Below the pieces are notes generated by a model. The model was not told the origin of the DNA. It made no database searches and saw only the letters and a list, made by a program, of their open reading frames with translations. Source: Candidatus Marinacidobacterium sp. (GTDB lineage Bacteria > Acidobacteriota > Vicinamibacteria > Marinacidobacterales > Marinacidobacteraceae). Taken from it: a stretch of DNA of 64,000 bases. Positions 1-64,000 of the stretch are shown piece after piece. Where the stretch lies: contig OZ242011.1 of assembly GCA_965204755.1 (NCBI GenBank), positions 1,952,001-2,016,000 of the forward strand, written 5' to 3'. A program made the position numbers and the translations under genes. How positions within the stretch are numbered: position 1 is the first letter of the stretch; each line of letters starts with the position of its first letter.

Positions 1-519
1 GTTCCAGCCGTCGCGGGCGTTCAGCAGGCGGTAGTTCGTTCCGTCCTTCGCGCCGGGGAAGAAGACGACCAGGCGGCCGCGGATGTCGGGCTCGACCCGG
101 CGGACCAGGTTGGAGACGCGGAGGAAGCCGTAGAGCGACCCCACCCCGGTGAGGGCGGTCACGCCGTTCTCGTCCGACTTCGCCAGCGCTCGGCCGAGCC
201 GCTCGGCGGCGTACTCCGGGAACTCCGCTTCCAGTTTGGGCGCGAGGAGTTCCGGCTGCTCGAACCACGCTTCGCGGTAGTCCTCGTCTTCGGCGGCGAG
301 CCAGTCGGCGAACCAGGAGGTGGAGTCGGTCTGCGTCCAGCCGTGCTCGGCGGCCTCGGTCACTCGCCGGAACTCGTCGATCCGCGCCCGGAGCATCCGC
401 TCGCGTTTCTCCGGGTACACCACGAAGACCACCCGCTGCGCCCCGGCGAGCGAGTGCGGCCACGGGGAGAGCACATGGCGCTGGTATCTGTCGACGAGTT
501 CCTCCACCTGGTTCTTCAT
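1..519 (-). CDS. brxB: BREX protein BrxB (DUF1788 family), 3' end off window
   Basis: ATG at 519 overlaps the upstream TGA (ATGA). Reads MKNQVEELVDRYQRHVLSPW...RGRLVVFFPGAKDGTNYRLLNARDGWN, a C-terminal motif typical of DUF1788. Not in the supplied ORF track (no stop in window). Confidence 0.8.
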   Translation of the reverse strand, partial: MKNQVEELVDRYQRHVLSPWPHSLAGAQRVVFVVYPEKRERMLRARIDEFRRVTEAAEHGWTQTDSTSWFADWLAAEDEDYREAWFEQPELLAPKLEAEFPEYAAERLGRALAKSDENGVTALTGVGSLYGFLRVSNLVRRVEPDIRGRLVVFFPGAKDGTNYRLLNARDGWN

Positions 520-1343
520 CGCGCCGCCTCCCGCGGGTCGAGCCGGTCCGCGCGGATTTCCAGCACGCCGCCGCTGCGGCGGATCTCGAGCAGGCCCAGC
601 CGGACGGCCTCGGTCGCGGCTTCGAGCAGTTGGTTCGGGTTCCGGTCCAGCACCCGCGCCCAGCGGCTCTCGAGCAGCGCGCGGCCGCCGTCGCCTTCCC
701 GTTCGCCCAGCCAGACCGCGAAGGCGAGCGCGCCCGGGGTCGGCGCCACCCGTCGGCGGATCTTCCGGACGCGCCCTTCGAGGTGGCCGGACTGCGACCA
801 GGAACTGGCGGCGTTGCGGGCCACCTTGTCGAGCACCGCGTCGTTGAAGCGGTCGCCGGTTCCGGCGCGGATCGCTTCGAGGAAGGGGCCGCGGACCAGT
901 TCCGCCCCGACCGGCAGCGGGAGGACGGCGGGGGCGGTGGCGCGGAGCACCGGGTCGCGGGCGAGCGCGGCGAGCAGGGCCAGCAGGGGGCGGCCCGGTT
1001 CGTCCGTGTTCCACAGCCGCCGGAGGACGCGGAAGATCGGGAAGCGCGGGTCGCAGCCGTACATCTCCCGGAGGTGCTGGCGGGAGTGGCGGCGGGACGC
1101 GGCGGTGGGCTTGCCGAGGGCGTTCTCGGCGAGCACCGCTTCGGTGTAGGCCGCCGCCGGCGCGTCCTCCGGGATGGCGCCGAGCAGTTCCCCGAGTTCC
1201 GCGAGCATGATCGTCCGGCTGCTGTGCGAGCCCCGGTCGCCGAACCGGAACCCGGCCCGCTCGGCGGCGGGTGCTCCCTCCGCGCGCTCGCCCCGGTGGG
1301 CGGGGGTCGTCCGGGCGGCGGGCGCGGCTGCGGGAGCGGGCAT
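516..1343 (-). CDS. BrxA-like BREX-associated protein
   Basis: GFRFGDRGSHSSRTIMLAEL...ENALGKPT...SSWSQSGHLEGRVRK family usually found directly upstream of DUF1788. Coupled to brxB. ATG 1343 preferred over TTG 1382. Confidence 0.65.
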   Translation of the reverse strand: MPAPAAAPAARTTPAHRGERAEGAPAAERAGFRFGDRGSHSSRTIMLAELGELLGAIPEDAPAAAYTEAVLAENALGKPTAASRRHSRQHLREMYGCDPRFPIFRVLRRLWNTDEPGRPLLALLAALARDPVLRATAPAVLPLPVGAELVRGPFLEAIRAGTGDRFNDAVLDKVARNAASSWSQSGHLEGRVRKIRRRVAPTPGALAFAVWLGEREGDGGRALLESRWARVLDRNPNQLLEAATEAVRLGLLEIRRSGGVLEIRADRLDPREAAR

Positions 1344-1353
1344 CGAGCCGGGG

Positions 1354-1407
1354 AGGATGGATGACGCCCGTGGGGAAGTCAAGGTTCTACCGGCATACTT
1401 GCCGGTA
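1354..1407 (-). promoter_or_regulatory. Putative sigma70 promoter and inverted repeat upstream of the BREX locus
   Basis: Minus strand TTGACT-17 nt-CATCCT, 10 nt before ATG 1343. Perfect inverted repeat TACCGGCA-N4-TGCCGGTA at 1388-1407. Confidence 0.4.
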
Positions 1408-1437
1408 AGTAGGGACGAAACCGGCTAGAAGGCCCGG

Positions 1438-2514
1438 CTACCGGAGCGGGGTTCGCCAGGTGGGGCCGGTCGGCGCGCCGCGGGCGATGTGGACCGCGTC
1501 GCGGAGCATGGCGGCCGCGGTCGGGGTGGCGTCGTTCTCGGTGCAGGAGAACCGCTGTGTCCCGTAGATGTCCGTCTCCCATTCCAGCGCCATGTCGCCG
1601 CTGCCGATGCCGCCGAAGAACGAGTCCCGCGGGACGGCGACCGGGCGGACCGAGAGGGCGAACCCGCCGTCCCCCGCCGGCGCCGCCTCGCCGATCAGGC
1701 GGACGACTTCGCCGCTCGCCGGGGTCGGCGCGGCCTCGATCCCGGCGCGCTCCACCTGGTCGAACGACGCGGCCAAGCCCAGCACCGTGCGGGCGATGAT
1801 CGCCAGTTTCATGGCGGTGTCCGTGCCGTCCAGGTCGTTCGTGGGATCCGTCTCCGCGATGCCCCGGCGCTGCGCTTCGGCGACCGCCGCTTCGCGGGTG
1901 TCCCCGGCGGCCAGGCGGTCGAGCACCAGGTTGCTGGTCGCGTTGAACACGCCCCGGACTCGCCCGAACCGCGCCGCCACCAGGTCGCGGGTTCCCGCGT
2001 TCACGATCGGCAGCGCGCCGCAGACGGTGGCGCTCCAGCCGAAGCCGCCTCCCCGGCGCTCGGCCAGGTCGGCGAGTTCGTCGAAGGCGAGGGCCACCGC
2101 CGACTTGTTGGCGAAGACCACCGAGCGGCCGGTCTTGAGCGCCCGCCGCGCCGCCGTCAGGCCGGCGCCGCCGGTGCGCGTTTTCATGGAGGCGGCGTCA
2201 AGCAGGATCGCGCGCGGCCCGGCGTGGACCAGGGCGTCGGCGAAAGAGACCGGCGTCGCGCCGGGGACTTCGCGGAGCGGTGTTCCGGCCTCCTTGCCGG
2301 CGATGAGGTCGGCGGCGGTTACGCCGCTCCCGGGCGAGTCGGGGCCGCGGATCCAACCGGCCCGGTCGCCGCAGGCGACGACCTCGAACGCCACGCCGTA
2401 GCGCCCGGCCAGTTCCTCCCGCTTCGCCGCGAGGATGCGGAGCAGCGCCCGGTGCACATTCCCCAGCCCCAGCAGCAGGAGCGGCCGGGTGGTCACGGCG
2501 CGGGGCCGGGCCAT
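1438..2514 (-). CDS. Homoserine dehydrogenase family protein
   Basis: GLGNV Rossmann motif, VVFANK, ATVCGALP, GVFNATSN, AETDPTNDLDGTDTAMK. Confidence 0.85.
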   Translation of the reverse strand: MARPRAVTTRPLLLLGLGNVHRALLRILAAKREELAGRYGVAFEVVACGDRAGWIRGPDSPGSGVTAADLIAGKEAGTPLREVPGATPVSFADALVHAGPRAILLDAASMKTRTGGAGLTAARRALKTGRSVVFANKSAVALAFDELADLAERRGGGFGWSATVCGALPIVNAGTRDLVAARFGRVRGVFNATSNLVLDRLAAGDTREAAVAEAQRRGIAETDPTNDLDGTDTAMKLAIIARTVLGLAASFDQVERAGIEAAPTPASGEVVRLIGEAAPAGDGGFALSVRPVAVPRDSFFGGIGSGDMALEWETDIYGTQRFSCTENDATPTAAAMLRDAVHIARGAPTGPTWRTPLR

Positions 2515-2551
2515 GGGGCGAGTCCCGGCCGGCGCGGCGACGCCCGCGCGT

Positions 2552-2818
2552 TCAGCCGTCCCGGGTCGCCGGCGACTCGGAGGACGGGGCGATCACCCGG
2601 ATGTCGCGGGCGAGGAAGCCGCCGCGCGCCGGCAGCACCTCGAACTCCACGGTCTGCCCCTCGACCAACTCCGGGGGCCCCGGGACGGCGATGGAACTCG
2701 CCGGCGCCTCCACATCCGGGCCGTCGTCCCGGCGGATGAACCCCCGGCCGGCCTGGGCGTCGTACCACTTCACCACGCCCCGGATGACCCGGCCGGGCTT
2801 CGGCGCGTCCACGCTCAC
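2552..2818 (-). CDS. Cold-shock domain protein (divergent)
   Basis: GVVKWYDAQAGRGFIRRDDGPDV...LVEGQTVEFEV. GTG start overlaps the desaturase stop. Confidence 0.75.
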   Translation of the reverse strand: MSVDAPKPGRVIRGVVKWYDAQAGRGFIRRDDGPDVEAPASSIAVPGPPELVEGQTVEFEVLPARGGFLARDIRVIAPSSESPATRDG

Positions 2819-3939
2819 ACCGCCGCCGGGGCGCGCCAGTCCGTGTGCGGCGCGCGGTTCTCGCCGAACCACAGCCACAGCAGCCGGCCGTAGCCGCTCG
2901 GCCGGGCACCGATCTCGCGGAAGAACGGGGTGAGCGCCCGGTGGAGCGCCCGCAGGTTGTAGAAGGGCACGCGGGGAAAGTAATGGTGTTCGAGGTGGTA
3001 CGCCGACCACAGGAACGCCGCGTCCCAGAATCGGGACGGGCGCATGAGGGTGCCCCACAGCGCCGGGTTCCCCGGGACGATGTCGTAGTGCTGGCCCAGC
3101 CGGTTCAGCGTGAAGGCGGCGGGGAAGACGACGAACACCGGGGCCAGGTACACCCGCCAGGCCGCCTCGGGGCCGCCGGCCGCGAAGATCGCGGCCAGGA
3201 GCAGCAGGTGCCCGGCGACGGTGAGCCGGCGCTCCCGGCGGATGGCGCGGCGGACCGCGTCCGGGTACCCGGCGGACTCGGCGCGGGCCGCCCGGAAGTA
3301 GATGGGGATGAGCGCCGGCGTCAGGTAGAGCGCCTTGAACCAGCGGCGGTTCCGCCTCGGCGAGAGGCGGTGGCGCTTGGGGTCGAGTTCCCCGTCGCCG
3401 AGTTGCGCGTGGTGGTCGAGGTGCCACCGGGTGAACTGGGTGGCGGAGATCCCGCTCCAGAAGGCGTAGAAGTGGCCGAGCGCCCGGTTCCGGCGCGGCC
3501 GGGGCTTGGCGAACACGGTCTCGTGGACCACTTCGTGGAGCATCACCGTGAAGTTGAAGACGGTGAGCCCGACCACCGCGGAGCCGAGCGCGGCGACCCA
3601 GCCGGAGGACGCGCTCCAGGCCAGCGCGCCGCCGCCGACCAGCAGCAGGAGTTGCCGAGCAAGCACGAGGAAGTGCCGAACGGGTTGCCGGCGATGCAGA
3701 CGCCGCAACTCCTCGCGGGGGACGGCGTTCGCCAGCCGCTCCCGGAGGTCCCGGGTGGCGTCGGCCCAGTGCGAGGCGCGCGGTTCGCCGGGCGCCCCTT
3801 CCGCCGCCGCCTCCGGGAAAGCCGCCGCGGCCGGGAAAGCCGCCGCGGCCGGGGAAGCCGCCGCGGCCGGGACAGCCGCCGCGGCCGGGGCCTCCGCCTT
3901 CGCCGCCGCTCCGGTCATGCCGCGCCGCAGTTTATCCAC
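2815..3939 (-). CDS. Fatty acid desaturase family protein
   Basis: His boxes HEVVH, HLDHH, HLEHH plus TM segments. Start may be ATG 3918. Confidence 0.85.
   Translation of the reverse strand: MDKLRRGMTGAAAKAEAPAAAAVPAAAASPAAAAFPAAAAFPEAAAEGAPGEPRASHWADATRDLRERLANAVPREELRRLHRRQPVRHFLVLARQLLLLVGGGALAWSASSGWVAALGSAVVGLTVFNFTVMLHEVVHETVFAKPRPRRNRALGHFYAFWSGISATQFTRWHLDHHAQLGDGELDPKRHRLSPRRNRRWFKALYLTPALIPIYFRAARAESAGYPDAVRRAIRRERRLTVAGHLLLLAAIFAAGGPEAAWRVYLAPVFVVFPAAFTLNRLGQHYDIVPGNPALWGTLMRPSRFWDAAFLWSAYHLEHHYFPRVPFYNLRALHRALTPFFREIGARPSGYGRLLWLWFGENRAPHTDWRAPAAV
3813..3890. repeat. 18-bp tandem repeat (4+ copies) in the desaturase N-terminus
   Basis: CCGGGAAAGCCGCCGCGG-like units encoding PAAAA(V/S/F). 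Confidence 0.85.
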
Positions 3940-3995
3940 CGCCCGCCGGGGTTCCCGCCGCCCGCCGCGGGGGCCGGTGTACGCTCGGTTCCGCC

Positions 3996-5864
3996 ATGGA
4001 AGACGCCGCGGCTTCCGGTCGCCGGAGAGTCTTCGCCGCCCGTTCCGAGAAGCCGCGGGGGGATCGGGCGGCGCTCGCCGAACGCTGCGGGAGGCTCGAC
4101 GGGCGCGCCTACGCGGCCTACCGCGACCTCGAAGGGGTCTGGACCCTCGGCGAACACCTGACGCTGTTCGTGGATCGGGCGGCGCCGGACCCGTTCGCGC
4201 CGCCCACCCGGATGCGGCTCCGGCTCTCCGGGGCGGCGGCCCGGATTCCCGCCGCGCTGCTGGCGGGCCGGATTCGGCGGATCGCCCTCTGCGACTGCCT
4301 GGCGCGCCGGGCGGCGGAGGCCGCGGGCCGCGAGGGTCGCGGGGGCGGTTCGGGCCACAGCGGCGAGATCCGGGTGGACGCCGGGAGCCAGGAAGTGCTG
4401 GAGCGGACGGCGATCCGCCTCGGGCCCGCCCCGGAAGGGGACGGTTCCGGGGTGTCCTTCGTGGAGGGGCGGGTGGAAGTCGGGCTTCCCGCCGCCGGGC
4501 GGCGCATCCTGGGCCGGTCGGCGGCGTCGCTCCTCACCGGGGCGCTCCCCCGAGTCGCGGCGGAAGGGCTGACGCTCCCGGATCCGCCGCCCGCGGAGGT
4601 GGAGGGTTTCATCCGGGTCGTCGAGGAGCAGGAGACGCTCCGCGCGGCCCTCCGGGAGCGGGGGCTGGTCGCGTTCGTCGCCGACGGCGCCGTCCTCCCC
4701 CGCCTCCACGGCGCGAGCCGCCTGCCGCTGGACGAGGACCGCGCCGCGCCTTTCGCCAGCCCGCCTTCGCTGCGGGTCACGCTGCCGCTCCGCGCGGAGG
4801 GCGGGGAGACCGTCTCCGGGATGGGGATCCCCGAAGGCGTCACCCTGATCGCGGGCGGCGGCTACCACGGGAAGTCCACGCTCCTCCAGGCCCTCGCCGC
4901 CGCCGTCTTCCCGCACATTCCCGGCGACGGGCGCGAGCGGTGCGTGACCCGGGCGGACGCGGTGACCGTCCGCGCCGAGGAGGGCCGCGCGGTGCACTCG
5001 GTGGATGTGAGCCCGTTCCTCCGCGACCTGCCCGGGGGCCGCGCCACGGAGTCCTTCTCCACCGAGGACGCCAGCGGCAGCACCAGCCAGGCCGCGGCGA
5101 TCGTGGAGGCGCTGGAGTCCGGCGCCCGGCTGCTGCTCCTGGACGAGGACACCTCGGCCACCAACCTGCTGATCCGCGACGCCCGGATGCAGGCGCTGGT
5201 CGCCGGGCGCGCCGAACCGATCGTCCCGTTCCTCGACCGCGCGCGCGAACTCTTCGAGCGCCATCGGGTCTCCACCATCCTGGTGATGGGCGGCTCCGGC
5301 GACTACTTCGACGCGGCGGACACGGTGATCCGGATGGACTCCTACCGGGCGGCGGACGCCACCGCCGAGGCCCGCCGGATCGCCGCCGCCTTCCCCACCC
5401 GCCGCGCCCCGGAAACGGACGCCGCCGCGTTCTTCGGGCGCGAGCGGACGCCGGTCGCGGCGACCTTCGACGCCTCCGGCCGCCGGGGCACCCCGCGCAT
5501 CCGCGCCATGGGCCGGAGCGCGCTGCTCTACGGCGAGCGCGAAGTGGCCCTCTTCGCCGTCGCCCAACTCTTCGAATCCAGCCAGACCCGCGCGGCCGGC
5601 TATGCGGTTTCCCTCCTGGCCGCGCGCTTCGCCGGCCGCCCCGTCGGCGAGGCGCTGGACGCCGTGGAGGCGTTGCTCGACGGCAGGGGCCTCGATGTCC
5701 TCACCGCGGGCGGCCGCGCCGGCCGCCACCCCGGCCGCTTCGCCCGCCCCCGCCGCCACGAGATCGCCGCGCTGCTGAACCGCCTGCGCGACGGCCGATT
5801 CGAGAACCGCCCGGTCGCCGGCGACGCCTCGCCGAGTCCCTCCGTCGAGGAATCCGCCGGGTAG
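3996..5864 (+). CDS. Predicted ABC-class ATPase (COG3044-like)
   Basis: GGGYHGKSTLL Walker A, FSTEDASGSTSQAA, LLLDEDTSATN. Confidence 0.85.
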   Translation: MEDAAASGRRRVFAARSEKPRGDRAALAERCGRLDGRAYAAYRDLEGVWTLGEHLTLFVDRAAPDPFAPPTRMRLRLSGAAARIPAALLAGRIRRIALCDCLARRAAEAAGREGRGGGSGHSGEIRVDAGSQEVLERTAIRLGPAPEGDGSGVSFVEGRVEVGLPAAGRRILGRSAASLLTGALPRVAAEGLTLPDPPPAEVEGFIRVVEEQETLRAALRERGLVAFVADGAVLPRLHGASRLPLDEDRAAPFASPPSLRVTLPLRAEGGETVSGMGIPEGVTLIAGGGYHGKSTLLQALAAAVFPHIPGDGRERCVTRADAVTVRAEEGRAVHSVDVSPFLRDLPGGRATESFSTEDASGSTSQAAAIVEALESGARLLLLDEDTSATNLLIRDARMQALVAGRAEPIVPFLDRARELFERHRVSTILVMGGSGDYFDAADTVIRMDSYRAADATAEARRIAAAFPTRRAPETDAAAFFGRERTPVAATFDASGRRGTPRIRAMGRSALLYGEREVALFAVAQLFESSQTRAAGYAVSLLAARFAGRPVGEALDAVEALLDGRGLDVLTAGGRAGRHPGRFARPRRHEIAALLNRLRDGRFENRPVAGDASPSPSVEESAG

Positions 5865-5880
5865 AGTCCGCCGCCGTCCG

Positions 5881-7302
5881 ATGCACACCCTTCCCACTCC
5901 CGGCCTCCTGCTGGCCCTGCCGCTGGCCGGTTCCGCCTGTTCCGGCCCGCAGGACGCCGATGCCCCGGCGCCGAACCGCCTCCTCGTGGACGGCGGGACG
6001 GTGATCGTGATGGACGAAGCCGGCACGGTCCTCCCCGGCGGCGCCGTGCTGGTGGAAGGGGACCGGATCGCGGGCCTCTTCGACCGCGCCGCCCCGCGTC
6101 CGCCCGGCGTGGAGGTGGTGGACGCCGAAGGGCAACTGGTGATTCCCGGCCTGGTGAACACCCACGGGCACGCGGCGATGTCGCTGCTCCGGGGGCTCGC
6201 CGACGACCTCCCGCTGATGACCTGGCTGGAAGAGCACATCTTCCCGGCGGAGGCGGAACTGGTCGCCCCGGACTTCGTGTACTGGGGGACGCTGCTCTCG
6301 TCCATCGAGATGCTGAAGAGCGGCACCACCACCTTCGCGGACATGTACTTCTTCCGCGAGGATGTGGTCCGCGCGATCACCGAAGCCGGGATCCGGGCGG
6401 TGGCCGGGCCGAGCATCATCGGCTTCCCCGCGCCGGACTTCCCGACTCCGGGGGACTCGCTGGCCGGCGCGGACGCCTTCTTCGAGAAGTACCGCGACCA
6501 CCCGCTGCTCGTCCCCGGAACTTCCTCCCACGCGCTCTACACCACCAGCCTCGAAGACACGCGGGCCGCGCTCGAAGCGGCGAACCGCCGCGGCGCGCCG
6601 TTCCAGATCCACGCCGCCGAGGGCAAGGACGAGGACGACCGCGTCCGCGAAGTCACCGGGATGGGCGTCATCGAGGCGCTGGACTCCATCGGCGCCCTCC
6701 GCCCGGGGACGGTGCTCGCCCACGGCATCTACCTCTCCGAGGAGGACATCCGCCGGATCGCCGCCGGCGGGGCGGGAGTGGCGCACAACCCGGAGAGCAA
6801 CATGAAACTCGGCGCGGACCGGGCCGCGCCGGTCACCGAGTTGCTGGCCGCCGGGGTTCCCGTCGGGCTCGGCACCGACGGCCCGGCGAGCAACAACGAC
6901 CTCGACCTGTTCGGCGAGATGGACACCGCCGCGAAACTCCACAAGTTCGCCGCCGGCGACCCGGCGCTCCTGCCGGCGGAGACGGTGTTCCGCATGGCCA
7001 CGATGGGCGGCGCCCGGGTGTTGGGCCTCGCCGACCGCATCGGTTCCCTCGAAGTCGGCAAACGCGCCGACCTGGTTCTGGTCGAAACCCGCCGCGCCGG
7101 CCTCACCCCGCTCTACCGCCCCTACTCGCACCTGGTCTATGCGGTCCGCGGCAGCGATGTCCGCACCGTCCTGGTCAACGGCCGCATCGTGGTGCGCGAC
7201 GGCGAAATCCTCACCGTGGACGAGGCCGCGGTGATGGCGAAGGCCCGCGAGTTCCGCGACCGCGCCGCCGAAGTCGTCGCCCGAGTCCGCGCCTCCCGCT
7301 GA
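5881..7302 (+). CDS. Amidohydrolase (MTA/SAH deaminase-like), probable lipoprotein or secreted
   Basis: PGLVNTHGH, SGTTTFADMYF, HNPESNMKL, GLGTDGPASNN, GSLEVGKRAD. Confidence 0.85.
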   Translation: MHTLPTPGLLLALPLAGSACSGPQDADAPAPNRLLVDGGTVIVMDEAGTVLPGGAVLVEGDRIAGLFDRAAPRPPGVEVVDAEGQLVIPGLVNTHGHAAMSLLRGLADDLPLMTWLEEHIFPAEAELVAPDFVYWGTLLSSIEMLKSGTTTFADMYFFREDVVRAITEAGIRAVAGPSIIGFPAPDFPTPGDSLAGADAFFEKYRDHPLLVPGTSSHALYTTSLEDTRAALEAANRRGAPFQIHAAEGKDEDDRVREVTGMGVIEALDSIGALRPGTVLAHGIYLSEEDIRRIAAGGAGVAHNPESNMKLGADRAAPVTELLAAGVPVGLGTDGPASNNDLDLFGEMDTAAKLHKFAAGDPALLPAETVFRMATMGGARVLGLADRIGSLEVGKRADLVLVETRRAGLTPLYRPYSHLVYAVRGSDVRTVLVNGRIVVRDGEILTVDEAAVMAKAREFRDRAAEVVARVRASR

Positions 7303-7364
7303 CCCGGCCGGACCGCCCGCCCCCGAACGCGCCACCAGCGCCCCGAGCGGGCAGCGGCGCCCGG

Positions 7365-7655
7365 TCAGCGCAGGTCGAGGGTCTGCGGCCGTTCCGGGTA
7401 GGCGCGCCGGTACCGTTTCGTTCGCCTCTCGATGACGGTGAAGCCGACGATGAGGATGAACAACCAGAGCCAGTCTTCGGGGCCGGGCATCGCGCCGGTC
7501 CCTTGGCCGTAGAGGATGGCCCGTAGCCAGTCCCACACGCCGAGCGCGACGGCCGCGGCGATCACCGCGGACTGGATGAGAAAGCACTCCGCGGCGAGCC
7601 GCAACCGATCGCGGCTCCGCGTCGGAAGAGCGCGAAACCGATCCACGATCGTCAT
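7365..7655 (-). CDS. Small membrane protein, hypothetical
   Basis: ATG 7655, two hydrophobic helices. Confidence 0.5.
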   Translation of the reverse strand: MTIVDRFRALPTRSRDRLRLAAECFLIQSAVIAAAVALGVWDWLRAILYGQGTGAMPGPEDWLWLFILIVGFTVIERRTKRYRRAYPERPQTLDLR

Positions 7656-8023
7656 TTCACTTCGCAACTGCCGATGCAGTGCGCCTCGATGCAGGTGTCG
7701 TGACTCGCGCGGTATGCGGACGCGGACGCGATTTCCGCCGCCGAGCAGCGGTCGGCGCGGTGGTTTCGGCGAGCCGCCGCGCACCGGGAACCGTCCTCGC
7801 GCGCTCGGTGAGCCGTCCGGTCCGGCTGTGTCTTCGTGCGCATGGAGGGGTTCGAGTGCCGCTTTGGCTCGACACCCTTATTTTCATACGGGCCGACCGA
7901 GGAAATTAAGCCCCCCACGGGTTCGAGTTGCCTCGACCGGGAGCGAGAGCGGGCGCATCCCGGGTGGGCCCCGCTGCCGTTGTCTTCGGCGCCCCGGCGC
8001 TCGGACGCCCCGGCGAGGACTCG

Positions 8024-8830
8024 CTACCGGGCGCGGGCCTCGCGGAGCATCGCCAGCACTTCGTCGTGGAGGGGGCCGTTGGTGCTCAGGGCGTTCGGGC
8101 CGTGGATCGTGCGGTTCCCGTCCCAGTCGGTGAACCGGCCGCCGGCCTCCTCCAGGATCGGCAGGAACGGGGAGGAGTCCCAGGCCTTCATCTCCGGGTC
8201 GAGGCCGATCTCCGAACGCCCGGTGCAGACCAGCGCGTGGCCGAAGGCGTCGCCCCAGGTGCGCCGGGTCGCGCCTCGCGCTCCCACCGCCTCCCAGATC
8301 GGGCCGATGGTGGCCGGATCGGTGGTGGTCGCCAGCGCGTCCTCCATCCGGGAGACCCGGGAGACCCGCGCCGGGCGGCCGTTCCACCAGGCGCCTTCGC
8401 CGACGGCGCCGGTGACCATCTCGCCGAGGCCGGACAGGTTGCAGACGCCGACCACCGCCTCCCCGCCGATCTCCAGGCCGATGAGGGTGCCGAACAGCGG
8501 CGTCCCGTGGATGAAACTGGTGGTGCCGTCGATCGGGTCGAGGATCCAGCGGTGGGTCGGGTCGCCGCCGGACTCGCCGTCCTCCTCGCCGAGCACCCGG
8601 TGGGTGGGGAACCGCTCCCCGATGCGCTTCCGCAGCAGGCGCTCGGCGGCGATGTCCGCTTCGGTCACCGGCGTCCGGTCCGGCTTCACCTCGACCCCGA
8701 CGCCCACCTGGAAGTGGCGGAGGACGAGCCGCCCGGCCTCCCAGGCGATCTCGGTGGCGAAGTCGAGCAACTCCCGCTTGCTGGCGGGGGGGCCGCCCCG
8801 AGGCCGGGAGGGGTCTCCGGGTTCGCTCAA
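8024..8830 (-). CDS. Inositol monophosphatase family, histidinol-phosphatase (HisN-like)
   Basis: KPDRTPVTEAD, WILDPIDGT, WD motif, EEAGG. Confidence 0.85.
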   Translation of the reverse strand: MSEPGDPSRPRGGPPASKRELLDFATEIAWEAGRLVLRHFQVGVGVEVKPDRTPVTEADIAAERLLRKRIGERFPTHRVLGEEDGESGGDPTHRWILDPIDGTTSFIHGTPLFGTLIGLEIGGEAVVGVCNLSGLGEMVTGAVGEGAWWNGRPARVSRVSRMEDALATTTDPATIGPIWEAVGARGATRRTWGDAFGHALVCTGRSEIGLDPEMKAWDSSPFLPILEEAGGRFTDWDGNRTIHGPNALSTNGPLHDEVLAMLREARAR

Positions 8831-9000
8831 TCGAGTCTCCTTCCGCGCCGCTGCGGCGCCGGGCGCGGACTATGCCGTATGCGGCCGGCCGGGTCGGAGC
8901 CCGCCGCGGCGCGGCCTCCGACGCCCACGCGTCCCGGTGGCCGAAAGGGGCGTTCTCGCCGAAGGCGAACGGCGGCGCAACGGGCTAAATTCACGCGGTT

Positions 9001-11244
9001 ATGCCGCGTTCGAAGCCGCTTTTGCCGTTCGTCCTGCTCGTCGGGCTCGCCGCCGCCCCGTTCGCCGTCCCGGTCGGGGCCGAGGAGAGCGAGTCCGGCA
9101 CCCGGATCGGCCGGGCCGCGTCCACGCTGGAGGCGCCGGTGATAGACGGACGGATGGACGACGAGGTCTGGCAGGGGGCGGAGCCGCTCACCGGGTTCGT
9201 GCAGGCCAACCCCTTCGAGGGGCAGCCGGCCACCGAGCGCACCGAAGTGCGCATCCTCTTCGACGACGACGCGCTCTACATCGGCGCGACGCTCTACGAC
9301 AGCGACCCCGGCGCGATCATCGCCACGGACGCGCGGCGGGACTCCGGCCTCGACGACACGGACTCCTTCCGGGTGATCCTGGACACCTACCACGACCTCC
9401 AGAACGGCTTCGTCTTCGGCACCACCCCGGCCGGGCTGGAATACGACGGCCAGGTCAGCAACGCCGGCGGGGGCGGCGGCGGAGGCGGCGGCCCGCAGAT
9501 GCGCGCCCGCACCGGCTCCGGCGGCGGCTTCAACCTGAACTGGGACGCGAGTTGGACCGTGGCCACCTCGGTGGGCGACTACGGCTGGTCGGCGGAGTTC
9601 GCCATTCCCCTGCGCACGCTCCGCTACGGGACCAGTCCGCAGACCTGGGGAATCAACTTCCAGCGGAACATCCGGCGGAAACGCGAAGAGGACTTCTGGT
9701 CGCCGGTCGCCCGCGTCTACAACCTCTACCGGCTTTCCTCCGCCGGCGAACTCCACGGGCTGGAACTCCCCGCGCCGCGCAACCTCAAGATCATTCCCTA
9801 CGGCCTCGGCGCCGGCGGCCGGGACTACACGGTCGAGGCGGAAACGCAGTCGAACTTCGACTTCGGCGTGGACGCGAAGGTCGGCGTGACGCCGAGTCTC
9901 AACCTCGACCTCACCTACAACACGGACTTCGCCCAGGTCGAGGTGGACGACCAGCAGATCAACCTCACCCGGTTCAACCTCTTCTTCCCGGAGAAGCGGC
10001 CGTTCTTCCTGGAGAACGCCGGCAACTTCTCCATGGGCCGCGGCAGTTCGGTGGACCTGTTCTTCAGCCGGCGCATCGGCATCGGGCCGAACGGCGTGCC
10101 GGTGCCGATCCTCGGCGGCGCGCGCCTCTCCGGCAAGGCCGGCGACTACAACCTGGGCCTGCTGAACATGCAGACGCAGGAAGTGCCCGATGTGGTGGCC
10201 GCCAACAACTTCACGGTGATGAGCCTGAGCCGCGAGTTCGGGGAGCGTTCCTCGCTCGGCGCCATGTTCGTGAACCGGATGGGCACCGGCGCCGCCGCGC
10301 TCGAGGACGACTGGAACCGCACCTTCGGCGTGGACGGACAGTTGGGCATCGGCGAGCACCTCACCTTCACCGGTTTCGCCGCCCGCACCGTCACTCCGGG
10401 CTACGAGGATCTCGACGGCGGCGAGTACGCCTACAGCGCGCGCGGCGAGTTCTTCCGCAACGACATCCGGCTCTGGCTGGGGATGACCGAGGTTTCGCCG
10501 AACTTCAACCCGGAGGTCGGCTTCCTGCGGAGGAAGGCCTACCGCAACCTGGACTACGGCTGGTTCGGCTACTACCGGCCGAAGTGGCTCCCGGTCTTCC
10601 GCGAACTGCGCCCCCACATCACCTACACCGGCTTCCGCACGCTGGACGGTTTCCTCGAGACCAGCCGCCTCCATGTGGACAGCCACCTCGACTTCGAGAA
10701 CGGCTACTACCTGAGCCCGGCGTTCAACCGCATCACCGAGGGCCTGCTGGAGCCGTTCGAGATCCGCGAAGGGATCGTCGTTCCCCCGGGCACCTACGAG
10801 CACTGGCAACTCGGCTGGCGGTGGAACACCGACCGCTCCGACCCGGTTTCGTATTCCGGCGGCCTCGACTACGGCGGGTTCCTCTCCGGCGAGCAGCGCA
10901 CGCTGGACACCACGCTCAACTACCGCTGGGGCACGCGGCTCATCACTTCCGCATCCTGGCTCTACAACGACATCGCGTTGCCCGAAGGCTCCTTCGTGGC
11001 GAACCTCGGCCAGTTCCGTGCTTCGTTCAACTTCACGCCGGTGATCTACCTGCAGGCGCTCCTCCAATACAACGACGACGCGGACATCTGGTCGTCCAAT
11101 GTGCGTTTCAGTTGGCTGAACACCGCCGGCACCGGCCTGTTCGTGGTCTATAACGACACCGAAGGCCTCGGGAATGTGTTGATCGGGCCGCAGAACCGCA
11201 GCCTCACCGTCAAGTACACCCACCAGTTCGACATCGTGAGGTAG
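9001..11244 (+). CDS. CBM9-like / DUF5916 outer-membrane protein
   Basis: Signal peptide, IDGRMDDEVW, WSAEFAIP, NTDFAQVEVD, FFPEKRPFFLE, LFFSRRIG. Confidence 0.8.
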   Translation: MPRSKPLLPFVLLVGLAAAPFAVPVGAEESESGTRIGRAASTLEAPVIDGRMDDEVWQGAEPLTGFVQANPFEGQPATERTEVRILFDDDALYIGATLYDSDPGAIIATDARRDSGLDDTDSFRVILDTYHDLQNGFVFGTTPAGLEYDGQVSNAGGGGGGGGGPQMRARTGSGGGFNLNWDASWTVATSVGDYGWSAEFAIPLRTLRYGTSPQTWGINFQRNIRRKREEDFWSPVARVYNLYRLSSAGELHGLELPAPRNLKIIPYGLGAGGRDYTVEAETQSNFDFGVDAKVGVTPSLNLDLTYNTDFAQVEVDDQQINLTRFNLFFPEKRPFFLENAGNFSMGRGSSVDLFFSRRIGIGPNGVPVPILGGARLSGKAGDYNLGLLNMQTQEVPDVVAANNFTVMSLSREFGERSSLGAMFVNRMGTGAAALEDDWNRTFGVDGQLGIGEHLTFTGFAARTVTPGYEDLDGGEYAYSARGEFFRNDIRLWLGMTEVSPNFNPEVGFLRRKAYRNLDYGWFGYYRPKWLPVFRELRPHITYTGFRTLDGFLETSRLHVDSHLDFENGYYLSPAFNRITEGLLEPFEIREGIVVPPGTYEHWQLGWRWNTDRSDPVSYSGGLDYGGFLSGEQRTLDTTLNYRWGTRLITSASWLYNDIALPEGSFVANLGQFRASFNFTPVIYLQALLQYNDDADIWSSNVRFSWLNTAGTGLFVVYNDTEGLGNVLIGPQNRSLTVKYTHQFDIVR

Positions 11245-11301
11245 TCCGCCCGGCTTCGGGCCCGCCCCGCCGCGCGGGTCGGCTGGTAGGGTTTTTTCCA
11301 T

Positions 11302-12141
11302 ATGGACTTCCTGACGCGCGCCGTCGGCGAACTCGGCGCGGTCTCGGTGGCCGCGGCGGCGGCGGTGCTCCTCTCCGGGCTCTACACCTCGTTCTGGGGC
11401 GGCTTCAAGGACTCGCCCTGGGAGGGGTTCAAGCCGCGCACCTTCCCGCGGAGCATCCTCTTCTCGGTCGGCATCTACGCCGGGCTGCTGCTCGTGCCGC
11501 CGCTGCGGGAGCGGGTCGGGGCGCTCTCGCTCGTCCACCTGTTCTTCCTGGTGATGGGGCTCGAGCGGTTCCTCACCGAGTTGTACAAGGGCTTCTTCCG
11601 CCGGGAGAACCAGGCGAAGTACTTCGTGCCCTCGCGGATCACGATCCTCGGACGCCCGCTCGAGAGCGAGCGGCTCCGCCGTTCCGCGGGCGTCGTGCTG
11701 GTCGCGTTGGTGTTGCTGGTGCTCCTGCTGCCCTATCCCGTCACCACTTTCCCCGGTTACCTGCTCACCGCCTACCTGACCGGTCTGCTCGTCGCCGGAG
11801 GCGGCGCGTACAAGGACGCCCCGTTCGAGGGATTCCGCTACCTGAAGTTCCAGCGCTCCGGTCTGGTGCTCGCCGTCCTGTCGCCGGTCTTCTGGTGGAT
11901 CCGGGACCCGGCGGTCCCGGTTTCGCTCGGGGTCCTGATCTACCTGAACGGCGGACTCGAACGTTTCGCCGTCGAGTACTACAAGACCTTCATCCAGCGG
12001 AACATGTCCGGGAAGTTCCGCCCGGACCTGCCGAAACTCGAAACGAAGCGGCGCGAAGCGTTCCACTTCGGCGCGCTCGCCATCATCGCCGCCGTCGCCG
12101 CGCTCAGCCTGCTGCTCGCGACGGGCGGCGCCGGCGGCTGA
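11302..12141 (+). CDS. Integral membrane protein with internal two-fold repeat, function unknown
   Basis: Multiple TM segments. Duplicated motifs GG(F/AY)KD(S/A)P(W/F)EGF and GLERF..E.YK.F. Confidence 0.65.
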   Translation: MDFLTRAVGELGAVSVAAAAAVLLSGLYTSFWGGFKDSPWEGFKPRTFPRSILFSVGIYAGLLLVPPLRERVGALSLVHLFFLVMGLERFLTELYKGFFRRENQAKYFVPSRITILGRPLESERLRRSAGVVLVALVLLVLLLPYPVTTFPGYLLTAYLTGLLVAGGGAYKDAPFEGFRYLKFQRSGLVLAVLSPVFWWIRDPAVPVSLGVLIYLNGGLERFAVEYYKTFIQRNMSGKFRPDLPKLETKRREAFHFGALAIIAAVAALSLLLATGGAGG

Positions 12142-13685
12142 CGACGCCCGACCGCGGCGCCGCCCCCGCCGGCGGTTTCGACGCCGTCGTCGTCGGTTCC
12201 GGTCTCGGGGGAGCGTTCGCGGCGCTCGCCCTGACCGGGGCCGGGGCGCGAGCGCTGGTCCTCGAGCGCGGCGGGTGGCCGAAGCGGGACGAGACCGACT
12301 GGAACCCGCGCGCCATCCTGATCGAACACCGCTACCGGGGCAGCGCGCTCCCGGTAAACCAGGGGCCGCGCCCGGAAGAACTCCCGGTGAACGAAGTCGT
12401 GGGCGGGAAGTCGGTGTTCTACGGCGCGGCGTCGCTGCGCTTCCGGCCGGCCGACTTCGCGCGCTGGCCGGTCTCCTACGACGAGATGGAGCCGTTCTAC
12501 GCCGAGGCGGAGCGGCGGCTCGGCGTCCACGGAACCGCCGGCGCCGACCCCTGCGAGCCGCCGCGTTCCGGGCCGTATCCGCACCCGAGCCCGCCGCTCT
12601 CCGCTCCCGCCCGGCGCATCCGCGACGCCGGGCGGCGGTTGGGGTTCGAGCCGTTCCCGCTGCCGCTGGCGATCAACTTCGCGAACGAAGAGGCGCCGCA
12701 GTGCGTCCTCTGCGACACCTGCGACGGCTTCCCCTGCCGGATCGAAGCGAAGAACGACGCCGCCGGGATCCTCCGCTCGCCGGAAGCGGAGGGCCGCCTC
12801 ACCGTCGCGCCCGGCGTGTCCGTCCGCCGGCTGGTGGTGGAGCGGGGGCGGGTCACCGCCGTCGAGGGCGTCGAGCGCGCGACGGGACGGGAGGCGCGCT
12901 GGGCCGCCCCGCTGGTCGTCTTGGCCGCCGGGGCGATCGGGACCCCGGCGATCCTGCTCCGTTCCGGCCTCGACCGGTTCGGCGTGGGCCGCTTCCTGAT
13001 GCGCCACTGCAACGCGGTCGCCGCCGGCCTCTTCCCGTTCCCCACGAACCCGGAGCGGGTCTTCCACAAACAGGTCGGCTTCACCGACGGTTACGAGACC
13101 GGCCGCGGCCCGGACGGGCTCGCGCCGGGAGTCATCCAGGACATCTACACGCCCGCCCCGGAGGTCGTCCGCCACTTCGCCGGCGGCGCGGCGCGGCTCG
13201 CGCTCCCCGGCCCGGTGATCCGCCGGCTCCAGAACCTGATCTGCATCGCCGAGGACGAGGCGCGGGAAGACAACCGCGTCGCGCTCACCGGGGAGACCGA
13301 CGAGCGGGGGATCGAGCGCGCCGGCGTGACGCACCGCTACCGGGAGACCGACCGGGAGCGGCTCCGTTCGCTCACCCGCCGGGCGCGGCGCATCCTCCGC
13401 TCCGCCGGCGCCCTCGCCACCCGCGTCTGGCCGATCCGCAGTTTCTCCCACGCGGTGGGCACGGTTCGGATGGCGGCGGCCGAGGACGCCGGCCCGCTCG
13501 ACCCGCAGGGCCGGTTCCGGGGCGTCGAGAACCTCTTCGTGACCGACGGCTCCGCCTTCCCGTCCTCCGGCGGCGTGAACCCCAGCCTCACCATCGCCGC
13601 CAACGCCCTCCGCATCGCCTCGGGCATCTCGACTCGACCGGCGGGCCGCCCGCCGACCCCGCGCCCCGCGTCCGGCCGAGGTTGA
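12138..13685 (+). CDS. GMC family FAD oxidoreductase
   Basis: VVVGSGLGG, GGKSVFYGA, CxxCxxC, HAVGTVRM, NPSLTIAANA. Start approximate. Confidence 0.8.
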   Translation: MTTPDRGAAPAGGFDAVVVGSGLGGAFAALALTGAGARALVLERGGWPKRDETDWNPRAILIEHRYRGSALPVNQGPRPEELPVNEVVGGKSVFYGAASLRFRPADFARWPVSYDEMEPFYAEAERRLGVHGTAGADPCEPPRSGPYPHPSPPLSAPARRIRDAGRRLGFEPFPLPLAINFANEEAPQCVLCDTCDGFPCRIEAKNDAAGILRSPEAEGRLTVAPGVSVRRLVVERGRVTAVEGVERATGREARWAAPLVVLAAGAIGTPAILLRSGLDRFGVGRFLMRHCNAVAAGLFPFPTNPERVFHKQVGFTDGYETGRGPDGLAPGVIQDIYTPAPEVVRHFAGGAARLALPGPVIRRLQNLICIAEDEAREDNRVALTGETDERGIERAGVTHRYRETDRERLRSLTRRARRILRSAGALATRVWPIRSFSHAVGTVRMAAAEDAGPLDPQGRFRGVENLFVTDGSAFPSSGGVNPSLTIAANALRIASGISTRPAGRPPTPRPASGRG

Positions 13686-13795
13686 ATCGTTGAAATCGCA
13701 AGTCGTTGACGAATGGGGCGTAACCGACCTGCCGAACCGGGCGTGGCGCCGCATCGACGGCGTGGCGGCGCGGGGCGCGGGTCTAAATTGACGGG

Positions 13796-14698
13796 ATGCG
13801 TTTTCGACTCTCGTTTCTCCTCGCCGCGGCGGCGCTCGTCGGCCTCGCCGGCGCCGCAGGCGCCCAGAACGGCTTCTACCTCGGCGCGGACCTCGGGACC
13901 GGCGGGACCAGGCCGCTCGAGTCCACCCGGACGAACCACGGCGTCTCGACGAACTGCGACCAGTGGCTCGCCTCCGCGACGCTGCCGGACGGGACCGCCG
14001 TGCCGCTGCCGCTCGAGCAGTGCGCCCCGCAGGCGCTCCCGGCGAGCCCCAGCCGGTTCACCCTCGGCCGGGCCGGGCTGATCGGCGGAGCGCACGCCGG
14101 CTACGCCTACGGCCGCATTCGCTTCGAAGGCGAGTACCTCCGCCGCGCCAACACCGGCGAGCAACTCGACCTCGTCGTCCCCGGCGACCCCAAGCAGGCG
14201 GAGTTCACCCAGCGCACCGAAGAGATCGACAACCTGCGCGGCGACCTCTTCTTCGCCAACCTGGTGGTGGACGCGAGCGGCCGGTCGGCTCGATTCCGCC
14301 CCCACTTCGGCGCCGGGTTCGGCGCCATGTGGATGGAGATGGAGTACGCCGGCGTCTCGGTCCGCACCGCCGACCGCGAGGTCCTGCTCTCGCTCGGCCG
14401 CAACCCCAACGCCGCCGGCCTGCGCTCGGTCGGCGAGGCCACGGTCCGCGACCGGCTCTGGGGCTGGCAGGCGCTCGCCGGACTCGACTTCGCGGTGACC
14501 GACCGCGTGGCGTTGACCGCGCGCTTCCGCTACCTGGACGCCTTCGGGACCTTCGAGGCGCCGGGGAACTCCTGGGATCCGCTGCGCGGCCACGAGTCGT
14601 CCGTCGGGCCGGGCGGCGAGGCGATCACCTACGACATCGGCGCCGAGGGTTTCGGCCTCTGGACGGCGACCGCGGGCATCCGGCTCTTCCTGAACTGA
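13796..14698 (+). CDS. Outer-membrane beta-barrel protein (opacity/porin-like)
   Basis: Signal peptide, GFYLG, RFEGEY, PHFGAGFG, WQALAGLDF, C-terminal beta strand. Confidence 0.7.
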   Translation: MRFRLSFLLAAAALVGLAGAAGAQNGFYLGADLGTGGTRPLESTRTNHGVSTNCDQWLASATLPDGTAVPLPLEQCAPQALPASPSRFTLGRAGLIGGAHAGYAYGRIRFEGEYLRRANTGEQLDLVVPGDPKQAEFTQRTEEIDNLRGDLFFANLVVDASGRSARFRPHFGAGFGAMWMEMEYAGVSVRTADREVLLSLGRNPNAAGLRSVGEATVRDRLWGWQALAGLDFAVTDRVALTARFRYLDAFGTFEAPGNSWDPLRGHESSVGPGGEAITYDIGAEGFGLWTATAGIRLFLN

Positions 14699-14729
14699 CC
14701 CGGCGCGGCGCCGGCCTGAACCCTCCGTC

Positions 14730-15677
14730 GTGAGCCGTCCGGTCGTCGCCGTCGTCGGCGCCGGGAGCATCGCCCCCACCCACGCGAAGAACCTGCGGGG
14801 CGGGGCGCGGCTGCTGTTCGCCGCCCGCCGCCCCGTGTCCGCCCGCCACCTGGCGGCCCGCTTCGGCGGGGAACCGCTGGAGGGCGGGTTCGAGGAGGCG
14901 ATCGAGCGCCCGGAGGTCCGGGGAGTGGTCCTCGCCACCCCGGCGGAGCAGCACGCCGGGCAAGTCCTCGCCGCCCTGGCCGCCGGGAAGTCGGTGCTGG
15001 CGGAGAAGCCGATGACCACCGACTTCGCCGCCGTGGAGCGGATCGGCGAGGCCCTCGCCGGGCGTCCGCCGGGGTCGCTCATGGTGGCGGAGAACTACGC
15101 CTACCGCCCGGTGCTCCGGCTCCTCCGCCCGGCGCTGGCCGAGATCGGCCCGGTCCGCGCCGTCCGCCTGCGGAAGGTCTCGAACCAGCGCTCCCCCGGC
15201 TGGCGGGAGCGGCACGGCGCCCTGCTCGAAGGGGGCATCCACCTGGTGGCCTTCCTGGGCGCGCTGCTCGACTCGCCGCCCGACGCCGAGCCGCCGTCCG
15301 TCCGCGCGGAGTTCCCCGGCCCGGCCCGCCCCGAGCGCCACTCGATCACCCGGATCGAGTACCCGTCCGGCGTGGAGGCGGAAGTCCGCTACGGCTGGGA
15401 CCGCCCCTCCCTCCCCGGCGGGGTCTTCCAGCACTCCTCGGTCGAGGGCGAGCGGGGGCGGGTCGTCTTCGAGACGAACGGCCTCTATGTCCTCGTCCGC
15501 CGGCGGCGGTTCTTCCGCTTCCGCGCCGGGCCCCTCGCGGACCTGATGGGCTTCGCCGCGATGGCCCGCGACTTCCTCGCCGTCCTCCTCGACCCCTCCC
15601 GCCGCCCGGGATACGGCTTCCCCGAAGCCCGCCGCGACCTCGCCGTCGTCGAACGCGCCTACTCCTTCCTGAACTGA
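14730..15677 (+). CDS. Gfo/Idh/MocA family oxidoreductase
   Basis: VVGAGSIA, GKSVLAEKP, GALLEGGIH. Confidence 0.85.
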   Translation: MSRPVVAVVGAGSIAPTHAKNLRGGARLLFAARRPVSARHLAARFGGEPLEGGFEEAIERPEVRGVVLATPAEQHAGQVLAALAAGKSVLAEKPMTTDFAAVERIGEALAGRPPGSLMVAENYAYRPVLRLLRPALAEIGPVRAVRLRKVSNQRSPGWRERHGALLEGGIHLVAFLGALLDSPPDAEPPSVRAEFPGPARPERHSITRIEYPSGVEAEVRYGWDRPSLPGGVFQHSSVEGERGRVVFETNGLYVLVRRRRFFRFRAGPLADLMGFAAMARDFLAVLLDPSRRPGYGFPEARRDLAVVERAYSFLN

Positions 15678-15734
15678 GGCCGCCCCGCCCGCCTCCCGGT
15701 TTCGCCCGGCGGGCGGCTCGTGATAGAGTCCCGC

Positions 15735-15843
15735 GTGCATCGAGGATTCACCTCCACTCACTCGGTGCCCGGCTTGTCCGGGGGCTGTCGCAACAAGACC
15801 CACCCATCCCCTTCGCGGCAGCCCGAAGGGGGTTTTCGCGTTT
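15735..15843 (+). ncRNA. Candidate structured sRNA or attenuator ending in an intrinsic terminator
   Basis: Extended -10 TGATAGAGT (15721-15729), three hairpins, last one CCCCTTCG/CGAAGGGG followed by TTTT. Confidence 0.45.
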
Positions 15844-15934
15844 AAGGGGCGCCGTTCGAGCAGGCGCTCCGGAGGATCGGCGTGGGAATTCCCGCAACGA
15901 TGGCTGGCCCGCTGCGGCTCGCTACCATCGACCC

Positions 15935-16195
15935 ATGACCGAATCGGTCTCGTTCGACACCCATCGGTTCGTGAAGACCTTGGTGGACGGCGGTTTTTCG
16001 GAGAACCAAGCCGAGGCCTTGGCCGTGGCGCAGGCCGCCGTTCTCGCCAGGAGTCCGGCGCTCGAACGGGAAATCGAAAGGGTGCGGGCAGAAGGGGAAA
16101 TCCACAAGATCGAGGCCGATCTTCTCGAGTGGATATTCCGCGCCCTGCTGATCGCCCAGACCGCGCTCTACGCCGTGGTCGTTCCGTTGTCGTAG
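15935..16195 (+). CDS. DUF1640/CCDC90-like small protein
   Basis: FDTHRFVKTLVDGGFSENQAEAL, coiled coil, C-terminal TM. Confidence 0.7.
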   Translation: MTESVSFDTHRFVKTLVDGGFSENQAEALAVAQAAVLARSPALEREIERVRAEGEIHKIEADLLEWIFRALLIAQTALYAVVVPLS

Positions 16196-16255
16196 CCGCG
16201 CCGTCCGCGCGCGGCCCCGGCGAAGGACCTCCGGGGGATCCCGGTCAGGTCGGGG

Positions 16256-17428
16256 TCAGGCGGGCTCGAACCTCGTGGGGCGGTAGTCGGCGAGGAGGGA
16301 CACCGCCACATCGTCGAGGATCTCGGTGGCGGCGAAGCGGCCCACCACCGGGGCCAGGGTGATCCCGCTGTGCATCGAGGCCAGGTAGAGGCCCGGCGCG
16401 CCCGGGTGGAAGCCCAGCACCGGATGCCCGTCCTTCGGCAGCACCCGGTAGCCGAGGGTGACATCGCCGAGGGCGAGGTCCCTCGCCGCCGGGAGCACCC
16501 GGGTCACGGACTCCAGGATCCGTTCGCCCATCTCCCGCGACGCGTCCTTCGAGCCGGCGCCGGCGAACCCGACGCCGGCGCTCACCCGCCCGGCGACCTG
16601 CCGCACATGGACCTCCGGGGCGAGGGCGATGCGATCCAACTTCGGGTCGGCGGGGGCGGAGTGGGCGAGGATGCCCGGCGACTCGACCAGCGGCAGCGCG
16701 ACCCCTGCCTGGGCGGCGAGGCGCGGCGCCTCCACCCCGGCCGCCAGCACCAGCAGGTCGAGCGGCCGGTCGCCCTCCGTGGTCTGCACGCCGCGCAGCG
16801 AGCCGAAGCGCACATCGAGCCGCTCCACTTCGGCGGTGACCACCGTCGCCCCGGCGGCCTCCGCCGCCGAGAGCAGCGCCCGGTTCGCGCTGACCGGGTC
16901 CACCGTCCCCTCGGCGGAGGAGAACGCCGCCGCCAGCACCGGCCCCTCGGGGTCGAGCCCCGGCTCCAGCCGGGCGAACTCCGCCGAGTCCACCGCCCGC
17001 GCCGGGTACCCCCACCGTTGGTGGCGGGCCAACTGCTCGGTGAGGCGGCGCGCCCGCTCCGGGTCCTCCCAGTACTGGAGGCTCCCGCCCCAGCGGACTT
17101 CCAGGGCGCCGCCGAGTTCCGCTTCCAGCCGCCGCCAGCCGCGGACCCCCGCCCAGTTCAACTCGAAGTAGGAGCGGGGGCGCTTCGACCAGGTGGCGTT
17201 GATCCAGGCGAAGGACTTGCCGGTGGCGCCCGCCGCCGGGCACTCGCGCTCGAAGACGACGACTTCCGCGCCGCGCCGCGCCAGGTGGAGCGCGATGGAG
17301 GCACCGATCATACCGGCGCCGACCACGCCGATCCGCGCCGAGGCCCGCTCCGCCGCCCCGACCCCGCGGTAGCCGGAAAGGCCGGCGGCCAAGCCGGACA
17401 CCGAGGAGAGGAAGCGGCGGCGCTCCAT
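16256..17428 (-). CDS. FAD-dependent D-amino acid/glycine oxidase family, Tat-exported
   Basis: RRRFL Tat motif, VVGAGMIG, GATGKSFAWIN, HSGITLAP. Confidence 0.85.
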   Translation of the reverse strand: MERRRFLSSVSGLAAGLSGYRGVGAAERASARIGVVGAGMIGASIALHLARRGAEVVVFERECPAAGATGKSFAWINATWSKRPRSYFELNWAGVRGWRRLEAELGGALEVRWGGSLQYWEDPERARRLTEQLARHQRWGYPARAVDSAEFARLEPGLDPEGPVLAAAFSSAEGTVDPVSANRALLSAAEAAGATVVTAEVERLDVRFGSLRGVQTTEGDRPLDLLVLAAGVEAPRLAAQAGVALPLVESPGILAHSAPADPKLDRIALAPEVHVRQVAGRVSAGVGFAGAGSKDASREMGERILESVTRVLPAARDLALGDVTLGYRVLPKDGHPVLGFHPGAPGLYLASMHSGITLAPVVGRFAATEILDDVAVSLLADYRPTRFEPA

Positions 17429-17444
17429 CGCTACTTCGTTCCCC

Positions 17445-18593
17445 TTACCCCGCCATCACGGTGCGGGTGAACTGGGCGTTGTCCTCCCAGTAGGTCTTCT
17501 TGAGGCTCAGGTCGGCGGGCTGTTCGCGGCCGAGTTCGTCCACCGCGTTCGAGACCAGCGTGTGCTCGCCGGGGGAGAGCGCTCCCAGTTCCGCCTCGAA
17601 GAACACCCAGGCGTAGCGGTCGCGCCGGTCGAGGCTGGCCGCCGTCCACTCGCCGCCGTCGAGTTGGACCGAGACCTCGCGGATCGGCGTTCCGTCGTTC
17701 CAGGCGGCGCCGAACACCCGCGTCCCGCCGGAATCCGTCTTCGTGACCCGCGCGATGACCGACTTGATCCGCTGCCGGGTGACCGAGCGCTCGAACCAGA
17801 CGGTCTCGCCGTCCCGCTCCTCGCCGATGATCGTCACATAGTCGCGCCCCATGAACCGGTTCATGAGCCGCCGGTCGGCGAGTTGGATCCGGGTGAGCCA
17901 CTTCACATGGCCGATCCCGTACCAGCCGGGCACGATGAGCCGGAGCGGGTAGCCGTTCTTCGCCGGGAGCGGCTCGCCGTTCATCTCGTACGCGAGCAGC
18001 GCGCCGGACTCCATCGTGTCGTCGATCGACATCGCCCGCGCGAAGTTCTGCGGGTACTCGTTGCCCCGGATGGTCTCCGTGCCGTGGTCCGCCGCCCAGA
18101 AGACGCTCTCGATCACCGTGGACGCCGGCTTCGCCGCCTCGAGCAGCGGGCGGAGCGGGGTTCCGGCCCAGACCGCGTTGCCCACCATGCCGTGGTGGCG
18201 GATCCCCTGGTTCCCGGAGCACTCGAAGGTGACCGTGCGCTCCTCGCGGGGCAGGGCGCGGAGGTCGTCCAGCGTGAAGGTGCGCGGGTTCTCCACCAGC
18301 CCGTCGAGGCGGAGCGACCAGCCGTCGGCGGCGATCTCCGGCCGGTTGTAGTGGGCGACGGAGAAGAAGTCCTCGTTCGCGGTGAGGTAGTCGCGCAGTT
18401 CGCGCAGGTCGAGCCGGAACACGAACTCGCCGCGCCGGGTGGAGAAGTCCTCCGGGACATCGGTGAACGGGATGACTTCCTCGTCCGCCTGCCGGCGGAG
18501 CGCGGCGAAGAGCGCGGTCTTCGGCAGCGCGGCGGCCGCGGCCAGCGCGGAGAGGATGCGGAGCGTCTCCCGGCGGGACGACGAATGGGCCAT
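17445..18593 (-). CDS. Sulfite oxidase family molybdopterin oxidoreductase, Tat-exported
   Basis: SRRETL, ECSGN, MNGEPLP..NGYPLRLIVPGWYG..VKWL. Confidence 0.85.
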   Translation of the reverse strand: MAHSSSRRETLRILSALAAAAALPKTALFAALRRQADEEVIPFTDVPEDFSTRRGEFVFRLDLRELRDYLTANEDFFSVAHYNRPEIAADGWSLRLDGLVENPRTFTLDDLRALPREERTVTFECSGNQGIRHHGMVGNAVWAGTPLRPLLEAAKPASTVIESVFWAADHGTETIRGNEYPQNFARAMSIDDTMESGALLAYEMNGEPLPAKNGYPLRLIVPGWYGIGHVKWLTRIQLADRRLMNRFMGRDYVTIIGEERDGETVWFERSVTRQRIKSVIARVTKTDSGGTRVFGAAWNDGTPIREVSVQLDGGEWTAASLDRRDRYAWVFFEAELGALSPGEHTLVSNAVDELGREQPADLSLKKTYWEDNAQFTRTVMAG

Positions 18594-18722
18594 GGGACAG
18601 CGCCTCCTTGGAGCGGTTTCGCCGGAGTTCGGCGAAGGAAGAAGACTCTAATGGAATCCGGCGGGGGCCGCCGCGTTCGCGGGGCCGGGCCGGGGAATAC
18701 GATTTCGCCCGCAACTGTCGGC

Positions 18723-20690
18723 ATGGAACGGCCCGAGAGCGCCTCCGCACGGCCGGGAAACGGGGAACCGGCCCCGACGGCCGCGCCCGCGGCGCGAAGA
18801 GACGAAGACGCCGCCCTGGGTATGGGCCGGAGCATCACCCGGCGGGACTTCCTGAACGGGGTCCCCGTCGGAATCGCCGGCTTGGCGGCGCTTCCCGCGC
18901 TCGCGCCGGGACTCCTCGGCGCTGAAGAGTCCGCCGCGCCCTACCCGCCGGCGCTCACCGGCCTTCGCGGCAGCCACCCGGGGTCGTTCGAGGTCGCCCA
19001 CCGGCTGGCGCGCCTCGTCCGGGAGGGAAGGGCCTGGGACGACTCCGGCGCCGCCGACGGGGGCGAGTTCGACCTGGTCGTGGTCGGCGGCGGCATCAGC
19101 GGGCTCGCCGCGGCCCACCTCTACCGGAAGGCGGCCGGGCCGGACGCCCGCATCCTGGTCCTCGACAACCACGACGACTTCGGCGGCCACGCCAAGCGCA
19201 ACGAGTTCACCTACGAGGGGCGGACGATCCTGGGCTACGGCGGCACCCAGTCGCTGGATTCGCCCGCGACTTTCAGCCCCGCCGCCCGGTCGCTGCTGGA
19301 TGACCTCGGCGTGGACCTCGACCTCTTCTACACGGCGTTCGACCGCGACTACTACTCCTCGCGCGGCCTCGGTTCCGCGGTCTTCTTCGGCGAAGAGGAC
19401 TTCGGACGCGACCGGCTGGTGGGCGGGTTCGGGCGCCGCCCGCCGGCCGACCTCGCCGCGGAGGCGCCGCTCTCCCCGGCCGGCCGGGCCGACTTCGTCC
19501 GCCTCCTCGAAGACCCCGGCGACCCGTGGCCGCACCTGTCCGCCGCCGCCAAGAAGGACCGGCTGGCGACGGTGAGTTACCGCGGCTTCCTGGATGAGTT
19601 GGGGATGGGGCCGGAGGCGCAGGCGCTCTACCGGCAGCGGCCCCACTCGCTCTTCGGCATGGGCGGCGACGGCGTGCCGGCGCTCGACCTGTGGTCGCTC
19701 GGCTATCCCGGCTTCGACGGGATGAACCTGCCGCCGGGGGACCACCCGCGGCTCAGCCTCACCGCGAAGCCGGCGGCGGCGCCGGAGCCCTACATCTTCC
19801 ACTTCCCCGACGGCAACGCCACCGTCGCCCGGCTCCTCGTCCGCCGCCTGATCCCGGAGGCGGCGCCCGGCGGCACCGGCGAGGACATCGTGCTGGCGCG
19901 GCTGGACTACGGCGCGCTCGACCGGCCTGGCGCGCCCTGCCGGATCCGGCTCTCCTCGACCGCGGTGCGCGTCCGCCCCGGCGGGCCGCGGGCCCCGGCG
20001 AGCGTGACTTATGTGCGGGGCGGCTCGGAAACGCGCGTTCGCGCCGGGGCGGTGGTGCTCGCCGGCTACAACCGGGTCGTCCCGTTCCTCCTCCCGGAAC
20101 TCCCCGCCGAGCAGCGGCGGGCGCTCCGGTACCCGCCCAAGGTTCCGCTGGTGTACACGAATGTCCTGCTCCGGGACTGGCGGAGTTTCGCCGCCGCCGG
20201 CGCCGCCCGGATCCACTTCCCGGCCGGGTTCCACTCCTCGCTCTCGCTGGACTTCCCGGTGAGCCTCGGCGGCTACCGGTTCTCCGGGGGGCCGGAGGAG
20301 CCGATCGTCGTCCATGCCGTCCGGACGCCCTGTTCACCCGGCCGGAGCGCCCGGGAGCAGCACCGCGCCGGGCAGGCCGAACTGCTGCGGACGCCGTTCG
20401 CGGTCTTCGAGCGGGAGACGCGCCGCCAACTGGCCCGGGCGCTCGGCCCCCACGGGTTCGACCCGGCCCGGGACCTCGCGGGCCTCACCGTGAACCGGTG
20501 GCCGCACGGCTACACCTTCGAATACAACTCGCTGTGGGATCCGCCGTTTCCGCCCGGCGCGGCGCCCCACGAAGTCGCCCGCCGCCCGTTCGGCCGGGTC
20601 CGCCTCGCCGGCGCGGACTGCGGCGCTTACGCCTACACCCAGTCCGCGATCGACCAGGCCCACCGCGCCGTCGCCGAGATCGCGGGCTGA
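18723..20690 (+). CDS. Spermidine dehydrogenase-like FAD oxidoreductase
   Basis: ITRRDFLNG Tat motif, YPPALTGLRGSHPGSFEVAH, DNHDDFGGHAKRNEF, HFPDGNA, VNRWPHGY. Start 18723 or 18822. Confidence 0.75.
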   Translation: MERPESASARPGNGEPAPTAAPAARRDEDAALGMGRSITRRDFLNGVPVGIAGLAALPALAPGLLGAEESAAPYPPALTGLRGSHPGSFEVAHRLARLVREGRAWDDSGAADGGEFDLVVVGGGISGLAAAHLYRKAAGPDARILVLDNHDDFGGHAKRNEFTYEGRTILGYGGTQSLDSPATFSPAARSLLDDLGVDLDLFYTAFDRDYYSSRGLGSAVFFGEEDFGRDRLVGGFGRRPPADLAAEAPLSPAGRADFVRLLEDPGDPWPHLSAAAKKDRLATVSYRGFLDELGMGPEAQALYRQRPHSLFGMGGDGVPALDLWSLGYPGFDGMNLPPGDHPRLSLTAKPAAAPEPYIFHFPDGNATVARLLVRRLIPEAAPGGTGEDIVLARLDYGALDRPGAPCRIRLSSTAVRVRPGGPRAPASVTYVRGGSETRVRAGAVVLAGYNRVVPFLLPELPAEQRRALRYPPKVPLVYTNVLLRDWRSFAAAGAARIHFPAGFHSSLSLDFPVSLGGYRFSGGPEEPIVVHAVRTPCSPGRSAREQHRAGQAELLRTPFAVFERETRRQLARALGPHGFDPARDLAGLTVNRWPHGYTFEYNSLWDPPFPPGAAPHEVARRPFGRVRLAGADCGAYAYTQSAIDQAHRAVAEIAG

Positions 20691-20722
20691 CCGGGGTTCG
20701 GCGCGTCGGCCTTCCGGACTCG

Positions 20723-21568
20723 ATGCCCGAACTCCCCGAAGTCGAACTCGCCCGCGAGAACCTGGCCGGGTGGCTGGTCGGCCGGCGCATCCGGCGGCTC
20801 CGGGCGCCGGACACCCGCATCCGCCGGGGCCAGGAGGAAGCGGAGATCCGCGCCGCCGCCGAAGGCCGGCGGGTGACGGCCGTCCGGCGGCGGGCGAAGT
20901 ACCTGCTGTTCGACCTCGACGGGCCGGCGCCCGCGGGTTCCGGCCTGCTCGGCCACCTGGGGATGACCGGCAAGTGGGTCCGCCGCCGGGGCGCCGAGCC
21001 CGACCCGCCGGCGGCGCGGGCGGAGTTGGGGCTCTCCGGAGGGGAGCGCGTCGTGTTCGCCGACCGTCGGCGCTTCGGCCACTTCTCGCTCCGCCGCGCC
21101 GAGGACGACGACCGACTCGCCGGGCTGGGCCCGGAGCCGCTCGCGCCGGCGTTCACCGCGCGCGCCCTGGCCGACCGGCTCCGGGGCGCGCCCGGCCCGG
21201 TGAAGGTCGTGCTCATGGATCAGCGCCGGATCGCCGGGCTCGGGAACATCCAGGCCGCCGAGGCGCTCTGGCGCGCCGGGGTCCATCCGGAGCGCGCCGC
21301 CGGGAGTCTCGAAGCGGGCGAAGTCCGCCGGCTCCACCGGGCGATCCGGGCGACGCTGCGGCGCACCATCCGGGAAGCGCGCGGCATCGAGATCCGGTAT
21401 GTCAGCGAAGGGCGGGCGGGGAACGAGAGCGCGCAGGGCCGTTTCTCGGTGTACGCCCACGAAGGGGAGACCTGTCCGAAGTGCCGGCGAAGCCGGATCC
21501 GGCGCCGCCGGCTCGCCGGGCGCTCCTCGTTCCATTGCCCGCGTTGCCAGCCGAGGCGCCCGACTTGA
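20723..21568 (+). CDS. mutM: Formamidopyrimidine-DNA glycosylase
   Basis: MPELPEVE N-terminus, HLGMTG, GLGNI, C-terminal CPKC...CPRCQ zinc finger. Confidence 0.95.
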   Translation: MPELPEVELARENLAGWLVGRRIRRLRAPDTRIRRGQEEAEIRAAAEGRRVTAVRRRAKYLLFDLDGPAPAGSGLLGHLGMTGKWVRRRGAEPDPPAARAELGLSGGERVVFADRRRFGHFSLRRAEDDDRLAGLGPEPLAPAFTARALADRLRGAPGPVKVVLMDQRRIAGLGNIQAAEALWRAGVHPERAAGSLEAGEVRRLHRAIRATLRRTIREARGIEIRYVSEGRAGNESAQGRFSVYAHEGETCPKCRRSRIRRRRLAGRSSFHCPRCQPRRPT

Positions 21569-21624
21569 ACCGGCTTCCGGCGCGCCCCGGGCGCCGGGCC
21601 GTATCCCGTTCGTGCTAATGTGCG

Positions 21625-21960
21625 CCTGACTGGATCGTTTGACCGGAGACTCCGGGCGCGGGAGTTCGCATCGAACGGGGCGCCCGACTCCATTGTTCAT
21701 CGCGGCGAAATTCGCCGCCGCGTTCGATCCGGTTTACCGACGAGTGGATCGTTTCCGCAACAGGAATGCGGAAGCGGCCGGGTATGCGCCGGCCGACCCG
21801 ATCCGCCCGCCCGGTCCAACTGCCGGGACGGATGGCCGGATCGGGTTGACCGGACGCGCCGCGACTTCCTCCATGCGCCACGAACGCCATCGTTCCTCCG
21901 TTCTCTTCGCGCGCCTCTCTGCGCCCTCCGCCGGCCGCTTCGAGAGGCGGCTTTCGTCTT
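21625..21960 (+). ncRNA. Candidate long structured leader or ncRNA
   Basis: TGCTAATGT extended -10 at 21613, then about eight consecutive hairpins. Confidence 0.35.
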
Positions 21961-21973
21961 CGGACCTGACTCC

Positions 21974-22423
21974 ATGAAGTACCGCCGAAAGGGCGGACGC
22001 CGCCGCGAACCGGACACGCCGGAACAACGGCGGTTCCGCCGCGACATGGAAGAGCGGCTCTCCGACCTCGGCAACACCGACCAACTGCGGACGCTGCGGC
22101 TGGCCGGCGACCGCCGGGCTTCGGTGGTCACCCGCTGCGCCAAATGCGGCTACCAGTGGCCGACCGGCGAGGTCTCCATCGTGGTCGGCGCGGTCTGCCC
22201 CACCTGCGGCACCGCGCTCCGCTCCTGCCGGCACTGCGCGCTCTTCGATCCGGGCGAGAGATTCGAATGCCGCGCGGAGATCCCGGAGCGCATCGCGAAC
22301 AAGTGGGCGGGGAACGAATGCTTCCACTTCCGCCCGGTCGAAGTGCTCGACCTCACCGGCCGGAAACTGGACACCGCCCGCGACGCCAAGGCCGCGTTCG
22401 ACAACCTGTTCGACGAGAGTTGA
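21974..22423 (+). CDS. Cys-rich zinc-ribbon hypothetical protein
   Basis: CAKC, CPTC, CRHC..FDP..RFEC, NECFHF, ARDAKAAFDNLF. Resembles a family I recall from Acidobacteriota. Confidence 0.7.
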   Translation: MKYRRKGGRRREPDTPEQRRFRRDMEERLSDLGNTDQLRTLRLAGDRRASVVTRCAKCGYQWPTGEVSIVVGAVCPTCGTALRSCRHCALFDPGERFECRAEIPERIANKWAGNECFHFRPVEVLDLTGRKLDTARDAKAAFDNLFDES

Positions 22424-23133
22424 TCCTCTTCGCCGGAACCTCCGGCTACGGGTTCCGGGAATGGGTCGGGACCTTCTATCCCGACAAGACGAAGTCGAAG
22501 GACTTCCTCGCTTACTACGCCTCGGTGTTCGGCAGCGTCGAGATCAACCACACCTTCCGCCGCTTTCCGAAGTCCGACCTCGCGGCCGCCTGGGCGGAGA
22601 GCACGCCTCCGGAGTTCCGCTTCTCGGTCAAGGCCCACCAGGGAATCACCCACCGCTCCCGCCTCCGGGACACGAAGGACGATGTCGAAGCCTTCGTCGC
22701 CGCGCTTTCGCCCCTCGGCGAACGCCTGGGCCCCATCCTCTTCCAGTGTCCGCCCTGGTTCCGGAGGGACGACGACCGCTTGGCCGAGTTCCTCTCGGCG
22801 TTACCGGAAGGCCGCCGCTACGCCCTCGAGTTCCGCCACGAGAGTTGGCGGTGCGAAGAAGTGGAGTCCGCCTGCCGCGAACACGGCGTCGCCCTCGCCG
22901 CCGGCATCTCCGACCTCGACGGCGACCTGCGCGTCCCGGTCACCGCCGACTTCGCCTATGTCCGCCTCCGCCGCGACCCGCCGTACGCGGAGTCCGAGCA
23001 AACGGCGATCCGTTCCCTCGTCCGCCGAGTCGAAACCGAAGCGGAGACGCTCTACCTCTATGTGAAACACGACGGCCCCGGCCTCGCCCCGGACGCCGTG
23101 CGTTGGATTCGCTCGCTCGCTACAGAGGCCTGA
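22420..23133 (+). CDS. DUF72 (YecE-like) protein
   Basis: GTSGY, FYP, VEINHTF, LFQCPP, EFRHESW, YVRLR. TTG overlaps the upstream stop. Confidence 0.85.
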   Translation: MILFAGTSGYGFREWVGTFYPDKTKSKDFLAYYASVFGSVEINHTFRRFPKSDLAAAWAESTPPEFRFSVKAHQGITHRSRLRDTKDDVEAFVAALSPLGERLGPILFQCPPWFRRDDDRLAEFLSALPEGRRYALEFRHESWRCEEVESACREHGVALAAGISDLDGDLRVPVTADFAYVRLRRDPPYAESEQTAIRSLVRRVETEAETLYLYVKHDGPGLAPDAVRWIRSLATEA

Positions 23134-23224
23134 CCGCGGGCGCCGCCACGAACGCTCGCCGGCCAGCCCGCGGAGAGCCCACGGAGCGACCCTCGGCGCG
23201 GAAGCGCCGAGGGGGGAGGGGTGC

Positions 23225-23289
23225 GGGGAGGGGGTGTCCCCCTCCCTGCGAAAGATGGCGAAGGGAATCGCGCAGCGATTCGCTTCGCC
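23225..23289. terminator. Two strong hairpins between convergent genes
   Basis: GGGAGGGGG-TGT-CCCCCTCCC and GGCGAAG.GAATCGC-GCA-GCGATTC.CTTCGCC. Confidence 0.4.
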
Positions 23290-23384
23290 TGCCCGTGGGA
23301 AGAGCGCCCCGCCGGAAACGGAACGGGGAATTCGAGTCGTCAGGTCGAAGAGGGTAGGGGCGGGGCGTTCTTCCCACGGGCAGC

Positions 23385-26300
23385 CTAAAACGGCCAGCCC
23401 ATCCAGAAGTCGAACTTCCAGCCCGGGACCGTGGTGGAGAAGTCCGTGCGCCTCGACCAGGCGAAGTTGAGCGGCAGTCCCAGCAGGTAGATGCGGGCGT
23501 TGAAGCCGTAGGACGCGACGAAGTCGTCGAGCCCGAAGCCCTCGGAGACGCAGGCCGAGTTGTTCCGGGGGCCGCAGAGGTTCCCCAGCCGCGATTCCCT
23601 CCGGTCGGTGGAATAGATGCCCAGCGGGTCGCCGGCGTAGGCGGCGCCGCCGGCGTCCACGAAGACGCTGCCCCGGAGCGGGCCGACCAGTCCGATCGGC
23701 GTGATGGCGGCATCTATGATCGGGAAGCGGAACTCGACGGTGGCGTGTCCGCCCCGGTTTCCGGAGAACGAGTAGAGCGGGTAGCCGCGCAGTTCGCCGT
23801 TCCCGCCGAACCAGAAGAACCCCGGCGCCTCGCCGGCGCTGTGGAACCACTTGAGCCGCGCCGCCAGCACGCTGGCGGTGGTCACCTGGAAGTACTTGCG
23901 CGCGTCCAGGTTGAAGGTGGTCCGCGAAAGGAACGGCCCGCCCGGCGACCATTCGACGCCGGCCAGCACCGTGCTGCCGGCCTGCGGGAACACCGCCGGG
24001 CCGACCTGCCGGAACCGGATCGTCTCCTGCACGAACGAGAACCGCGTGGGCAGCAGGTGTCCGGTGGGGAATACCCGCTGGTAGAAGTCGGCGTACTGGC
24101 TGGTGAAGTCGCCGGGCAGCGTCGGGTCCTGGCCGGGCGTGAGGAACGGGTTCTGGAAACCGGAACTCTGGTAGTCGTAACCGATCCCCATCTCCAGCCG
24201 GCGGAACCGGCTCAGCGGATACAGCGCCCGCACCGACGCGCCGGAGGAGCGGATCGTGCCCAGCCGGTCGCGCCGGCTCCAGTAACTGCCGTAGTAGTAG
24301 GGGAGCCTCGGATAGAAGAACGAGGTGTTGTCGTGGCCTTCGACCGCGTACTGGAACCTTCCGGAGAGGTTGGCGTACTGGACGTTGTACACCCGGAACG
24401 AACGCACCGAGTAGGCGGTGAAGGAGAAGCGGTCGTCCCCCAGAACATCGGAGAACGAGATCGCGGTGCCGCCGAAGAAGTCCCCGTCGCTGGTGACCCC
24501 GGCCTGGATCGGCGGCGGGCCGTCGAGGAACAGCCGCTCGAACCGGCTCTTCTTGCGCTTGTTCTCGCTGATGACCTGGTGGTCCACGGTGGGGACGAAA
24601 TCTATGACCGGGCCGGGAGTGCGGATGACCGTGTCCGCCATGATCTCCTTCACCGGCTCGTCCATGGCGAGCGTGTGGAGGCCCCAGTTGCCCTTGTGGT
24701 AACTGGTGAACAGCAGCGTGTCCTGCCCGGTCTCCGGGTCGGACATCACGCTCGGCGCGAAGTTCCCTCCCAGCACATCGGTGTACTGGATGATGTCGCC
24801 GGTTTCGGTGTCCAGCGTCCGGATGTTGAAGATGCCGTCGTCTTCGTTGGAGGAATAGACCAGGTCCCGGCCGTTCGGCGCGAAGATCGGGGCCACATCG
24901 TGGAAGGTCCCGAAAGTGATCTGCTCTTTCTCCCCGGTGGCGATCCGCAGCCGGTACAACTTGTCGTAGCCGCTGATCCGGCGGCTGTAGTAGAGCCACT
25001 CGCCGTCCGGCGAGACGGTGGGGAACTTGTCGTGGAAGTCGTCCCTCGTCAGGTTCTCGATCTCCTCGGTGGCGAGGTCGATCCGGTAGATGTCCGCGAT
25101 GCCGTTCCGGAGCGCGGAGAAGTACACCCAGTCGCCGTCGGGGCCGACCTGGGGGAACTTGGCCCGGTCGAGCGGCATCTCGATCCGGCGGACGATCTCG
25201 GAGTCCACCACATCGGCGAACAGGAGAGCGCGCCGCTTCCGGAACTTCCCGAAGAAGGCCACCTGCGACCCGTCCGGCGTCCAACTCAGGTTGCGCCCGA
25301 TCAACTGGTCTTCGCCGGTCAGCCCCACCACATTGATGAACTCCCCGGCGTACCCGGGAGTCAGGTTGCGGATGACCTCGCCGTCCTTCGCCGACAGCAG
25401 CACCACATCGTATTCCGTCTCCCGGCGGTTCCCGGCGAGCACCGCGATCACTTCGCCCGAAGGGGAGTGCGCGGCGGAGATGGCGCCCACATAGCGGCCT
25501 TCGCGCGGGGAGAGGTCCACGCTGTAGTCCTCCGGGATCTCCTTGTCCCGGTACGGCTTGAACCGCTCCTTGATCCATCGCTTGTATTCCCGGTAGAACT
25601 CCTCCGGCGCCATCCGGAACGCCTGCTCATAGACCTCTTCGCTGACCCCGCCGGTGACCGCCCGGCGCAGTGAGAACACGAACTGCCGGACGCCTTCTTC
25701 GCCGAACCTCTCTTCCATGAAGTCGAAGATGGACGCGCCGAAGGAGTACGGCGTCCGGGTGAACGCCTGGTTCAACTCCGCGAAGGTCGGCACCTGGTCG
25801 GCCACCGCGGCGTCGCGCACCACCATCAGGTCGAGCGGGTCCCATTCGTCCTCCATGTAGGTGGCGAGCCCCTCGTCTATCCAGAGCGGCACGGTCTGGC
25901 GGAAGAGCGAACGGGGGACGATGTCGAATTCGAAGATGTGGGTGAGTTCGTGGAGGAAGAGTTCCTGCAGTTCGTCCGGCGGGTTGTCGATCGGGATCAC
26001 CATCCGGTCGCGGGCCGACTCGGCGAACGCGCCGACCCCCTCCGGGATCTCCGAAGGCGAGAGGTTGGTCTGGGCGAACTCGGAGAAGGTCCGGTAGAGG
26101 ATCAGCGGGATGGCGAACGGGATCTCGTGCTTGAGCCGGTCGGAGATCGTCTCGTAGGCGCTTTCGGCGTAACTCACCAGCCGCCCGAGTTCCTCCTCCA
26201 TCTCCGGGTAGTAATAGACATCGAAGTGGGGCGAGCGGTACACCTGCCAGTCGTGCCGGTCGTACTTGACCTTGTTCTTCCCGTAGAACGGGATGAAGTA

Positions 26301-26417
26301 CTGCGCCGCGGCCGGCGCGGCGAAGAGCGAAGCGGCGGCGGCGGCGAAAGCGGCGGCGAACAGGGCGGCGCGGGCGGCGCGCCCGAATCGGTCGAGGATC
26401 GAAGTGGTCGGCTTCAC
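23385..26417 (-). CDS. Omp85/BamA-TamA family protein with N-terminal peptidase MA-like and PD40 repeats
   Basis: Signal peptide, YGKNKVKY, HELTHIF...WIDEGLA, TolB-like SPDG repeats, LRGY, C-terminal WPF. Confidence 0.8.
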   Translation of the reverse strand: MKPTTSILDRFGRAARAALFAAAFAAAAASLFAAPAAAQYFIPFYGKNKVKYDRHDWQVYRSPHFDVYYYPEMEEELGRLVSYAESAYETISDRLKHEIPFAIPLILYRTFSEFAQTNLSPSEIPEGVGAFAESARDRMVIPIDNPPDELQELFLHELTHIFEFDIVPRSLFRQTVPLWIDEGLATYMEDEWDPLDLMVVRDAAVADQVPTFAELNQAFTRTPYSFGASIFDFMEERFGEEGVRQFVFSLRRAVTGGVSEEVYEQAFRMAPEEFYREYKRWIKERFKPYRDKEIPEDYSVDLSPREGRYVGAISAAHSPSGEVIAVLAGNRRETEYDVVLLSAKDGEVIRNLTPGYAGEFINVVGLTGEDQLIGRNLSWTPDGSQVAFFGKFRKRRALLFADVVDSEIVRRIEMPLDRAKFPQVGPDGDWVYFSALRNGIADIYRIDLATEEIENLTRDDFHDKFPTVSPDGEWLYYSRRISGYDKLYRLRIATGEKEQITFGTFHDVAPIFAPNGRDLVYSSNEDDGIFNIRTLDTETGDIIQYTDVLGGNFAPSVMSDPETGQDTLLFTSYHKGNWGLHTLAMDEPVKEIMADTVIRTPGPVIDFVPTVDHQVISENKRKKSRFERLFLDGPPPIQAGVTSDGDFFGGTAISFSDVLGDDRFSFTAYSVRSFRVYNVQYANLSGRFQYAVEGHDNTSFFYPRLPYYYGSYWSRRDRLGTIRSSGASVRALYPLSRFRRLEMGIGYDYQSSGFQNPFLTPGQDPTLPGDFTSQYADFYQRVFPTGHLLPTRFSFVQETIRFRQVGPAVFPQAGSTVLAGVEWSPGGPFLSRTTFNLDARKYFQVTTASVLAARLKWFHSAGEAPGFFWFGGNGELRGYPLYSFSGNRGGHATVEFRFPIIDAAITPIGLVGPLRGSVFVDAGGAAYAGDPLGIYSTDRRESRLGNLCGPRNNSACVSEGFGLDDFVASYGFNARIYLLGLPLNFAWSRRTDFSTTVPGWKFDFWMGWPF

Positions 26418-26460
26418 GGCGCCTCTCCTTCGTGGGTGAGCGCCCCGGCGAACGGCGGCG

Positions 26461-27246
26461 TCAGCGCAGCAGCACCCGGGTCCCCCGGAAGGTCTGCGGG
26501 GTGACGATGCTGAGGAAATTGGGCAGGATGCGGTCCATCAACTCGAAGTAGGAACTGAGCGCCGAACTCTCTTCGTCGCGGCCGAAGATGACTTCCTCGG
26601 TGAACCGCTCGCGGTGGATGGTGCGGCCGCTGGCTCCGTCGATGAAGTAGAACTCGGCCATGAAGGTGTAGGCGTTTCGTTCCTGGAACTGCGTGCTGCG
26701 GACGAGTTGGGGGCGGTTGAACGCGTCGCGGACATACCGGTCGCGCCGGGAGAAACCGGACCGCTCCTCGGCGTCGAAGCGGAGCCTCCCGCTCACGATG
26801 AGCGGCTCTTCGAACTCCTCGCCCAGTTGCCGCCAGTACTCCTCGTCTTCCAGCAACTTGTCCTGCTCGAGGTCGATCCATTCCTGCCGGGAGATCTCGC
26901 CGCCCTCGAAGACGCCGGCGGCCATCTCCTCGAACTGGACGCTCAGCCCGTTCGCCTCCATCGCGGCGTCGGAGAAGTCGCCGAGCGGCTCCACTTCCGC
27001 TTCGATGACCGAGAGGCGGGAGTTGATGCGCAGTTGGTTGCGGAGCAGCCGGGAGGTCTCGGAGTCGAGGTCGAGGTTCTCGTTCGTCTGGGTGACGAAA
27101 CTCCCCACCAGCACCCGGCCGTAGTCGGAGAGGTCGAGTTTCGCCTCGATCGGGATCTCGATGGGGACTTCGAGGTACGGGCTCGCCGCGCAGCCGCCGA
27201 GGCCGAGCGCGGCGGCGACTCCGAAGAGGACGGAGCGTCGGGGCAT
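26461..27246 (-). CDS. Putative lipoprotein
   Basis: LGGC lipobox, GC3-biased codons. Confidence 0.6.
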   Translation of the reverse strand: MPRRSVLFGVAAALGLGGCAASPYLEVPIEIPIEAKLDLSDYGRVLVGSFVTQTNENLDLDSETSRLLRNQLRINSRLSVIEAEVEPLGDFSDAAMEANGLSVQFEEMAAGVFEGGEISRQEWIDLEQDKLLEDEEYWRQLGEEFEEPLIVSGRLRFDAEERSGFSRRDRYVRDAFNRPQLVRSTQFQERNAYTFMAEFYFIDGASGRTIHRERFTEEVIFGRDEESSALSSYFELMDRILPNFLSIVTPQTFRGTRVLLR

Positions 27247-27255
27247 CGAGTCCGG

Positions 27256-27666
27256 TCAGCGGCGGTTCGCCGAGCGGGCGGCGTCCCGTTCCTTGCGCTT
27301 CTTGCGCTCGTAGGCTTCCCGGAAGAGTTCGTAGTTCTGGCGGATGTGGTCGCTGCGCGGATTCAACTCGAGCGCGGTCTCGTAGGAGTCCAGCGCTTCC
27401 TCGAATTTCCCGCCCCGCTCGTAGGCGACCCCCAAGTTGTTGTGCGCCCGGGCGTTCAGCGGGTCGAGCGCCACCGCCTTCTCCCAGCGGTAGGCGGCTT
27501 CCTTCCAGAGGCCCTTGCCGGCCACATCCACGCCGAAGGAGTTCTCCTGCGAGGCGCGCTCCTCGTCGGCGAGCGCCAGAGTGGGGGCGGCGGCGAAGGC
27601 GAGCAGGCCGGTCACCGCGAGGGTCGGGAGGAGGGAGCGGGAGGGAACGGGGAGGTTTCGGGGCAT
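27256..27666 (-). CDS. Tetratricopeptide repeat protein
   Basis: AHNNLGVAYERGGKFEEALDSYETALELNP. Signal-like N-terminus. Confidence 0.75.
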   Translation of the reverse strand: MPRNLPVPSRSLLPTLAVTGLLAFAAAPTLALADEERASQENSFGVDVAGKGLWKEAAYRWEKAVALDPLNARAHNNLGVAYERGGKFEEALDSYETALELNPRSDHIRQNYELFREAYERKKRKERDAARSANRR

Positions 27667-27908
27667 GACTACGGGGGGCTGGCGGGGCGGCTCGAAGGGC
27701 GTGGTTCGCTGCAAAGCGCGGACCGGCGGGCCCGCCCGGCGGCAGCGGAGAAAGGCAACTTCCGATAGTAGCGCGTACCGGTTCCGGGAGAAAAAGGACT
27801 TCGCGCGCGCCGGGTGAGCAGAAATCCGCCGGTATCCGTTCTATAGGGAGGAGAGGAACCGCGCGCCCCCGTCCGGGCGGCGCCCGGCGCCCCGAGGAGA
27901 CGCCCCCG

Positions 27909-29216
27909 ATGCCGAACGGCCCCCTGTCCAACCATGGGACCCCGAACCACCGGACGCCGGACCACCCGACGCCGAACCACCCGACCCCCGAACCGCGGGC
28001 CGACGCCCCCGCCGGGGACGCGCCGCCCGGCGCGGCGCTCACGCTCGCCGTCCTCGAGATCGCCCTCGACGACCGCCCGAAACCGGCGGAGCGCGCGGCG
28101 GCGTTCGCCGGCCGGCCCGCCGCCCGCGCGGTGGAGGCCTTCCTCTCCCGGTTCGGCCGCCCGGGCGCCGAGGCAAGAACCCGCGCTGCGGAGTGGCGGG
28201 AGGCCGCCCGCGCCGCCGGCCGGTCGCTCCTGCTCCTGTCCGGCCCGGGCTATCCGCCGCTCCTCGCGGAGATCGCCGTTCCCCCGATCGTCCTCGATGT
28301 CCTCGGCCCGATCGCGCCGCCTTCCGAGCCGCCCCCCGATCCGGCGTCCGATCCGCCCCCCGCTCCGCCCCGACGCGCCGCGGAGGAACTCGCCCGGCCC
28401 GCCGTCGCCGTCGTCGGCGCCCGCCGCGCCACGCCCTACGGGATCGGCGCCGCGGAGTCCCTGGCGGAGGGGCTCGCCGAGGCCGGGGTCACCGTGGTGA
28501 GCGGGCTCGCCCGGGGCGTGGACGCCGCCGCCCACCGGGCGGCGCTCCGGGGCGGGGGCCGGACGCTGGCGGTGCTCGGCGCCGGCCACGACCACCTATA
28601 CCCGCCGGAGCACCGGAACCTGGCGCGGGAGGTGGCCGCCTCCGGCGCGGTGCTCACCGAGTTCCCCCCGGACGCCCGGCCGCTGCCCCACCACTTCCCC
28701 CGGCGCAACCGCATCATCGCCGGGCTCGCCGCCGCCACCGTGGTGGTGGAGGCCCGCGAGCGGAGCGGCTCGCTCTCCACCGCCCGCCACGCCGCCGACT
28801 CGAACCGCGAGGTGTTCGCGGTGCCCGGCCCCATCACCTCCTCCCTCAGCGCCGGCTGCCACTCGCTCCTCCGCTCCGGCGCCGCCCTGGTCACCGGCGT
28901 CGCCGACCTGCTCGAGGAACTCGGCCCCGAGTTCGGCCCCGAGTTCTGCCCCGCCCCGGCGCTGTCCGCCCCGGGGCGGACGCCCACGGGCGCGGCGGCG
29001 ACCCGCGCCCGTCCCCGCCCCGCACCGCCCGACCCCGGAACCGCCGCGGCGGAGGTCCTGGAAACCCTCCGACAGCATCCCTCCGGCGCGAGTTTCGACG
29101 ACCTCCTCGACCACTGCCCCCTCTCCCCGCCGCTCGCGCTGGCCGCCGTTTCCGAGTTGGAGCGGCGCGGCCTGGTCGAGCGATTCCCCGGCGACTTCCT
29201 CCGGGCGAGGGCCTGA
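27909..29216 (+). CDS. dprA: DNA-processing protein DprA
   Basis: AVVGARRATPYG, VSGLARGVD, FPRRNRIIAGL, VVEARERSGSL. Upstream of topA. Confidence 0.92.
   Translation: MPNGPLSNHGTPNHRTPDHPTPNHPTPEPRADAPAGDAPPGAALTLAVLEIALDDRPKPAERAAAFAGRPAARAVEAFLSRFGRPGAEARTRAAEWREAARAAGRSLLLLSGPGYPPLLAEIAVPPIVLDVLGPIAPPSEPPPDPASDPPPAPPRRAAEELARPAVAVVGARRATPYGIGAAESLAEGLAEAGVTVVSGLARGVDAAAHRAALRGGGRTLAVLGAGHDHLYPPEHRNLAREVAASGAVLTEFPPDARPLPHHFPRRNRIIAGLAAATVVVEARERSGSLSTARHAADSNREVFAVPGPITSSLSAGCHSLLRSGAALVTGVADLLEELGPEFGPEFCPAPALSAPGRTPTGAAATRARPRPAPPDPGTAAAEVLETLRQHPSGASFDDLLDHCPLSPPLALAAVSELERRGLVERFPGDFLRARA
27930..27994. repeat. 15-bp imperfect tandem repeat (4 copies) at the dprA 5' end
   Basis: AACCACCCGACGCCG-like units encoding (N/D)HxTP. 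Confidence 0.7.
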
Positions 29217-29281
29217 CGACCCCCCTTCCCGGCCTTCGCCCCGCCGTTACACTCGCCGCCGCCCCCGTCGGAACGACCCCC

Positions 29282-31585
29282 ATGAACTCCCTCGTCATCG
29301 TCGAGTCGAACGCCAAGGCGAAGACCATCGAGAAGTTCCTCGGCAAGTCCTACCGGGTGCTGGCCAGCGGCGGCCATGTGCGCGACCTGCCGTCGCGGGG
29401 CCTCTCCGTGGACATCGAAAACGGGTTCGCCCCGAAGTTCGAAGTGGTCCCCGACCGGGTCAAGATCCTGGACAGCCTGAAGCGGGCGGCCAAGCGCACC
29501 GACCGCATCTACCTGGCGACCGACCCGGACCGCGAAGGCGAAGCCATCAGCCACGACCTCGCCGAGGAGTTCCGCGCGGCGCTGGGCAAGGGGAAGCAGG
29601 TGCCCATCCAGCGGATCACCTTCCACGAGATCACCCCGCCGGCGGTGCGCCGGGCGCTCGAGGAAGCGGGCGAAGTGGACGCGAACCGGGTGGCGGCGCA
29701 GCAGACCCGCCGGGTGCTCGACCGGATCGTCGGCTACAAGATCTCCCCGCTCCTCTCGCGGAAGGTCGCTCCCCGGCTCTCCGCCGGGCGGGTGCAGTCG
29801 GTCGCGCTCCGGCTCATCTGCGAGCGGGAACGCGAAATCCGCGCGTTCGTCATGGAGGAGTACTGGCGGATCGAAGGCCACCTCGCCACCGAGTCCGGCG
29901 CCCCGGTGGTCGCGCTCGCGGACATCCCGGTGAACCCGCCGAAGAAGCCGGTCGCCCGCAACGAAACCGTCGCGACCGCGATCCGCGGCGCCCTCTCCCG
30001 CTGCCGGTTCCGGGTCGGCGCGGTGGAGTCCAAGACCCGCCGCGACCACGCGCCCCCGCCGTTCATCACCAGCACGCTGCAGCGCCAGGCCGCCTCCGCG
30101 TTCCGCTTCCCCGCCGCCCGGACGATGCGCACCGCCCAAGCCCTCTACGAGGGCGTGGACCTCGGCTCCGGCGACCGGGTCGGCCTCATCACCTACCTGC
30201 GGACCGACTCCACCCGCGTCTCGAAGGAAGCGCTCGGCGAAGTCCGCCGGCACATCGCGCAGCGGTTCGGCGGCGACTTCCTGCCGGAGAAACCCAACTT
30301 CTTCCGCAAGGGGAAAGGCGCGCAGGACGCCCACGAAGCCATCCGCCCCACCTCGGTGGAGCGGACCCCGGACGCGGTCGCGCCCTACCTGAACGACGAC
30401 CAGCGGAAGTTGTACCGGATGATCTGGGAGCGCTTCGTCGCCTCGCAGATGCGCCCGGCGGTCTTCCACGACACCCGGGTGACCGTCCGCGCCGAACACC
30501 CGGAGGGCCGCCCCCCGGAGATCGCGGACTTCGGCCCCGCCCCCGAAACCCTCACCGCGACCGGCTCCGTCCTCGTGGAGAAGGGGTACCGGGTGCTCTA
30601 CCGGGAGACCGCCGAAGAAGTGGCGGCGGACGCCGACGCCGACGACGCGCGCCGCCCGCTGCCGGCCCTCGAGCAGGGGCAGCCGCTGCGCCTCCGCGAG
30701 ATCCGGCCCCGCCAGCACTTCACCTCGCCCCCGCGCCGCTACAGCGAGGCCGGGTTGATCCGCAAGTTGGAGCAGAACGGCATCGGCCGGCCGAGCACCT
30801 ATGTCCCGACGCTCCGCCGCATCAAGGACCGGGAATATGTGCGGACGAAGGCCCGGGTGTTCATGCCCACCGAAGTGGGGATGCTGGTGAGCGACTTGCT
30901 GACCTTCAGTTTCGACGCGCTGTTCAATGTCCGCTACACCGCCGGGATGGAGGCGAACCTCGACCGGATCGAACAGGGGGACGCGGACTACCTGACCACG
31001 CTCGAAGCGTTCTACGAGGAGTTCTCGAAGACGCTGGACCGGGCGCTGGTGGAGATGCCCCGGATCAAGGGGCTCCCTACCGCCGAAGGATGCGAACTCT
31101 GCGGGAAGCCGCTGGTCCTGCGCTGGAGCGGCGGGGAGAAGTTCCTCGGTTGCGCCGGGTTCCCGGAGTGCCGGGGGAGCCGGTCGCTGCCCGGGGAAGG
31201 CGCGGCGGAGATCGAGGACGAGTCGCCGCCCTGCCCGGAGTGCGGCGCGGCGATGAGCGCCCGGCGCGGCCGGTTCGGCCCGTTCCTCGGCTGCTCCCGC
31301 TACCCGGAGTGCCAGACGATCATCCAGTTGCGCGACGGCCGGCTGGTGCCGAAGGCGAAGGCGGAACCGGTGGACGAGAAGTGTCCGGAGTGCGGGAAGC
31401 AGTTGGTGAGGCGGCAGAGTCGGCGCGGCCCGTTCCTCGGCTGCAGCGGTTTCCCCGGCTGCCGCTACCTCCGCTCCGAACGCGGCGCGGCGAAGACCGG
31501 CCGGAAGAAGAAGACGGCGAGGAAGAAGGCGGTCTCCCGGAGGCGAACCGCGGCGACCGGCCGCGCCGCCGCCGCCCCGGCGTGA
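29282..31585 (+). CDS. topA: DNA topoisomerase I
   Basis: LVIVES..KAKTI, ATDPDREGE, SAGRVQS, ITYLRTDS, GIGRPSTY, three C4 zinc ribbons, Lys-rich tail. Confidence 0.96.
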   Translation: MNSLVIVESNAKAKTIEKFLGKSYRVLASGGHVRDLPSRGLSVDIENGFAPKFEVVPDRVKILDSLKRAAKRTDRIYLATDPDREGEAISHDLAEEFRAALGKGKQVPIQRITFHEITPPAVRRALEEAGEVDANRVAAQQTRRVLDRIVGYKISPLLSRKVAPRLSAGRVQSVALRLICEREREIRAFVMEEYWRIEGHLATESGAPVVALADIPVNPPKKPVARNETVATAIRGALSRCRFRVGAVESKTRRDHAPPPFITSTLQRQAASAFRFPAARTMRTAQALYEGVDLGSGDRVGLITYLRTDSTRVSKEALGEVRRHIAQRFGGDFLPEKPNFFRKGKGAQDAHEAIRPTSVERTPDAVAPYLNDDQRKLYRMIWERFVASQMRPAVFHDTRVTVRAEHPEGRPPEIADFGPAPETLTATGSVLVEKGYRVLYRETAEEVAADADADDARRPLPALEQGQPLRLREIRPRQHFTSPPRRYSEAGLIRKLEQNGIGRPSTYVPTLRRIKDREYVRTKARVFMPTEVGMLVSDLLTFSFDALFNVRYTAGMEANLDRIEQGDADYLTTLEAFYEEFSKTLDRALVEMPRIKGLPTAEGCELCGKPLVLRWSGGEKFLGCAGFPECRGSRSLPGEGAAEIEDESPPCPECGAAMSARRGRFGPFLGCSRYPECQTIIQLRDGRLVPKAKAEPVDEKCPECGKQLVRRQSRRGPFLGCSGFPGCRYLRSERGAAKTGRKKKTARKKAVSRRRTAATGRAAAAPA

Positions 31586-32553
31586 GTCGGCGCGGCGCCG
31601 CCGCCTCCCGGAAGAACCCGGCTTCCGCGCCGCTCGCGGAACACGCGGCCTCCTTCCTCACCGACCTCGAAGAGCGGCGGGGCGCCTCGCCCCACACGGT
31701 GCGCAGTTACCGGAGCGACCTCGCGGACTTCCTCGAGTACCTGGACGCGGTTTCGGCGGACGACGCCGAGCCGGCCGCTCCCCCGACGGCGGATTCGGTG
31801 GACATCGCGCTCCTCCGCAGTTACCTGGCCTCGCTCCACGAGCGCGGTCTCGGCCGGACCACCGCCGCCCGGAAACTGGCGGCGCTCCGTTCGTTCTACC
31901 GCTACCTCGGGCGGATCGGCGCGGTGGAGCGGGACCCGGCGCGGGCGGTTCGCGCCCCGAAGACGCCGCGCCGCATCCCGCAGCGGCTCGAACTCGGGGA
32001 AGTGGAGGAACTGCTGCACGCCCCCGACCCGGCGACCGCGCGCGGGAAACGCGACCTCGCCATCCTGGAGTTGCTCTACGGGACCGGGGTGCGCGTCTCC
32101 GAACTCGTCGGGCTCGACCTCACCGACCTGCAGCGGAACTCGCGGATCCTGCGGGTGCTGGGGAAGGGCGGCAAGGAGCGGGTCGCCCCCTTCGGGGAAG
32201 TCGCCGCCGACGCCCTCGGCGACTACCTGTCCGCCCGCGGCGAACTCGCCGCCGCCGGCGCCGCGTCGGAAGCGGTCTTCCTGAACGCCCGCGGCGGCCG
32301 GCTCACCGACCGCTCGGTGCGCACCATCGTGCGGCGCTACCTGGGCGAGGCGGGAATCGCCCACCTGGCCGGCAAGGCGACCCCCCACACGCTCCGCCAC
32401 GCCTTCGCCACCCACCTCCTCGACCGGGGCGCCGACCTGCGCGCCATTCAGGAACTCCTCGGGCACGCCAGTCTGGCGACGACCCAGAAGTACACCCAGG
32501 TCTCCACCGCCCGCCTGTTCGAGGTGTACGCCAAGTCCCACCCGAGGACCTGA
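31582..32553 (+). CDS. xerC: Tyrosine recombinase XerC
   Basis: LLYGTGVRVSEL, GKGGKER, TPHTLRHAFATHLL, LLGHASLATTQKYT. dprA-topA-xerC synteny. Confidence 0.88.
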   Translation: MSRRGAAASRKNPASAPLAEHAASFLTDLEERRGASPHTVRSYRSDLADFLEYLDAVSADDAEPAAPPTADSVDIALLRSYLASLHERGLGRTTAARKLAALRSFYRYLGRIGAVERDPARAVRAPKTPRRIPQRLELGEVEELLHAPDPATARGKRDLAILELLYGTGVRVSELVGLDLTDLQRNSRILRVLGKGGKERVAPFGEVAADALGDYLSARGELAAAGAASEAVFLNARGGRLTDRSVRTIVRRYLGEAGIAHLAGKATPHTLRHAFATHLLDRGADLRAIQELLGHASLATTQKYTQVSTARLFEVYAKSHPRT

Positions 32554-32559
32554 CGCCGG

Positions 32560-33815
32560 TCAATACCGGGGCGGGGGCCCGAACACCGCCGGGCAGTCGA
32601 AGATGCGGCGGTAGCGGGCGACTTCCTCCGGGTCGCCGACGGTCTTGTTGGCGTCGTCGCTGAGTTTCACCAGCGGCCGCCCGTTCGCGCCCACCGGCTT
32701 CACCACCAGCGAGTAGGTGGGCAGCCCGCAGTCGTGGGTGAGGTTCGTCCCCCACCCGAACGAGACCCCGATGCGCCCGCGGAATCGCCGGTGGAGCGCG
32801 ACCAGGTCCTCCACGCGGAGCCCGTCGCTGAAGACCAGTGTCTTCGCGGCGGCGTCCACTCCCCGGTCGCGGTACCAGCGGAGCGCGCGTTCCCCGAAAG
32901 CCGCCGGGTCGCCGGAGTCGTGGCGGACGCCGCGGAACCGGGCGGCGCGGGCCGCGTCCACCTCGCGGAAGTAGGACTCCGAACCCCAGGTGTCCGTGAG
33001 GAAGACGGAATACGGCGCCCCGTAGTCGTCCCGCCAGGCGTCGGCCGTCTCGAGGAACGACGCCGCGACGGCCTCGTCCGAATCCGCCCCGAGCGCCGCT
33101 CCCACCATGAAGACTTCGTGGGCGACCGTCCCCACCGGGGCGAGACCGTGGCGGAACGCGGAAGCCGCCGCCGAAGTCCCGACGAACTGCCCCGGCAGCG
33201 CCTCCGCCAGCCGCTCCTCGACTTCCTGCTGCCATTCCCGCGAGAACCGCCGCCGCGTGCCGAACGAGGCGAAGCGGACTCCGGGCTCCCCCCGCAGGAC
33301 CTCGATCTTCCGCGCCAGGTTCTCCCGGCCGGCGGCGAGCGCCTCCCGCTCCGCCCCGGCGCCCCCGGCGGCGAGCGCGGCGCGGACGAGGAGTTCGCTG
33401 AGCGTGGAGAGGAACAGCGTCTCCCAGAGAATCCCCTCCGCCCAACCGGCCTCGACCTCGAGCCGGAACCCGCCCCCCTCCACCGCCAACTCGAACGGCG
33501 GCAGCCGCAGCCGCGAGAGGAACGACAGGAAGTCCTCGCCGAAGAGCGCCCCTCCGCCGAGGTTCCGCAGGTAGTCGAGTTCCTCCGGGCGGAACGAGAG
33601 CCCCCGCACCCCTTCGAGCGCGTCCCGGAACTCCTCCGCCGGCAGCAGCGCCGCCAGGTTCGCGTCCCGGTCGCGGCAGATCAGCCGGTAGCGGACGCTC
33701 ACCGCGGGATGCCGCCGGAAGACGAACTGCCCCATCGTGAACTTGTAGAAGTCCACATCGAGGAGGGAGGCGACCGGAGGGGCCGCCCCCGGCCGGCGCG
33801 TCGTCAGGCGCGTCG

Positions 33816-33837
<22 letters not shown>
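32560..33837 (-). CDS. pncB: Nicotinate phosphoribosyltransferase
   Basis: SLLDVDFYKFTM, FGTRRRFS, GTVAHE, VRHDSGDP, FSDGL, FGWGTNLT, VKLSD. Confidence 0.93.
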
Positions 33838-36243
<2,406 letters not shown>

Positions 36244-36274
36244 GAGCGGCGGCGCCGGGAGAGGGGGCGCCCCG

Positions 36275-36359
36275 CGGAGGGAGAGGGATTCGAACCCCCG
36301 GACCCTTGCGGGTCAGTGGTTTTCAAGACCACCGCCTTCGGCCGCTCGGCCATCCCTCC
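36275..36359 (-). tRNA. tRNA-Ser(TGA)
   Basis: GGAGGGATGGCCGAGCGG...CTTGAAA...long variable arm...GGTTCGAATCC. CCA not encoded. Confidence 0.95.
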
Positions 36360-36499
36360 GTGGGAGGGGCGCCCCGTCGGGGGGCCGGCGGCTAGCGGCG
36401 CGCCGGCCCTACGACGACGAGGCTGATCGCCGGCGACTCATTCCCCGGAGACTCATAACCCTGTCAGCGGTCTGTCGGCGGGCGTCGGCGCGGCCCGGC

Positions 36500-37426
36500 T
36501 CAGTCCTGCGGCGGCAGGGCGTCCAGCATCGCCTGCGCCTGCGCCGCTTCCGCGCTCTCCGGGTCCACCTCGATCACCATGCGCAGGTGCTCGGCGGCGG
36601 CCGCGAGGTCGCCGGTGTTCAGGTAGGCCATGCCGATCTGCAGGTGCGGCTCGCCCCAGTCCGGGCGGCGCTCGGCGGCGATCTCGTAGAAGGGGATCGC
36701 ACCGGCGGCGTTCCCGGTCTGGAAGTAGATCTGCCCCACATTGAAGGGGATGACCTCGTCTTCGGTCACTTCCACGGCCATCTCGAAGTACTTGACCGCT
36801 TCCTCCATGTCGTTCTGGCCGGCGGCGGTCTCGGCGAGCCCCACCAGCGCGCCGGGGTGGTCCATCTCCTGGTCGAGCACCATCTGGAACGCGGCCTTCG
36901 CCTCGTCCGGCCGGCCGAGTTCGCGCAGCACGCTGCCCCGGTTCAGGTTCACCTGGTAGATCGTCGGGTCGGCGGCCAGCACTTCGTCGTACTTGGCCAG
37001 CGCCTCGTCGAACCGACCGGCCTGGTGGAGTTCCTGAGCCTCCGCGAGCAGGCCGCCGCCGGTTCCCGCCGACTGCCCCATCTGCGCCTTCTCCAGCACC
37101 AGGTCCATGTCCGGGTTCTTCCCGGCCTGCTTCATCGGCGCCTGGTAGTTGTAGGGCATGAACCCGGTCGCCTGCACCGCGAAGTCGTAGGTGCGGCTGC
37201 GGAAGCCGAGGATCGCCCAGCGCCCGTTGTCGTCGGCGGTGGCTTCGAGCACCCGCCCGGAGTCCCCGGTCTGCGCGGTGACCGTCGCCCCGGGGATGGG
37301 GTTGCCCTCCTGGTCCTTGACCGTCCCGGAGACGCGGCCGGTCCCCATCTGCGCCCAGGCGAAGGCGCCGGTCAGCAGGAGCGCCGGCGCGGCGAGCGCC
37401 GGGATCGTCCGGAAGTTCCGTCTCAT
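36500..37426 (-). CDS. Carboxypeptidase-regulatory-like domain + TPR secreted protein
   Basis: Signal peptide, GRVSGTVKDQEGNPIPGATV, multiple TPRs. Confidence 0.8.
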   Translation of the reverse strand: MRRNFRTIPALAAPALLLTGAFAWAQMGTGRVSGTVKDQEGNPIPGATVTAQTGDSGRVLEATADDNGRWAILGFRSRTYDFAVQATGFMPYNYQAPMKQAGKNPDMDLVLEKAQMGQSAGTGGGLLAEAQELHQAGRFDEALAKYDEVLAADPTIYQVNLNRGSVLRELGRPDEAKAAFQMVLDQEMDHPGALVGLAETAAGQNDMEEAVKYFEMAVEVTEDEVIPFNVGQIYFQTGNAAGAIPFYEIAAERRPDWGEPHLQIGMAYLNTGDLAAAAEHLRMVIEVDPESAEAAQAQAMLDALPPQD

Positions 37427-37479
37427 GGTGTCTCTCCTTCGGCGGCGCCGCCGGAAACGGGCGCCCCTCTGCGTCCGGC

Positions 37480-37553
37480 TGGCTGGGAAGCAGGGACTCG
37501 AACCCCGATTCCACGGTCCAGAGCCGTGTGTCCTGCCATTGGACGACTTCCCA
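37480..37553 (-). tRNA. tRNA-Gln(CTG)
   Basis: TGGGAAGTCGTCCAATGGCAGGAC...CTCTGGA...GGTTCGAGTCC...CCCAGCCA. Confidence 0.95.
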
Positions 37554-37630
37554 GTTTCACGGGAACCCGTGAGGATAGCAGGGTCGGGGTGGTCGCCCCC
37601 GGCCCTCGGCGCCCCCGGCCCCGCCCGCCG

Positions 37631-38350
37631 TCAGGCCGGCGCGACCGCCGGCATCTCGTCCCAGGTGCGCCCGTCCAGCAGCCGCCCGGTCCGCTTCTTG
37701 AAGACCCCGCCCCACTGCTTGAAGAAGAACGGCACCCCCTCCCGCCGGCATCCGTCGCGGATGTCCCGCACCCACGCCGCCTCCATCGGCCGCGCCCCCG
37801 GCCCGGACTCCCCGCCGGCGATCACCCAGTCCACCCCGCCGAGTCGGAGCCCCGGCAGCGGCCCGAGCAGCGGCTCCAGCGACAGGAACTTGGTGCGGGC
37901 GCCGGTCTCCCGCAGCATCGGCAGCCGGAAGAGGGTCTCCTCCGACTCGATGCTCGTCCCCAGCCAGATGTTCGGCGTCCAGTCGAGCCGCCCGGAGAGC
38001 GTCACCGCCCGCCGGGGCCGCTTCGTCAGCACCTGGAAGGTGTGGCGGGAGGCCCGGTTCATCACGGCGAACACCCGCTCGATGAACGCGGTCGGCACCT
38101 CCCGGTGGAAGAGGTCGGACATGGAGTTCACGAACACCACCCGCGGCTTCCGCCACCGCAGCGGCTCGCCGAGCGTCCCCGGATGGATCGTCGTCCGGAA
38201 CCCGTTCCGGTACTTCGCCACCCCCATCGCCCGCAGCCGCCCCGCCATCCGCTCCGCGTAGCACCGCTCACACCCGGCGCTGACCTTGGTGCACCCGGTC
38301 ACCGGGTTCCAGGTCACCTCCGTCCACTCGATGGCGGAGACGGTGGACAT
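37631..38350 (-). CDS. DUF5131 (phage Gp37/Gp68) radical-SAM-like protein
   Basis: [62 protein letters not shown]. Confidence 0.92.
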
Positions 38351-38479
38351 CGCGGCCTCCCTTTCAGTCCGGGCGCCCGGCGCCGGTCACGGCGGCGAAC
38401 GGTACCCCCACTCCCGGCGCCGCGCCTCGGCCGCGGGTCGCACCCGCCGAAAGGCAGCCGCCGGCCCGGCCGGGTCGCC

Positions 38480-38844
38480 CCGCCCGCGCTACCCTCCCGT
38501 CGGCGCGCGCGACAACGGTGCTATTCCGCCTGCCGTAGCCCGCTCCTCCGGGAGCGCCGTGGCGCAATGTGGGGTTGCCGGCCTCGGCCGGATGGCGGGC
38601 CCCACCGCGCGCCACACTTCGAGACGCCGGGCGCCGGCTGACACCCGCCGGGCTGGATTCGCGGATCAGATCGCCGGCGATGCACACCGTTCCGCCCGCC
38701 CGCGCTACATTCCCGTCGGCGCGCGTGACGACGGTGCTATTCCGCCTGCCGTAGCCCGCTCCTCCGGGAGTGCGTGCGCAATGTGGGGTTGCCGGTCTCG
38801 GCCGGATGGCGGGCCCCACCGCGCGCCACACCTCATTCGAGACG
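38480..38844. repeat. Two ~145-bp direct repeats (38480-38626, 38696-38844), structured RNA-like
   Basis: Near-identical copies with a frame-breaking indel. Conserved stems and a cUCCGg tetraloop. Confidence 0.9.
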
Positions 38845-38854
38845 GTGGGCATGG

Positions 38855-39715
38855 CTACTCGCCTTCGCTGAATCGCAGAAGGTGACCGGCGATATCCGTA
38901 GCGGTCTTCGTGCCCTTGGGATGGCCGGCGCAGAACATGAACTCGAACAAGGGGCCGCCTCGCGAGTTCCTCAACAGTGCTGACTGTTCCAAGAACCGTG
39001 AGCCAAAGGTCCTCCGTAGGTTGCGCTTATAGATTGAGACGAGACCCTCGACACCGGACTGACGCTTCACCTTGTCGCCGCCGAAAAGTGTGCCCTGGGC
39101 CTCATAGAGATCTCTCCAAGACTCGTCGCCGTAGATCCGAGTGAGCGTTGCCTTCCAAGCCGGCGAGACGCTCTCGGGGTCTCTCGCCTTCGGCAATAGC
39201 CGTGCAATGGCGGACACGGGGAAGAGGATCCAGGTGTCGAACATCCGCAGTCGGGCGATCCGCTTCATCGTCTGCCATTCAATTTGAGTGGCGAACGGAT
39301 CGAGAAAGAGAACGCCGCGCCATCCGTACGCAGGAAACTCGCGGTGCTGCAGGAAGTCGTTGGCGTCGGTCTCGTGGATGTCGATCCAGCGACCGCGATA
39401 GTCCCGCCGCAGGTGCGCGAGTGCCCTGCATCGCGCGTGGTCGCGTTCGATGAAGATGCACCGGTCGAAGGGTCGGTCGTCGACCTCCAAAGCGCGTCGG
39501 GCGGAACCCTTGAGGAATTCCCGCTCTGGTTCGCCGAAGTCGGATCTGAACCGGGGCTCGATCCACCCGGTACCGGCGAACGCATCGATGTACATCAGAT
39601 GGAAACCCTTGTTCTTCAGCGCCGTCGTGTAGGCACGCAGATAGCCCGTCAAGATCGCCAGTTTCTGCATGGTCCATTTGCCGCCGAACGAAGTGGCGCG
39701 CGGCGCAGTCGTCAT
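38855..39715 (-). CDS. Three-Cys-motif partner protein TcmP (methyltransferase-like)
   Basis: FGGKWT..KL, YIDAFAGTG, GSARRAL, LFLDPF. Lower GC. Usual partner of DUF5131. Confidence 0.85.
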   Translation of the reverse strand: MTTAPRATSFGGKWTMQKLAILTGYLRAYTTALKNKGFHLMYIDAFAGTGWIEPRFRSDFGEPEREFLKGSARRALEVDDRPFDRCIFIERDHARCRALAHLRRDYRGRWIDIHETDANDFLQHREFPAYGWRGVLFLDPFATQIEWQTMKRIARLRMFDTWILFPVSAIARLLPKARDPESVSPAWKATLTRIYGDESWRDLYEAQGTLFGGDKVKRQSGVEGLVSIYKRNLRRTFGSRFLEQSALLRNSRGGPLFEFMFCAGHPKGTKTATDIAGHLLRFSEGE

Positions 39716-39852
39716 TATCAGAGAAAAATGCCTACTGCTGCGTCAGATTCCGTCATGGGGAACGAGCCGGATTGCTTCATGGGTCCAGTCAACGCCGTCG
39801 AACTTGGCGGGGCAGTCTCACGCACGCACTTACCGGCTTGCCACAAGGCCGG

Positions 39853-40281
39853 TTATGCCGGATTTCGCGGTCTGTCGGTGCCTTGGCCGCGCCGGTCCCC
39901 GGCAATGTAGGCGATTCCGTCGAAGGGGAGGTTCGGGATTCGCGTCGGGGCGCGGTGGGCGGTGACCTGCGAGCGCACGGCAGCCTTCATGACCTCCTTC
40001 CAAGCCTCGGCCGGGGCCGGGGTCAGCAGGTGGTCGAGGTGTCCGTGGATCCGCAGATGTTCCTCGGCGGTGGCGGCGAGGCCGCGCTCGAAGTGCGTTC
40101 TGGCTTGGGGCTCCGTGTCGCCCATCGCCAGGTAGTCCACTTCGAGGCCTTGGGCGAACCAGAAGGAGTCGTCCCGGCCGACCCGGACCCTCAGGTCACC
40201 CATCCCGCCCGCGCGGGGAGGCCGGTCGTCGGCTACGGCGGCCCCGCCCTCACTGGCGGACGCGGTTTGCGGCTGCTCCAT
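39853..40281 (-). CDS. HicB-like domain protein (solo)
   Basis: WFAQGLEVDYLAMGDTEPQAR resembles the HicB N-terminal fold. No HicA nearby. Confidence 0.5.
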   Translation of the reverse strand: MEQPQTASASEGGAAVADDRPPRAGGMGDLRVRVGRDDSFWFAQGLEVDYLAMGDTEPQARTHFERGLAATAEEHLRIHGHLDHLLTPAPAEAWKEVMKAAVRSQVTAHRAPTRIPNLPFDGIAYIAGDRRGQGTDRPRNPA

Positions 40282-40287
40282 GTCGGA

Positions 40288-40336
40288 AATCTAACACTTG
40301 ATATCAAGACTGCGCAAGCCACGGAACGGCTATGAT
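40288..40336. promoter_or_regulatory. Divergent promoters with 12-bp palindrome CTTGATATCAAG
   Basis: Minus strand TTGCGC-18-TAGATT, plus strand TATGAT at 40331, palindrome at 40297-40308. Confidence 0.45.
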
Positions 40337-40365
40337 GCTCCGGTCATGACGGGCGGAGGCTGCCG

Positions 40366-43300
40366 GTGAACCTCATCTCCGCCGGCGCGGAGGTGCGGCG
40401 GGTGCGGCGGCGGTTGGGGTTGACGCAGGAGCAATTCGCGGAGGCGTTGCGGGTGACGCCGCTCACGATCCATCGGTGGGAGACCGGGCAATCCCGGCCG
40501 CAGCGGGCGGCGCGGGAGAGGCTGCAGCGGTTCGAGGAGCAGGTGGCGGCCATGGAATCCGGGCGGGCCGCGGAGCCCATGGCCGGCCCCGCCGACCCGC
40601 CGGCGCTGGACTTCGCCGGGAACCCGCAGGCCGCGGCGACCGTGGCCGAGGCGCTGCGGCTGGCGCACGGGCACCAGTTCAACCCGGCGTTCGCCGCCGA
40701 GACCGCCCGCATAGACCCCCTCCCGCACCAGCGGATCGCCGTGTACGAGCGGATGCTCGCCCAGGACCCCCTCCGCTTCCTGCTCGCCGACGACGCCGGG
40801 GCCGGGAAGACGATCATGACCGGCCTCTACCTCCGGGAGATGCTGTCCCGGGGGCGGCTCGCCCGGGCGCTGGTCGTCCCGCCCGCCGGATTGGTCGGCA
40901 ACTGGGAGCGCGAACTCCGCGAACTCTTCCGCCTCCGCTTCCGCATCGTCTCCGGCGCGGACATCCGCGAGGGCGGCGCGTTCGACGGCCCCGGCAGCGA
41001 CCTCGTCATCGTCTCCCTGGACACCCTCGCCCGCGAAACCGCCTTCGAGGCGCTCCGCGCCGAAACCGTCCGCCCCTACGACCTCGTCGTCTTCGACGAG
41101 GCGCACAAACTGGCCGCCCGGGTCCACGCCGGCCGGGTCACCGCCACCCGCCGCTACCGGCTGGCCGAAGCGCTGGCCGGCGTCCGGTCCGCCTCCTCGA
41201 AGCGGGACTTCGCCGGCCTCCGCTGGCGCGCCCGGGGCCTGCTGCTGCTCACCGCGACGCCGCACATGGGCAAGGACGCGCCCTACCACTTCCTCTGGCG
41301 GCTCCTCGACCCCCACGCCTTCTCTACCGGCGAGGCCTGCCGCCGCGCCGGCGCCCCCCTCCGCAACCGCCACTTCATCCGCCGCACGAAGGAGGAGATG
41401 GTCACCCTCACCGGCGAGCCGCTCTACCGCCCCCGCCGCTGCAACACCGTCTCCTACGGCCTGACCGACGGCCCCGATGGCGAAAAGGCCCTCTACCGGC
41501 TCACCACCGACTACCTCCAAACGACCTACGGCCGCGCCCTCTCCAACCGCCCCGCAGCGCAGTTGGCGATGGGCGTCTTCCAGCGGCGACTGGCCAGTTC
41601 CACCTGGGCCGTCCTCCGCTCCTTCGAGCGCCGGATCCGGAAACTCCGCGAAGCCGCCGCCGACCTGGAATCGGGGCGGACGGACGCGCGGGCGCTCCGC
41701 GCCGCCCAGCGGCAGTTGGACGCCCGCCACGGCGAGGACTGGTTCGAGACCCGCACCGCCGACGAGGACGCCGGCCCGGACGGCGCCGACGAGGGCCGCG
41801 ACAACTACGAGGACGCCGTGCTCGGCGCCTTCGTCGAACTCACCGTGGAGGGCCTGCAGAAGGAGATCGCGACCCTTCGAGACCTCCGCGACCGCGCCCG
41901 CCGACTGTTGGACGCCGGCGACGAGTCCAAGTTCGACCGCCTGCGCGAGGTGCTCGAAGCCCCGGACGAGGAAGACGACGAGCCCGGCGCGGGCAAGTGG
42001 CTCCTCTTCAGCGAGCACCGGGACACCGCCGACTACCTGGTGCGCCGCTTGGAGGGACTCGGCTTCGTCGGCGGGGTGGCGCTGATCCACGGCGGCCTCA
42101 CCTGGCGCGAGCGCGAGGAGCAGGTCGCGCACTTCCGCGACCCGCAGGGCGCCCGCTACCTGGTCGCCACCGACGCCGCCGGGGAGGGCATCAACCTCCA
42201 GTTCTGCTCGCGGATGGCCAACTACGACATCCCCTGGAACCCGGCGCGGCTGGAGCAGCGGATGGGCCGCATCCACCGCTACGGCCAGCGGCGCGAAGTG
42301 CGCATCGCCAACCTGGTCGCCGGCGACACCTACGAAGGCCGCGTCCTGGAAGTCCTGCTCGAGAAGTTGGACGCGATCCGCGACGAACTCTCCAGCGACA
42401 AGGTGTTCGATGTCATCGGCCGCCTGTTCGAGGGCCGGCCGCTCGGCGAAGTGATGCTCGGCGGCCTCGCCGGCGACCGCGACGCGGAGGCCGCCGAGCG
42501 TCTGCTCGCCGGGCGGTTGACCGCCGAACGCGTGGCCGAAGTCACCGAGGAGCAGCAGCGGATCTACGGCAACCCCGGGGAAGTCGCCGAGCGGCTCCCG
42601 GAACTCCGGGCCGACCTCGACCGCGAGCGCTACCTCGAACTGCTGCCGGCGTATGTGCGGCGGTTCGTGGAACAGGCGGCCCCGCTGCTCGACCTGGAAG
42701 TCCGCGGCGATCCGGACGGTTTCTTCACGCTGGCGTCCGCCCGGCCCGGCGCACTCGACCCGCTGCTCCCCGCGCTGGAAACCCACCCGCCGATCGCGCG
42801 CTCCCGCCTCTCTGCGCGCCGCCCGCCGGCGGAACCGGGCGAGCCCGGCGTCTGGCTCCACCCCGGCGAACCGGTCTTCGACACGCTCGCCGACGAGGTC
42901 GGACGGCGCCACCGGCGCGACGCCCGGCGCGGCGCGATCTTCGTGGACGCCCGGGCGGAGGAGCCGTACTTCCTCCACCTGGCGCTGGTCACCGTCGAAC
43001 GCCTGCGGGAGCCGGTCGAGGTCGAGGGGCATCCCGGCCTCTTCGAAGCGCGGCCCGACACCGAACCGGAAGTCCTCGAGCGCCGCCTCCTCGGCATCCG
43101 CCATGCCGCCGGCGCCGCCCCGACCACGGAGCCCGTCGAGCGGCTGATGCTCCTGCGCCCGGCGCCGGAAATCGCCCCCGGCGGCGTCCCGCTGGCCGCC
43201 CGCGGCGTCGCGATGCGGGCGGAGTCCGCGGCGCTCGCGGAGCGCGCGCGGGACGACCTCGTGGAGGAGCGCCGGAACGCGGCGCGGCGCGAACTGCCGG

Positions 43301-43968
43301 AGCGCCGCCGCCGGCTGGCGGTCGGCTTCGACCTGAAAGCCGCCGAACTCGCCGCCCGCCGCGCCGAACTCGCCTCCGGCAAGCGCGCCCCGGAGGACGG
43401 GGAGCGGGAGGAAGTCCGCAACGAACAGCGCCTCCTCGCCCGGGAAAAACGCCGAGCCCTGGCCCGCCTCGAAGCCGAACCGAGCCGGATCGTCCCCGGC
43501 GGCGCCCCGCTGCTCCTCCACGCGCTGGTCGTCCCCTCGGACGACGAGGAGGAGAAGCAGCAATACGACGCGACCGTGGAGGAGATCGCCGTGCGCCACG
43601 CCGTCGAGTGGGAGCGGCGGCGCGGCCGGGAAGTGAGCGATGTTTCCAAACCGGCTCTCGCCCGCGCCCGGGGGCTTTCCGACTGGCCGGGCTTCGACCT
43701 CCTCTCCCGCGGCCCGGACGGCGAGGAGATCTGCATCGAGGTCAAGGGCCGCGCCGGCCGGGGCTCGATCCACTTCCAGGGCAACGAGTGGAAGCAGGCC
43801 ATGAACCGGGAGGACACCTACTGGCTCTACGCCGTCCTCGACTGCGCCACCCCGACTCCGCGCCTCCAGCGAATCCGGAACCCGTTCCGCCAGTTCCTGG
43901 TCCGCGAACAGGTCTCGCTCGCCTATACGATTCCGGCATCGAAACTGATCGAGTGCGCAGAGAAGTGA
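40366..43968 (+). CDS. XRE-HTH + SNF2-family helicase + DUF3883 nuclease fusion
   Basis: N-terminal LGLTQEQFAEAL..TIHRWETG, LLADDAGAGKT, DEAH, TATPH, TDAAGEGINLQ, WNPARLEQRMGRIHRYGQ, C-terminal GFDLLS..IEVKG. Confidence 0.88.
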   Translation: MNLISAGAEVRRVRRRLGLTQEQFAEALRVTPLTIHRWETGQSRPQRAARERLQRFEEQVAAMESGRAAEPMAGPADPPALDFAGNPQAAATVAEALRLAHGHQFNPAFAAETARIDPLPHQRIAVYERMLAQDPLRFLLADDAGAGKTIMTGLYLREMLSRGRLARALVVPPAGLVGNWERELRELFRLRFRIVSGADIREGGAFDGPGSDLVIVSLDTLARETAFEALRAETVRPYDLVVFDEAHKLAARVHAGRVTATRRYRLAEALAGVRSASSKRDFAGLRWRARGLLLLTATPHMGKDAPYHFLWRLLDPHAFSTGEACRRAGAPLRNRHFIRRTKEEMVTLTGEPLYRPRRCNTVSYGLTDGPDGEKALYRLTTDYLQTTYGRALSNRPAAQLAMGVFQRRLASSTWAVLRSFERRIRKLREAAADLESGRTDARALRAAQRQLDARHGEDWFETRTADEDAGPDGADEGRDNYEDAVLGAFVELTVEGLQKEIATLRDLRDRARRLLDAGDESKFDRLREVLEAPDEEDDEPGAGKWLLFSEHRDTADYLVRRLEGLGFVGGVALIHGGLTWREREEQVAHFRDPQGARYLVATDAAGEGINLQFCSRMANYDIPWNPARLEQRMGRIHRYGQRREVRIANLVAGDTYEGRVLEVLLEKLDAIRDELSSDKVFDVIGRLFEGRPLGEVMLGGLAGDRDAEAAERLLAGRLTAERVAEVTEEQQRIYGNPGEVAERLPELRADLDRERYLELLPAYVRRFVEQAAPLLDLEVRGDPDGFFTLASARPGALDPLLPALETHPPIARSRLSARRPPAEPGEPGVWLHPGEPVFDTLADEVGRRHRRDARRGAIFVDARAEEPYFLHLALVTVERLREPVEVEGHPGLFEARPDTEPEVLERRLLGIRHAAGAAPTTEPVERLMLLRPAPEIAPGGVPLAARGVAMRAESAALAERARDDLVEERRNAARRELPERRRRLAVGFDLKAAELAARRAELASGKRAPEDGEREEVRNEQRLLAREKRRALARLEAEPSRIVPGGAPLLLHALVVPSDDEEEKQQYDATVEEIAVRHAVEWERRRGREVSDVSKPALARARGLSDWPGFDLLSRGPDGEEICIEVKGRAGRGSIHFQGNEWKQAMNREDTYWLYAVLDCATPTPRLQRIRNPFRQFLVREQVSLAYTIPASKLIECAEK

Positions 43969-43982
43969 AGGAGGCTGACCCC

Positions 43983-45107
43983 GTGTCCCGGACGCCGGAC
44001 GAACTGGACCCGCCGGCGCCGGCCCTTCCCGCCCACCCGGAGTCCGCCGAAACCCTCGTCGAAGACCCGGATGCGGCGACCGAGGCCGCGGACGAGAACG
44101 GCGAGTCCGTCCGTTACCTGATCTCGAGTTACGGCTCGGACATGCCGGTGGACGCCCTCGTCCGCCGCTTCCAGCGCGAGGACATCTTCATTCCTCCGTT
44201 CCAGCGGAAGTTCGTCTGGAGGCGGAACCAAGCCTCCCGATTCGTCGAGTCGCTCCTGCTCGGCCTCCCGGTCCCCGGCATCTTCCTGTTCCGGGAGCCG
44301 GACACGCGCAAGTTGATGGTCGTGGACGGCCAGCAACGCATCGTCACGCTCTCGTCCTTCTACGGCGGCGTGCTCGGCGATCGCAAATTCACGCTGTCCC
44401 AAGTGAGTCCCGAGTTCCGGGGAAAGGCGTACGCCGACCTGGAGGACGACGACCGCCGCGCGCTCGACGACGCGATCGTCCACGCCACGATCTTCCACCA
44501 GGACGAACCCACGGACGACCGGGGATCGGTCTATTCCGTCTTCGAACGACTGAACACCGGCGGAAGCGTGCTCCAACCGCAGGAGATCCGCTCCTGTGTG
44601 TACCGGGGACCCCTGATCGACCTCTTGGGTGAGTTGGCGAAAGACGACGACTGGCGTTCCCTGTGGGGCCGCCCGAGCGACCGGAAGAAGGACGAAGAGG
44701 TCATTCTCCGGTTCCTCGCCCTCCACAACGACCTCGACGCCTACCAGCCACCCCTGAAGCGATTCCTGAACGAGTTCACCCGAACGCATCGGCAGTGGAA
44801 CGCCGCTGCCGGCCCCGCTTTCGAGAAGCAGTTCCGCGAGAGCGTTCGCGTCATCGCCGCCTCACTCGGCCCTCGCGCGTTCCGGCCGGAGCGCGCCGTC
44901 AACACGGCCGTCGCCGACGCCGTGTTGTGCGGCGTGGCGCACCGACTATCCCTCGACGGGGCGCCCGATTCGTCGGCGTGGGCGCCGGCGTGGGAACGGT
45001 TGAAGGCGGGATTGAAATCGGACGACCTCGTCTCCGGCGGCACCGCGCACCTGGACCGCGTCCGAAGGCGCATCCTCCTTGCGCGTGACGCGTTCGCCCG
45101 AGTCTGA
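43983..45107 (+). CDS. DUF262 (ParB-like/GmrS-type) domain protein
   Basis: SD AAGGAGG then GTG. PPFQRKFVW, VDGQQR, FERLNTGG all intact. Confidence 0.88.
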   Translation: MSRTPDELDPPAPALPAHPESAETLVEDPDAATEAADENGESVRYLISSYGSDMPVDALVRRFQREDIFIPPFQRKFVWRRNQASRFVESLLLGLPVPGIFLFREPDTRKLMVVDGQQRIVTLSSFYGGVLGDRKFTLSQVSPEFRGKAYADLEDDDRRALDDAIVHATIFHQDEPTDDRGSVYSVFERLNTGGSVLQPQEIRSCVYRGPLIDLLGELAKDDDWRSLWGRPSDRKKDEEVILRFLALHNDLDAYQPPLKRFLNEFTRTHRQWNAAAGPAFEKQFRESVRVIAASLGPRAFRPERAVNTAVADAVLCGVAHRLSLDGAPDSSAWAPAWERLKAGLKSDDLVSGGTAHLDRVRRRILLARDAFARV

Positions 45108-45562
45108 TGCATCGGCCGCAGACGCAGAGCCTCGAGAACGCGTTCGCCGCCGCCGAGAGCGCGTGCGCCGACCTCTACGACGAGGACGAGGGGCGCGTGG
45201 CGCTGTTGATGACCATCTGGGCGTCGGGGTATCTCGAGGTGACCTGTCGAGAGACACTCCTCCACTACGCGAGGGAGCGCTCGGCGCCCGCTGTCGCGCG
45301 GTATGTGCGGAGCCAGTTGCACTGGTTCCAGAATCCGAACATGGAGCGGATCGCCGAACTGATCGGCCGGTTCGACAAGGACAAGGCGGCGGAACTGCGC
45401 GATTGGGCGGAGGGCCCGGTCGCGGAGAGCGTGAACAGCATCCGGGGGCTCCGCAACCAGGTCGCCCATGGGCAACTGCCGGATGTGAGCGTCGCTTGGA
45501 TCGTCGGACACTTCCGCAACGCCCGCCTCCTTTCGAACCGCCTGGCGAGGCTGATGGCGTGA
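45107..45562 (+). CDS. HEPN domain protein (RiboL-PSP/MAE_28990-like)
   Basis: SGYLE, FQNP, RNQVAHG RxxxxH motif. Coupled to DUF262. Confidence 0.8.
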   Translation: MHRPQTQSLENAFAAAESACADLYDEDEGRVALLMTIWASGYLEVTCRETLLHYARERSAPAVARYVRSQLHWFQNPNMERIAELIGRFDKDKAAELRDWAEGPVAESVNSIRGLRNQVAHGQLPDVSVAWIVGHFRNARLLSNRLARLMA

Positions 45563-45761
45563 TGCGGCGCCCCGGCTTCGTCCCGCTACGATTCCGCTGT
45601 CTTCGCGATTCCGTTCTCGGAACCGGTCGAGAAGGCCGGGAGGGACTGATGGTGGGTCTGACACCGGGGCGAACCGTGCGCGGGGCGCTCCTTGCTTCGC
45701 GTCGTTGCGGCGGCGCGCGTTCGGCGTTCGGCGGCCCGCCGACTCGGGCGGAGGATCCCCG

Positions 45762-46046
45762 ATGAAGATTCGGGAGGCTGTCCGGTGCGCCAAGGCCCGC
45801 GTCGCCGACCTGTTCGAGGACGAGGGCATCACCGCGCTCGCCCTCGAGGAGATCGAGTGCCAACCCGACGAGGGCGTCTGGACGCTGACCATCGGTTTCT
45901 TCCGCCCGTGGCACAAGGGCGCGGAGGAGCGGAACTTCCTCGGCGAACCGCGGCTGTCGCGTTGCTTCAAGGTCGTTCGGCTCGCCGACGCGACCGGCGA
46001 AGTGCTCTCCGTCCGGAATTGGGCCCAAGCGGAGGCGGCGCGATGA
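45762..46046 (+). CDS. Small protein, paralog of the PIN partner at 50030
   Basis: LEEIE...VWTLTIGFFRPWHKG.EERN.LGEPRLSR.FKVVRL. Confidence 0.7.
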   Translation: MKIREAVRCAKARVADLFEDEGITALALEEIECQPDEGVWTLTIGFFRPWHKGAEERNFLGEPRLSRCFKVVRLADATGEVLSVRNWAQAEAAR

Positions 46047-48202
46047 GCGCTCCGGTGGCCGAGGCCGTCCGGGACCGGGCGGCGGAGCGGTCGGAGCGCT
46101 ATTCGGAGCACCGCACGGTCGAAGAGTTCGCGAGGCAACTCGACAGCGGCGAACTCATCGCGCCCAACCTGCGGCGGCGGCCCTGGTCGTTGCGGCGGGC
46201 TTCCCGGTTCATCGAGTCGTTGATCAACGGCCTTCCGGTCGGGGAAGTCTTCCTGTTCCCGGATACGGAGACCGACCGCCGGGTAGTCCTCGACGGGAAC
46301 CGGCGGCTCGCCGTCCTCGCTTCGTTCTACCGGGGCTGGTTCGGCGGAGAGGGATTCGCGCTGACCGGGGTGGACCCGGAGATCGAGGGCAAGACCCGCC
46401 GGACGCTGCGCTATCCCTACGGCGGCCGGCTCGACGAGGCGGTGATCCCGACCACGGTCCTGGCGCCCGGTTCCGACGAGGGTCGGTCGGCCCTCCGAGA
46501 AGTCGTCGAGCGCCTGCACAGCGACGACGCGCCGATGCGGCCGCAGGAAATCCGGACTTGCCTCCACCGGGGGGCATTCAACGACCTGCTGGGCCGATTG
46601 GTCGAGGACGCCGGGTGGAGACGCCTCTACGGCGATGCGGGCGACCGCCGGGACGAAGAAGAGGCCGCCCTCCGGTTCCTGGCGCTCCACAACGCGCTCG
46701 ACCGGTACCGCGGCGCGATGAGGGACTTCCTCGACGCCTTCATGGGCCGCCACCGCCGGTGGTCGGCCACCGACGACCCGCCGTTCGTGCAGCAGTTCCG
46801 GGGCGCGGTCGGACTCCTCGCCGGCGCGTCGGCCCGGGTGGCGGCCGGCGCCGGAGACGGCTCGGAGCGCGCCCCGGACCCCCGAATCCTCGACGCCCTT
46901 CTCTGCGGCGCGGCCCACCGCCTGGAAACCGGGCCGCCCCCCGACGACGACGCCGTCCTCCGGGCGCGGAAGCGGCTCACCCTTCGGTTGGAAGCCGAGG
47001 GTCTCGCTTCCCCCGACGCCCCGGACGAAGATTCCGCGCGGCGGCGGATCGAACTCGCCCGCGAAGCGTTCGGCGCGGCGCAGGACTCGGCGCCGCTTCC
47101 CCCGCCGGAACCCCGCGAAACCGGGCGACGGGCCGGCCGCCCGCCGCCGAAACCCGCGCCTCCGCCGTCCCCGCCGGCGGAAGCGAGCGCGACGACCGCA
47201 CCGAAAGACGACGGGGACGAAATCCTGACCGTCGAGACCGACATCCTCCAATACTCCGGAAGCCCCTCGATTCCCGACCTGCTTCGGGAAGTGGAGAGCG
47301 GAGACCTCGTCATCCCGAAGTCCCGGCGGACGCTCCGGTGGTCGCGCGAGCGGGCGTCCCGCTGGATCGAATCCCTGCTTCTCGACCTCCCGGTCCCCGG
47401 GGTCGTCCTGTTCGCTGAGCGGGAACGAGGCCGGTCGGTCGTCGTGGACGGATGCCAGCGGCTCCTTTCGATCCTCTGCTTCTACCGGGGCGAGATCGGT
47501 GACGAGGAATTCACGCTTCGCGGCGTGGGCGGCGACCTCGAGGGCCGGCCCTACTCCGGGCTGACCTATGCGCGCCAACGGGCGCTCGACGACGCGGTGG
47601 CGCCCCGGTCGGTCTTCCGCCAACTCGACGACGGATGCGACGCCGACTCCATCCATGCGGCCTTCGAACATCTCAGCCGACTGCGCGCGCAGGAAATCCG
47701 CTCCTGCCTCTTCCCCGGCCCGCTCGACGACCTGCTGTCCGAACTGGCGGAGGATCCGTGTTGGCGCCGCCTCCGGGGCGCTCCCGGAGAGGGGCTGCAG
47801 GACGAGGAGGACATCCTTCGTTTCCTGGCGCTCCACAACGAGCCCGAAACCCGCGGCCGCTCCATGAAGCGGTTCCTGAACGCGTTCATGGAGGGAAACC
47901 GCAACACAATCACCGCTGCCGCGCCGTTCGCCTCCCAGTTTCGCGGCGCGGCGCGCGCCACCTGCCGGGAGATCGGCCCGGAGGCGCTCCGGCCGGACGG
48001 GGTGTTCGACGAGTCCTTCGCCGACGCCGTCCTGTGCGGCGTCGCGCACCGCCTGGAGAACGGTTCGGGCGCCGACGCGCCTCCGCTCAAAGCCGGTTAC
48101 CGACGGCTCCTAGAACGGATGTGCGAGACGGAACCCGGCGGAAAGCGCCCCGCGAACGGCGAGCGCATCGCCCTGGCGCGGGAGGCGTTCGCAGCGTCGT
48201 GA
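46043..48202 (+). CDS. Tandem double DUF262-like protein with degenerate motifs
   Basis: Two copies of the 43983 protein joined by a Pro-rich linker. LDGNRR and VDGCQR replace DGQQR. Confidence 0.75.
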   Translation: MSAPVAEAVRDRAAERSERYSEHRTVEEFARQLDSGELIAPNLRRRPWSLRRASRFIESLINGLPVGEVFLFPDTETDRRVVLDGNRRLAVLASFYRGWFGGEGFALTGVDPEIEGKTRRTLRYPYGGRLDEAVIPTTVLAPGSDEGRSALREVVERLHSDDAPMRPQEIRTCLHRGAFNDLLGRLVEDAGWRRLYGDAGDRRDEEEAALRFLALHNALDRYRGAMRDFLDAFMGRHRRWSATDDPPFVQQFRGAVGLLAGASARVAAGAGDGSERAPDPRILDALLCGAAHRLETGPPPDDDAVLRARKRLTLRLEAEGLASPDAPDEDSARRRIELAREAFGAAQDSAPLPPPEPRETGRRAGRPPPKPAPPPSPPAEASATTAPKDDGDEILTVETDILQYSGSPSIPDLLREVESGDLVIPKSRRTLRWSRERASRWIESLLLDLPVPGVVLFAERERGRSVVVDGCQRLLSILCFYRGEIGDEEFTLRGVGGDLEGRPYSGLTYARQRALDDAVAPRSVFRQLDDGCDADSIHAAFEHLSRLRAQEIRSCLFPGPLDDLLSELAEDPCWRRLRGAPGEGLQDEEDILRFLALHNEPETRGRSMKRFLNAFMEGNRNTITAAAPFASQFRGAARATCREIGPEALRPDGVFDESFADAVLCGVAHRLENGSGADAPPLKAGYRRLLERMCETEPGGKRPANGERIALAREAFAAS

Positions 48203-48681
48203 GCGCTTCGGGAAAGGCGGCGCGCCTGGAGAGGGCGTTCCTGTCGGAACTGGAATGGGCCCGCGGGCTGGACGAAGCGCGACGGGAACGCCTCGTGGAG
48301 TTGATGACGATCCAGGCCTCCGCGTACCTGGAGGCCGCCTGCCGGGAAATCGTCATCGCGTACGCCGCCCGCCGGGCCGACCCGGAGGTCGCGAACTATG
48401 TGGAGCGTCAGATGGATCGCTTCGGCGCGCCCCGCATGGACCGCATCGTGGCGCTCGTCCGCGCCTTCGAGGAGCGCAAGGCGCGGGAGTTGAGCGCGTT
48501 CGCGCAGGAGTCGGGCGCGTTTACGCGAAGGTCTCTCGCGGCGAGCATCAACACCCTGGTGACGAGGCGGAACGAAGTCGCCCACGGACGAGCGGGGCGG
48601 AAGTTGGAGATCGCGGAGATCGACCGGCATTTCCGCGATGCCCGGACGGTGGCGAAGCAACTGGAGGAACTGCTGGCGTGA
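48199..48681 (+). CDS. HEPN domain protein, paralog of 45107
   Basis: SAYLE, RNEVAHG. Confidence 0.78.
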   Translation: MSASGKAARLERAFLSELEWARGLDEARRERLVELMTIQASAYLEAACREIVIAYAARRADPEVANYVERQMDRFGAPRMDRIVALVRAFEERKARELSAFAQESGAFTRRSLAASINTLVTRRNEVAHGRAGRKLEIAEIDRHFRDARTVAKQLEELLA

Positions 48682-50033
48682 GCGCCGTGGCCGCCCCCGG
48701 AGTCGCCGCCGCCGAGGCCCGCGCGGCGCCGCAGCGCGAAGACCGTCACGCCCGGAACGCGGCGGAGTACTACGACCCGGACGAACTGCTGGCCCTGCTC
48801 CGGGCCGGCGAGGGGACGGCGCTGGAACTGCGGGAGGCCGCCGACCCGGGGGGCGTGCCCGACGGACGCCGCGCCGACACCGACCTCGCCGAAGTCTTCG
48901 TCAGCATGGCGAACACGAACGGGGGCCTGGTGGTGTTCGGCGTCGGCCGCCCGGACGGGAAGGTCGTCGGCATCGAGCCCGAACGGCGCGACGCGGCGGA
49001 GCGGTTCGCCCTGCATGTCGCTTCGGCCCGTTGCGAACCGACCATCCTCGCGGAGCCGGATTGGGTCGTCCTTCCCGACGAGGGCGGCATCGGCCGCGCC
49101 TGTTTCGTCGTCCGCATTCGTCCGTCGTTCCGCGACTACCACCGGACGAGCGAAGGACGCTGCCTGCGGCGGAGCGGAACGCGCCGGTTCCCTGCCCATC
49201 CGGAACTCATGGACCGGCGCCTGACCCGGCAACGCCCGCCGACGCCGGTCGAGGACCGCCCGGCGCTCCGGAGTCGGCTCCCCGACCTCGACCGGACGCT
49301 GCTCGCCGCCTACTTCCGCCGCCGGTTCCCGGACTGGTCGCCACCGGAGGATTGGTCGCCGCTGCTCCGGAACCACCACTTCGCCGCCGAAACCGCCCTC
49401 GGCGTCATCCCGACTTTCCTCGGCGTCCTGATGTTCTCCGAACGCCCGGACGACTACTTGCCGGGCGCCTTCATCGAGATGGAGTTCCACGGCGCGAAAG
49501 CCCCGGAGGCAGAGTCGCCGACCGTCGAGCGAATCATCGGGCCGCTCCCTCGACAGATCGAGCAGGCGGTTTCGTCCCTCGAAGACTCGCCGCTGACCCG
49601 TACCGTCTCCCCGACGGAAGACGGCGCCGGACCGGGCTACTCGATCGGCGCCCTCCGGGAGGCGGTCGCGAACGCCGTCGTCCACCGGGACTACGCCGAC
49701 CCGTCTCCGGTGGTCGTCCGCGTGTTCCCCGACCGCATCGAGTTCGAGAACCCCGGAACCCTCTGTAACGCCGAGCCGTCCTCTCTCTACGCCGGAGCGC
49801 CGCCCAGGCGCCGCAACCAGATGCTCGCCGGCGTCCTCGGGTACTGCGACAGCCGCTACCCGGGCGGCCGGTTGACGAAGTTGCCGGGCGTCGGATTCTC
49901 GACGCTGATCCGCGAGAGCGAGCGCCTGTCCGGTCGCCGTCCGGATCTGGAAACGATCGGCAGAACGACCCGGCTCGCGCTCCATTGGATCCCCCCTTCC
50001 TTCTCACCAACCCCTTCGGAGAACCACCGATGA
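48678..50033 (+). CDS. Schlafen/AlbA_2 + HATPase_c_4-like (RecG-type C-terminal) protein
   Basis: GEGTALELR, SMANTNGGLVVFGV, ALREAVANAVVHRDY, DRIEFENPG, RNQMLA. Confidence 0.75.
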   Translation: MSAVAAPGVAAAEARAAPQREDRHARNAAEYYDPDELLALLRAGEGTALELREAADPGGVPDGRRADTDLAEVFVSMANTNGGLVVFGVGRPDGKVVGIEPERRDAAERFALHVASARCEPTILAEPDWVVLPDEGGIGRACFVVRIRPSFRDYHRTSEGRCLRRSGTRRFPAHPELMDRRLTRQRPPTPVEDRPALRSRLPDLDRTLLAAYFRRRFPDWSPPEDWSPLLRNHHFAAETALGVIPTFLGVLMFSERPDDYLPGAFIEMEFHGAKAPEAESPTVERIIGPLPRQIEQAVSSLEDSPLTRTVSPTEDGAGPGYSIGALREAVANAVVHRDYADPSPVVVRVFPDRIEFENPGTLCNAEPSSLYAGAPPRRRNQMLAGVLGYCDSRYPGGRLTKLPGVGFSTLIRESERLSGRRPDLETIGRTTRLALHWIPPSFSPTPSENHR

Positions 50034-50317
50034 ACATGTTGAACGCCCGGGAAGCCGGCCGCAAAGCCAAGCAGCACATCGCCGAACTTCTCAGCGACGA
50101 GAACATCACCGAGATCGGCCTCGAGGAAATCGAGTACGAAGACGACGAGAGTGTCTGGCTCGTAACCGTCGGCTTCTTCCGTCCCTGGCACAAGGGCGTC
50201 GAGGAGAGAAACATCCTCGGGGAGCCCCGGTTGTCGCGCAGTTACAAGGTCGTCCGCCTGGACGCTGCCGGCGAGGTCATCTCCGTTCGGCATCGCGACC
50301 CCTCGATCGTGCGATGA
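50030..50317 (+). CDS. Putative antitoxin-like partner of the PIN protein
   Basis: IGLEEIEY..VWLVTVGFFRPW. Start and stop overlap both neighbours. Confidence 0.65.
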   Translation: MNMLNAREAGRKAKQHIAELLSDENITEIGLEEIEYEDDESVWLVTVGFFRPWHKGVEERNILGEPRLSRSYKVVRLDAAGEVISVRHRDPSIVR

Positions 50318-50775
50318 GACGACACATCGCCTCGGTGTTTCTCGACGCCGGACTCCTGGTTCTGCTGATCGTAGGCGCCGTCGGCAAGGATCGCATCGCG
50401 CGCCATCGCCGGACGAAGCGGTTCACGGTGAACGACTTCGACTTCCTGGTAGAACTGTTGGAAGGGGTGAAGATCTTCGTTACGCCCCACACGCTCACGG
50501 AAGCATCGAACCTGCTCGCTCAACATGGAGAGCCTGACCGATCCCGTTTCCTGGGCGTGCTTCGCTCGCTGGTCGAAGACAGCGAGGAGAGAACTGTTCC
50601 GGCGCGGATCGCGACCGGCACGACCGAATTTCTCCGACTGGGACTTACGGATGCGGTACTGCTTGAAGTCGTGTCGAAGAAGACGCCCGTGCTTACGAGC
50701 GATCAAGACCTCTACCGCACCGCGTTGGCTCGCACCGACGAGTCGGCGCTGAATTTCTATCATCTCCAAGCGTAG
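50314..50775 (+). CDS. PIN domain protein
   Basis: FLDAGLL, TPHTLTEASN, LGLTDA, LTSDQDL. Confidence 0.8.
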   Translation: MRRHIASVFLDAGLLVLLIVGAVGKDRIARHRRTKRFTVNDFDFLVELLEGVKIFVTPHTLTEASNLLAQHGEPDRSRFLGVLRSLVEDSEERTVPARIATGTTEFLRLGLTDAVLLEVVSKKTPVLTSDQDLYRTALARTDESALNFYHLQA

Positions 50776-50927
50776 GCTGACCGCCATGCCGCAGATCGGG
50801 CCGGGGCATTCAGGCCCGACGCGGAGCCCGTCTGTCCTTTCGGGCGGCATGTGGAAGCGGTGAGCACGAGGATGCGGCGTCGTCGGGCGCGAACTTCGAT
50901 CCGCCTCGAGATCGGGGGGAAGACATC

Positions 50928-53900
50928 TTGACAGGGAAACGGTTGATCGAAGTCGCGTTTCCGTTGGAGCGGGTCTCCAAGGACTCCGTCCACGAGAAGA
51001 ATGTGCGGCACGGGCATATCTCGACGCTGCACATCTGGCCGGCGCGGAGGCCGCTGGCGGCGAGTCGGGGGGTGATCCTTTCGACGCTGTTGCCGGACTC
51101 CGGGAACTCCGACCGGCGGCGGCGGGTGTTGGAGCGGATGGCGGGGCACTGGGTGGTGATGCGGGACAAGGAGGGGGAGGTCGTCGGCAGGGTGTGGAAG
51201 GACGGGATCTTCCATTGGGGGGAGGAGAATCAGCCGGAACTGGATGCCTTCCGGGAGGAGGTTCGGGATGCCTTCGGGGGGCGGGCGCCGCGGGTGCTGG
51301 ATCCGTTCGCGGGGGGCGGGGCGATTCCGTTGGAGGCGATGCGGCTGGGGTGCGAGGTGGAGGCGGCGGACTTGAACCCGGTGGCTTGGTTCATCCTGCG
51401 GTGCACGCTCCACTACCCGAAACTCACTTCGGGGGAGCGGAGGCTGCCGGAGCGCCTGTCGGCGTATCCGTCGTTCGGGGAGGCGCGTCGGTGGGCGGAA
51501 TCCGAGGAGTTCCGGCGAAGTCGCGGGGTCGGCCGGCGGGGGCGGAGGAGGAAGGCGGACGCGGAGGAGACGGCGCCGGCGCTGTTGGTCCCGGGGCAGG
51601 CGCGGGCGCCGGCGGTTCCGTTCGCGTGGCACCTGCGGGCGTGGGGGGAGCGGGTGCTCACGGGGGCGCGGCGGGAACTCGCGGCGCGGTATCCGGTGTA
51701 TGCGGACTTCGAGCCGAAACGGCGGAAAGGGCGGAGGCGGGACTACGACCTGCCGGACATCGAGTTCGAGCCGCGGCCCATGCGGCAGTTGCAGCCGGAT
51801 GACGAGGGGAAGGTGTCCGTTGACGCCTTGAACGAGGAGTTCAGCGAGGAATACCTGGAGGACGAGCGGAATCCCCGGTGGGTGGCGAAGCCGCCGGTGG
51901 CTTACCTCTGGGCGAGGACGGCGAAGTGCGCGGGGTGCCGGGCGGAAGTGCCGTTGTTGAAGACGCGGTGGCTTTGTCGGAAACCGGGGGGCGCGAGTCG
52001 GCCGGCGAAGCGCGTGCTGCTCACCATGACGCCGCGGGCGGACGGGAGCGGGGTGGACTTCGGGCTCGAACACGAAGTCCCGGAGGAGGCGGGGAGTCCC
52101 GCAGACCGGCGCGAGAGCGACCGGAAATTGGGCGCGGGGACGATGACCCGGCGGGGTGCGACCTGCCCGTGCTGCGGCGCGATCGCCACGATGGCCGACC
52201 TGCGGCAGGAGGGCCGGGCCGGGCGGCTCGGGGAGCGGATGACCGCGGTGGTGGTGGACGGGCAACGGGGGAAGGAGTACCGGCTGCCTACGGAGGCGGA
52301 GTTCGCGGCGGCGGAGGTAGGGGAGGAGGAGTTGGAGGGGTTGTATGCGGGTATCCCGTTCGGACTTCCCGACGAGCCCACTCCGCCGGAGGGCGCTCTG
52401 GGAATGCGGATTCCCCGGTACGGCTTCGACACTTGGCGGCGGCTGTTCACGAACCGGCAGTTGCTCGCCATCGGCATCCTGCTACGAGAGATCCGGGCCT
52501 GCGCCGGCGAGATGGAGGAATACCCCGAAGCGTGGCGTGAAGGGTTGATGGCGTTCCTCGCGCCGTCCGTCAGTCGCGTCGCCGACCGGGGAAGCGCGCT
52601 GGCCACTTGGACGAACAATCCCGAGAAGATCAGGAGCACTTTCGCTCGATTCGCGTTGCCGATCGTCTGGGACTTCGCCGAATCGTGCCCGCTCAGCGAT
52701 ACCACCGGCGGTTTCCTCCAGGCCGTCGAATGGATCGCCCGCGTGGCGAGCCATGTGGGCGAGGCGGGCGAGTCCGCGCCCGACGCGACGGTCTCGCTGC
52801 GCTCCGCCGCCGATGCGCCGTCGGGGCAGTTCGATCTCATCTGCACCGACCCGCCGTACTACGACGCCATTCCCTACTCCGACCTGATGGACTTCTTCTA
52901 CATCTGGTTGCGGCGGGCGCTCCACGGACTGTCCGACGATACGGACCGCGCCTTCGCCGCGCGTCTCGGCCCGAAGTGGGACGCGGACGCGAACGACGGG
53001 GAACTCATCGACGACGCCAACCGGTTCGACGGCAGCCGGAAAGCCTCCAAACGGAACTACGAGGACGGGATGGCGCGGTGCTTCGCGCGGTTCCGCGACG
53101 CGCTGCGGGACGACGGCCGGTTCGTGGTCGTCTTCGCCAGCAAGGACCCGAACGCTTGGGAGACGCTGGTCTCCGCGATCATCCGCTCCGGTTTCGTGGT
53201 TACCGCCTCGTGGCCGATCCAGACCGAGATGGCCACCCGCCAGCGGGGGCGGGCGTCGGCGGCGCTCGCTTCGTCCATCTGGCTCGTGTGCCGGAAGCGG
53301 CCGGCGGCTCGACGAGGTTGGGACAACCGGATCCTCAAGGAGATGCGCTCGAACATCCGGGAGCGGCTGCGCCAATTCTGGGACGCGGGGATCCGGGGGC
53401 CGGACCTGGTATGGGCCGCGACCGGCCCGGCTCTCGAAGTCTTCAGCCGCCACCCCTTCGTCTCCAACGCGGACACGGAAGGCGAACGGATGAGCGTGGC
53501 CGAGTTCCTCCAGCAGGTGCGCCGGTTGGTCGTCGGCTTCGCGGTGGACCGCGTGCTGGCCCCGGACGACGACGGGGAGGATGCGTCCGTCGCCGAGAGC
53601 CTCGACGACCCGACCACCTACTACCTGCTGCACCGAAACGACTTCGGCCTCGACCCGGCCCCGGCCGGCGCCTGCATCCTCTACTCCCTCTCCTGCGGCG
53701 TTTCCGACTCCGACCTCGGCGGCCGCCTGGACTTCCTGGTGCGGAAGGAATCCCGCGGCGCCGGTGACGAAGACGCGGAAGAAGAACGCGACGACGAGGA
53801 GGGCGGTGCGTCGGGCGACAAGTTGCGGCTCAAACCGTGGGCCCGCCGCCGTCCGACCATCGGCGACCCCGGGGCGGACGGTTCGCCCCCGCCGCTGATC

Positions 53901-54176
53901 GACGCGCTGCATCGGACGATGCGCCTCTGGACGGAGGGCGACCAGGGAAAGGTGGACGCCTACATCGCGCAGACGGGTTACGCGGAGAGCGAACTGTTCG
54001 GGCGCGTCCTCCAGGCGGTGATCGAGATGGCGGAACCGGATTCCGACGAGCGCAGCCTGCTGGAATCCATCCAGAACCATGTCCCGGCGTTCCGCGCCGC
54101 CGCCCCCGCGCCTTCGGGGCCCCGGCCGGCGAGACTCCCCTTCGCGCCGCCGCCCGACCCGGAACCCGCCCAATGA
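50928..54176 (+). CDS. DUF1156 amino-(adenine) DNA methyltransferase
   Basis: KRLIEVAFPL, LHIWPARRPLAASR, DPFAGGGAIPLEA (motif I), TDPPYYD (motif IV), zinc ribbon. Confidence 0.9.
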   Translation: MTGKRLIEVAFPLERVSKDSVHEKNVRHGHISTLHIWPARRPLAASRGVILSTLLPDSGNSDRRRRVLERMAGHWVVMRDKEGEVVGRVWKDGIFHWGEENQPELDAFREEVRDAFGGRAPRVLDPFAGGGAIPLEAMRLGCEVEAADLNPVAWFILRCTLHYPKLTSGERRLPERLSAYPSFGEARRWAESEEFRRSRGVGRRGRRRKADAEETAPALLVPGQARAPAVPFAWHLRAWGERVLTGARRELAARYPVYADFEPKRRKGRRRDYDLPDIEFEPRPMRQLQPDDEGKVSVDALNEEFSEEYLEDERNPRWVAKPPVAYLWARTAKCAGCRAEVPLLKTRWLCRKPGGASRPAKRVLLTMTPRADGSGVDFGLEHEVPEEAGSPADRRESDRKLGAGTMTRRGATCPCCGAIATMADLRQEGRAGRLGERMTAVVVDGQRGKEYRLPTEAEFAAAEVGEEELEGLYAGIPFGLPDEPTPPEGALGMRIPRYGFDTWRRLFTNRQLLAIGILLREIRACAGEMEEYPEAWREGLMAFLAPSVSRVADRGSALATWTNNPEKIRSTFARFALPIVWDFAESCPLSDTTGGFLQAVEWIARVASHVGEAGESAPDATVSLRSAADAPSGQFDLICTDPPYYDAIPYSDLMDFFYIWLRRALHGLSDDTDRAFAARLGPKWDADANDGELIDDANRFDGSRKASKRNYEDGMARCFARFRDALRDDGRFVVVFASKDPNAWETLVSAIIRSGFVVTASWPIQTEMATRQRGRASAALASSIWLVCRKRPAARRGWDNRILKEMRSNIRERLRQFWDAGIRGPDLVWAATGPALEVFSRHPFVSNADTEGERMSVAEFLQQVRRLVVGFAVDRVLAPDDDGEDASVAESLDDPTTYYLLHRNDFGLDPAPAGACILYSLSCGVSDSDLGGRLDFLVRKESRGAGDEDAEEERDDEEGGASGDKLRLKPWARRRPTIGDPGADGSPPPLIDALHRTMRLWTEGDQGKVDAYIAQTGYAESELFGRVLQAVIEMAEPDSDERSLLESIQNHVPAFRAAAPAPSGPRPARLPFAPPPDPEPAQ

Positions 54177-55438
54177 TCCGCCGCCTCCAAGTCCTGAACT
54201 ACCGGGGGCTCCGTTACCTGGACCTCCGGTTGGCCCCGTTCCAGATCCTCGTCGGCCGGAACGCGAGCGGGAAGAGCGCGGCGCTGGACGCCATCGCGTT
54301 CCTCCGCGACCTGGTCGCCTCCGGGCTCGAGGCGGCCGTCGAGAAGCGGACGCGCAACTTCCGGGACCTGGTGTGGGGCCGCCCGACCGGGGAGTCGGGC
54401 TTCGAACTCGCCGTGGAGTGCGGCCTCGCGGCGCGCGACCCCGAAGCGCCGTCGGACCCCGGAGACGACCGGGTATTCCGCTACGAAGTCGCCATCCGCG
54501 AAGTGGACGGAGCGCCCCGGATCACCGCGGAGCGCGGCCTGCTCGGGCCGCTCGGCGCGTCCGGCTTCGGGAGGCGGCGCGCCCGGTTCCCCGACCCGCC
54601 GCCCGCTCCGGGAACGATCTTCGTGGACGCCGCGAACGGGGACTACCGGCAGGTGCTCGCGCGGACCGACGCCGGCGCCTGGCGCTATGAACCGGAGACC
54701 GCGCCGGCGGTGGCCGAGCCCTGGGAGTCGCCCTACACCTTCGGCGCCGGTCGCCCGGCGCTCGCCCACCTCCCGGACGCCCCGGACGACTTCCCGGCGG
54801 CGTTTCGAGTCCGCCGGCTGCTCGCGGAAGTCCGCCGCCTGTTCGCGGCCCCCGCCGCCCTTCGCCGGCCCAGCCCGTATTCGTGGGACGCGAAGTCGCT
54901 GTCCCCCGACGGCGGCAACCTTCCCTGGGTCGTCCGGCGCCTCCGCTCCGAAGACGAAGAGGCGTTCGCGCACTGGTTGGAGCATGTGCGCTCCGCCCTC
55001 CCCGAGGTCGAAGACGTGCGGGTCGTCGTGCGGGAAGAGGACCGCCACGCGTACCTGATGGTTCGGAACAACGCCGGCCACGAGGTTCCGTCGTGGTCGG
55101 TCTCCGACGGCGCGCTCCGGCTGATGGCGCAAACGCTCCCGCTCTACGCGCGCTCCCCGGAGACGATCTGCCTGATCGAAGAGCCGGAAGCCGGGGTGCA
55201 CCCGGCGGTGATGCAGGAGGTGCTCGACGCGCTGCAGCCGGCCGGCGACCGCCAGGTGCTCGCGGCTACGCAGTCCGCGGCGCTTCTCGCGGAGGCCGAC
55301 CCGAAGACGATTCTCTACTTCTCCAAAACCGCGAACGACGCGGCCGATGTCTGCCCGGCGCTCGGGCATCCGAAGTTGAAGACCTGGGACGGCGACCCCG
55401 ACTTCGCCATGTTCTTCGCGTCCGGGATCCTGGACTGA
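54173..55438 (+). CDS. ABC-type (AAA_21) ATPase, MAD3-like, copy 1
   Basis: GRNASGKS, VSDGALR, LIEEPEAGVHP. H-loop reads ATQS. Confidence 0.8.
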   Translation: MIRRLQVLNYRGLRYLDLRLAPFQILVGRNASGKSAALDAIAFLRDLVASGLEAAVEKRTRNFRDLVWGRPTGESGFELAVECGLAARDPEAPSDPGDDRVFRYEVAIREVDGAPRITAERGLLGPLGASGFGRRRARFPDPPPAPGTIFVDAANGDYRQVLARTDAGAWRYEPETAPAVAEPWESPYTFGAGRPALAHLPDAPDDFPAAFRVRRLLAEVRRLFAAPAALRRPSPYSWDAKSLSPDGGNLPWVVRRLRSEDEEAFAHWLEHVRSALPEVEDVRVVVREEDRHAYLMVRNNAGHEVPSWSVSDGALRLMAQTLPLYARSPETICLIEEPEAGVHPAVMQEVLDALQPAGDRQVLAATQSAALLAEADPKTILYFSKTANDAADVCPALGHPKLKTWDGDPDFAMFFASGILD

Positions 55439-56091
55439 TGGCGAGAGGGAGCGTCCGGAAACTCCTGGTCGTCGTGCCCGATCGGCATCTTCGCGCTTCG
55501 CTCGAAACGCTGATCGGCCAGCGCTGGAAGGACCTCGGGATGCGCCCGGAGCCTTTCGAAGTGCGACGACACCCGGATTCCGATCCGGGCTGTCGGATGG
55601 CGACCGTTGCGTTCCTGCGGACCCTCGAACACGACTACGAGCGGGTACTCGTCGTTTTCGACCACGACGGCTGCGGCAGCGGCGATTCCCCGGAGGAAAT
55701 CGAACGGCGGGTCGAGGCCGATCTGGCCGCAAACGGTTGGCGCGGAAGGTCGAGGGTGATCGTCATCGCTCCCGAACTGGAGGCTTGGGTGTGGGGGCGC
55801 TCGGAAGGCGCCCTCCGGGCTCTCGGTTGGAAGGCCGGCTTCCCGGCGCTCCGGAACTGGCTCGCCGGACAAGGCCGGTGGCCGCCGGCGGAGCCCAAGC
55901 CGCCCGACCCGAAGGAAGCAGTGGCGTTGGCGCTGCGCCTGCGCCATCGGGTTCCGGATGCCCGATTCTTCAGGAGTTTGGCTGCCGCCGCGGACTTCGC
56001 CGACTGCCGCGACCGCGCGTTCCGTGAACTCCGCGCCACCCTGTGCGCTTGGTATCCGCCGGTCCCGCGGCCGAAGAGGTATGGATCGTGA
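55438..56091 (+). CDS. TOPRIM-like partner (MAD4/DUF4276-like), copy 1
   Basis: HPDSDPGC, VVFDHDGCG, PELEAWVW, KPPDPKEA, CRDRAF. Confidence 0.7.
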   Translation: MARGSVRKLLVVVPDRHLRASLETLIGQRWKDLGMRPEPFEVRRHPDSDPGCRMATVAFLRTLEHDYERVLVVFDHDGCGSGDSPEEIERRVEADLAANGWRGRSRVIVIAPELEAWVWGRSEGALRALGWKAGFPALRNWLAGQGRWPPAEPKPPDPKEAVALALRLRHRVPDARFFRSLAAAADFADCRDRAFRELRATLCAWYPPVPRPKRYGS

Positions 56092-56206
56092 TGACACGGC
56101 CGGTGGCCGGGAGGGGACGCTCCGTTCTCGCACGGCGCCGACCCCGCGCCGCTCCCCCCGCGCGGGGGGAAGATTCCCGACCGGTCACCGTTCCGGGGCC
56201 CGTATC

Positions 56207-57472
56207 GTGATCCGCCGCCTCCAAGTCCTGAACTATCGGGGCATCCGCTACCTGGATCTTCGGTTGGCCCCGTTCCAGGTCCTCGTCGGTCGGAATGCGA
56301 GCGGGAAGAGCACGGTGCTGGACGCGATCGCGTTCCTGCGCGACTTGGTTGCCTCCGGGCTCGACCTGGCGGTCGAGAGGCGGACGCGCAACTTCCAGGA
56401 CCTGGTGTGGGGCCGGCCGACCGAGGACCTCGGCTTCGAACTCGCCGTGGAGTGCGGTCTCGCGGGATTCGCTCCGGAAGCGCCGCCGGCCCCCGAAGAC
56501 GACCGGGTGTTCCGCTACGAGGTCGCCGTCCGCGAAGAGGAGCGGGCGCCGCGGATTACGGCGGAGCGCGGGTTGCTCGGGCGCTTGGGAGCGCCCGGCT
56601 TCGGGAAGCGGCGCGCGCGGTTTCCGGACCCGCCGCCCGCGCCGGAGACGATTTTCGTGGATGCGCGGACCGGGGAGTACCGGCAGGTGCTCTCGCGGAC
56701 CGACGCCGGCGCGCTCCGCTTCGAGCCGGAGACGGCGCAGTTGGTGAGTGAACCGCGGGAGTCCCCGTATTCCTTCGGCCCGGGACGGCCGGCTCTCGCC
56801 CACCTCCCGGACGCGCCGGACGACTTCCCGGCGGCGCTTCGAGTCCGCCGGCTGCTGACGGAGGTCCGCAGCCTGTTCGTGGATTGCGCGGCCCTTCGCC
56901 GACCCAGCCCGTATTCCCGGGACACGAAGTCGCTCTCCTCCGACGGCGGCAACCTTCCCTGGGTCGTTCGGCGTCTTTGCTCCGAGGACGAAGAGCGGTT
57001 CGAGCACTGGCTGGAGAACTTGCGCTTCTCGCTGCCCGAGGTCGAAGGGGTGCGGGTCGTCGTGCGGGAAGAGGATCGGTGCGCCTACCTGATGGTTCGC
57101 TACGCGGCCGGCCACGAAGTTCCCTCGTGGTCGGTATCCGACGGCACGCTCCGCCTGATGGCGCAGACGCTGCCGCTCCATGCGCGCGCCCCGGAGACGA
57201 TCCACCTGATCGAGGAACCGGAAGCCGGCGTGCATCCGGAGGTGATGCAGGATGTGCTCGATGCGCTGCAGCCGGCGGGCGACCGCCAGGTGCTCGCGGT
57301 TACGCAGTCCCCGGCGATCCTGGCGGATGCCGACGCGAAGACGGTCCTCTGCCTGGCCAAGGACGAGCGCGGCCTGCTCGATGCGATTCCGGCGCTTTCG
57401 CATCCGCGCATGGATGGTTGGATCGGCGCCCCGCACCTGGGCAACCTCTTCGCCGGAGGACTGCTCGGATGA
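56207..57472 (+). CDS. ABC-type ATPase, MAD3-like, copy 2 (no partner gene follows)
   Basis: Close paralog of 54173, same length (421 aa). GRNASGKST, VTQSP. Confidence 0.8.
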   Translation: MIRRLQVLNYRGIRYLDLRLAPFQVLVGRNASGKSTVLDAIAFLRDLVASGLDLAVERRTRNFQDLVWGRPTEDLGFELAVECGLAGFAPEAPPAPEDDRVFRYEVAVREEERAPRITAERGLLGRLGAPGFGKRRARFPDPPPAPETIFVDARTGEYRQVLSRTDAGALRFEPETAQLVSEPRESPYSFGPGRPALAHLPDAPDDFPAALRVRRLLTEVRSLFVDCAALRRPSPYSRDTKSLSSDGGNLPWVVRRLCSEDEERFEHWLENLRFSLPEVEGVRVVVREEDRCAYLMVRYAAGHEVPSWSVSDGTLRLMAQTLPLHARAPETIHLIEEPEAGVHPEVMQDVLDALQPAGDRQVLAVTQSPAILADADAKTVLCLAKDERGLLDAIPALSHPRMDGWIGAPHLGNLFAGGLLG

Positions 57473-57581
57473 GAGATTCCGGGTCCTTGCCGCCATCTGG
57501 TGCGGAGGGGAGATCCGGCGTCGTGTGCGCCGCGTATCTCCTCGCCGGGACTCGCCTGGGTCCGCCTGCCGCAGTCGCCTC

Positions 57582-58083
57582 ATGATCCGCCGTCTCCAAG
57601 CCCGGAACTACCGCTGCCTCCGGTATGTGGATCTCCGCTTGGACCGCTTCCAGGTCCTTGTCGGCCCGAACGCCAGCGGCAAGAGCACCGTGCTCGATGC
57701 GGTGGGTTTCTTGGGCGATCTGGTCGCTTCCGGGGTCGAGGCGGCGGTGGAACGGCGCTCGCCGGACTTCCGGGACCTCGTTTGGGCCCGCCCGGAAAGA
57801 GGTGACGGCATCGGCTTCGAACTCGCCGTGGAGTGCGGCCTCTCGGCGCGCGACCCGGAAACGCCGTCGGCCCCCGGAGACGACCGGGTATTCCGCTACG
57901 AGGCCGCCCGATCCCAGGAAGGCAGCCGAACGCGTGCTGGAACGAAACCACCGGCCGATCACGGCTCGCTTCTATCGAGAGTTGGCGAAGACGGCGGACT
58001 TCCGGGACTGCACGGATCCCGCGTTCTGCGCCCTGCGCGACACTCTCCGGGACTGGTATCCCGCGGCGCCGGAACCGCCCTGA
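57582..58083 (+). pseudogene. Deleted ATPase/TOPRIM pair (copy 3)
   Basis: ATPase N-terminus (MIRRLQARNYR...VFRYE) joined out of frame at ~57903 to a TOPRIM C-terminus (PPDPRKAAE...CTDPAFCALRDTLRDWYP*). Confidence 0.8.
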
Positions 58084-58426
58084 GTCTCGGTGCGGAGCTC
58101 TTCGGTGAGCGAACGGGGGATCGGACTCGCGGTGAGGTGTGATCTCACCGAGCAGGACCGCGAGGCGCTCTCGAAACTAAGGACGATCCGGTGCGCGGTG
58201 GAACGGCAACCACGCTCCCGAGCGCTGCCGAGACGCCGGCCATCGGCAGCGACCGGTGCGCACCGAGCGCATCCCTCGGCCGGCATCGGACTCCGCCGGC
58301 CGATATAGACTTCCGTCGCGGTGCTGGCAGTCACCGATATCGGTGCGCCGCCGTCGAGACTTCGCGCCGTTCCCGGCGATGCCGGGGTCGTAGCCATTCC
58401 GAGCGAGACACTCCCGCACTCAGACG

Positions 58427-59908
58427 ATGACACCCGACGCCGCCTGCCGCGTCTCCGTCCGCGACTTCGGCCCCGTCTCCTCCGCCGCGTTCGACCTGCG
58501 TCCGCTCACCGTCCTGGTAGGGCCCAGCAATACCGGCAAGTCGTATCTCGCTACCTTGGTGTATGCGTTCCTCCAGTGCTTCGGCCCCGCCGGTCGGAAT
58601 CGATCCGCCGTCGCGTTCGATCTACGCGACGACTTCGATGCCATGCCCGACGGAATACCGTCGTCCGCGATCTCCGAATTCTCCCAGTGGGTCATTCGGG
58701 TCCAGGAGACGCGCGCCCCGTCGCCGCTGCCGGCGAGCATATCCGCTCGTCTTCATGCCTTCGTGAAGAACGGCAAAGGACTTCCCGAAGAGTTCACCCG
58801 CCGGTTGCCGCGCTACTACGGAAAACACGATCTGCGCCGCCACCGCGCGAACCACGCGACACTCGAAGTCGAGTGTGTCACTCCGGACAACAATTCAATC
58901 GGTTACCGGTTCGATTTGCTCCGGGACGATCCGAAAGTCACCGGCCGGATCAGCGACGCTCTCCTGAGTCCGCCCACCGTGGTCGACGAACTGGCGCGGC
59001 GGGCCTACGCGCACGCCAACCTGCCTTCTCCCGCCGACGAATCGGACGGCCGGAAGCACCTCAGATGGCTGACTCTGCGCATTTTCGAGGACGCGGTCGC
59101 CCCGCTGCGGCGACCGGTCTATTACCTTCCCGCCAGTCGCACCGGACTTCTGCATAGCCACCTGGGTGTCGTGACCAGCCTCATCGAGAACGCCGCCGAT
59201 CCCACGGCCCTGCCTTCAACCGAACCGAACTTGTTGTCGGTCGTTTCGGCAGACTTCCTGAACAGGATGCTCCGGGCGCGCTCCTTCGATGGAGGTGTGC
59301 GGCCGCCAGAGTTGTTGGACTCGGCCGAGCGCCTGGAGACGGAACTTCTCGGCGGTCGCGTGGATGTCGGACGCGATGAAATCGGCGCTTCGCGTTTCAC
59401 CTATCGACCGACTACCTGGAAGAAGGCCATGCCCTTGGCCTCGGCCTCCTCCATGGTCTCCGAACTCGCGCCCGTCGTGATTTTCCAGCGATACATCCTT
59501 CGACCCGGTGATCTGATCGTTATCGAAGAGCCCGAGGCCCACTTGCACCCGGCGACCCAGGCGGCCTTCGTCCGGTGCCTCGCCCGAGTCGTCCGCGCCG
59601 GCGTTCGCGTGCTGCTCACCACGCACTCGGAGTGGGTGATGGAGGCCGTCGGGAACCTGGTGAGCGCCTCGCGGCTGCCCGAAGAGGCGAGAGGGAGGAT
59701 CGCCGGCAGCGACACGACACTGGCGCCGGAGGAAGTCGGCGTGTGGCTGTTTCGGGAAGCCGAGGGGTCCGGGGGCTCCACCGTGGAGGAGATCACGATC
59801 GATCCCGAAGTCGGTCTCTATCCCGCCGGGTACGACCGGACGGCAGACACCCTCTACAACAACAGCGTCCGCATCTCCAACGAGTTGCGGCGGCTCGCGG
59901 GATCGTGA
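58427..59908 (+). CDS. ABC-type (AAA_15/AAA_21) ATPase, unrelated lineage
   Basis: GPSNTGKS, LPASRTG, SSMVSELAP, IEEPEAHLHP, LTTHS. Lower GC. Confidence 0.82.
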   Translation: MTPDAACRVSVRDFGPVSSAAFDLRPLTVLVGPSNTGKSYLATLVYAFLQCFGPAGRNRSAVAFDLRDDFDAMPDGIPSSAISEFSQWVIRVQETRAPSPLPASISARLHAFVKNGKGLPEEFTRRLPRYYGKHDLRRHRANHATLEVECVTPDNNSIGYRFDLLRDDPKVTGRISDALLSPPTVVDELARRAYAHANLPSPADESDGRKHLRWLTLRIFEDAVAPLRRPVYYLPASRTGLLHSHLGVVTSLIENAADPTALPSTEPNLLSVVSADFLNRMLRARSFDGGVRPPELLDSAERLETELLGGRVDVGRDEIGASRFTYRPTTWKKAMPLASASSMVSELAPVVIFQRYILRPGDLIVIEEPEAHLHPATQAAFVRCLARVVRAGVRVLLTTHSEWVMEAVGNLVSASRLPEEARGRIAGSDTTLAPEEVGVWLFREAEGSGGSTVEEITIDPEVGLYPAGYDRTADTLYNNSVRISNELRRLAGS

Positions 59909-60099
59909 GCGGCCTCGTGGCCTCCGTGCGCGCCGCGGTGGCGCCGGAAGCGGTCGATAGCCGGATCGACCGGGACGGCTGCCGCAGCGACCTCCTGCGC
60001 CGCGCGATCCGCCTGCGCAACGAGATCCGCCAGCCGCTCCTGTTCCAGTGCGGCGACTCCCTGGAGCCGCTCTTCTCCGACCAGAACCCCGCGGCGTAG
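59905..60099 (+). pseudogene. Probable internally deleted partner of the 58427 ATPase
   Basis: GTG overlaps the ATPase stop. Only 64 codons. Confidence 0.35.
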
Positions 60100-60285
60100 A
60101 GCCGCTCGGGAGACCGGGTTTCTGGACGAAACGACTTGCCCCTCACGGCCCGCTCCCGTCGAGACTCGGCGCGAACGACAGACCGCCGGGATCGCCGGGA
60201 CGCAGAATTCCGCACACGCCGCGACCTGCTGAGTGGTATCCCCGCGCGCCGGCGCTAATCTGCGTTCGCCCGCCGCAGTCGCCTC

Positions 60286-61551
60286 ATGATCCGCCGTCTC
60301 CAAGCCCGGAACTACCGCTGCCTCCGGTATGTGGATCTTCGGTTGGACCGCTTCCAGGTCCTCGTCGGGCCGAACGCCAGCGGCAAGAGCACCGTGCTCG
60401 ATGCGGTGCGCTTCCTGGGCGATCTGGTTACTTCCGGGGTCGAGGCGGCGACGGAACGGCGCTCGCCGGACTTCCGGGACCTGGTGTGGGCCCGCCCGGA
60501 AGGCGGTGACGGCCTCGGCTTCGAACTCGCCGCCGAATTCGATCTCTCCGACGAAGACCCCGCCGCGCCCGAGGCGCCGCCCGATGACCGGGTGTTCCGC
60601 TACGAAGTCGCGGTCCGACAGGAAGACGGGGCGCCGCGCATCGCCCGGGAGCGCGGTCTCCTGGGTCGGCTCGGCGTCGGGGCTTTCCGACAGCGGCGTC
60701 AACGGTTCCCCGACCCGCAAGCCCCGCCGGAGACGATCTTCGTGAACGAAAACACTGCCGGCTACCGGCAGGTGTTGACGAAGTCCGGCGCGGGGCAGTC
60801 GCGCATCGAGCCGGAGTCGCGGGACCGGGTTGCGGAGGCGTGGGCGCCCGCCTGCGCCGTCGGCGGAGGCCGCTCCGCCCTCTCCGATCTACCGGGAGGG
60901 CCGGACGAGTTTCCCGCGGCGACTCGGAGCCGGCGGCTGCTGACCGAGACCCGACGACTCTTCCTCGACAGCGCCGCGCTTCGCCGACCTTCGCCTCCCG
61001 CGCCGCCGGGCGCCCTCTCCCCGGACGGATCCAACCTCGCTTGGCTCGTCCGGGAACTCCGGGCCGAGGACGAGCGGCGCTTCGCCGGATGGCTGCGGCA
61101 GGTGCGCTGCGCGCTGCCCGATGTCGTGGATGTTCGCGTGGTCGTCTCGGACGACGACCGCGCCCATCTGATGATCCGCTACGACACCGGTTTCGAGATT
61201 CCTTCGTGGGCGGTGTCCGAAGGAACGCTGCGCTTCCTGGCGCTGAGCCTCGTCCTTTTCCTTCCTGCGCCGGAGGTCATCTACCTGATCGAAGAACCGG
61301 AGGACGGCGTGTATCCACTGCTGATGCAGGATGTGGGAGAGGCGCTGTCGCCCGTGCATGGGCCGCAGGTTCTCGTGGCCACGCATTCTCCGGCGATGCT
61401 CACGGAAATGGAACCCAAGAACCTTCTATGTCTCGCGAAGGACGCGAACGGCGCGCCCGATGTCATCCCGGCAACCGCGCACCCCGATCTCGGTGACTGG
61501 GACGGGGTTCCCCGTGTCAGCGCACTGTTCGCTGCGGGAGCCCTGGAGTGA
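60286..61551 (+). CDS. ABC-type ATPase, MAD3-like, copy 4
   Basis: 421 aa. GPNASGKST, VSEGTLR, IEEPEDGVYP, ATHSP. Confidence 0.82.
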   Translation: MIRRLQARNYRCLRYVDLRLDRFQVLVGPNASGKSTVLDAVRFLGDLVTSGVEAATERRSPDFRDLVWARPEGGDGLGFELAAEFDLSDEDPAAPEAPPDDRVFRYEVAVRQEDGAPRIARERGLLGRLGVGAFRQRRQRFPDPQAPPETIFVNENTAGYRQVLTKSGAGQSRIEPESRDRVAEAWAPACAVGGGRSALSDLPGGPDEFPAATRSRRLLTETRRLFLDSAALRRPSPPAPPGALSPDGSNLAWLVRELRAEDERRFAGWLRQVRCALPDVVDVRVVVSDDDRAHLMIRYDTGFEIPSWAVSEGTLRFLALSLVLFLPAPEVIYLIEEPEDGVYPLLMQDVGEALSPVHGPQVLVATHSPAMLTEMEPKNLLCLAKDANGAPDVIPATAHPDLGDWDGVPRVSALFAAGALE

Positions 61552-62189
61552 CGGGTACCGACACGCGTCCGCGCCTCTTGGTGTTGACGGCCGATCGGCA
61601 CTCGACCGTGTCCGTCCGCACGCTCCTCGACACCCGGCGGAGGGCCTTGGGCATTCGACGCCTGGAGTTCCGGATACTCCGGCATCCCGAGTCCGACCCG
61701 GGTTGCCGGAAGCACGCCGTGGAGGAAGTGCGGCCTTACCTCCGCCGATTCGATCGGCTCGTCGTCGTGTTCGATCATGCCGGCTGCGGCAGCGCCGACC
61801 CGCCGGAACAAATCGAACGAACTCTGGAAGACGTCCTTGCCCGGAACGGCTGGAGGGATCGCGTGAAGGTCATCGTGGTCGCGCCCGAACTCGAAGCGTG
61901 GATCTGGGGGAGATCGGAGGCCGTGGCGCGAGTGCTCGGTTGGGAGGGCGGATTCGCCGCGCTCAGGACTTGGCTCGCCGAGCAGGGCCTTTGGCCTCCG
62001 GGAGACCCCAAGCCTCCCGACCCGAAACGAGCCGCCGAGCGGGTTCTCGGCCGGCGCGGAACGAGACTTACGGCCGACTTGTTCCGGGAATTGGCGTCAC
62101 GGGCGAGTTTCCGCGACTGCCGGGACCCCGCGTTCTGCGCGCTGCGCGACACTCTGCGGGAGTGGTATCCCGCGGGAGACGAACCATGA
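61548..62189 (+). CDS. TOPRIM-like partner (MAD4/DUF4276-like) of ATPase copy 4
   Basis: HPESDPGC, VVFDHAGCG, PELEAWIW, KPPDPK, CRDPAF. Confidence 0.72.
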   Translation: MTGTDTRPRLLVLTADRHSTVSVRTLLDTRRRALGIRRLEFRILRHPESDPGCRKHAVEEVRPYLRRFDRLVVVFDHAGCGSADPPEQIERTLEDVLARNGWRDRVKVIVVAPELEAWIWGRSEAVARVLGWEGGFAALRTWLAEQGLWPPGDPKPPDPKRAAERVLGRRGTRLTADLFRELASRASFRDCRDPAFCALRDTLREWYPAGDEP

Positions 62190-64000
62190 CCAAGAAGAAC
62201 CGGCCGACGCCGTGGCGCGAACTGGTGCATCTCAAGGAGGAACTGCGCTCCGGGGAACTCGCGCTGGCGGAATTCGCGGCCGACCTCCACGATGTGGTGA
62301 CCGCTTCGGGAAAGCGCCGCCTCTACGAGGACCCGGCGGAATTCTTCGCGCTCACCTACCTCACCCACCCGCTGCGGGAACTCGCGAAGGATGTCGCGCT
62401 CCGGCTCGCCGGGAAGAGCGACAAGGCGGTCCGGCAGTTGGAGTTGACCTACGGCGGCGGGAAGACCCACACGCTGATCACGCTCTACCACCTCTTCGGC
62501 TCCCCCCGCGAACTCCCCGACCTGCCGGCGGTGCGGGAATTCCGCGAGCACCTCGGCGAAACCCCGCCGCGCGCGTTCGCCGCCGCACTCTGCTTCGACA
62601 AGATCGACGCCGAGAAGGGGATCGACGGCGCGCGCGCCCCCGACGGCGCCGAGCGCTCGCTGAAGCACCCGTGGAGCGTCCTCGCCTACCAACTCGCCGG
62701 CGACGACGGACTGCGGGCGATCCACGCCGACGGCAAGCCCGAAGAACGCGAAACCCCGCCGGCGGAACCGCTGCTGGCGAAACTCCTGGAATCTCCGCGC
62801 GAACGCGGTATCCCTTCGACGCTGGTGCTGGTGGACGAGGTCCTGATGTACGCCGGCGAGAAGGCCGAACTCGATCCGGTCTGGGAATCGCGGCTCACCA
62901 ACTTCTTCCAGCACCTCTCGCAGGCGGTCGGCCGGGTGGACACCGCGGCGCTCGTCGTCTCGCTGCTGTCGAGCGATCCCACGAAGGCGCAGGGAGACGC
63001 CGCCGAAGGAGTGATTCGCGCCATCTCCGGCATCCTCCGGAGGACGCGGGACGAAGGCGTGGAGCCGGTCGGGAAGGAGGATGTGCCGGAGATCCTGCGC
63101 CGCCGCTTCTTCCCGCCGGACGACTTCCGCGACCTCGACGCCCACCGTCCGCAGGCCATCGCGGTGGCGCGGAACCTCACCGCGCTCGAATCCGATACCA
63201 AGAAGACCCGTCAGGCCACCGAAACCCGCCTGCTCGACAACTTCCCCTTCCACCCCGACCTCACCGATGTCTTCTACGGCAGGTGGACGCAACTCTCCGG
63301 CTTCCAGCGCACGCGCGGCATCCTTCGCGTGCTCGCTTCCGCCATGCGGCAAGCGGAGGAATGGGACAACGCGCCGCTGATCGGCCCGTCCGCGTTCCTC
63401 TCCGCTCCGGGCGCCTCGGGCCTCTCCGAATCCGTGCGGGAACTCGCGGACATCGCGACCAAGGAACCGGGGGACCGCTCGTCCGACTGGGCCGCGCTCC
63501 TCGCCACCGAGTTGGAGAAGGCGCGGCAGGCGCAGGACGAAACTCCGGCGCTGCTCGAAGGGCGCGAAATCGAACAGGCGGTGCTCGCCGTCTTCTTCCA
63601 CTCGCAGCCCGCCGGCCGGAAGGCCGGGACGCCGGACCTGCTGCGCCTCATCGGGAGCGGCGGCGCGAACCGGATCGAGTTGGAGAAAGGACTCCGGCGG
63701 TGGCGGCAACTGTCGTGGTTCCTCGACGACGAGGACACCGGACTCGCCGCCGCTTCGGACGAGATTCCCCGGTCCTGGCGGCTCGGCAACCGCCCGAACC
63801 TGCGGCAGATGCACGACGAGGCGGTGCGGCGGATCAGCGGCGATTCCGTGCGGGCGCGGCTGCTCGAGGGAATCAAGAAGGCGAAGAAGGCGCTGACCGA
63901 GGGCGCGCAGGGTGCGGGCGCCGTCGTCCACCTGCTCCCGCCCGCGCCGAAGGATGTCGCCGACGACGGCAAGTTCCGGTTCGTGGTGCTCCCGCCGGAG
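62186..64000 (+). CDS. DUF499 AAA+ ATPase, 3' end off window
   Basis: ATGA overlap. PWRELVHLKEEL..EFAADLHDV..YEDPAEFFALTY..YGGGKTH..LVDEV..FPFHP..FQRTRGILR. Not in the ORF track (no stop in window). Confidence 0.88.
   Translation, partial: MTKKNRPTPWRELVHLKEELRSGELALAEFAADLHDVVTASGKRRLYEDPAEFFALTYLTHPLRELAKDVALRLAGKSDKAVRQLELTYGGGKTHTLITLYHLFGSPRELPDLPAVREFREHLGETPPRAFAAALCFDKIDAEKGIDGARAPDGAERSLKHPWSVLAYQLAGDDGLRAIHADGKPEERETPPAEPLLAKLLESPRERGIPSTLVLVDEVLMYAGEKAELDPVWESRLTNFFQHLSQAVGRVDTAALVVSLLSSDPTKAQGDAAEGVIRAISGILRRTRDEGVEPVGKEDVPEILRRRFFPPDDFRDLDAHRPQAIAVARNLTALESDTKKTRQATETRLLDNFPFHPDLTDVFYGRWTQLSGFQRTRGILRVLASAMRQAEEWDNAPLIGPSAFLSAPGASGLSESVRELADIATKEPGDRSSDWAALLATELEKARQAQDETPALLEGREIEQAVLAVFFHSQPAGRKAGTPDLLRLIGSGGANRIELEKGLRRWRQLSWFLDDEDTGLAAASDEIPRSWRLGNRPNLRQMHDEAVRRISGDSVRARLLEGIKKAKKALTEGAQGAGAVVHLLPPAPKDVADDGKFRFVVLPPE

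Follow-up and report, generated by a model that had tools for sequence, protein, structure and literature searches.

Near-complete loss of AGCT and ACGT in a Candidatus Marinacidobacterium lineage and two candidate restriction cassettes

Why should a bacterial genome be almost devoid of two ordinary tetranucleotides? The question is raised by a 64-kb stretch of Candidatus Marinacidobacterium sp. (the window; contig OZ242011.1, positions 1,952,001 to 2,016,000), in which AGCT occurs once (58096) and ACGT four times (11961, 24382, 55014 and 61831). A second-order Markov model predicts 120 AGCT and 114 ACGT, dinucleotide-preserving shuffles (n = 100) contained 140 ± 12 and 187 ± 13, respectively, and the observed counts were below those of all 100 shuffles. 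A preliminary description, made by eye, had given no AGCT, three ACGT and about 150 expected of each. The near-absence and the scale of the expectation (about 115–190 by Markov model or shuffling) are upheld, but there is one AGCT instead of none, and the ACGT site at 11961 had been missed. The palindromes described as still abundant were near their second-order Markov expectation (observed/expected: GATC 372/391, TCGA 512/399, CCGG 1435/1287, GGCC 691/910), and the non-palindromic ACCT/AGGT showed no depletion in the window.

Distribution of the two words

Both parts of the window are affected. In the housekeeping part (1–38000), 0 AGCT and 2 ACGT were counted against 73 and 57 expected; in the remainder (38001–64000), the counts were 1 against 46 and 2 against 57, confirming that the lower-GC island genes are purged of both words too. 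This defence island (38855..64000, no strand) encodes a DUF5131 protein, an SNF2 helicase with NOV_C, two GmrSD_N proteins, a HEPN protein, a Schlafen/AlbA protein, a DUF1156 methyltransferase (50943–54176) and four AAA_21/AAA_15 ATPases. None of its genes is implicated as the cause of the depletion. As stated before, the window holds no classical C5 methyltransferase: no PF00145 match was obtained, the nearest lying about 91 kb away.

The sole AGCT (58096..58099) falls where no gene was called in the island, flanked by two AAA_21/AAA_15 ATPase genes. The surviving ACGT sites, likewise assigned no strand, were located within a called plus-strand gene (11961..11964, frame NNA|CGT; gene 11302–12141), a minus-strand PD40-repeat gene (24382..24385; gene 23385–26417), a plus-strand AAA_21 gene of the island (55014..55017; gene 54173–55438) and at the 3′ end of a minus-strand 718-aa open reading frame (61831..61834; frame 61775–63931). 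The escapes quoted in the preliminary description are exact. On the plus strand, GAG|TTG (Glu-Leu; 6838..6843) in the amidohydrolase gene 5881–7302 is synonymous with GAG|CTG, GAT|GTG (Asp-Val; 6361..6366) reflects codon-pair choice before GTN, and AGT|TGG (9550..9555, and again at 11110) carries Ser AGT in place of AGC before T.

Depletion in the window is part of a genome-wide depletion. Counting 4-mers against a Markov model, as had been suggested, gave 332 AGCT for 7446 expected (ratio 0.045) and 265 ACGT for 7147 expected (0.037) in the whole 3.98-Mb genome; some 96% of the sites expected for both words are gone from this organism and its one sister species. The next-rarest palindrome, CTAG, has a ratio of 0.13. 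With protein sequence and codon usage taken into account, 84 AGCT were found for 7967 expected, and 122 ACGT for 6524, in the 2,488 genes called with confidence. Survivors were located in rRNA, tRNA, a species-specific repeat array and low-GC islands. GTCGAC, which was used as a control, is depleted as well (416/2076), and one C5 methyltransferase of the genome adjoins an enzyme of the BbrUII/HgiDII family (351 bits), whose members we take to cut GTCGAC.

Selection or mutation

Two readings had been offered, long-standing C5 methylation without matching repair and strong restriction avoidance. Under the former, AG(m5C)T and A(m5C)GT would deaminate faster than they are repaired, yielding AGTT/AACT and ATGT/ACAT as in CpG-type m5C decay, where the motif is rare and transition products are common in genes. 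In agreement with it, these products are over-represented genome-wide (ratios 1.5–1.7), six C5 methyltransferases are present, and in 19 alignment columns with AGCT in relatives the present genome reads AGTT nine times and AACT eight times.

The C-to-T appearance of the genes is real, but it is imposed by the genetic code. Most sites lie in frames that offer no synonymous escape other than C-to-T transitions (NAC|GTN to NAT|GTN; NAG|CTN to NAA|CTN or NAG|TTG; AGC|T to AGT|T), and the product excess is confined to these frames. NAT was chosen in 98.6–98.8% of NAT/NAC plus GTN pairs genome-wide, and Ser AGT|T was found 1635 times against 329 expected. Where codon choice is free, unlike in CpG-type decay, the excess vanishes. 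For Thr followed by a codon starting with T (n = 5130), the frequencies of ACC, ACG, ACA and ACT were.764,.005,.014 and.217; for Ala before T, used as a control, they were.549,.326,.019 and.106 in the same third-base order. A four-state mutation-only model required a 70–460-fold extra ACG-to-ACA rate and predicted 12–19% ACA against the 1.4% observed; a model forbidding ACG|T predicted 2.4–2.8%. The other depleted genomes described below behaved alike (ACA|T 1/112 in G001, 4/86 in G005 and 0/20 in G007; controls 15/649).

Noncoding DNA gave the same picture. Across short gaps between genes (1,333 gaps, 192 kb in all), AGCT and ACGT were at 0.10 and 0.03 of expectation, and no product excess was present (AGTT/AACT 0.81, ACAT/ATGT 0.98). 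A 12-mer repeat continues with AGCT in 69 of its 100 copies; the other 31 read AGGT (22), AGCC (6) or AGGC (3), and none carries a C-to-T product. Sites are retained in rRNA and tRNA. Nor does repair appear to be missing: the suggested search for C5 methyltransferases (PF00145) and vsr returned six matches of each, five of the Vsr-family genes adjoining or lying within 6 kb of five of the methyltransferases, including both candidate methyltransferases introduced below. Bhagwat and McClelland (1992) are said to have dealt with effects of very-short-patch repair on oligonucleotide abundance.

Because no C-to-T product excess was found wherever the code leaves free choice, selection against the sites themselves, and not faster deamination, very probably removed AGCT and ACGT. 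The signature noted in the preliminary description thus holds genome-wide, but not as a mark of deamination; depletion without product excess, which was to favour plain avoidance, is what the free-choice positions show. Mutational decay as the source of the pattern is very improbable.

Methylated motifs can produce systematic consensus errors in long reads, and three of the depleted genomes (G001, G005 and the present one, G000) are single-contig assemblies, so erasure of the words by base calling was considered. It is hardly credible: base calling left AGCT intact in rRNA (22 within 4.6 kb), 23 of the 67 tRNAs and the 69 repeat copies; the replacements keep the frame and, at 17 of the 19 columns, the amino acid; they include transversions (ACG to ACC or ACT); and the 410-contig draft G007 is likewise ACGT-depleted.

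Phylogenetic limits and candidate cassettes

Relatives and their syntenic 20-kb samples were found using topA (29282..31585, plus strand) as a marker. In total, 39 genomes were sampled at 11–20 kb each, G001 twice, the family comprising 28 genomes. G001, of the same genus, was the only sampled relative with both depletions (observed/expected in its two samples: AGCT 1/39 and 3/32, ACGT 3/27 and 0/25). G005 and G007, from two other genera of the family, were depleted in ACGT alone (3/28 and 6/28; pooled counts for G005, ACGT 7/79 and AGCT 173/212). Both words stayed near expectation in the remaining 21 family genomes sampled and in the 15 sampled from the order. The depletion is young and lineage-specific, with both words lost only in this genus. 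A tree of four genes requires at least two changes to account for the ACGT-poor genomes, and ACGT avoidance arose at least once more, in the two other genera. Counted as evolutionary events in these related genomes, the AGCT case is one and the ACGT case two or three.

Two paralogous cassettes outside the window are the candidate agents. Cassette 1 (genome about 1,259,100–1,263,770) consists of a C5 methyltransferase, a 657-aa GHKL ATPase (PDC-M33A), a 297-aa protein (PDC-M33B) and a DUF6339 protein (PDC-M33C), in that order; a Vsr-family gene follows about 2 kb beyond this core, across an IS insertion. Cassette 2 (about 1,516,100–1,521,460) comprises a distant GHKL homologue, an unknown protein, a weak DUF6339-like protein, a C5 methyltransferase and a Vsr-like gene. 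Cassette 1 is provisionally assigned to AGCT and cassette 2 to ACGT, the word that each would read being deduced solely from which genomes carry it.

The cassette-2 ATPase occurs in 4 of the 28 family genomes, G000, G005 (55% identity), G007 (53%) and G001 (26%, at the syntenic site), a set identical to that of the ACGT-poor genomes; this match is post hoc, as the cassettes were searched for after the depletion pattern had been seen. For its methyltransferase, identity is 74% in G005 and 43% in G001, no other match exceeding 38%, and shared motifs of the target-recognition stretch are kept in all three genomes. In G007, cassette 2 is known from one 1.5-kb contig, and that draft (86% complete) yielded no C5 methyltransferase. 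The cassette-1 methyltransferase is confined to G000 and G001 (73%) among the 28; its ATPase occurs in the same two (57%), with a weak 30% match in G013, and synteny between G000 and G001 covers the entire cassette.

The A protein has a GHKL ATPase fold (best Foldseek matches Hsp90, TRAP1 and Topo VI-B, E about 1e-9) followed by a C-terminal beta domain of unknown kind, and its alignment consensus contains the stretch ETIQNSLDA, presumably the GHKL N-box. The B protein combines an Ig-like sandwich with helices and has no clear PDB match. A nuclease domain was looked for in both cassettes and none was identified; the Vsr-like genes could encode repair enzymes or the nuclease. DNA restriction by the two cassettes is a prediction from gene content and co-occurrence.

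A different restriction-modification system, such as an AluI-like or MaeII/HpyCH4IV-like Type II pair, resident or lost, might instead have imposed the avoidance, the cassettes co-occurring by chance or ancestry. The genome is very rich in other methyltransferases (25 PF01555 and 9 PF02384 matches, and four further C5 enzymes; G001 has 27, 9 and 3 PF00145), and several methyltransferases of G005 have 47–80% identical homologues in it. Two such enzymes common to G000 and G005 were checked across the family and excluded, being found in 17 and 11 of the 28 genomes, including non-depleted ones. Elsewhere in the phylum, the PDC-M33A profile moreover matched 13 genomes, G298 (3.5e-102) and G389 (3e-78, split in two) strongly, and in 10–40 kb samples of these 13 no 4-mer palindrome was depleted beyond the common CTAG dip; six of seven tested, G298 and G389 among them, showed no clear 5- or 6-mer depletion, power being low for 6-mers. 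According to the available part of one survey (PMC4687349), it is chiefly orthodox Type II systems whose sites are known to be avoided, and lost systems leave persisting traces. Against this, protection by m5C would leave few choices: the single C5 methyltransferase of G005 is that of cassette 2, and two of the three in G001 belong to cassettes 1 and 2. ATPase and methyltransferase of each cassette also match the depleted genomes exactly. We regard a different system as unlikely, though less so than the other alternatives.

Avoidance could also come from outside, through neighbours' restriction enzymes during DNA exchange or phage nucleases, or reflect a structural or regulatory taboo. The two words are as rare in the island as in the core, as would be expected had incoming DNA been filtered or originated in kin; the window contains a dprA gene, a hint of natural transformation; and pandoraviruses lack AGCT for no cause accepted in the portion of the report available (bioRxiv 10.1101/712018). 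Yet the effect is sharply restricted to carriers of specific resident cassettes, both words are palindromes as read by Type II enzymes while ACCT/AGGT are not depleted, and no known structural reason acts in one genus but not its family. Such an origin is improbable.

A proposed mechanism and known systems

A restriction system is probably the agent of the avoidance, and the chance that these two cassettes are that agent is about even. Restriction-site avoidance in the lineage of the genus, most likely driven by the two resident cassettes, is accordingly our main reading, at a probability of roughly 0.55. Each cassette methyltransferase would mark its tetranucleotide (cassette 1 AGCT, cassette 2 ACGT), and the ATPase-containing module would attack sites left unmarked. 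With about 7,000 sites per word, lapses of methylation would be costly, and protein-neutral, site-destroying mutations would therefore be favoured. Persisting sites would be functionally fixed (rRNA, tRNA, repeat array) or newly acquired (low-GC islands).

Avoidance of restriction sites (palindromes) in prokaryotic genomes was reportedly described by Gelfand and Koonin (1997) and Rocha et al. (2001). In the available text of Rusinov et al. (2015, PMC4687349), as here, short palindromes fall below Markov expectation in genomes encoding restriction-modification systems; avoidance is explained by occasional self-cleavage under incomplete methylation and grows with residence of the system. The present ratio of 0.04 for two 4-mers at once compares with an under-representation threshold of 0.78 in that text. 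The pandoraviruses resemble our case in that AGCT is eliminated from GC-rich megabase genomes in a pattern tracking phylogeny, for which Poirot et al. (2019, bioRxiv 10.1101/712018) favour selection over compositional bias. They are eukaryotic giant viruses for which the accessible part of that report gives no candidate enzyme, whereas here a bacterial genome has also lost ACGT and co-occurring methyltransferase cassettes provide a testable cause.

When encoded next to cytosine methylases and Vsr genes, GHKL ATPases are predicted to be restriction components (Iyer, Abhiman and Aravind 2008, PMC2292703). The cassettes resemble these MORC/paraMORC operons in that a GHKL ATPase adjoins a cytosine methyltransferase and a Vsr-superfamily endonuclease, a likeness to paraMORC by gene neighbourhood; unlike them, they lack a helicase or recognisable nuclease domain among the domains found, and no recognition site is tied to such systems in the sections of that article available. 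Cassette 1 matches all three models of PDC-M33 (PADLOC-DB v2.0.0, PDLC04582-04587), an uncharacterised computational candidate, in one operon (A 5e-93, B 2.5e-40, C 1e-22). Cassette 2 is only a distant paralogue, and its resemblance to PDC-M33 is weak (A 4e-6, DUF6339 6e-4, hhalign probability 93.6%). Full-text literature searches for 'PDC-M33' or 'DUF6339' found no paper, and the link of PDC-M33 to a C5 methyltransferase, Vsr and a 4-bp word is proposed here. In the available part of the Rusinov survey (PMC4687349), hardly any site avoidance is found outside orthodox Type II systems, and the candidate agents here, GHKL-ATPase cassettes, belong to a class for which it gives no avoidance; a multi-protein, ATP-dependent agent of avoidance would thus be unusual.

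Extent of the loss of AGCT and ACGT

In the 64 kb of the window (71.2% GC), AGCT occurs once, at 58096, and ACGT four times, at 11961, 24382, 55014 and 61831. A second-order Markov model predicted 120 AGCT and 114 ACGT sites, and 100 dinucleotide-preserving shuffles yielded 140 ± 12 and 187 ± 13, respectively; the observed counts were exceeded in all 100 shuffles. The preliminary description had reported the loss of both words, listing no AGCT and three ACGT sites. Its three ACGT sites were correct and its four example words were all located exactly; the AGCT at 58096 and the ACGT at 11961 had been overlooked. GATC, TCGA, CCGG and GGCC, which it had called abundant, are near expectation in the window (observed/expected 372/391, 512/399, 1435/1287 and 691/910).

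The housekeeping half of the window (1-38000) has AGCT 0/73 and ACGT 2/57, the defence-island part (38001-64000) AGCT 1/46 and ACGT 2/57, in agreement with the earlier remark that the lower-GC island is purged too. The island (38855-64000) encodes a DUF5131 protein, an HTH-SNF2 helicase with NOV_C (40366-43968), a HEPN protein, a Schlafen/AlbA_2 protein, two GmrSD_N proteins (43965-45107 and 46055-48202), a 1,077-aa DUF1156 methyltransferase (50943-54176) and four AAA_21/AAA_15 ATPases. Because it is lower in GC yet as poor in both words as the core, it is either old, derived from kin or filtered on entry. The genome encodes outer-membrane proteins of the Gram-negative type.

The loss was confirmed genome-wide. 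The host genome is a single contig of 3,975,858 bp, in which Markov counts gave 332 AGCT against 7,446 expected (ratio 0.045) and 265 ACGT against 7,147 (0.037). The third-rarest 4-mer palindrome is CTAG (0.13) and all remaining ones are at 0.32 or above. CTAG was low in every sampled family member; this dip is the common bacterial CTAG deficit and has no relation to the genus-specific effect. Genes were called with a simple, crude caller of our own that scores ORFs by codon log-odds, giving 2,760 genes that together span 87.5% of the genome. The codon tables were compiled from the 2,488 genes scoring at least 40 (1.09 million codons, the first ten of each gene being dropped), and expectations were built from protein sequence and overall codon usage. 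By this codon model, the 2,488 confident genes contain AGCT 84/7,967 and ACGT 122/6,524. A roughly twofold excess of AGCA/TGCT in the Markov table was gone under the codon model (AGCA 0.99) and was kept intergenically (1.73); it was treated as partly an artefact, since the AGC and GCT trinucleotides are themselves depleted.

Some longer words are also low. GTCGAC (416/2,076; 0.20) is low in the other genera of the family too, and not in the rest of the order. It is presumably cut by enzymes of the BbrUII/HgiDII family, and a locus encoding such an enzyme with a GHKL N-terminal domain (L136, genome 2,393,071-2,396,051) is a useful internal control for this word. GTAGAC/GTCTAC (0.185) and CTATAG (9/66) are likewise low.

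Base-calling error at methylated motifs was considered as a source of the loss. Such error would hit RNA genes and ignore reading frames, neither of which was seen: the single rRNA operon (4.6 kb) keeps 22 AGCT and 6 ACGT sites, and AGCT is present in 23 of 67 tRNAs (27 sites). Replacements at the lost sites also conserve the encoded amino acids (17 of 19 ancestral AGCT columns, below). ACGT depletion was also found in a relative assembled as a 410-contig draft (G007).

Surviving sites are clustered. Both words are missing from 539 of 795 five-kb windows, 47 windows hold 190 AGCT and 125 ACGT sites, and site number is negatively related to GC (Spearman −0.38). The 332 surviving AGCT sites are located in nine repeat arrays (70), tRNAs (27), rRNA (22), confident genes (87), low-scoring genes (30) and uncalled DNA (96); the 265 ACGT sites in confident genes (122), uncalled DNA (110), low-scoring genes (22), rRNA (6) and tRNAs (5). 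Survivors thus sit where function fixes the site or where the DNA looks recently acquired. That a few hundred persist means that they are tolerated, which fits methylation protection with a small cost per site, and the survival of the rRNA and tRNA AGCT sites is compatible with such putative protection.

The nine arrays are intergenic, 340-520 bp long and outside the window, at genome positions 357893, 756030, 1207929, 1659916, 2045498, 2895448, 2970773, 3119131 and 3494174 (loci L227-L235). In each, the AT-rich 12-mer GAATTGTGTATA is repeated 9-14 times on the same strand with a period of about 20-31 bp, the copies forming two clusters separated by 150-300 bp. The 12-mer has 100 exact copies in total, 69 of which run on into AGCT; it occurs in none of the 27 other family genomes, sister species included. 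Flanking genes are unrelated and mostly housekeeping, and the arrays hence do not identify a common regulon; some arrays adjoin another short repeat. They may represent a small mobile element, or serve as arrayed binding sites for a protein. It is speculation that these species-specific arrays have been kept because the AGCT system uses them.

Relatives were located via TopA, and 11-20 kb around topA was sampled from 39 genomes, G033 being left out. The family comprises 28 species genomes, three of which (G441-G443) have no 4-mer counts. A TopA search of genome contigs returned 80 loci, all distant (at most 51% identity) and none from a close relative; these were not used. Among the sampled relatives, both depletions are common only to the sister species (G001), the second of the two species in the genus (TopA identity 84%; AGCT 1/39 and 3/32, ACGT 3/27 and 0/25 in two topA samples). 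G005 and G007, from two other genera of the family, are low in ACGT (3/28 and 6/28) with AGCT at 55/67 and 47/50. The remaining 21 sampled family genomes and 15 from two further families of the order were near expectation. Pooled samples agreed: AGCT 17/179 and ACGT 33/184 in the sister species (100 kb), 173/212 and 7/79 in G005 (60 kb), and 52/53 and 7/32 in G007 (19 kb). In a tree built from four concatenated proteins (29 rows), the genus fell outside a 98%-supported clade that holds G005, G007 and non-depleted genera, so that the ACGT trait needs at least two changes. Being confined to few family genomes, the depletions are recent on the family scale, and the ACGT loss arose on more than one occasion.

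Selection or deamination

The preliminary description had noted a C-to-T look at the lost sites and had read it as decay of 5-methylcytosine without matching repair or as restriction avoidance. Transition products are indeed in excess within genes (hyphens mark codon boundaries): AGT-T was counted 1,635 times against 329 expected, NAG-TTR 5,921 against 3,192, NAA-CTN 6,381 against 2,375, and NAT-GTN 4,997 against 656. Similarly, at 19 ancestral AGCT columns in four housekeeping genes, defined by AGCT in at least 30% of 21 non-depleted relatives, the host has AGTT in nine and AACT in eight, with amino acids unchanged in 17 of the 19.

In these frames, however, transitions are the only synonymous exits, and the signature therefore cannot separate selection from deamination. 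AGC-T escapes only to AGT-T because no synonymous steps join the AGY and TCN serine codons; Glu, Gln or Lys followed by Leu can leave only through NAA-CTN or NAG-TTG, and Asn, Asp, His or Tyr followed by Val only through NAT-GTN. The cost in codon choice is visible. In the Asn/Asp/His/Tyr-Val pairs, NAT is used in 98.6-98.8% of cases before GT versus 3-7% before other G-initial codons, and GAA is used in 75% of Glu-Leu pairs versus 32% elsewhere.

Threonine before a T-initial codon leaves the choice free. For 5,130 such codons, the fractions were ACC.764, ACG.005, ACA.014 and ACT.217; in the same context, the control amino acids gave, in the order C-, G-, A- and T-ending,.549/.326/.019/.106 for Ala and.417/.485/.012/.085 for Pro. 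ACA, the expected product of deamination on the opposite strand, is thus seen at 1.4% with a baseline of 1.2-1.9%, and the lost ACG has been replaced by ACC and ACT, that is, by transversions. In a four-state mutation-selection model with three baselines, a purely mutational loss required an extra ACG-to-ACA rate of 70-460 times the normal exit rate and predicted 12-19% ACA. When ACG-T was simply forbidden, the model predicted ACC at about.81-.91, ACT at.07-.17 and ACA at.024-.028. The data fit the forbidden-site model rather than the mutation-only one. ACA-T was likewise rare in the other depleted genomes (1/112 in the sister species, 4/86 in G005 and 0/20 in G007; controls 8/417 and 7/232).

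Noncoding DNA gave the same picture. In 1,333 short gaps between confident genes (192 kb), AGCT and ACGT are at 0.10 and 0.03 of expectation, with no excess of transition products (AGTT/AACT 0.81, ACAT/ATGT 0.98) and mild excesses of AGCA/TGCT (1.73) and ACGA/TCGT (1.53). Of the 100 repeat copies, the 31 without AGCT, which may not be independent events, read AGGT (22), AGCC (6) or AGGC (3), and none has a C-to-T product.

Decay without repair also finds no support in the gene content. The genome has six matches to the Vsr family, which are candidate repair genes; five of the six lack an internal stop, and five lie close to C5 methyltransferases. Methylation without matching repair was therefore not supported, given these six matches and the lack of product excess wherever the code gives a choice. 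The excess of C-to-T products is real in the forced frames and vanishes wherever choice is permitted; depletion without product excess, which had been named as the mark of plain avoidance, is what was found wherever the code allows a test. From four free-choice situations, all agreeing, and from the presence of Vsr-family genes, we conclude that selection rather than deamination removed the AGCT and ACGT sites, with a probability of about 0.85. The restriction-avoidance reading of the preliminary description is supported.

Two GHKL ATPase cassettes as candidate agents

The loss is restriction-site avoidance, a known kind of phenomenon, and its agent is probably a restriction system of some sort. 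The host genome has six PF00145 matches. One C5 methyltransferase locus holds a Dcm-like enzyme with an EcoRII-like endonuclease and Vsr; a second, a methyltransferase with Vsr and a 291-aa protein of no named family. A third adjoins the BbrUII/HgiDII-family enzyme (351 bits, cut-off 550), a GmrSD protein and an N4/N6 methyltransferase, and in a fourth a methyltransferase and Vsr adjoin a 995-aa N4/N6 methyltransferase and a GHKL protein. The fifth and sixth are two cassettes outside the window.

Cassette 1 is located at about 1,259,100-1,263,770 of the genome on the minus strand and encodes, in order, a 326-aa C5 methyltransferase, a 657-aa protein (A), a 297-aa protein (B) and a DUF6339 protein (C). 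The methyltransferase gene occupies 1,262,788-1,263,768. Stop and start codons overlap between methyltransferase and A and between A and B. The adjacent A, B and C genes match the PADLOC PDC-M33 models (5e-93, 2.5e-40 and 1e-22, respectively), and no further Pfam or NCBIfam match was found for them. Past C lie a Vsr-family sequence and an IS insertion. This IS, with a DDE_Tnp_1 transposase, adjoins the cassette at genome 1,256,700-1,259,200 (L135, 6500-9200); of the two stretches that flank it, each matching the only Vsr gene in the sister species, one is open and the other has an internal TGA, and a truncated D12-class adenine methyltransferase lies beside them.

Cassette 2 (about 1,516,100-1,521,460, plus strand) comprises an ORF of at most 627 aa (A'), an unmatched ORF (B'), a 240-aa ORF (C'), a 444-aa C5 methyltransferase (1,519,737-1,521,071) and a weaker Vsr match. 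A' is distantly homologous to A: hhalign aligned the two along 310 columns with a probability of 93.6%, and the PADLOC match is at 4e-6. C' matches DUF6339 weakly, below the cut-off (6e-4), and B' gave no PDC-M33 match and nothing in hhalign with the B alignment. No protein of either cassette matched a named restriction-enzyme family in Pfam, NCBIfam or PADLOC. Among orthodox Type II enzymes, AluI reads AGCT, and MaeII and HpyCH4IV read ACGT. A full-text literature search found no mention of PDC-M33 or DUF6339.

Homology searches returned 203 homologues of A (E ≤1e-10) and 71 of B (E ≤1e-8), none with a Pfam domain or an informative name; a protein atlas gave only clusters called 'hypothetical protein', and a PDB sequence search with A and B gave nothing meaningful. 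The A alignment shows three invariant residues (E41, N45 and D48) in the consensus ETIQNSLDA, which we take to be the GHKL N-box, and a conserved stretch GGSHGIGK, presumably a further ATP-binding motif. Foldseek matched the AlphaFold model of A (mean pLDDT 76.6) to Hsp90, TRAP1 and topoisomerase VI-B over about 450-530 columns (E about 1e-9). As modelled, A is a predicted GHKL ATPase with an N-terminal Bergerat fold and a middle domain, followed by a disordered glycine-rich linker (464-559) and a small C-terminal beta domain. The model of B (mean pLDDT 86) has an Ig-like sandwich and a helical domain; searches with Foldseek and VIA-align retrieved only generic Ig-like sandwiches (best Z 8.1), with no convincing PDB match and no recognised nuclease. 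When the A alignment was compared with the BbrUII/HgiDII-like protein by hhalign, only the glycine-rich ATP-lid motif matched.

Apart from the Vsr-like gene, no nuclease or helicase was recognised fused to or near the cassette ATPases. According to Iyer et al. (2008; PMC2292703), GHKL ATPases beside cytosine methylases and Vsr-superfamily endonucleases are predicted restriction components, and the MORC/paraMORC-like systems described there have the same neighbourhood as the cassettes. Given this gene association, the cassette Vsr-like genes may supply the nuclease of the system, whether or not they also act in repair.

The provisional assignment of cassette 1 to AGCT and cassette 2 to ACGT was made from genome distribution only. 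A' was found in four of the 28 family genomes, namely the host, G005 (55% identity), G007 (53%, on a 1.5-kb contig) and the sister species (26%), and in none of 16 genomes of two other families; its carriers are exactly the four ACGT-poor genomes. G005 has kept the entire five-gene cassette 2 at 50-80% identity in another chromosomal context, and the methyltransferase in it is the only C5 methyltransferase of that genome. The G005 and sister-species counterparts of the host enzyme are 74% and 43% identical to it, and no other family match exceeds 38%. Motifs between the conserved catalytic blocks are shared by the three cassette-2 methyltransferases of the host, G005 and the sister species, which is compatible with one predicted specificity. 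The sister species has its cassette 2 (L153) at the same site as the host (L138), with left flanks 75-92% identical and the cassette itself strongly diverged (ATPase 26%, methyltransferase 43%, Vsr-like gene 66-77%), which looks like cassette replacement at a hot spot.

A was found in the host and the sister species (57%), with a weak 30% match in the non-depleted G013, and the cassette-1 methyltransferase in the same two of 28 genomes (73%). Cassette 1 is syntenic between these two, which are the AGCT-poor genomes. The match between cassettes and depletion is post hoc, the depletion having been known before the cassettes were searched for and the genomes being kin, and the AGCT link is a single evolutionary event. 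A metagenome scan with the cassette-1 ATPase retrieved just two loci, both distant (33% and 25% identity) and neither of them depleted; with no close metagenome relative, there is no independent replicate for AGCT.

Two rival methyltransferases were checked across the family. These small N4/N6 enzymes, common to the host and G005, occur in 17 and 11 of the 28 genomes, non-depleted ones included. Methyltransferase genes are exceptionally numerous in the genus: PF01555 matches number 25 in the host, 27 in the sister species, 18 in G007, eight in G005 and five in G012, many of them within ORFs of 900-1,500 aa; PF02384 has nine matches each in the host and sister species.

The PDC-M33A profile was searched against 401 genomes of the phylum, the host included, and matched 13 others, two of them strongly (G298 and G389, the gene being split in G389). 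None of the 13 is depleted in any 4-mer palindrome besides the common CTAG dip, and 5- and 6-mers showed no clear depletion in six of seven carriers tested on 20-40 kb samples, G298 and G389 among them. Such carriers may read longer sites or have received the cassette recently; otherwise the family does not generally cause avoidance. G377, from another family of the phylum (loci L166 and L167), is another genome with heavy site avoidance: 40 kb contained CAGCTG 0/16, CTCGAG 2/20, TCCGGA 2/20 and CCCGGG 5/27, and GGACC was low as well (51/108). Its depletions are not attributed to any agent.

On this distribution, we regard the two resident GHKL ATPase, C5 methyltransferase and Vsr cassettes as the likeliest candidate agents, with about even chances that they are the cause. 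We more tentatively propose, with greater doubt than confidence, that PDC-M33-type cassettes (GHKL ATPase, two unmatched proteins, C5 methyltransferase and Vsr-like nuclease) would constitute a distinct ATP-dependent restriction class reading 4-bp palindromes, self-toxic enough for two paralogues, directed at AGCT and ACGT, to sweep more than 95% of about 14,000 sites within the lifetime of the genus.

Comparison with known avoidance and significance

This case is unusual in its ratios of 0.04 for two 4-mers together, its confinement to one genus, its codon cost and the nature of the candidate agents. According to Rusinov et al. (2015; PMC4687349), 47.9% of genome-site pairs show avoidance when the system is orthodox Type II, whereas other types show practically none, and the effect is ascribed to self-cleavage under incomplete methylation together with long residence. 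An ATP-dependent multi-protein agent would, in contrast, be an exception as far as that account goes. The nearest published parallel we encountered is that of the pandoraviruses, in which AGCT is almost absent and for which the authors leave the cause unexplained (bioRxiv 10.1101/712018). Among the papers covered by a full-text literature search, none describes a bacterial case like the combined avoidance of AGCT and ACGT.

The threonine-before-T test separates site selection from deamination and is reusable, for instance on the AGCT absence of pandoraviruses. If the proposed agents are the true ones, the rule that avoidance footprints in host genomes come from orthodox Type II systems alone would be contradicted, and a compositional footprint would assign the first recognition words to an uncharacterised, widespread defence family with 203 ATPase homologues. 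The case is a natural experiment on the speed and the routes by which about 14,000 sites can be rewritten in a bacterial genome.

Follow-up and report, generated by a model that had tools for sequence, protein, structure and literature searches.

Organization of the locus

The window, a stretch of 64,000 nt, contains a single block of 19 ORFs, all on the + strand, which GC3 frame analysis and start-codon inspection placed between 40366 and 65485; the genome sequence shows that the block ends 1485 nt beyond the window end, which falls inside HmaC (Table 1). Neighbouring ORFs overlapped at 12 of the 18 junctions, sharing 4 nt (ATGA/GTGA) or 1 nt (TGATG), and gaps of 109-284 nt separated them at the remaining six. 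An earlier note on this DNA had described more than 23 kb of co-directional genes with such overlaps, and this description held. The 16 ORFs embedded between the three core genes are divided 8+8 over two gaps of 7.0 and 8.0 kb, and Pfam, PADLOC and ORF inspection gave both blocks the composition that had been claimed. The first block consists, in order, of D262a, HEPNsm1, smB, D262bc, HEPNsm2, the Schlafen gene, smC and the PIN gene. The second consists of four related ABC ATPase units (ATP1 with a partner, ATP2 without one, a 186-codon remnant, and ATP5 with a partner) and one distantly related ABC ATPase (58427-59908). DNA and protein comparison established a paralog within the locus for 12 of the 16 inserts; the claim that most inserts are paralogs of each other stands for these and not for four singletons, the Schlafen gene, the PIN gene, the PD-T4-4-like ATPase and the 64-aa ORF. 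Pfam domain and repeat searches found no integrase, transposase or repeat-flanked cassette inside the locus, and no relic core-gene fragments marking past recombination were found at it. Upstream, at a distance of 2-4 kb, are tRNA-Ser and tRNA-Gln genes and a phage-type DUF5131 gene.

Table 1. Core and embedded genes of the locus (window coordinates)
Feature	Position	Strand	Description
HmaA	40366..43968	+	1200 aa; N-terminal XRE-type HTH, SNF2 helicase, predicted C-terminal NOV_C/DUF3883 PD-(D/E)xK nuclease
D262a	43965..45107	+	380 aa; ParB-like DUF262/GmrSD_N protein without DUF1524
HEPNsm1	45107..45562	+	151 aa; small HEPN protein
smB	45762..46046	+	Orphan copy of the small protein usually found ahead of the PIN gene
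D262bc	46043..48202	+	719 aa; two DUF262 units joined by a Pro-rich linker
HEPNsm2	48199..48681	+	160 aa; small RiboL-PSP-type HEPN protein
Schlafen	48678..50033	+	About 451 aa; AlbA_2 + HATPase_c_4 protein
smC	50030..50317	+	95 aa; unnamed family, first gene of small-protein+PIN cassette
PIN	50314..50775	+	153 aa; predicted PIN-fold nuclease
HmaB	50928..54176	+	1082 aa; predicted DUF1156 N6-adenine DNA methyltransferase
ATP1	54173..55438	+	421 aa; MAD3/HEC-01A-type OLD-family ABC ATPase
par1	55438..56091	+	217 aa; MAD4 Toprim-like partner
ATP2	56207..57472	+	421 aa; MAD3-type ATPase without a MAD4 gene behind it
ATP3 remnant	57582..58142	+	186 codons; first ~113 codons ATP5-like ATPase, plus MAD4 C-terminal fragment (57901-58077)
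ATP4	58427..59908	+	493 aa; PD-T4-4_A-like ABC ATPase
sm4	59905..60099	+	64-aa ORF overlapping the ATP4 stop (GTGA)
ATP5	60286..61551	+	421 aa; MAD3-type ATPase
par5	61548..62189	+	213 aa; MAD4 Toprim-like partner
HmaC	62186..64000, on to 65485 past the window end	+	1099 aa; putative DUF499-type AAA+ ATPase

The core genes match the Hma system

HmaA matched the Pfam families HTH_31, SNF2-rel_dom, Helicase_C and NOV_C and its PADLOC profile (E 8.2e-151), and carries DEAH at aa 244 and D..EVK at aa 1106-1127. HmaB matched Pfam DUF1156 (4e-17) and PADLOC HmaB (8.5e-112), with DPPY at aa 641 and DPFAGGG at aa 125. HmaC, with GGGKT at aa 90 and LVLVDE at aa 213, gave no match to the Pfam DUF499 model at E<=0.1; its probable DUF499 assignment rests on the PADLOC HmaC (1.5e-58) and DUF499 (5.8e-14) profiles and a sub-threshold NCBIfam match. 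Since all three PADLOC profiles, the Pfam domains and the catalytic motifs match, the core is assigned to Hma, an established antiviral system of three genes that is also classed as Type-1 DUF499-centred, BREX-related and restriction-modification-like, in agreement with the restriction-like, BREX-related SNF2-DUF3883/DUF1156/DUF499 core proposed earlier. The PADLOC and HMM scan suggested at the same time recovered this core together with known cassette families.

The core agrees in its three genes, their order and their shared strand with published Hma (PADLOC; Payne et al. 2021/2024), which corresponds to the Type-1 DUF499-centred BREX-related system (NAR 2026, PMC12839542). Embedded classes reported for Hma are also present here, namely OLD-type ABC ATPase+Toprim, ParB/GmrSD-like, HEPN, PIN and Schlafen+HATPase proteins. 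The locus is an unusually crowded example of this published arrangement: it holds 8+8 embedded ORFs, whereas the published Hma survey allowed <=3 genes per gap. Unlike published Hma, 12 of its 16 embedded ORFs are mutual paralogs, HmaA has an N-terminal XRE-type HTH and HmaC lacks an N-terminal HEPN.

The embedded cassettes belong to known effector families

By family, the inserts are probably abortive-infection-type effectors, as had been suggested. D262a matched Pfam GmrSD_N (2.9e-26), PADLOC NsnA (5e-57) and PD-T4-2_A (3e-49), carries a DGQQR motif at aa 121 and has a 94% identical ortholog (P0121). D262bc contains two GmrSD_N stretches with degenerate motifs (DGNRR, DGCQR), and either half is 39-41% identical to D262a. 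The small proteins behind these genes are 38% identical to each other; HEPNsm1 (RNQVAH) matched Pfam HEPN_RiboL-PSP weakly (E 0.004), and HEPNsm2 (RNEVAH), which has a GTGA overlap with D262bc, matched it above the cut-off (1e-08). DUF262+HEPN pairs also recur in two further genomes, G030 and G268, where HEPNsm1 homologs sit behind DUF262 genes away from any Hma locus. A DUF262 gene followed by a small HEPN gene with Rx4H is the arrangement of ParB(DUF262)+RiboL-PSP HEPN operons (Anantharaman et al. 2013, PMC3710099 Table 1) and of PADLOC PD-T4-2_A/NsnA; the difference is that here one copy consists of two fused DUF262 units whose DGQQR motifs are degenerate. Assignment to GmrSD, BrxU, HEC-05 or HEC-06 was ruled out by the lack of a DUF1524/HNH domain.

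The Schlafen protein matched SLFN_AlbA_2 (3.5e-07) and HATPase_c_4 (4e-10) in Pfam. Its start, first read at 48255, was corrected to the GTG at 48678, which overlaps the HEPNsm2 stop. The smC family comprised 930 cluster representatives at E<=1e-3, and in 12 of 13 loci a member stood directly upstream of a PIN-family gene. The AF2 model of smC (pLDDT 88.8) showed a helix and a curved sheet and had no match in the PDB at E<=1e-3. For the 153-aa protein, the AF2 model (pLDDT 90.8) confirmed the PIN fold, the top Foldseek PDB matches being PIN/VapC structures (e.g. 1v8o_F, E 8.7e-4); residues D11, E63 and D113 do not vary, and D130 is almost invariant. The orphan smB starts at ATG 45762, downstream of a TTG at 45705, joins D262bc by an ATGA overlap and is 63% identical to smC (dN/dS 0.40).

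The ATPase units resemble the MAD3-MAD4 module, or HEC-01, of the Pseudomonas aeruginosa MADS system (NAR 2026, PMC13662399) in having a ~420-aa ATPase followed by a ~215-aa Toprim-like protein. Both partners passed the 160-bit NCBIfam antiphage_MADS4 cut-off (par1, 169.8 bits, PADLOC mad4 2e-10; par5, 200.8 bits), and they are 55% identical. ATP1 (Walker A GRNASGKS; PADLOC HEC-01A 3.8e-39) aligned end to end with NCBIfam MADS3 but scored 341 bits, under the 420-bit cut-off. ATP5 matched PADLOC HEC-01A (2.3e-47) and mad3 (6e-23) over its full length and is 57% identical to ATP1 or ATP2. ATP2, with an intact Walker A and a 96% ortholog (P0012), is 77% identical to ATP1, and only 38-55% over the final 60 aa. 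In contrast to MADS, the locus has several diverged copies of the module, with one ATPase lacking a partner, and no other MADS proteins were detected among the 14 locus proteins scanned. MAD3 alone is reported to have no ATPase activity (NAR 2026, PMC13662399), and HEC-01 did not protect E. coli in the single published test (Payne et al.).

The ATP3 remnant is a deletion remnant, covered by repeat families D1 and D5: it is 85% identical to ATP5 over aa 1-113, and its MAD4 fragment shares 68% identity with par5 aa 155-213. ATP4 matched PADLOC PD-T4-4_A (9.5e-33), and its identity to ATP5 was just 27% across 243 aa. The adjoining sm4, which had no match in Pfam or PADLOC, is uncertain as a real gene.

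Phylogeny and age of the repeated cassettes

In the ATPase tree, ATP1, ATP2, ATP5 and both copies (a and b) from the congeneric genome G007 fell in one clade of 45 rows (100/100). ATP1 and ATP2 formed sister sub-clades (17 rows, 100/100), the two G007 copies were sisters elsewhere, and ATP5 was sister to all other members; for ATP5, the tree is equally compatible with early duplication and with early import of a related cassette. One-to-one orthology of the tandem copies in the two genomes was rejected in four of four pairings tested (p-AU <= 6e-5), although gene conversion instead of independent duplication could produce the sister placements. The four MAD4 partners, par1 and par5 here and para and parb in the orthologous Hma locus of G007, also formed one clade (100/99). 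The D262 a, b and c types formed a 15-row clade (100/98, LG+C20) with Gemmatimonadota homologs outside, in model-based trees in which the b/c branches are long and of odd amino-acid composition; one alternative placement was rejected (p-AU 0.0097) for a group picked after the tree had been seen. These clades favour duplication within the lineage over independent import as the probable origin of the MAD3-like ATPases, their partners and the DUF262 units, as the earlier note had supposed.

It is unlikely, then, that the Hma gaps acted as an insertion hotspot, a 'genomic sink' into which each cassette, look-alikes included, was imported separately by HGT. Such gaps are documented insertion sites, with embedded genes in 62.7% of 1,485 Hma systems (Payne et al.) or about 66.5% (Liu et al.), and separate import would suit the 4 singletons among 16 inserts, the tRNA and phage-type genes upstream, and the occurrence of DUF262+HEPN and smC+PIN cassettes outside Hma loci. 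By raw identity D262a is also nearer to homologs from another phylum (Longimicrobiales, Gemmatimonadota; 53-54%) than to D262b/c. The model-based trees do not reproduce this closeness to distant taxa, and all three families give lineage-specific clades with 98-100% support. Against import stand also the absence of mobile elements from the locus noted above and the G007 tandem pair, whose duplication unit takes in even the 100-nt leader (z 14.7); the ATP1 and ATP2 leaders showed no significant similarity (z 0.8).

The paralog copies in the window are old and under purifying selection: they are 38-85% identical, with dS 0.39-1.06 and dN/dS of 0.37-0.44 (about 0.4) for seven of seven pairs tested. 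For each of them, other assemblies contain a separate 92-96% ortholog, and the top internal repeat was 85% over 300 nt, with no near-identical repeats found.

Comparison with a congener and related strains

Synteny, a check proposed with the original reading, was established with G007, in which an orthologous Hma locus lies beside the same TonB-receptor gene (85% aa). That locus has the same cassette families in another order and number, with D262b and D262c counterparts as separate genes, its own independent tandem duplication (a and b copies young, dS 0.11) and its own MAD4 C-terminal remnant. Contigs from other studies (runs X5 and X6) had the same gene order except for the remnant, bridged the same junctions and contained the D262bc fusion. 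A strain-level structural variant was established: in a 9178-nt X5 contig, 57487-58382 (896 nt, including the remnant) is swapped for about 149 nt, and the X6 contig diverges from the window sequence at 57486.

Variation in copy number and order between congeners, the 896-nt segment present or absent among close strains and the young G007 copies are what would be expected of a true gene accordion, in which, as in poxvirus host-range genes, selection rapidly expands and contracts a set of near-identical copies. The likeness lies in tandem defence-related paralogs whose number varies between relatives; the difference is that the copies here are old, diverged and individually conserved, without near-identical amplification, and that X5 and X6 keep their order except for the remnant. 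The accordion that the earlier note had pictured is therefore largely refuted, and we regard it as very improbable. That the repeats are a strain chimera in a metagenome-assembled genome is scarcely credible: although the source assembly is single-contig, MAG-like and 89% complete, several strains map to the region and HmaB depth is 3-4 times that of its neighbours, run X1 contigs matched with 0 differences over 43900-51005, 54457-57597, 57872-60301 and 60379-63899 and broke only within repeated sequence, the X5 and X6 contigs span the same junctions, the paralogs are too diverged for strain variants (55-85%), and G007 has the same architecture.

A probable slowly turning-over Hma system

The locus is probably best explained as an Hma system with embedded cassettes whose repeats arose by in-lineage duplication. 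Because the copies are old and diverged, each with its own 92-96% ortholog, slow birth-and-death is preferred to a rapid accordion. In the core, as we infer from the families, HmaB would methylate adenines of host DNA, HmaC, a DUF499 AAA+ ATPase, would scaffold and scan, and HmaA, which combines an SNF2 motor with a PD-(D/E)xK nuclease, would attack unmodified DNA. The 16 co-directional ORFs of the two gaps, presumably largely translationally coupled, would supply five cassette kinds already known inside such systems: a ParB-like NTPase with a putative RiboL-PSP HEPN RNase, a putative Schlafen-HATPase RNase, the unnamed small protein with a putative PIN RNase, a putative MAD3-MAD4 (HEC-01) ATPase/Toprim DNase and a PD-T4-4-like ATPase. 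The inserts may serve as a backup where phage inhibitors target the methylation-based core; both this hypothesis and the occurrence of such effector classes inside Hma/BREX loci are already published (Payne et al. 2024 bioRxiv; NAR 2026 PMC12839542). The repeated cassettes would have duplicated within one bacterial lineage, a sponge/marine Acidobacteriota genus, and their turnover would have included tandem duplication, fast divergence of D262b/c and fusion to D262bc, loss of the partner of ATP2 and of smB, and the decay that left the ATP3 remnant.

The Hma core and the layout of the locus

The locus (40366-65485) consists of 19 ORFs, all on the + strand, the last of which, HmaC, extends 1485 nt beyond the window end. 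The source genome is one contig of 3.98 Mb with about 70% GC and, since genomes of such composition yield many spurious ORFs, genes were called via third-position GC, frame plots and start-codon context. Overlaps (4-nt ATGA/GTGA or 1-nt TGATG) were found at 12 of the 18 junctions; at the remaining six, the ORFs stand 109-284 nt apart. The co-directional, overlap-joined cluster of more than 23 kb described in an earlier note was thereby confirmed. A scan of 44001-64000 gave no promoter-like and ten terminator-like sites, which is not above shuffled sequences and is uninformative at 70% GC. The 5' side of the locus contains serS, tRNA-Ser, a TPR protein gene, tRNA-Gln, a DUF5131 gene and two unassigned minus-strand ORFs, and the 3' side a TonB-dependent receptor gene. 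The tRNA/DUF5131 stretch may represent leftovers of an integration site.

Positions of the Hma core genes, their gaps and further loci
Feature	Position	Strand	Content or best match
tRNA/DUF5131 stretch	36274-38350		tRNA-Ser (tga), tRNA-Gln (ctg), DUF5131 (phage-type) gene; 2-4 kb upstream of HmaA
HmaA	40366-43968	+	PADLOC HmaA E 8.2e-151, aa 81-1176
HmaA N-terminus	40366-40530		aa 5-55, XRE-type helix-turn-helix (HTH), HTH_31 2.9e-08
Gap 1 (HmaA-HmaB)			6,963 nt, eight ORFs: D262a+HEPNsm1; smB; D262bc (fused double DUF262)+HEPNsm2; Schlafen AlbA_2/HATPase_c_4; smC+PIN
HmaB	50928-54176	+	PADLOC HmaB E 8.5e-112
Gap 2 (HmaB-HmaC)			8,013 nt, eight ORFs: ATP1+par1; ATP2; ATP3 remnant; ATP4+64-aa ORF; ATP5+par5
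HmaC	62186-65485	+	PADLOC HmaC E 1.5e-58; PADLOC DUF499 5.8e-14
Schlafen-DUF262 frame, congeneric genome	L006:5909-8920		first Schlafen ORF joined stop-free to D262a-type DUF262 unit; 1004-codon open frame
Tandem DUF262 genes, Longimicrobiales MAG	L024:7912-10205		two genes, 47% identical to each other
Second complete Hma locus (L008)	G000:C1:3407679-3421579		Gabija pair (GajA 7.9e-161, GajB 1.4e-194) between HmaA and HmaB; HmaB-HmaC gap empty
'Orphan' HmaB paralog (L009)	G000:C1:3088959-3092198		82% identical to window HmaB
MAD3-MAD4-like pairs	G000:C1:2310787-2314738 and 2343294-2345194		three pairs, 39-42% to ATP1, two in tandem
Region flanked by these pairs	2324728-2337366		distant HmaC-like gene, DUF1156 methylase, helicase
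Distant Hma-like region	G000:C1:2133927-2151214	-	HmaA-like gene (34.5%), HmaC-like gene (30%), two DUF1156 methylase genes

The core had been identified in the earlier note as SNF2-DUF3883/DUF1156/DUF499, and this was right, as PADLOC profiles for HmaA, HmaB and HmaC and motifs in all three proteins demonstrated. The three-gene system has been named Hma (Payne et al., bioRxiv 10.1101/2024.01.29.577857) and appears as a Type-1 DUF499-centred BREX-related system in PMC12839542; published activity is limited to a Halomonas HmaA, described as protecting against T4 via its nuclease domain (PMC11232893). HmaA contained HTH_31, SNF2-rel_dom, Helicase_C and C-terminal NOV_C/DUF3883 (3.4e-13) domains in Pfam, with a DEAH motif and a C-terminal D..EVK, and so has the SNF2 helicase and C-terminal DUF3883/NOV_C PD-(D/E)xK nuclease expected of Hma. 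HmaB, with a Pfam DUF1156 match (4.1e-17) and DPPY at aa 641, corresponds to the DUF1156 N6-adenine methyltransferase of the system, with only 183 bits against NCBIfam DUF1156_antiphage (cut-off 1000). HmaC has Walker A (GGGKT) and Walker B (LVLVDE) motifs and matched the DUF499 AAA+ ATPase through PADLOC profiles; its assignment rests on these because the Pfam DUF499 model gave no match at E<=0.1 and the NCBIfam equivalogs were far under their cut-offs (72 bits against 1200 for DUF499_antiphage).

The N-terminal HTH of HmaA lies outside the PADLOC profile match. The match of the congeneric genome (G007) includes it, starting at residue 1 (tblastn) or 5; the HmaA matches of other family members begin at residues 7-9. 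This HTH is a possible autoregulator.

Identity of the embedded cassettes

The insert classes named in the earlier note were recovered with the MAD4 profile, the DUF262 and HEPN matches, the PIN fold and the AlbA_2/HATPase_c_4 architecture of the Schlafen-like protein. A MAD4 gene stands right behind the ATPase gene in two of four units (ATP1 and ATP5); ATP2 has no MAD4 partner and the third unit retains only a 59-aa MAD4 fragment. Both partners passed the 160-bit cut-off of NCBIfam antiphage_MADS4 (par1 169.8, par5 200.8). ATP1 aa 1-420 aligned to positions 1-427 of 427 of NF047739 (MAD3) with 341 bits against a 420-bit cut-off, and the best PADLOC HEC-01A match of the locus ATPases had an E of 2.3e-47. 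The MADS model matches were full-length for ATP1, par1 and par5, and partial and weak for the PD-T4-4-like ATPase ATP4 (MADS3, E 2e-05). MAD3-MAD4 has been described as an ATPase/Toprim DNase of 2:2 composition, with MAD3 inactive by itself (PMC13662399). An eight-gene MADS system was ruled out: among 14 locus proteins only the MAD3 and MAD4 models of NCBIfam were matched, and MAD6, MAD7 and MAD8, mandatory in the model of the MADS authors (PMC13662399), were not found. A PDB sequence search with par1 and ATP1 matched nothing, and tblastx of the 64-aa ORF behind ATP4 (sm4) and its spacer against the region around the ATP4 paralog yielded nothing above noise.

The DUF262 proteins matched PADLOC PD-T4-2_A and NsnA. 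Assignment to GmrSD, BrxU, HEC-05 or HEC-06 was rejected; Pfam reported GmrSD_N alone, and the proteins are not GmrSD-type because DUF1524 (HNH) is absent. The PADLOC HEC-05/06 matches span just 50-60 N-terminal residues. A RiboL-PSP HEPN with ParB was tabulated as an operon in 2013 (PMC3710099 Table 1).

The PIN call of the first reading, for which Pfam PIN alone gave an E of 0.037, was borne out by the predicted fold: the AF2 model had a pLDDT of 90.8 and its best Foldseek PDB matches were PIN/VapC (TM 0.55-0.66). Residues D11, E63 and D113 show no variation, with D130 at least 90% conserved; we take these four to be the catalytic acidic quartet. The small protein smC is one of an unnamed family (about 93 aa; 930 cluster representatives). 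Since 12 of 13 loci with a PIN-family gene (12 other Acidobacteriota genomes) have a member of the smC family immediately before that gene, smC+PIN is a two-gene cassette that has been conserved, and smB is an orphan copy of its first gene. The smC fold had no PDB match at E<=1e-3, with weak NTF2/SnoaL-like rows only; its nearest named protein-atlas cluster is Imm-NTF2-2 (score 0.80), which we treat as a lead only.

Origin of the paralogous copies

A paralog within the locus was found for 12 of the 16 inserts, so the earlier note was right that most inserts are paralogs of each other. Its further claim, that they arose in the lineage and were not imported, was mostly supported by the trees, least firmly by the DUF262 clade, and an early import may account for ATP5.

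The ATPase tree contained 60 rows (six own-genome copies, two from G007, one other and 51 of the 120 database matches listed). ATP1, ATP2, ATP5 and both G007 copies fell in one 45-row clade (100/100), from which the three other MAD3-like genes of the source genome are absent. ATP1 and ATP2 are in sister sub-clades, with orthologs in other assemblies at 92% and 96%, respectively, and the two G007 copies pair with each other at another place in the clade. One-to-one orthology of the tandem copies between the two genomes was rejected for each of the four pairings (p-AU <= 6e-5). The G007 duplicate includes a common 100-nt leader (z 14.7), the similarity of the ATP1 and ATP2 leaders was not significant (z 0.8), and that of the ATP3 and ATP5 leaders was modest (z 3.8). 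Because ATP5 branches as sister to all 42 remaining rows of its clade, this copy may stem from an early import or from an early duplication. The MAD4 partners par1, par5 and the two of G007 (para, parb) formed a clade (100/99), and an ATPase-like topology was not rejected for the MAD4 tree (p 0.24).

For the DUF262 units the raw identities pointed to separate origins: homologs in two Longimicrobiales genomes share 53-54% identity with D262a, and D262b/c share 39-41% with it. The tree under a site-heterogeneous model (LG+C20, 39 rows) placed the a, b and c types in one 15-row clade (100/98; 11 a-type rows including G007-u2, b with G007-u3, c with G007-u1), and Gemmatimonadota sequences fell outside it. 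Forcing b/c to the outgroup side cost 17.6 log-likelihood units (p-AU 0.0097), for a group picked after the tree was seen. Branch lengths are 1.4-1.65 for b and c versus 0.017 for a, and D262b/c have unusual composition and degenerate DGQQR motifs. In the case for in-lineage duplication, this clade is the least secure element. The small proteins smB and smC share 63% identity, and the single G007 copy is 40-47% identical to them.

Searches of both gaps for relic hmaA, hmaB or hmaC fragments (tblastn E<=1, blastn) gave chance-level matches only. JGI metagenomes searched with ATP1 contained distant relatives only (36-52%) and none of the 85-92% homologs. Across the clusters of ten locus proteins the sole organism name, on one member, was Immundisolibacterales. 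Some homologs lie on equal-sized contigs (25444 for P0001/P0014/P0039; 129587 for four matches), which suggests arrays on single contigs elsewhere. The Longimicrobiales MAG has a tandem DUF262 pair, and such pairs therefore occur also in another phylum; no HEPN was found behind it at E<=1e-4 and no HmaA, HmaB or HmaC match in the 18-kb region.

Age of the copies and selection

The dS values were 0.11 for the two G007 copies (a/b), 0.39 for ATP1/ATP2, 0.69 for smB/smC, 0.85-0.88 for ATP1 or ATP2 versus ATP5, and 1.06 for par1/par5. In every paralog pair dN/dS was 0.37-0.44, and near-neutral change was seen only in the last 60 residues of ATP1 compared with the partnerless ATP2 (38-55% identity, pN/pS ~1). 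These values, with a best DNA repeat in the locus of 85% over 300 nt, fit slow birth-and-death. The word 'accordion' in the earlier note overstates the tempo: a gene accordion of near-identical copies was rejected, as the window copies are old and diverged (dS 0.39-1.06), the repeats are not near-identical and each copy has its own ortholog in other assemblies. Presence or absence of the ATP3 remnant was the sole structural variant seen.

Synteny and metagenome contigs

An orthologous Hma locus in G007 adjoins the same TonB-receptor gene (85% aa), with core identities of 73% (HmaA), 64% (HmaB) and 69% (HmaC). Its gap 1 (12.8 kb) contains a small protein+PIN, DUF262+HEPN, a Schlafen ORF running into a DUF262 unit, DUF262+HEPN, two tandem HEC-01A ATPases with one HEC-01B, and another Schlafen. 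In gap 2 (4.6 kb) lie two MAD3-MAD4 pairs together with a remnant of a MAD4 C-terminus. The open Schlafen-DUF262 frame represents a read-through or, alternatively, a second case of cassette fusion. Nine complete A-B-C loci were present in 7 of the 28 genomes of the family searched; with gap 1 ranging over 0.7-12.8 kb and gap 2 over 0.07-8.0 kb among them, heavy cassette loading is common in the family. The window has the largest gap 2 of the nine.

We aligned Logan contigs from four runs to 43900-63899 at >=90% identity. Contigs of run X1 showed no differences over 43900-51005, 54457-57597, 57872-60301 and 60379-63899; among the pieces listed, coverage is missing in HmaB and at the 5' ends of the ATPase genes, which are repeated sequence. 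X1 probably is the source sample and is thus not independent support. In run X5, from another study, a 9,178-nt contig links 57486 to 58383 through about 149 nt, so this strain lacks the ATP3 remnant, and a contig of run X6 (third study) also departs from the window sequence at 57486. The order of block 1, including the fused D262bc, was kept in both, and these contigs argue against a strain-chimeric assembly. They show one genuine structural variant, at the ATP3 remnant. Many contig joints with short sides (21-43 nt) were discounted, as they are probably cross-matches from other organisms. The X5 contigs also have a 1-nt deletion at 55488, near the par1 5' end, which means either a frameshift after about 17 codons or a true start downstream. 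Two in-frame 12-nt deletions lie in D262bc, at 46863 (~aa 273, C-terminal part of the b unit) and 47121 (~aa 359, start of the Pro-rich linker). The labels of the runs containing the locus stretch read sponge or marine metagenome, or are coded organism names; no RNA run was listed among the 19 runs found.

Proposed model and relation to published loci

Embedding of OLD-type ATPase/Toprim, GmrSD-like, HEPN, PIN and Schlafen-HATPase genes in Hma, BREX and BREX-related loci, co-oriented with the core genes, is in print (bioRxiv 10.1101/2024.01.29.577857; PMC11232893; PMC12839542), as is the view of such modules as backup against anti-restriction (bioRxiv 10.1101/2024.01.29.577857; PMC12839542). 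It is already known that Hma carries guests and that these are thought to be back-ups; the putative backup function is not new. Tandem paralogous amplification of embedded cassettes was not found discussed in the main text of the preprint or of PMC12839542, whose supplements may list multi-module loci, nor, by title or abstract, in the papers listed by a full-text search: the preprint text mentions duplication as a duplicate-removal step (bioRxiv 10.1101/2024.01.29.577857), and that of PMC12839542 mentions domain-level tandems. The published surveys allowed at most three genes per gap, with duplicate sequences removed (bioRxiv 10.1101/2024.01.29.577857), so loci like this one would be missed or flattened.

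We tentatively propose, as a possible reading on which we would not yet rely, that Hma gaps are a long-lived immune-sensor nursery with in-place duplication, divergent fates, lineage-own repertoires and operon coupling. MAD3-MAD4 and ParB-HEPN cassettes would duplicate in place within the gaps, and the copies could then keep their function, diverge fast (D262b/c), fuse (D262bc), lose a partner (ATP2, smB) or decay (ATP3 remnant). Each of these sponge or marine Acidobacteriota lineages would build its own repertoire by birth-and-death, a proposed likeness to plant NLR clusters, and operon coupling to the restriction core would keep the repertoire co-expressed and co-inherited. The window locus and its congeneric ortholog offer a natural pair for studying how embedded cassettes gain copies and diverge in the absence of integrases, and they raise the biochemical question of whether a MAD3 ATPase lacking a MAD4 partner could make use of the nuclease of a paralog.

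Other BREX-related loci in the genome

The genome is very rich in BREX-related systems for 4 Mb. The proteins of the second Hma locus are 49-51% (HmaA), 53-59% (HmaB) and 50-51% (HmaC) identical to those of the window. The three further MAD3-MAD4-like pairs flank a more distant set of core-like genes. The 'orphan' HmaB is nearer to the window HmaB than is the congeneric ortholog (64-67%); neither HmaA nor HmaC adjoins it, and behind it lie a 1089-aa protein without a PADLOC match and two ABC ATPases (one HEC-01A, 1.7e-125). Its identity to the window HmaB is 80-98% except at aa 173-226 (62%) and aa 516-633 (57-59%), and these diverged stretches are possibly the target-recognition part.
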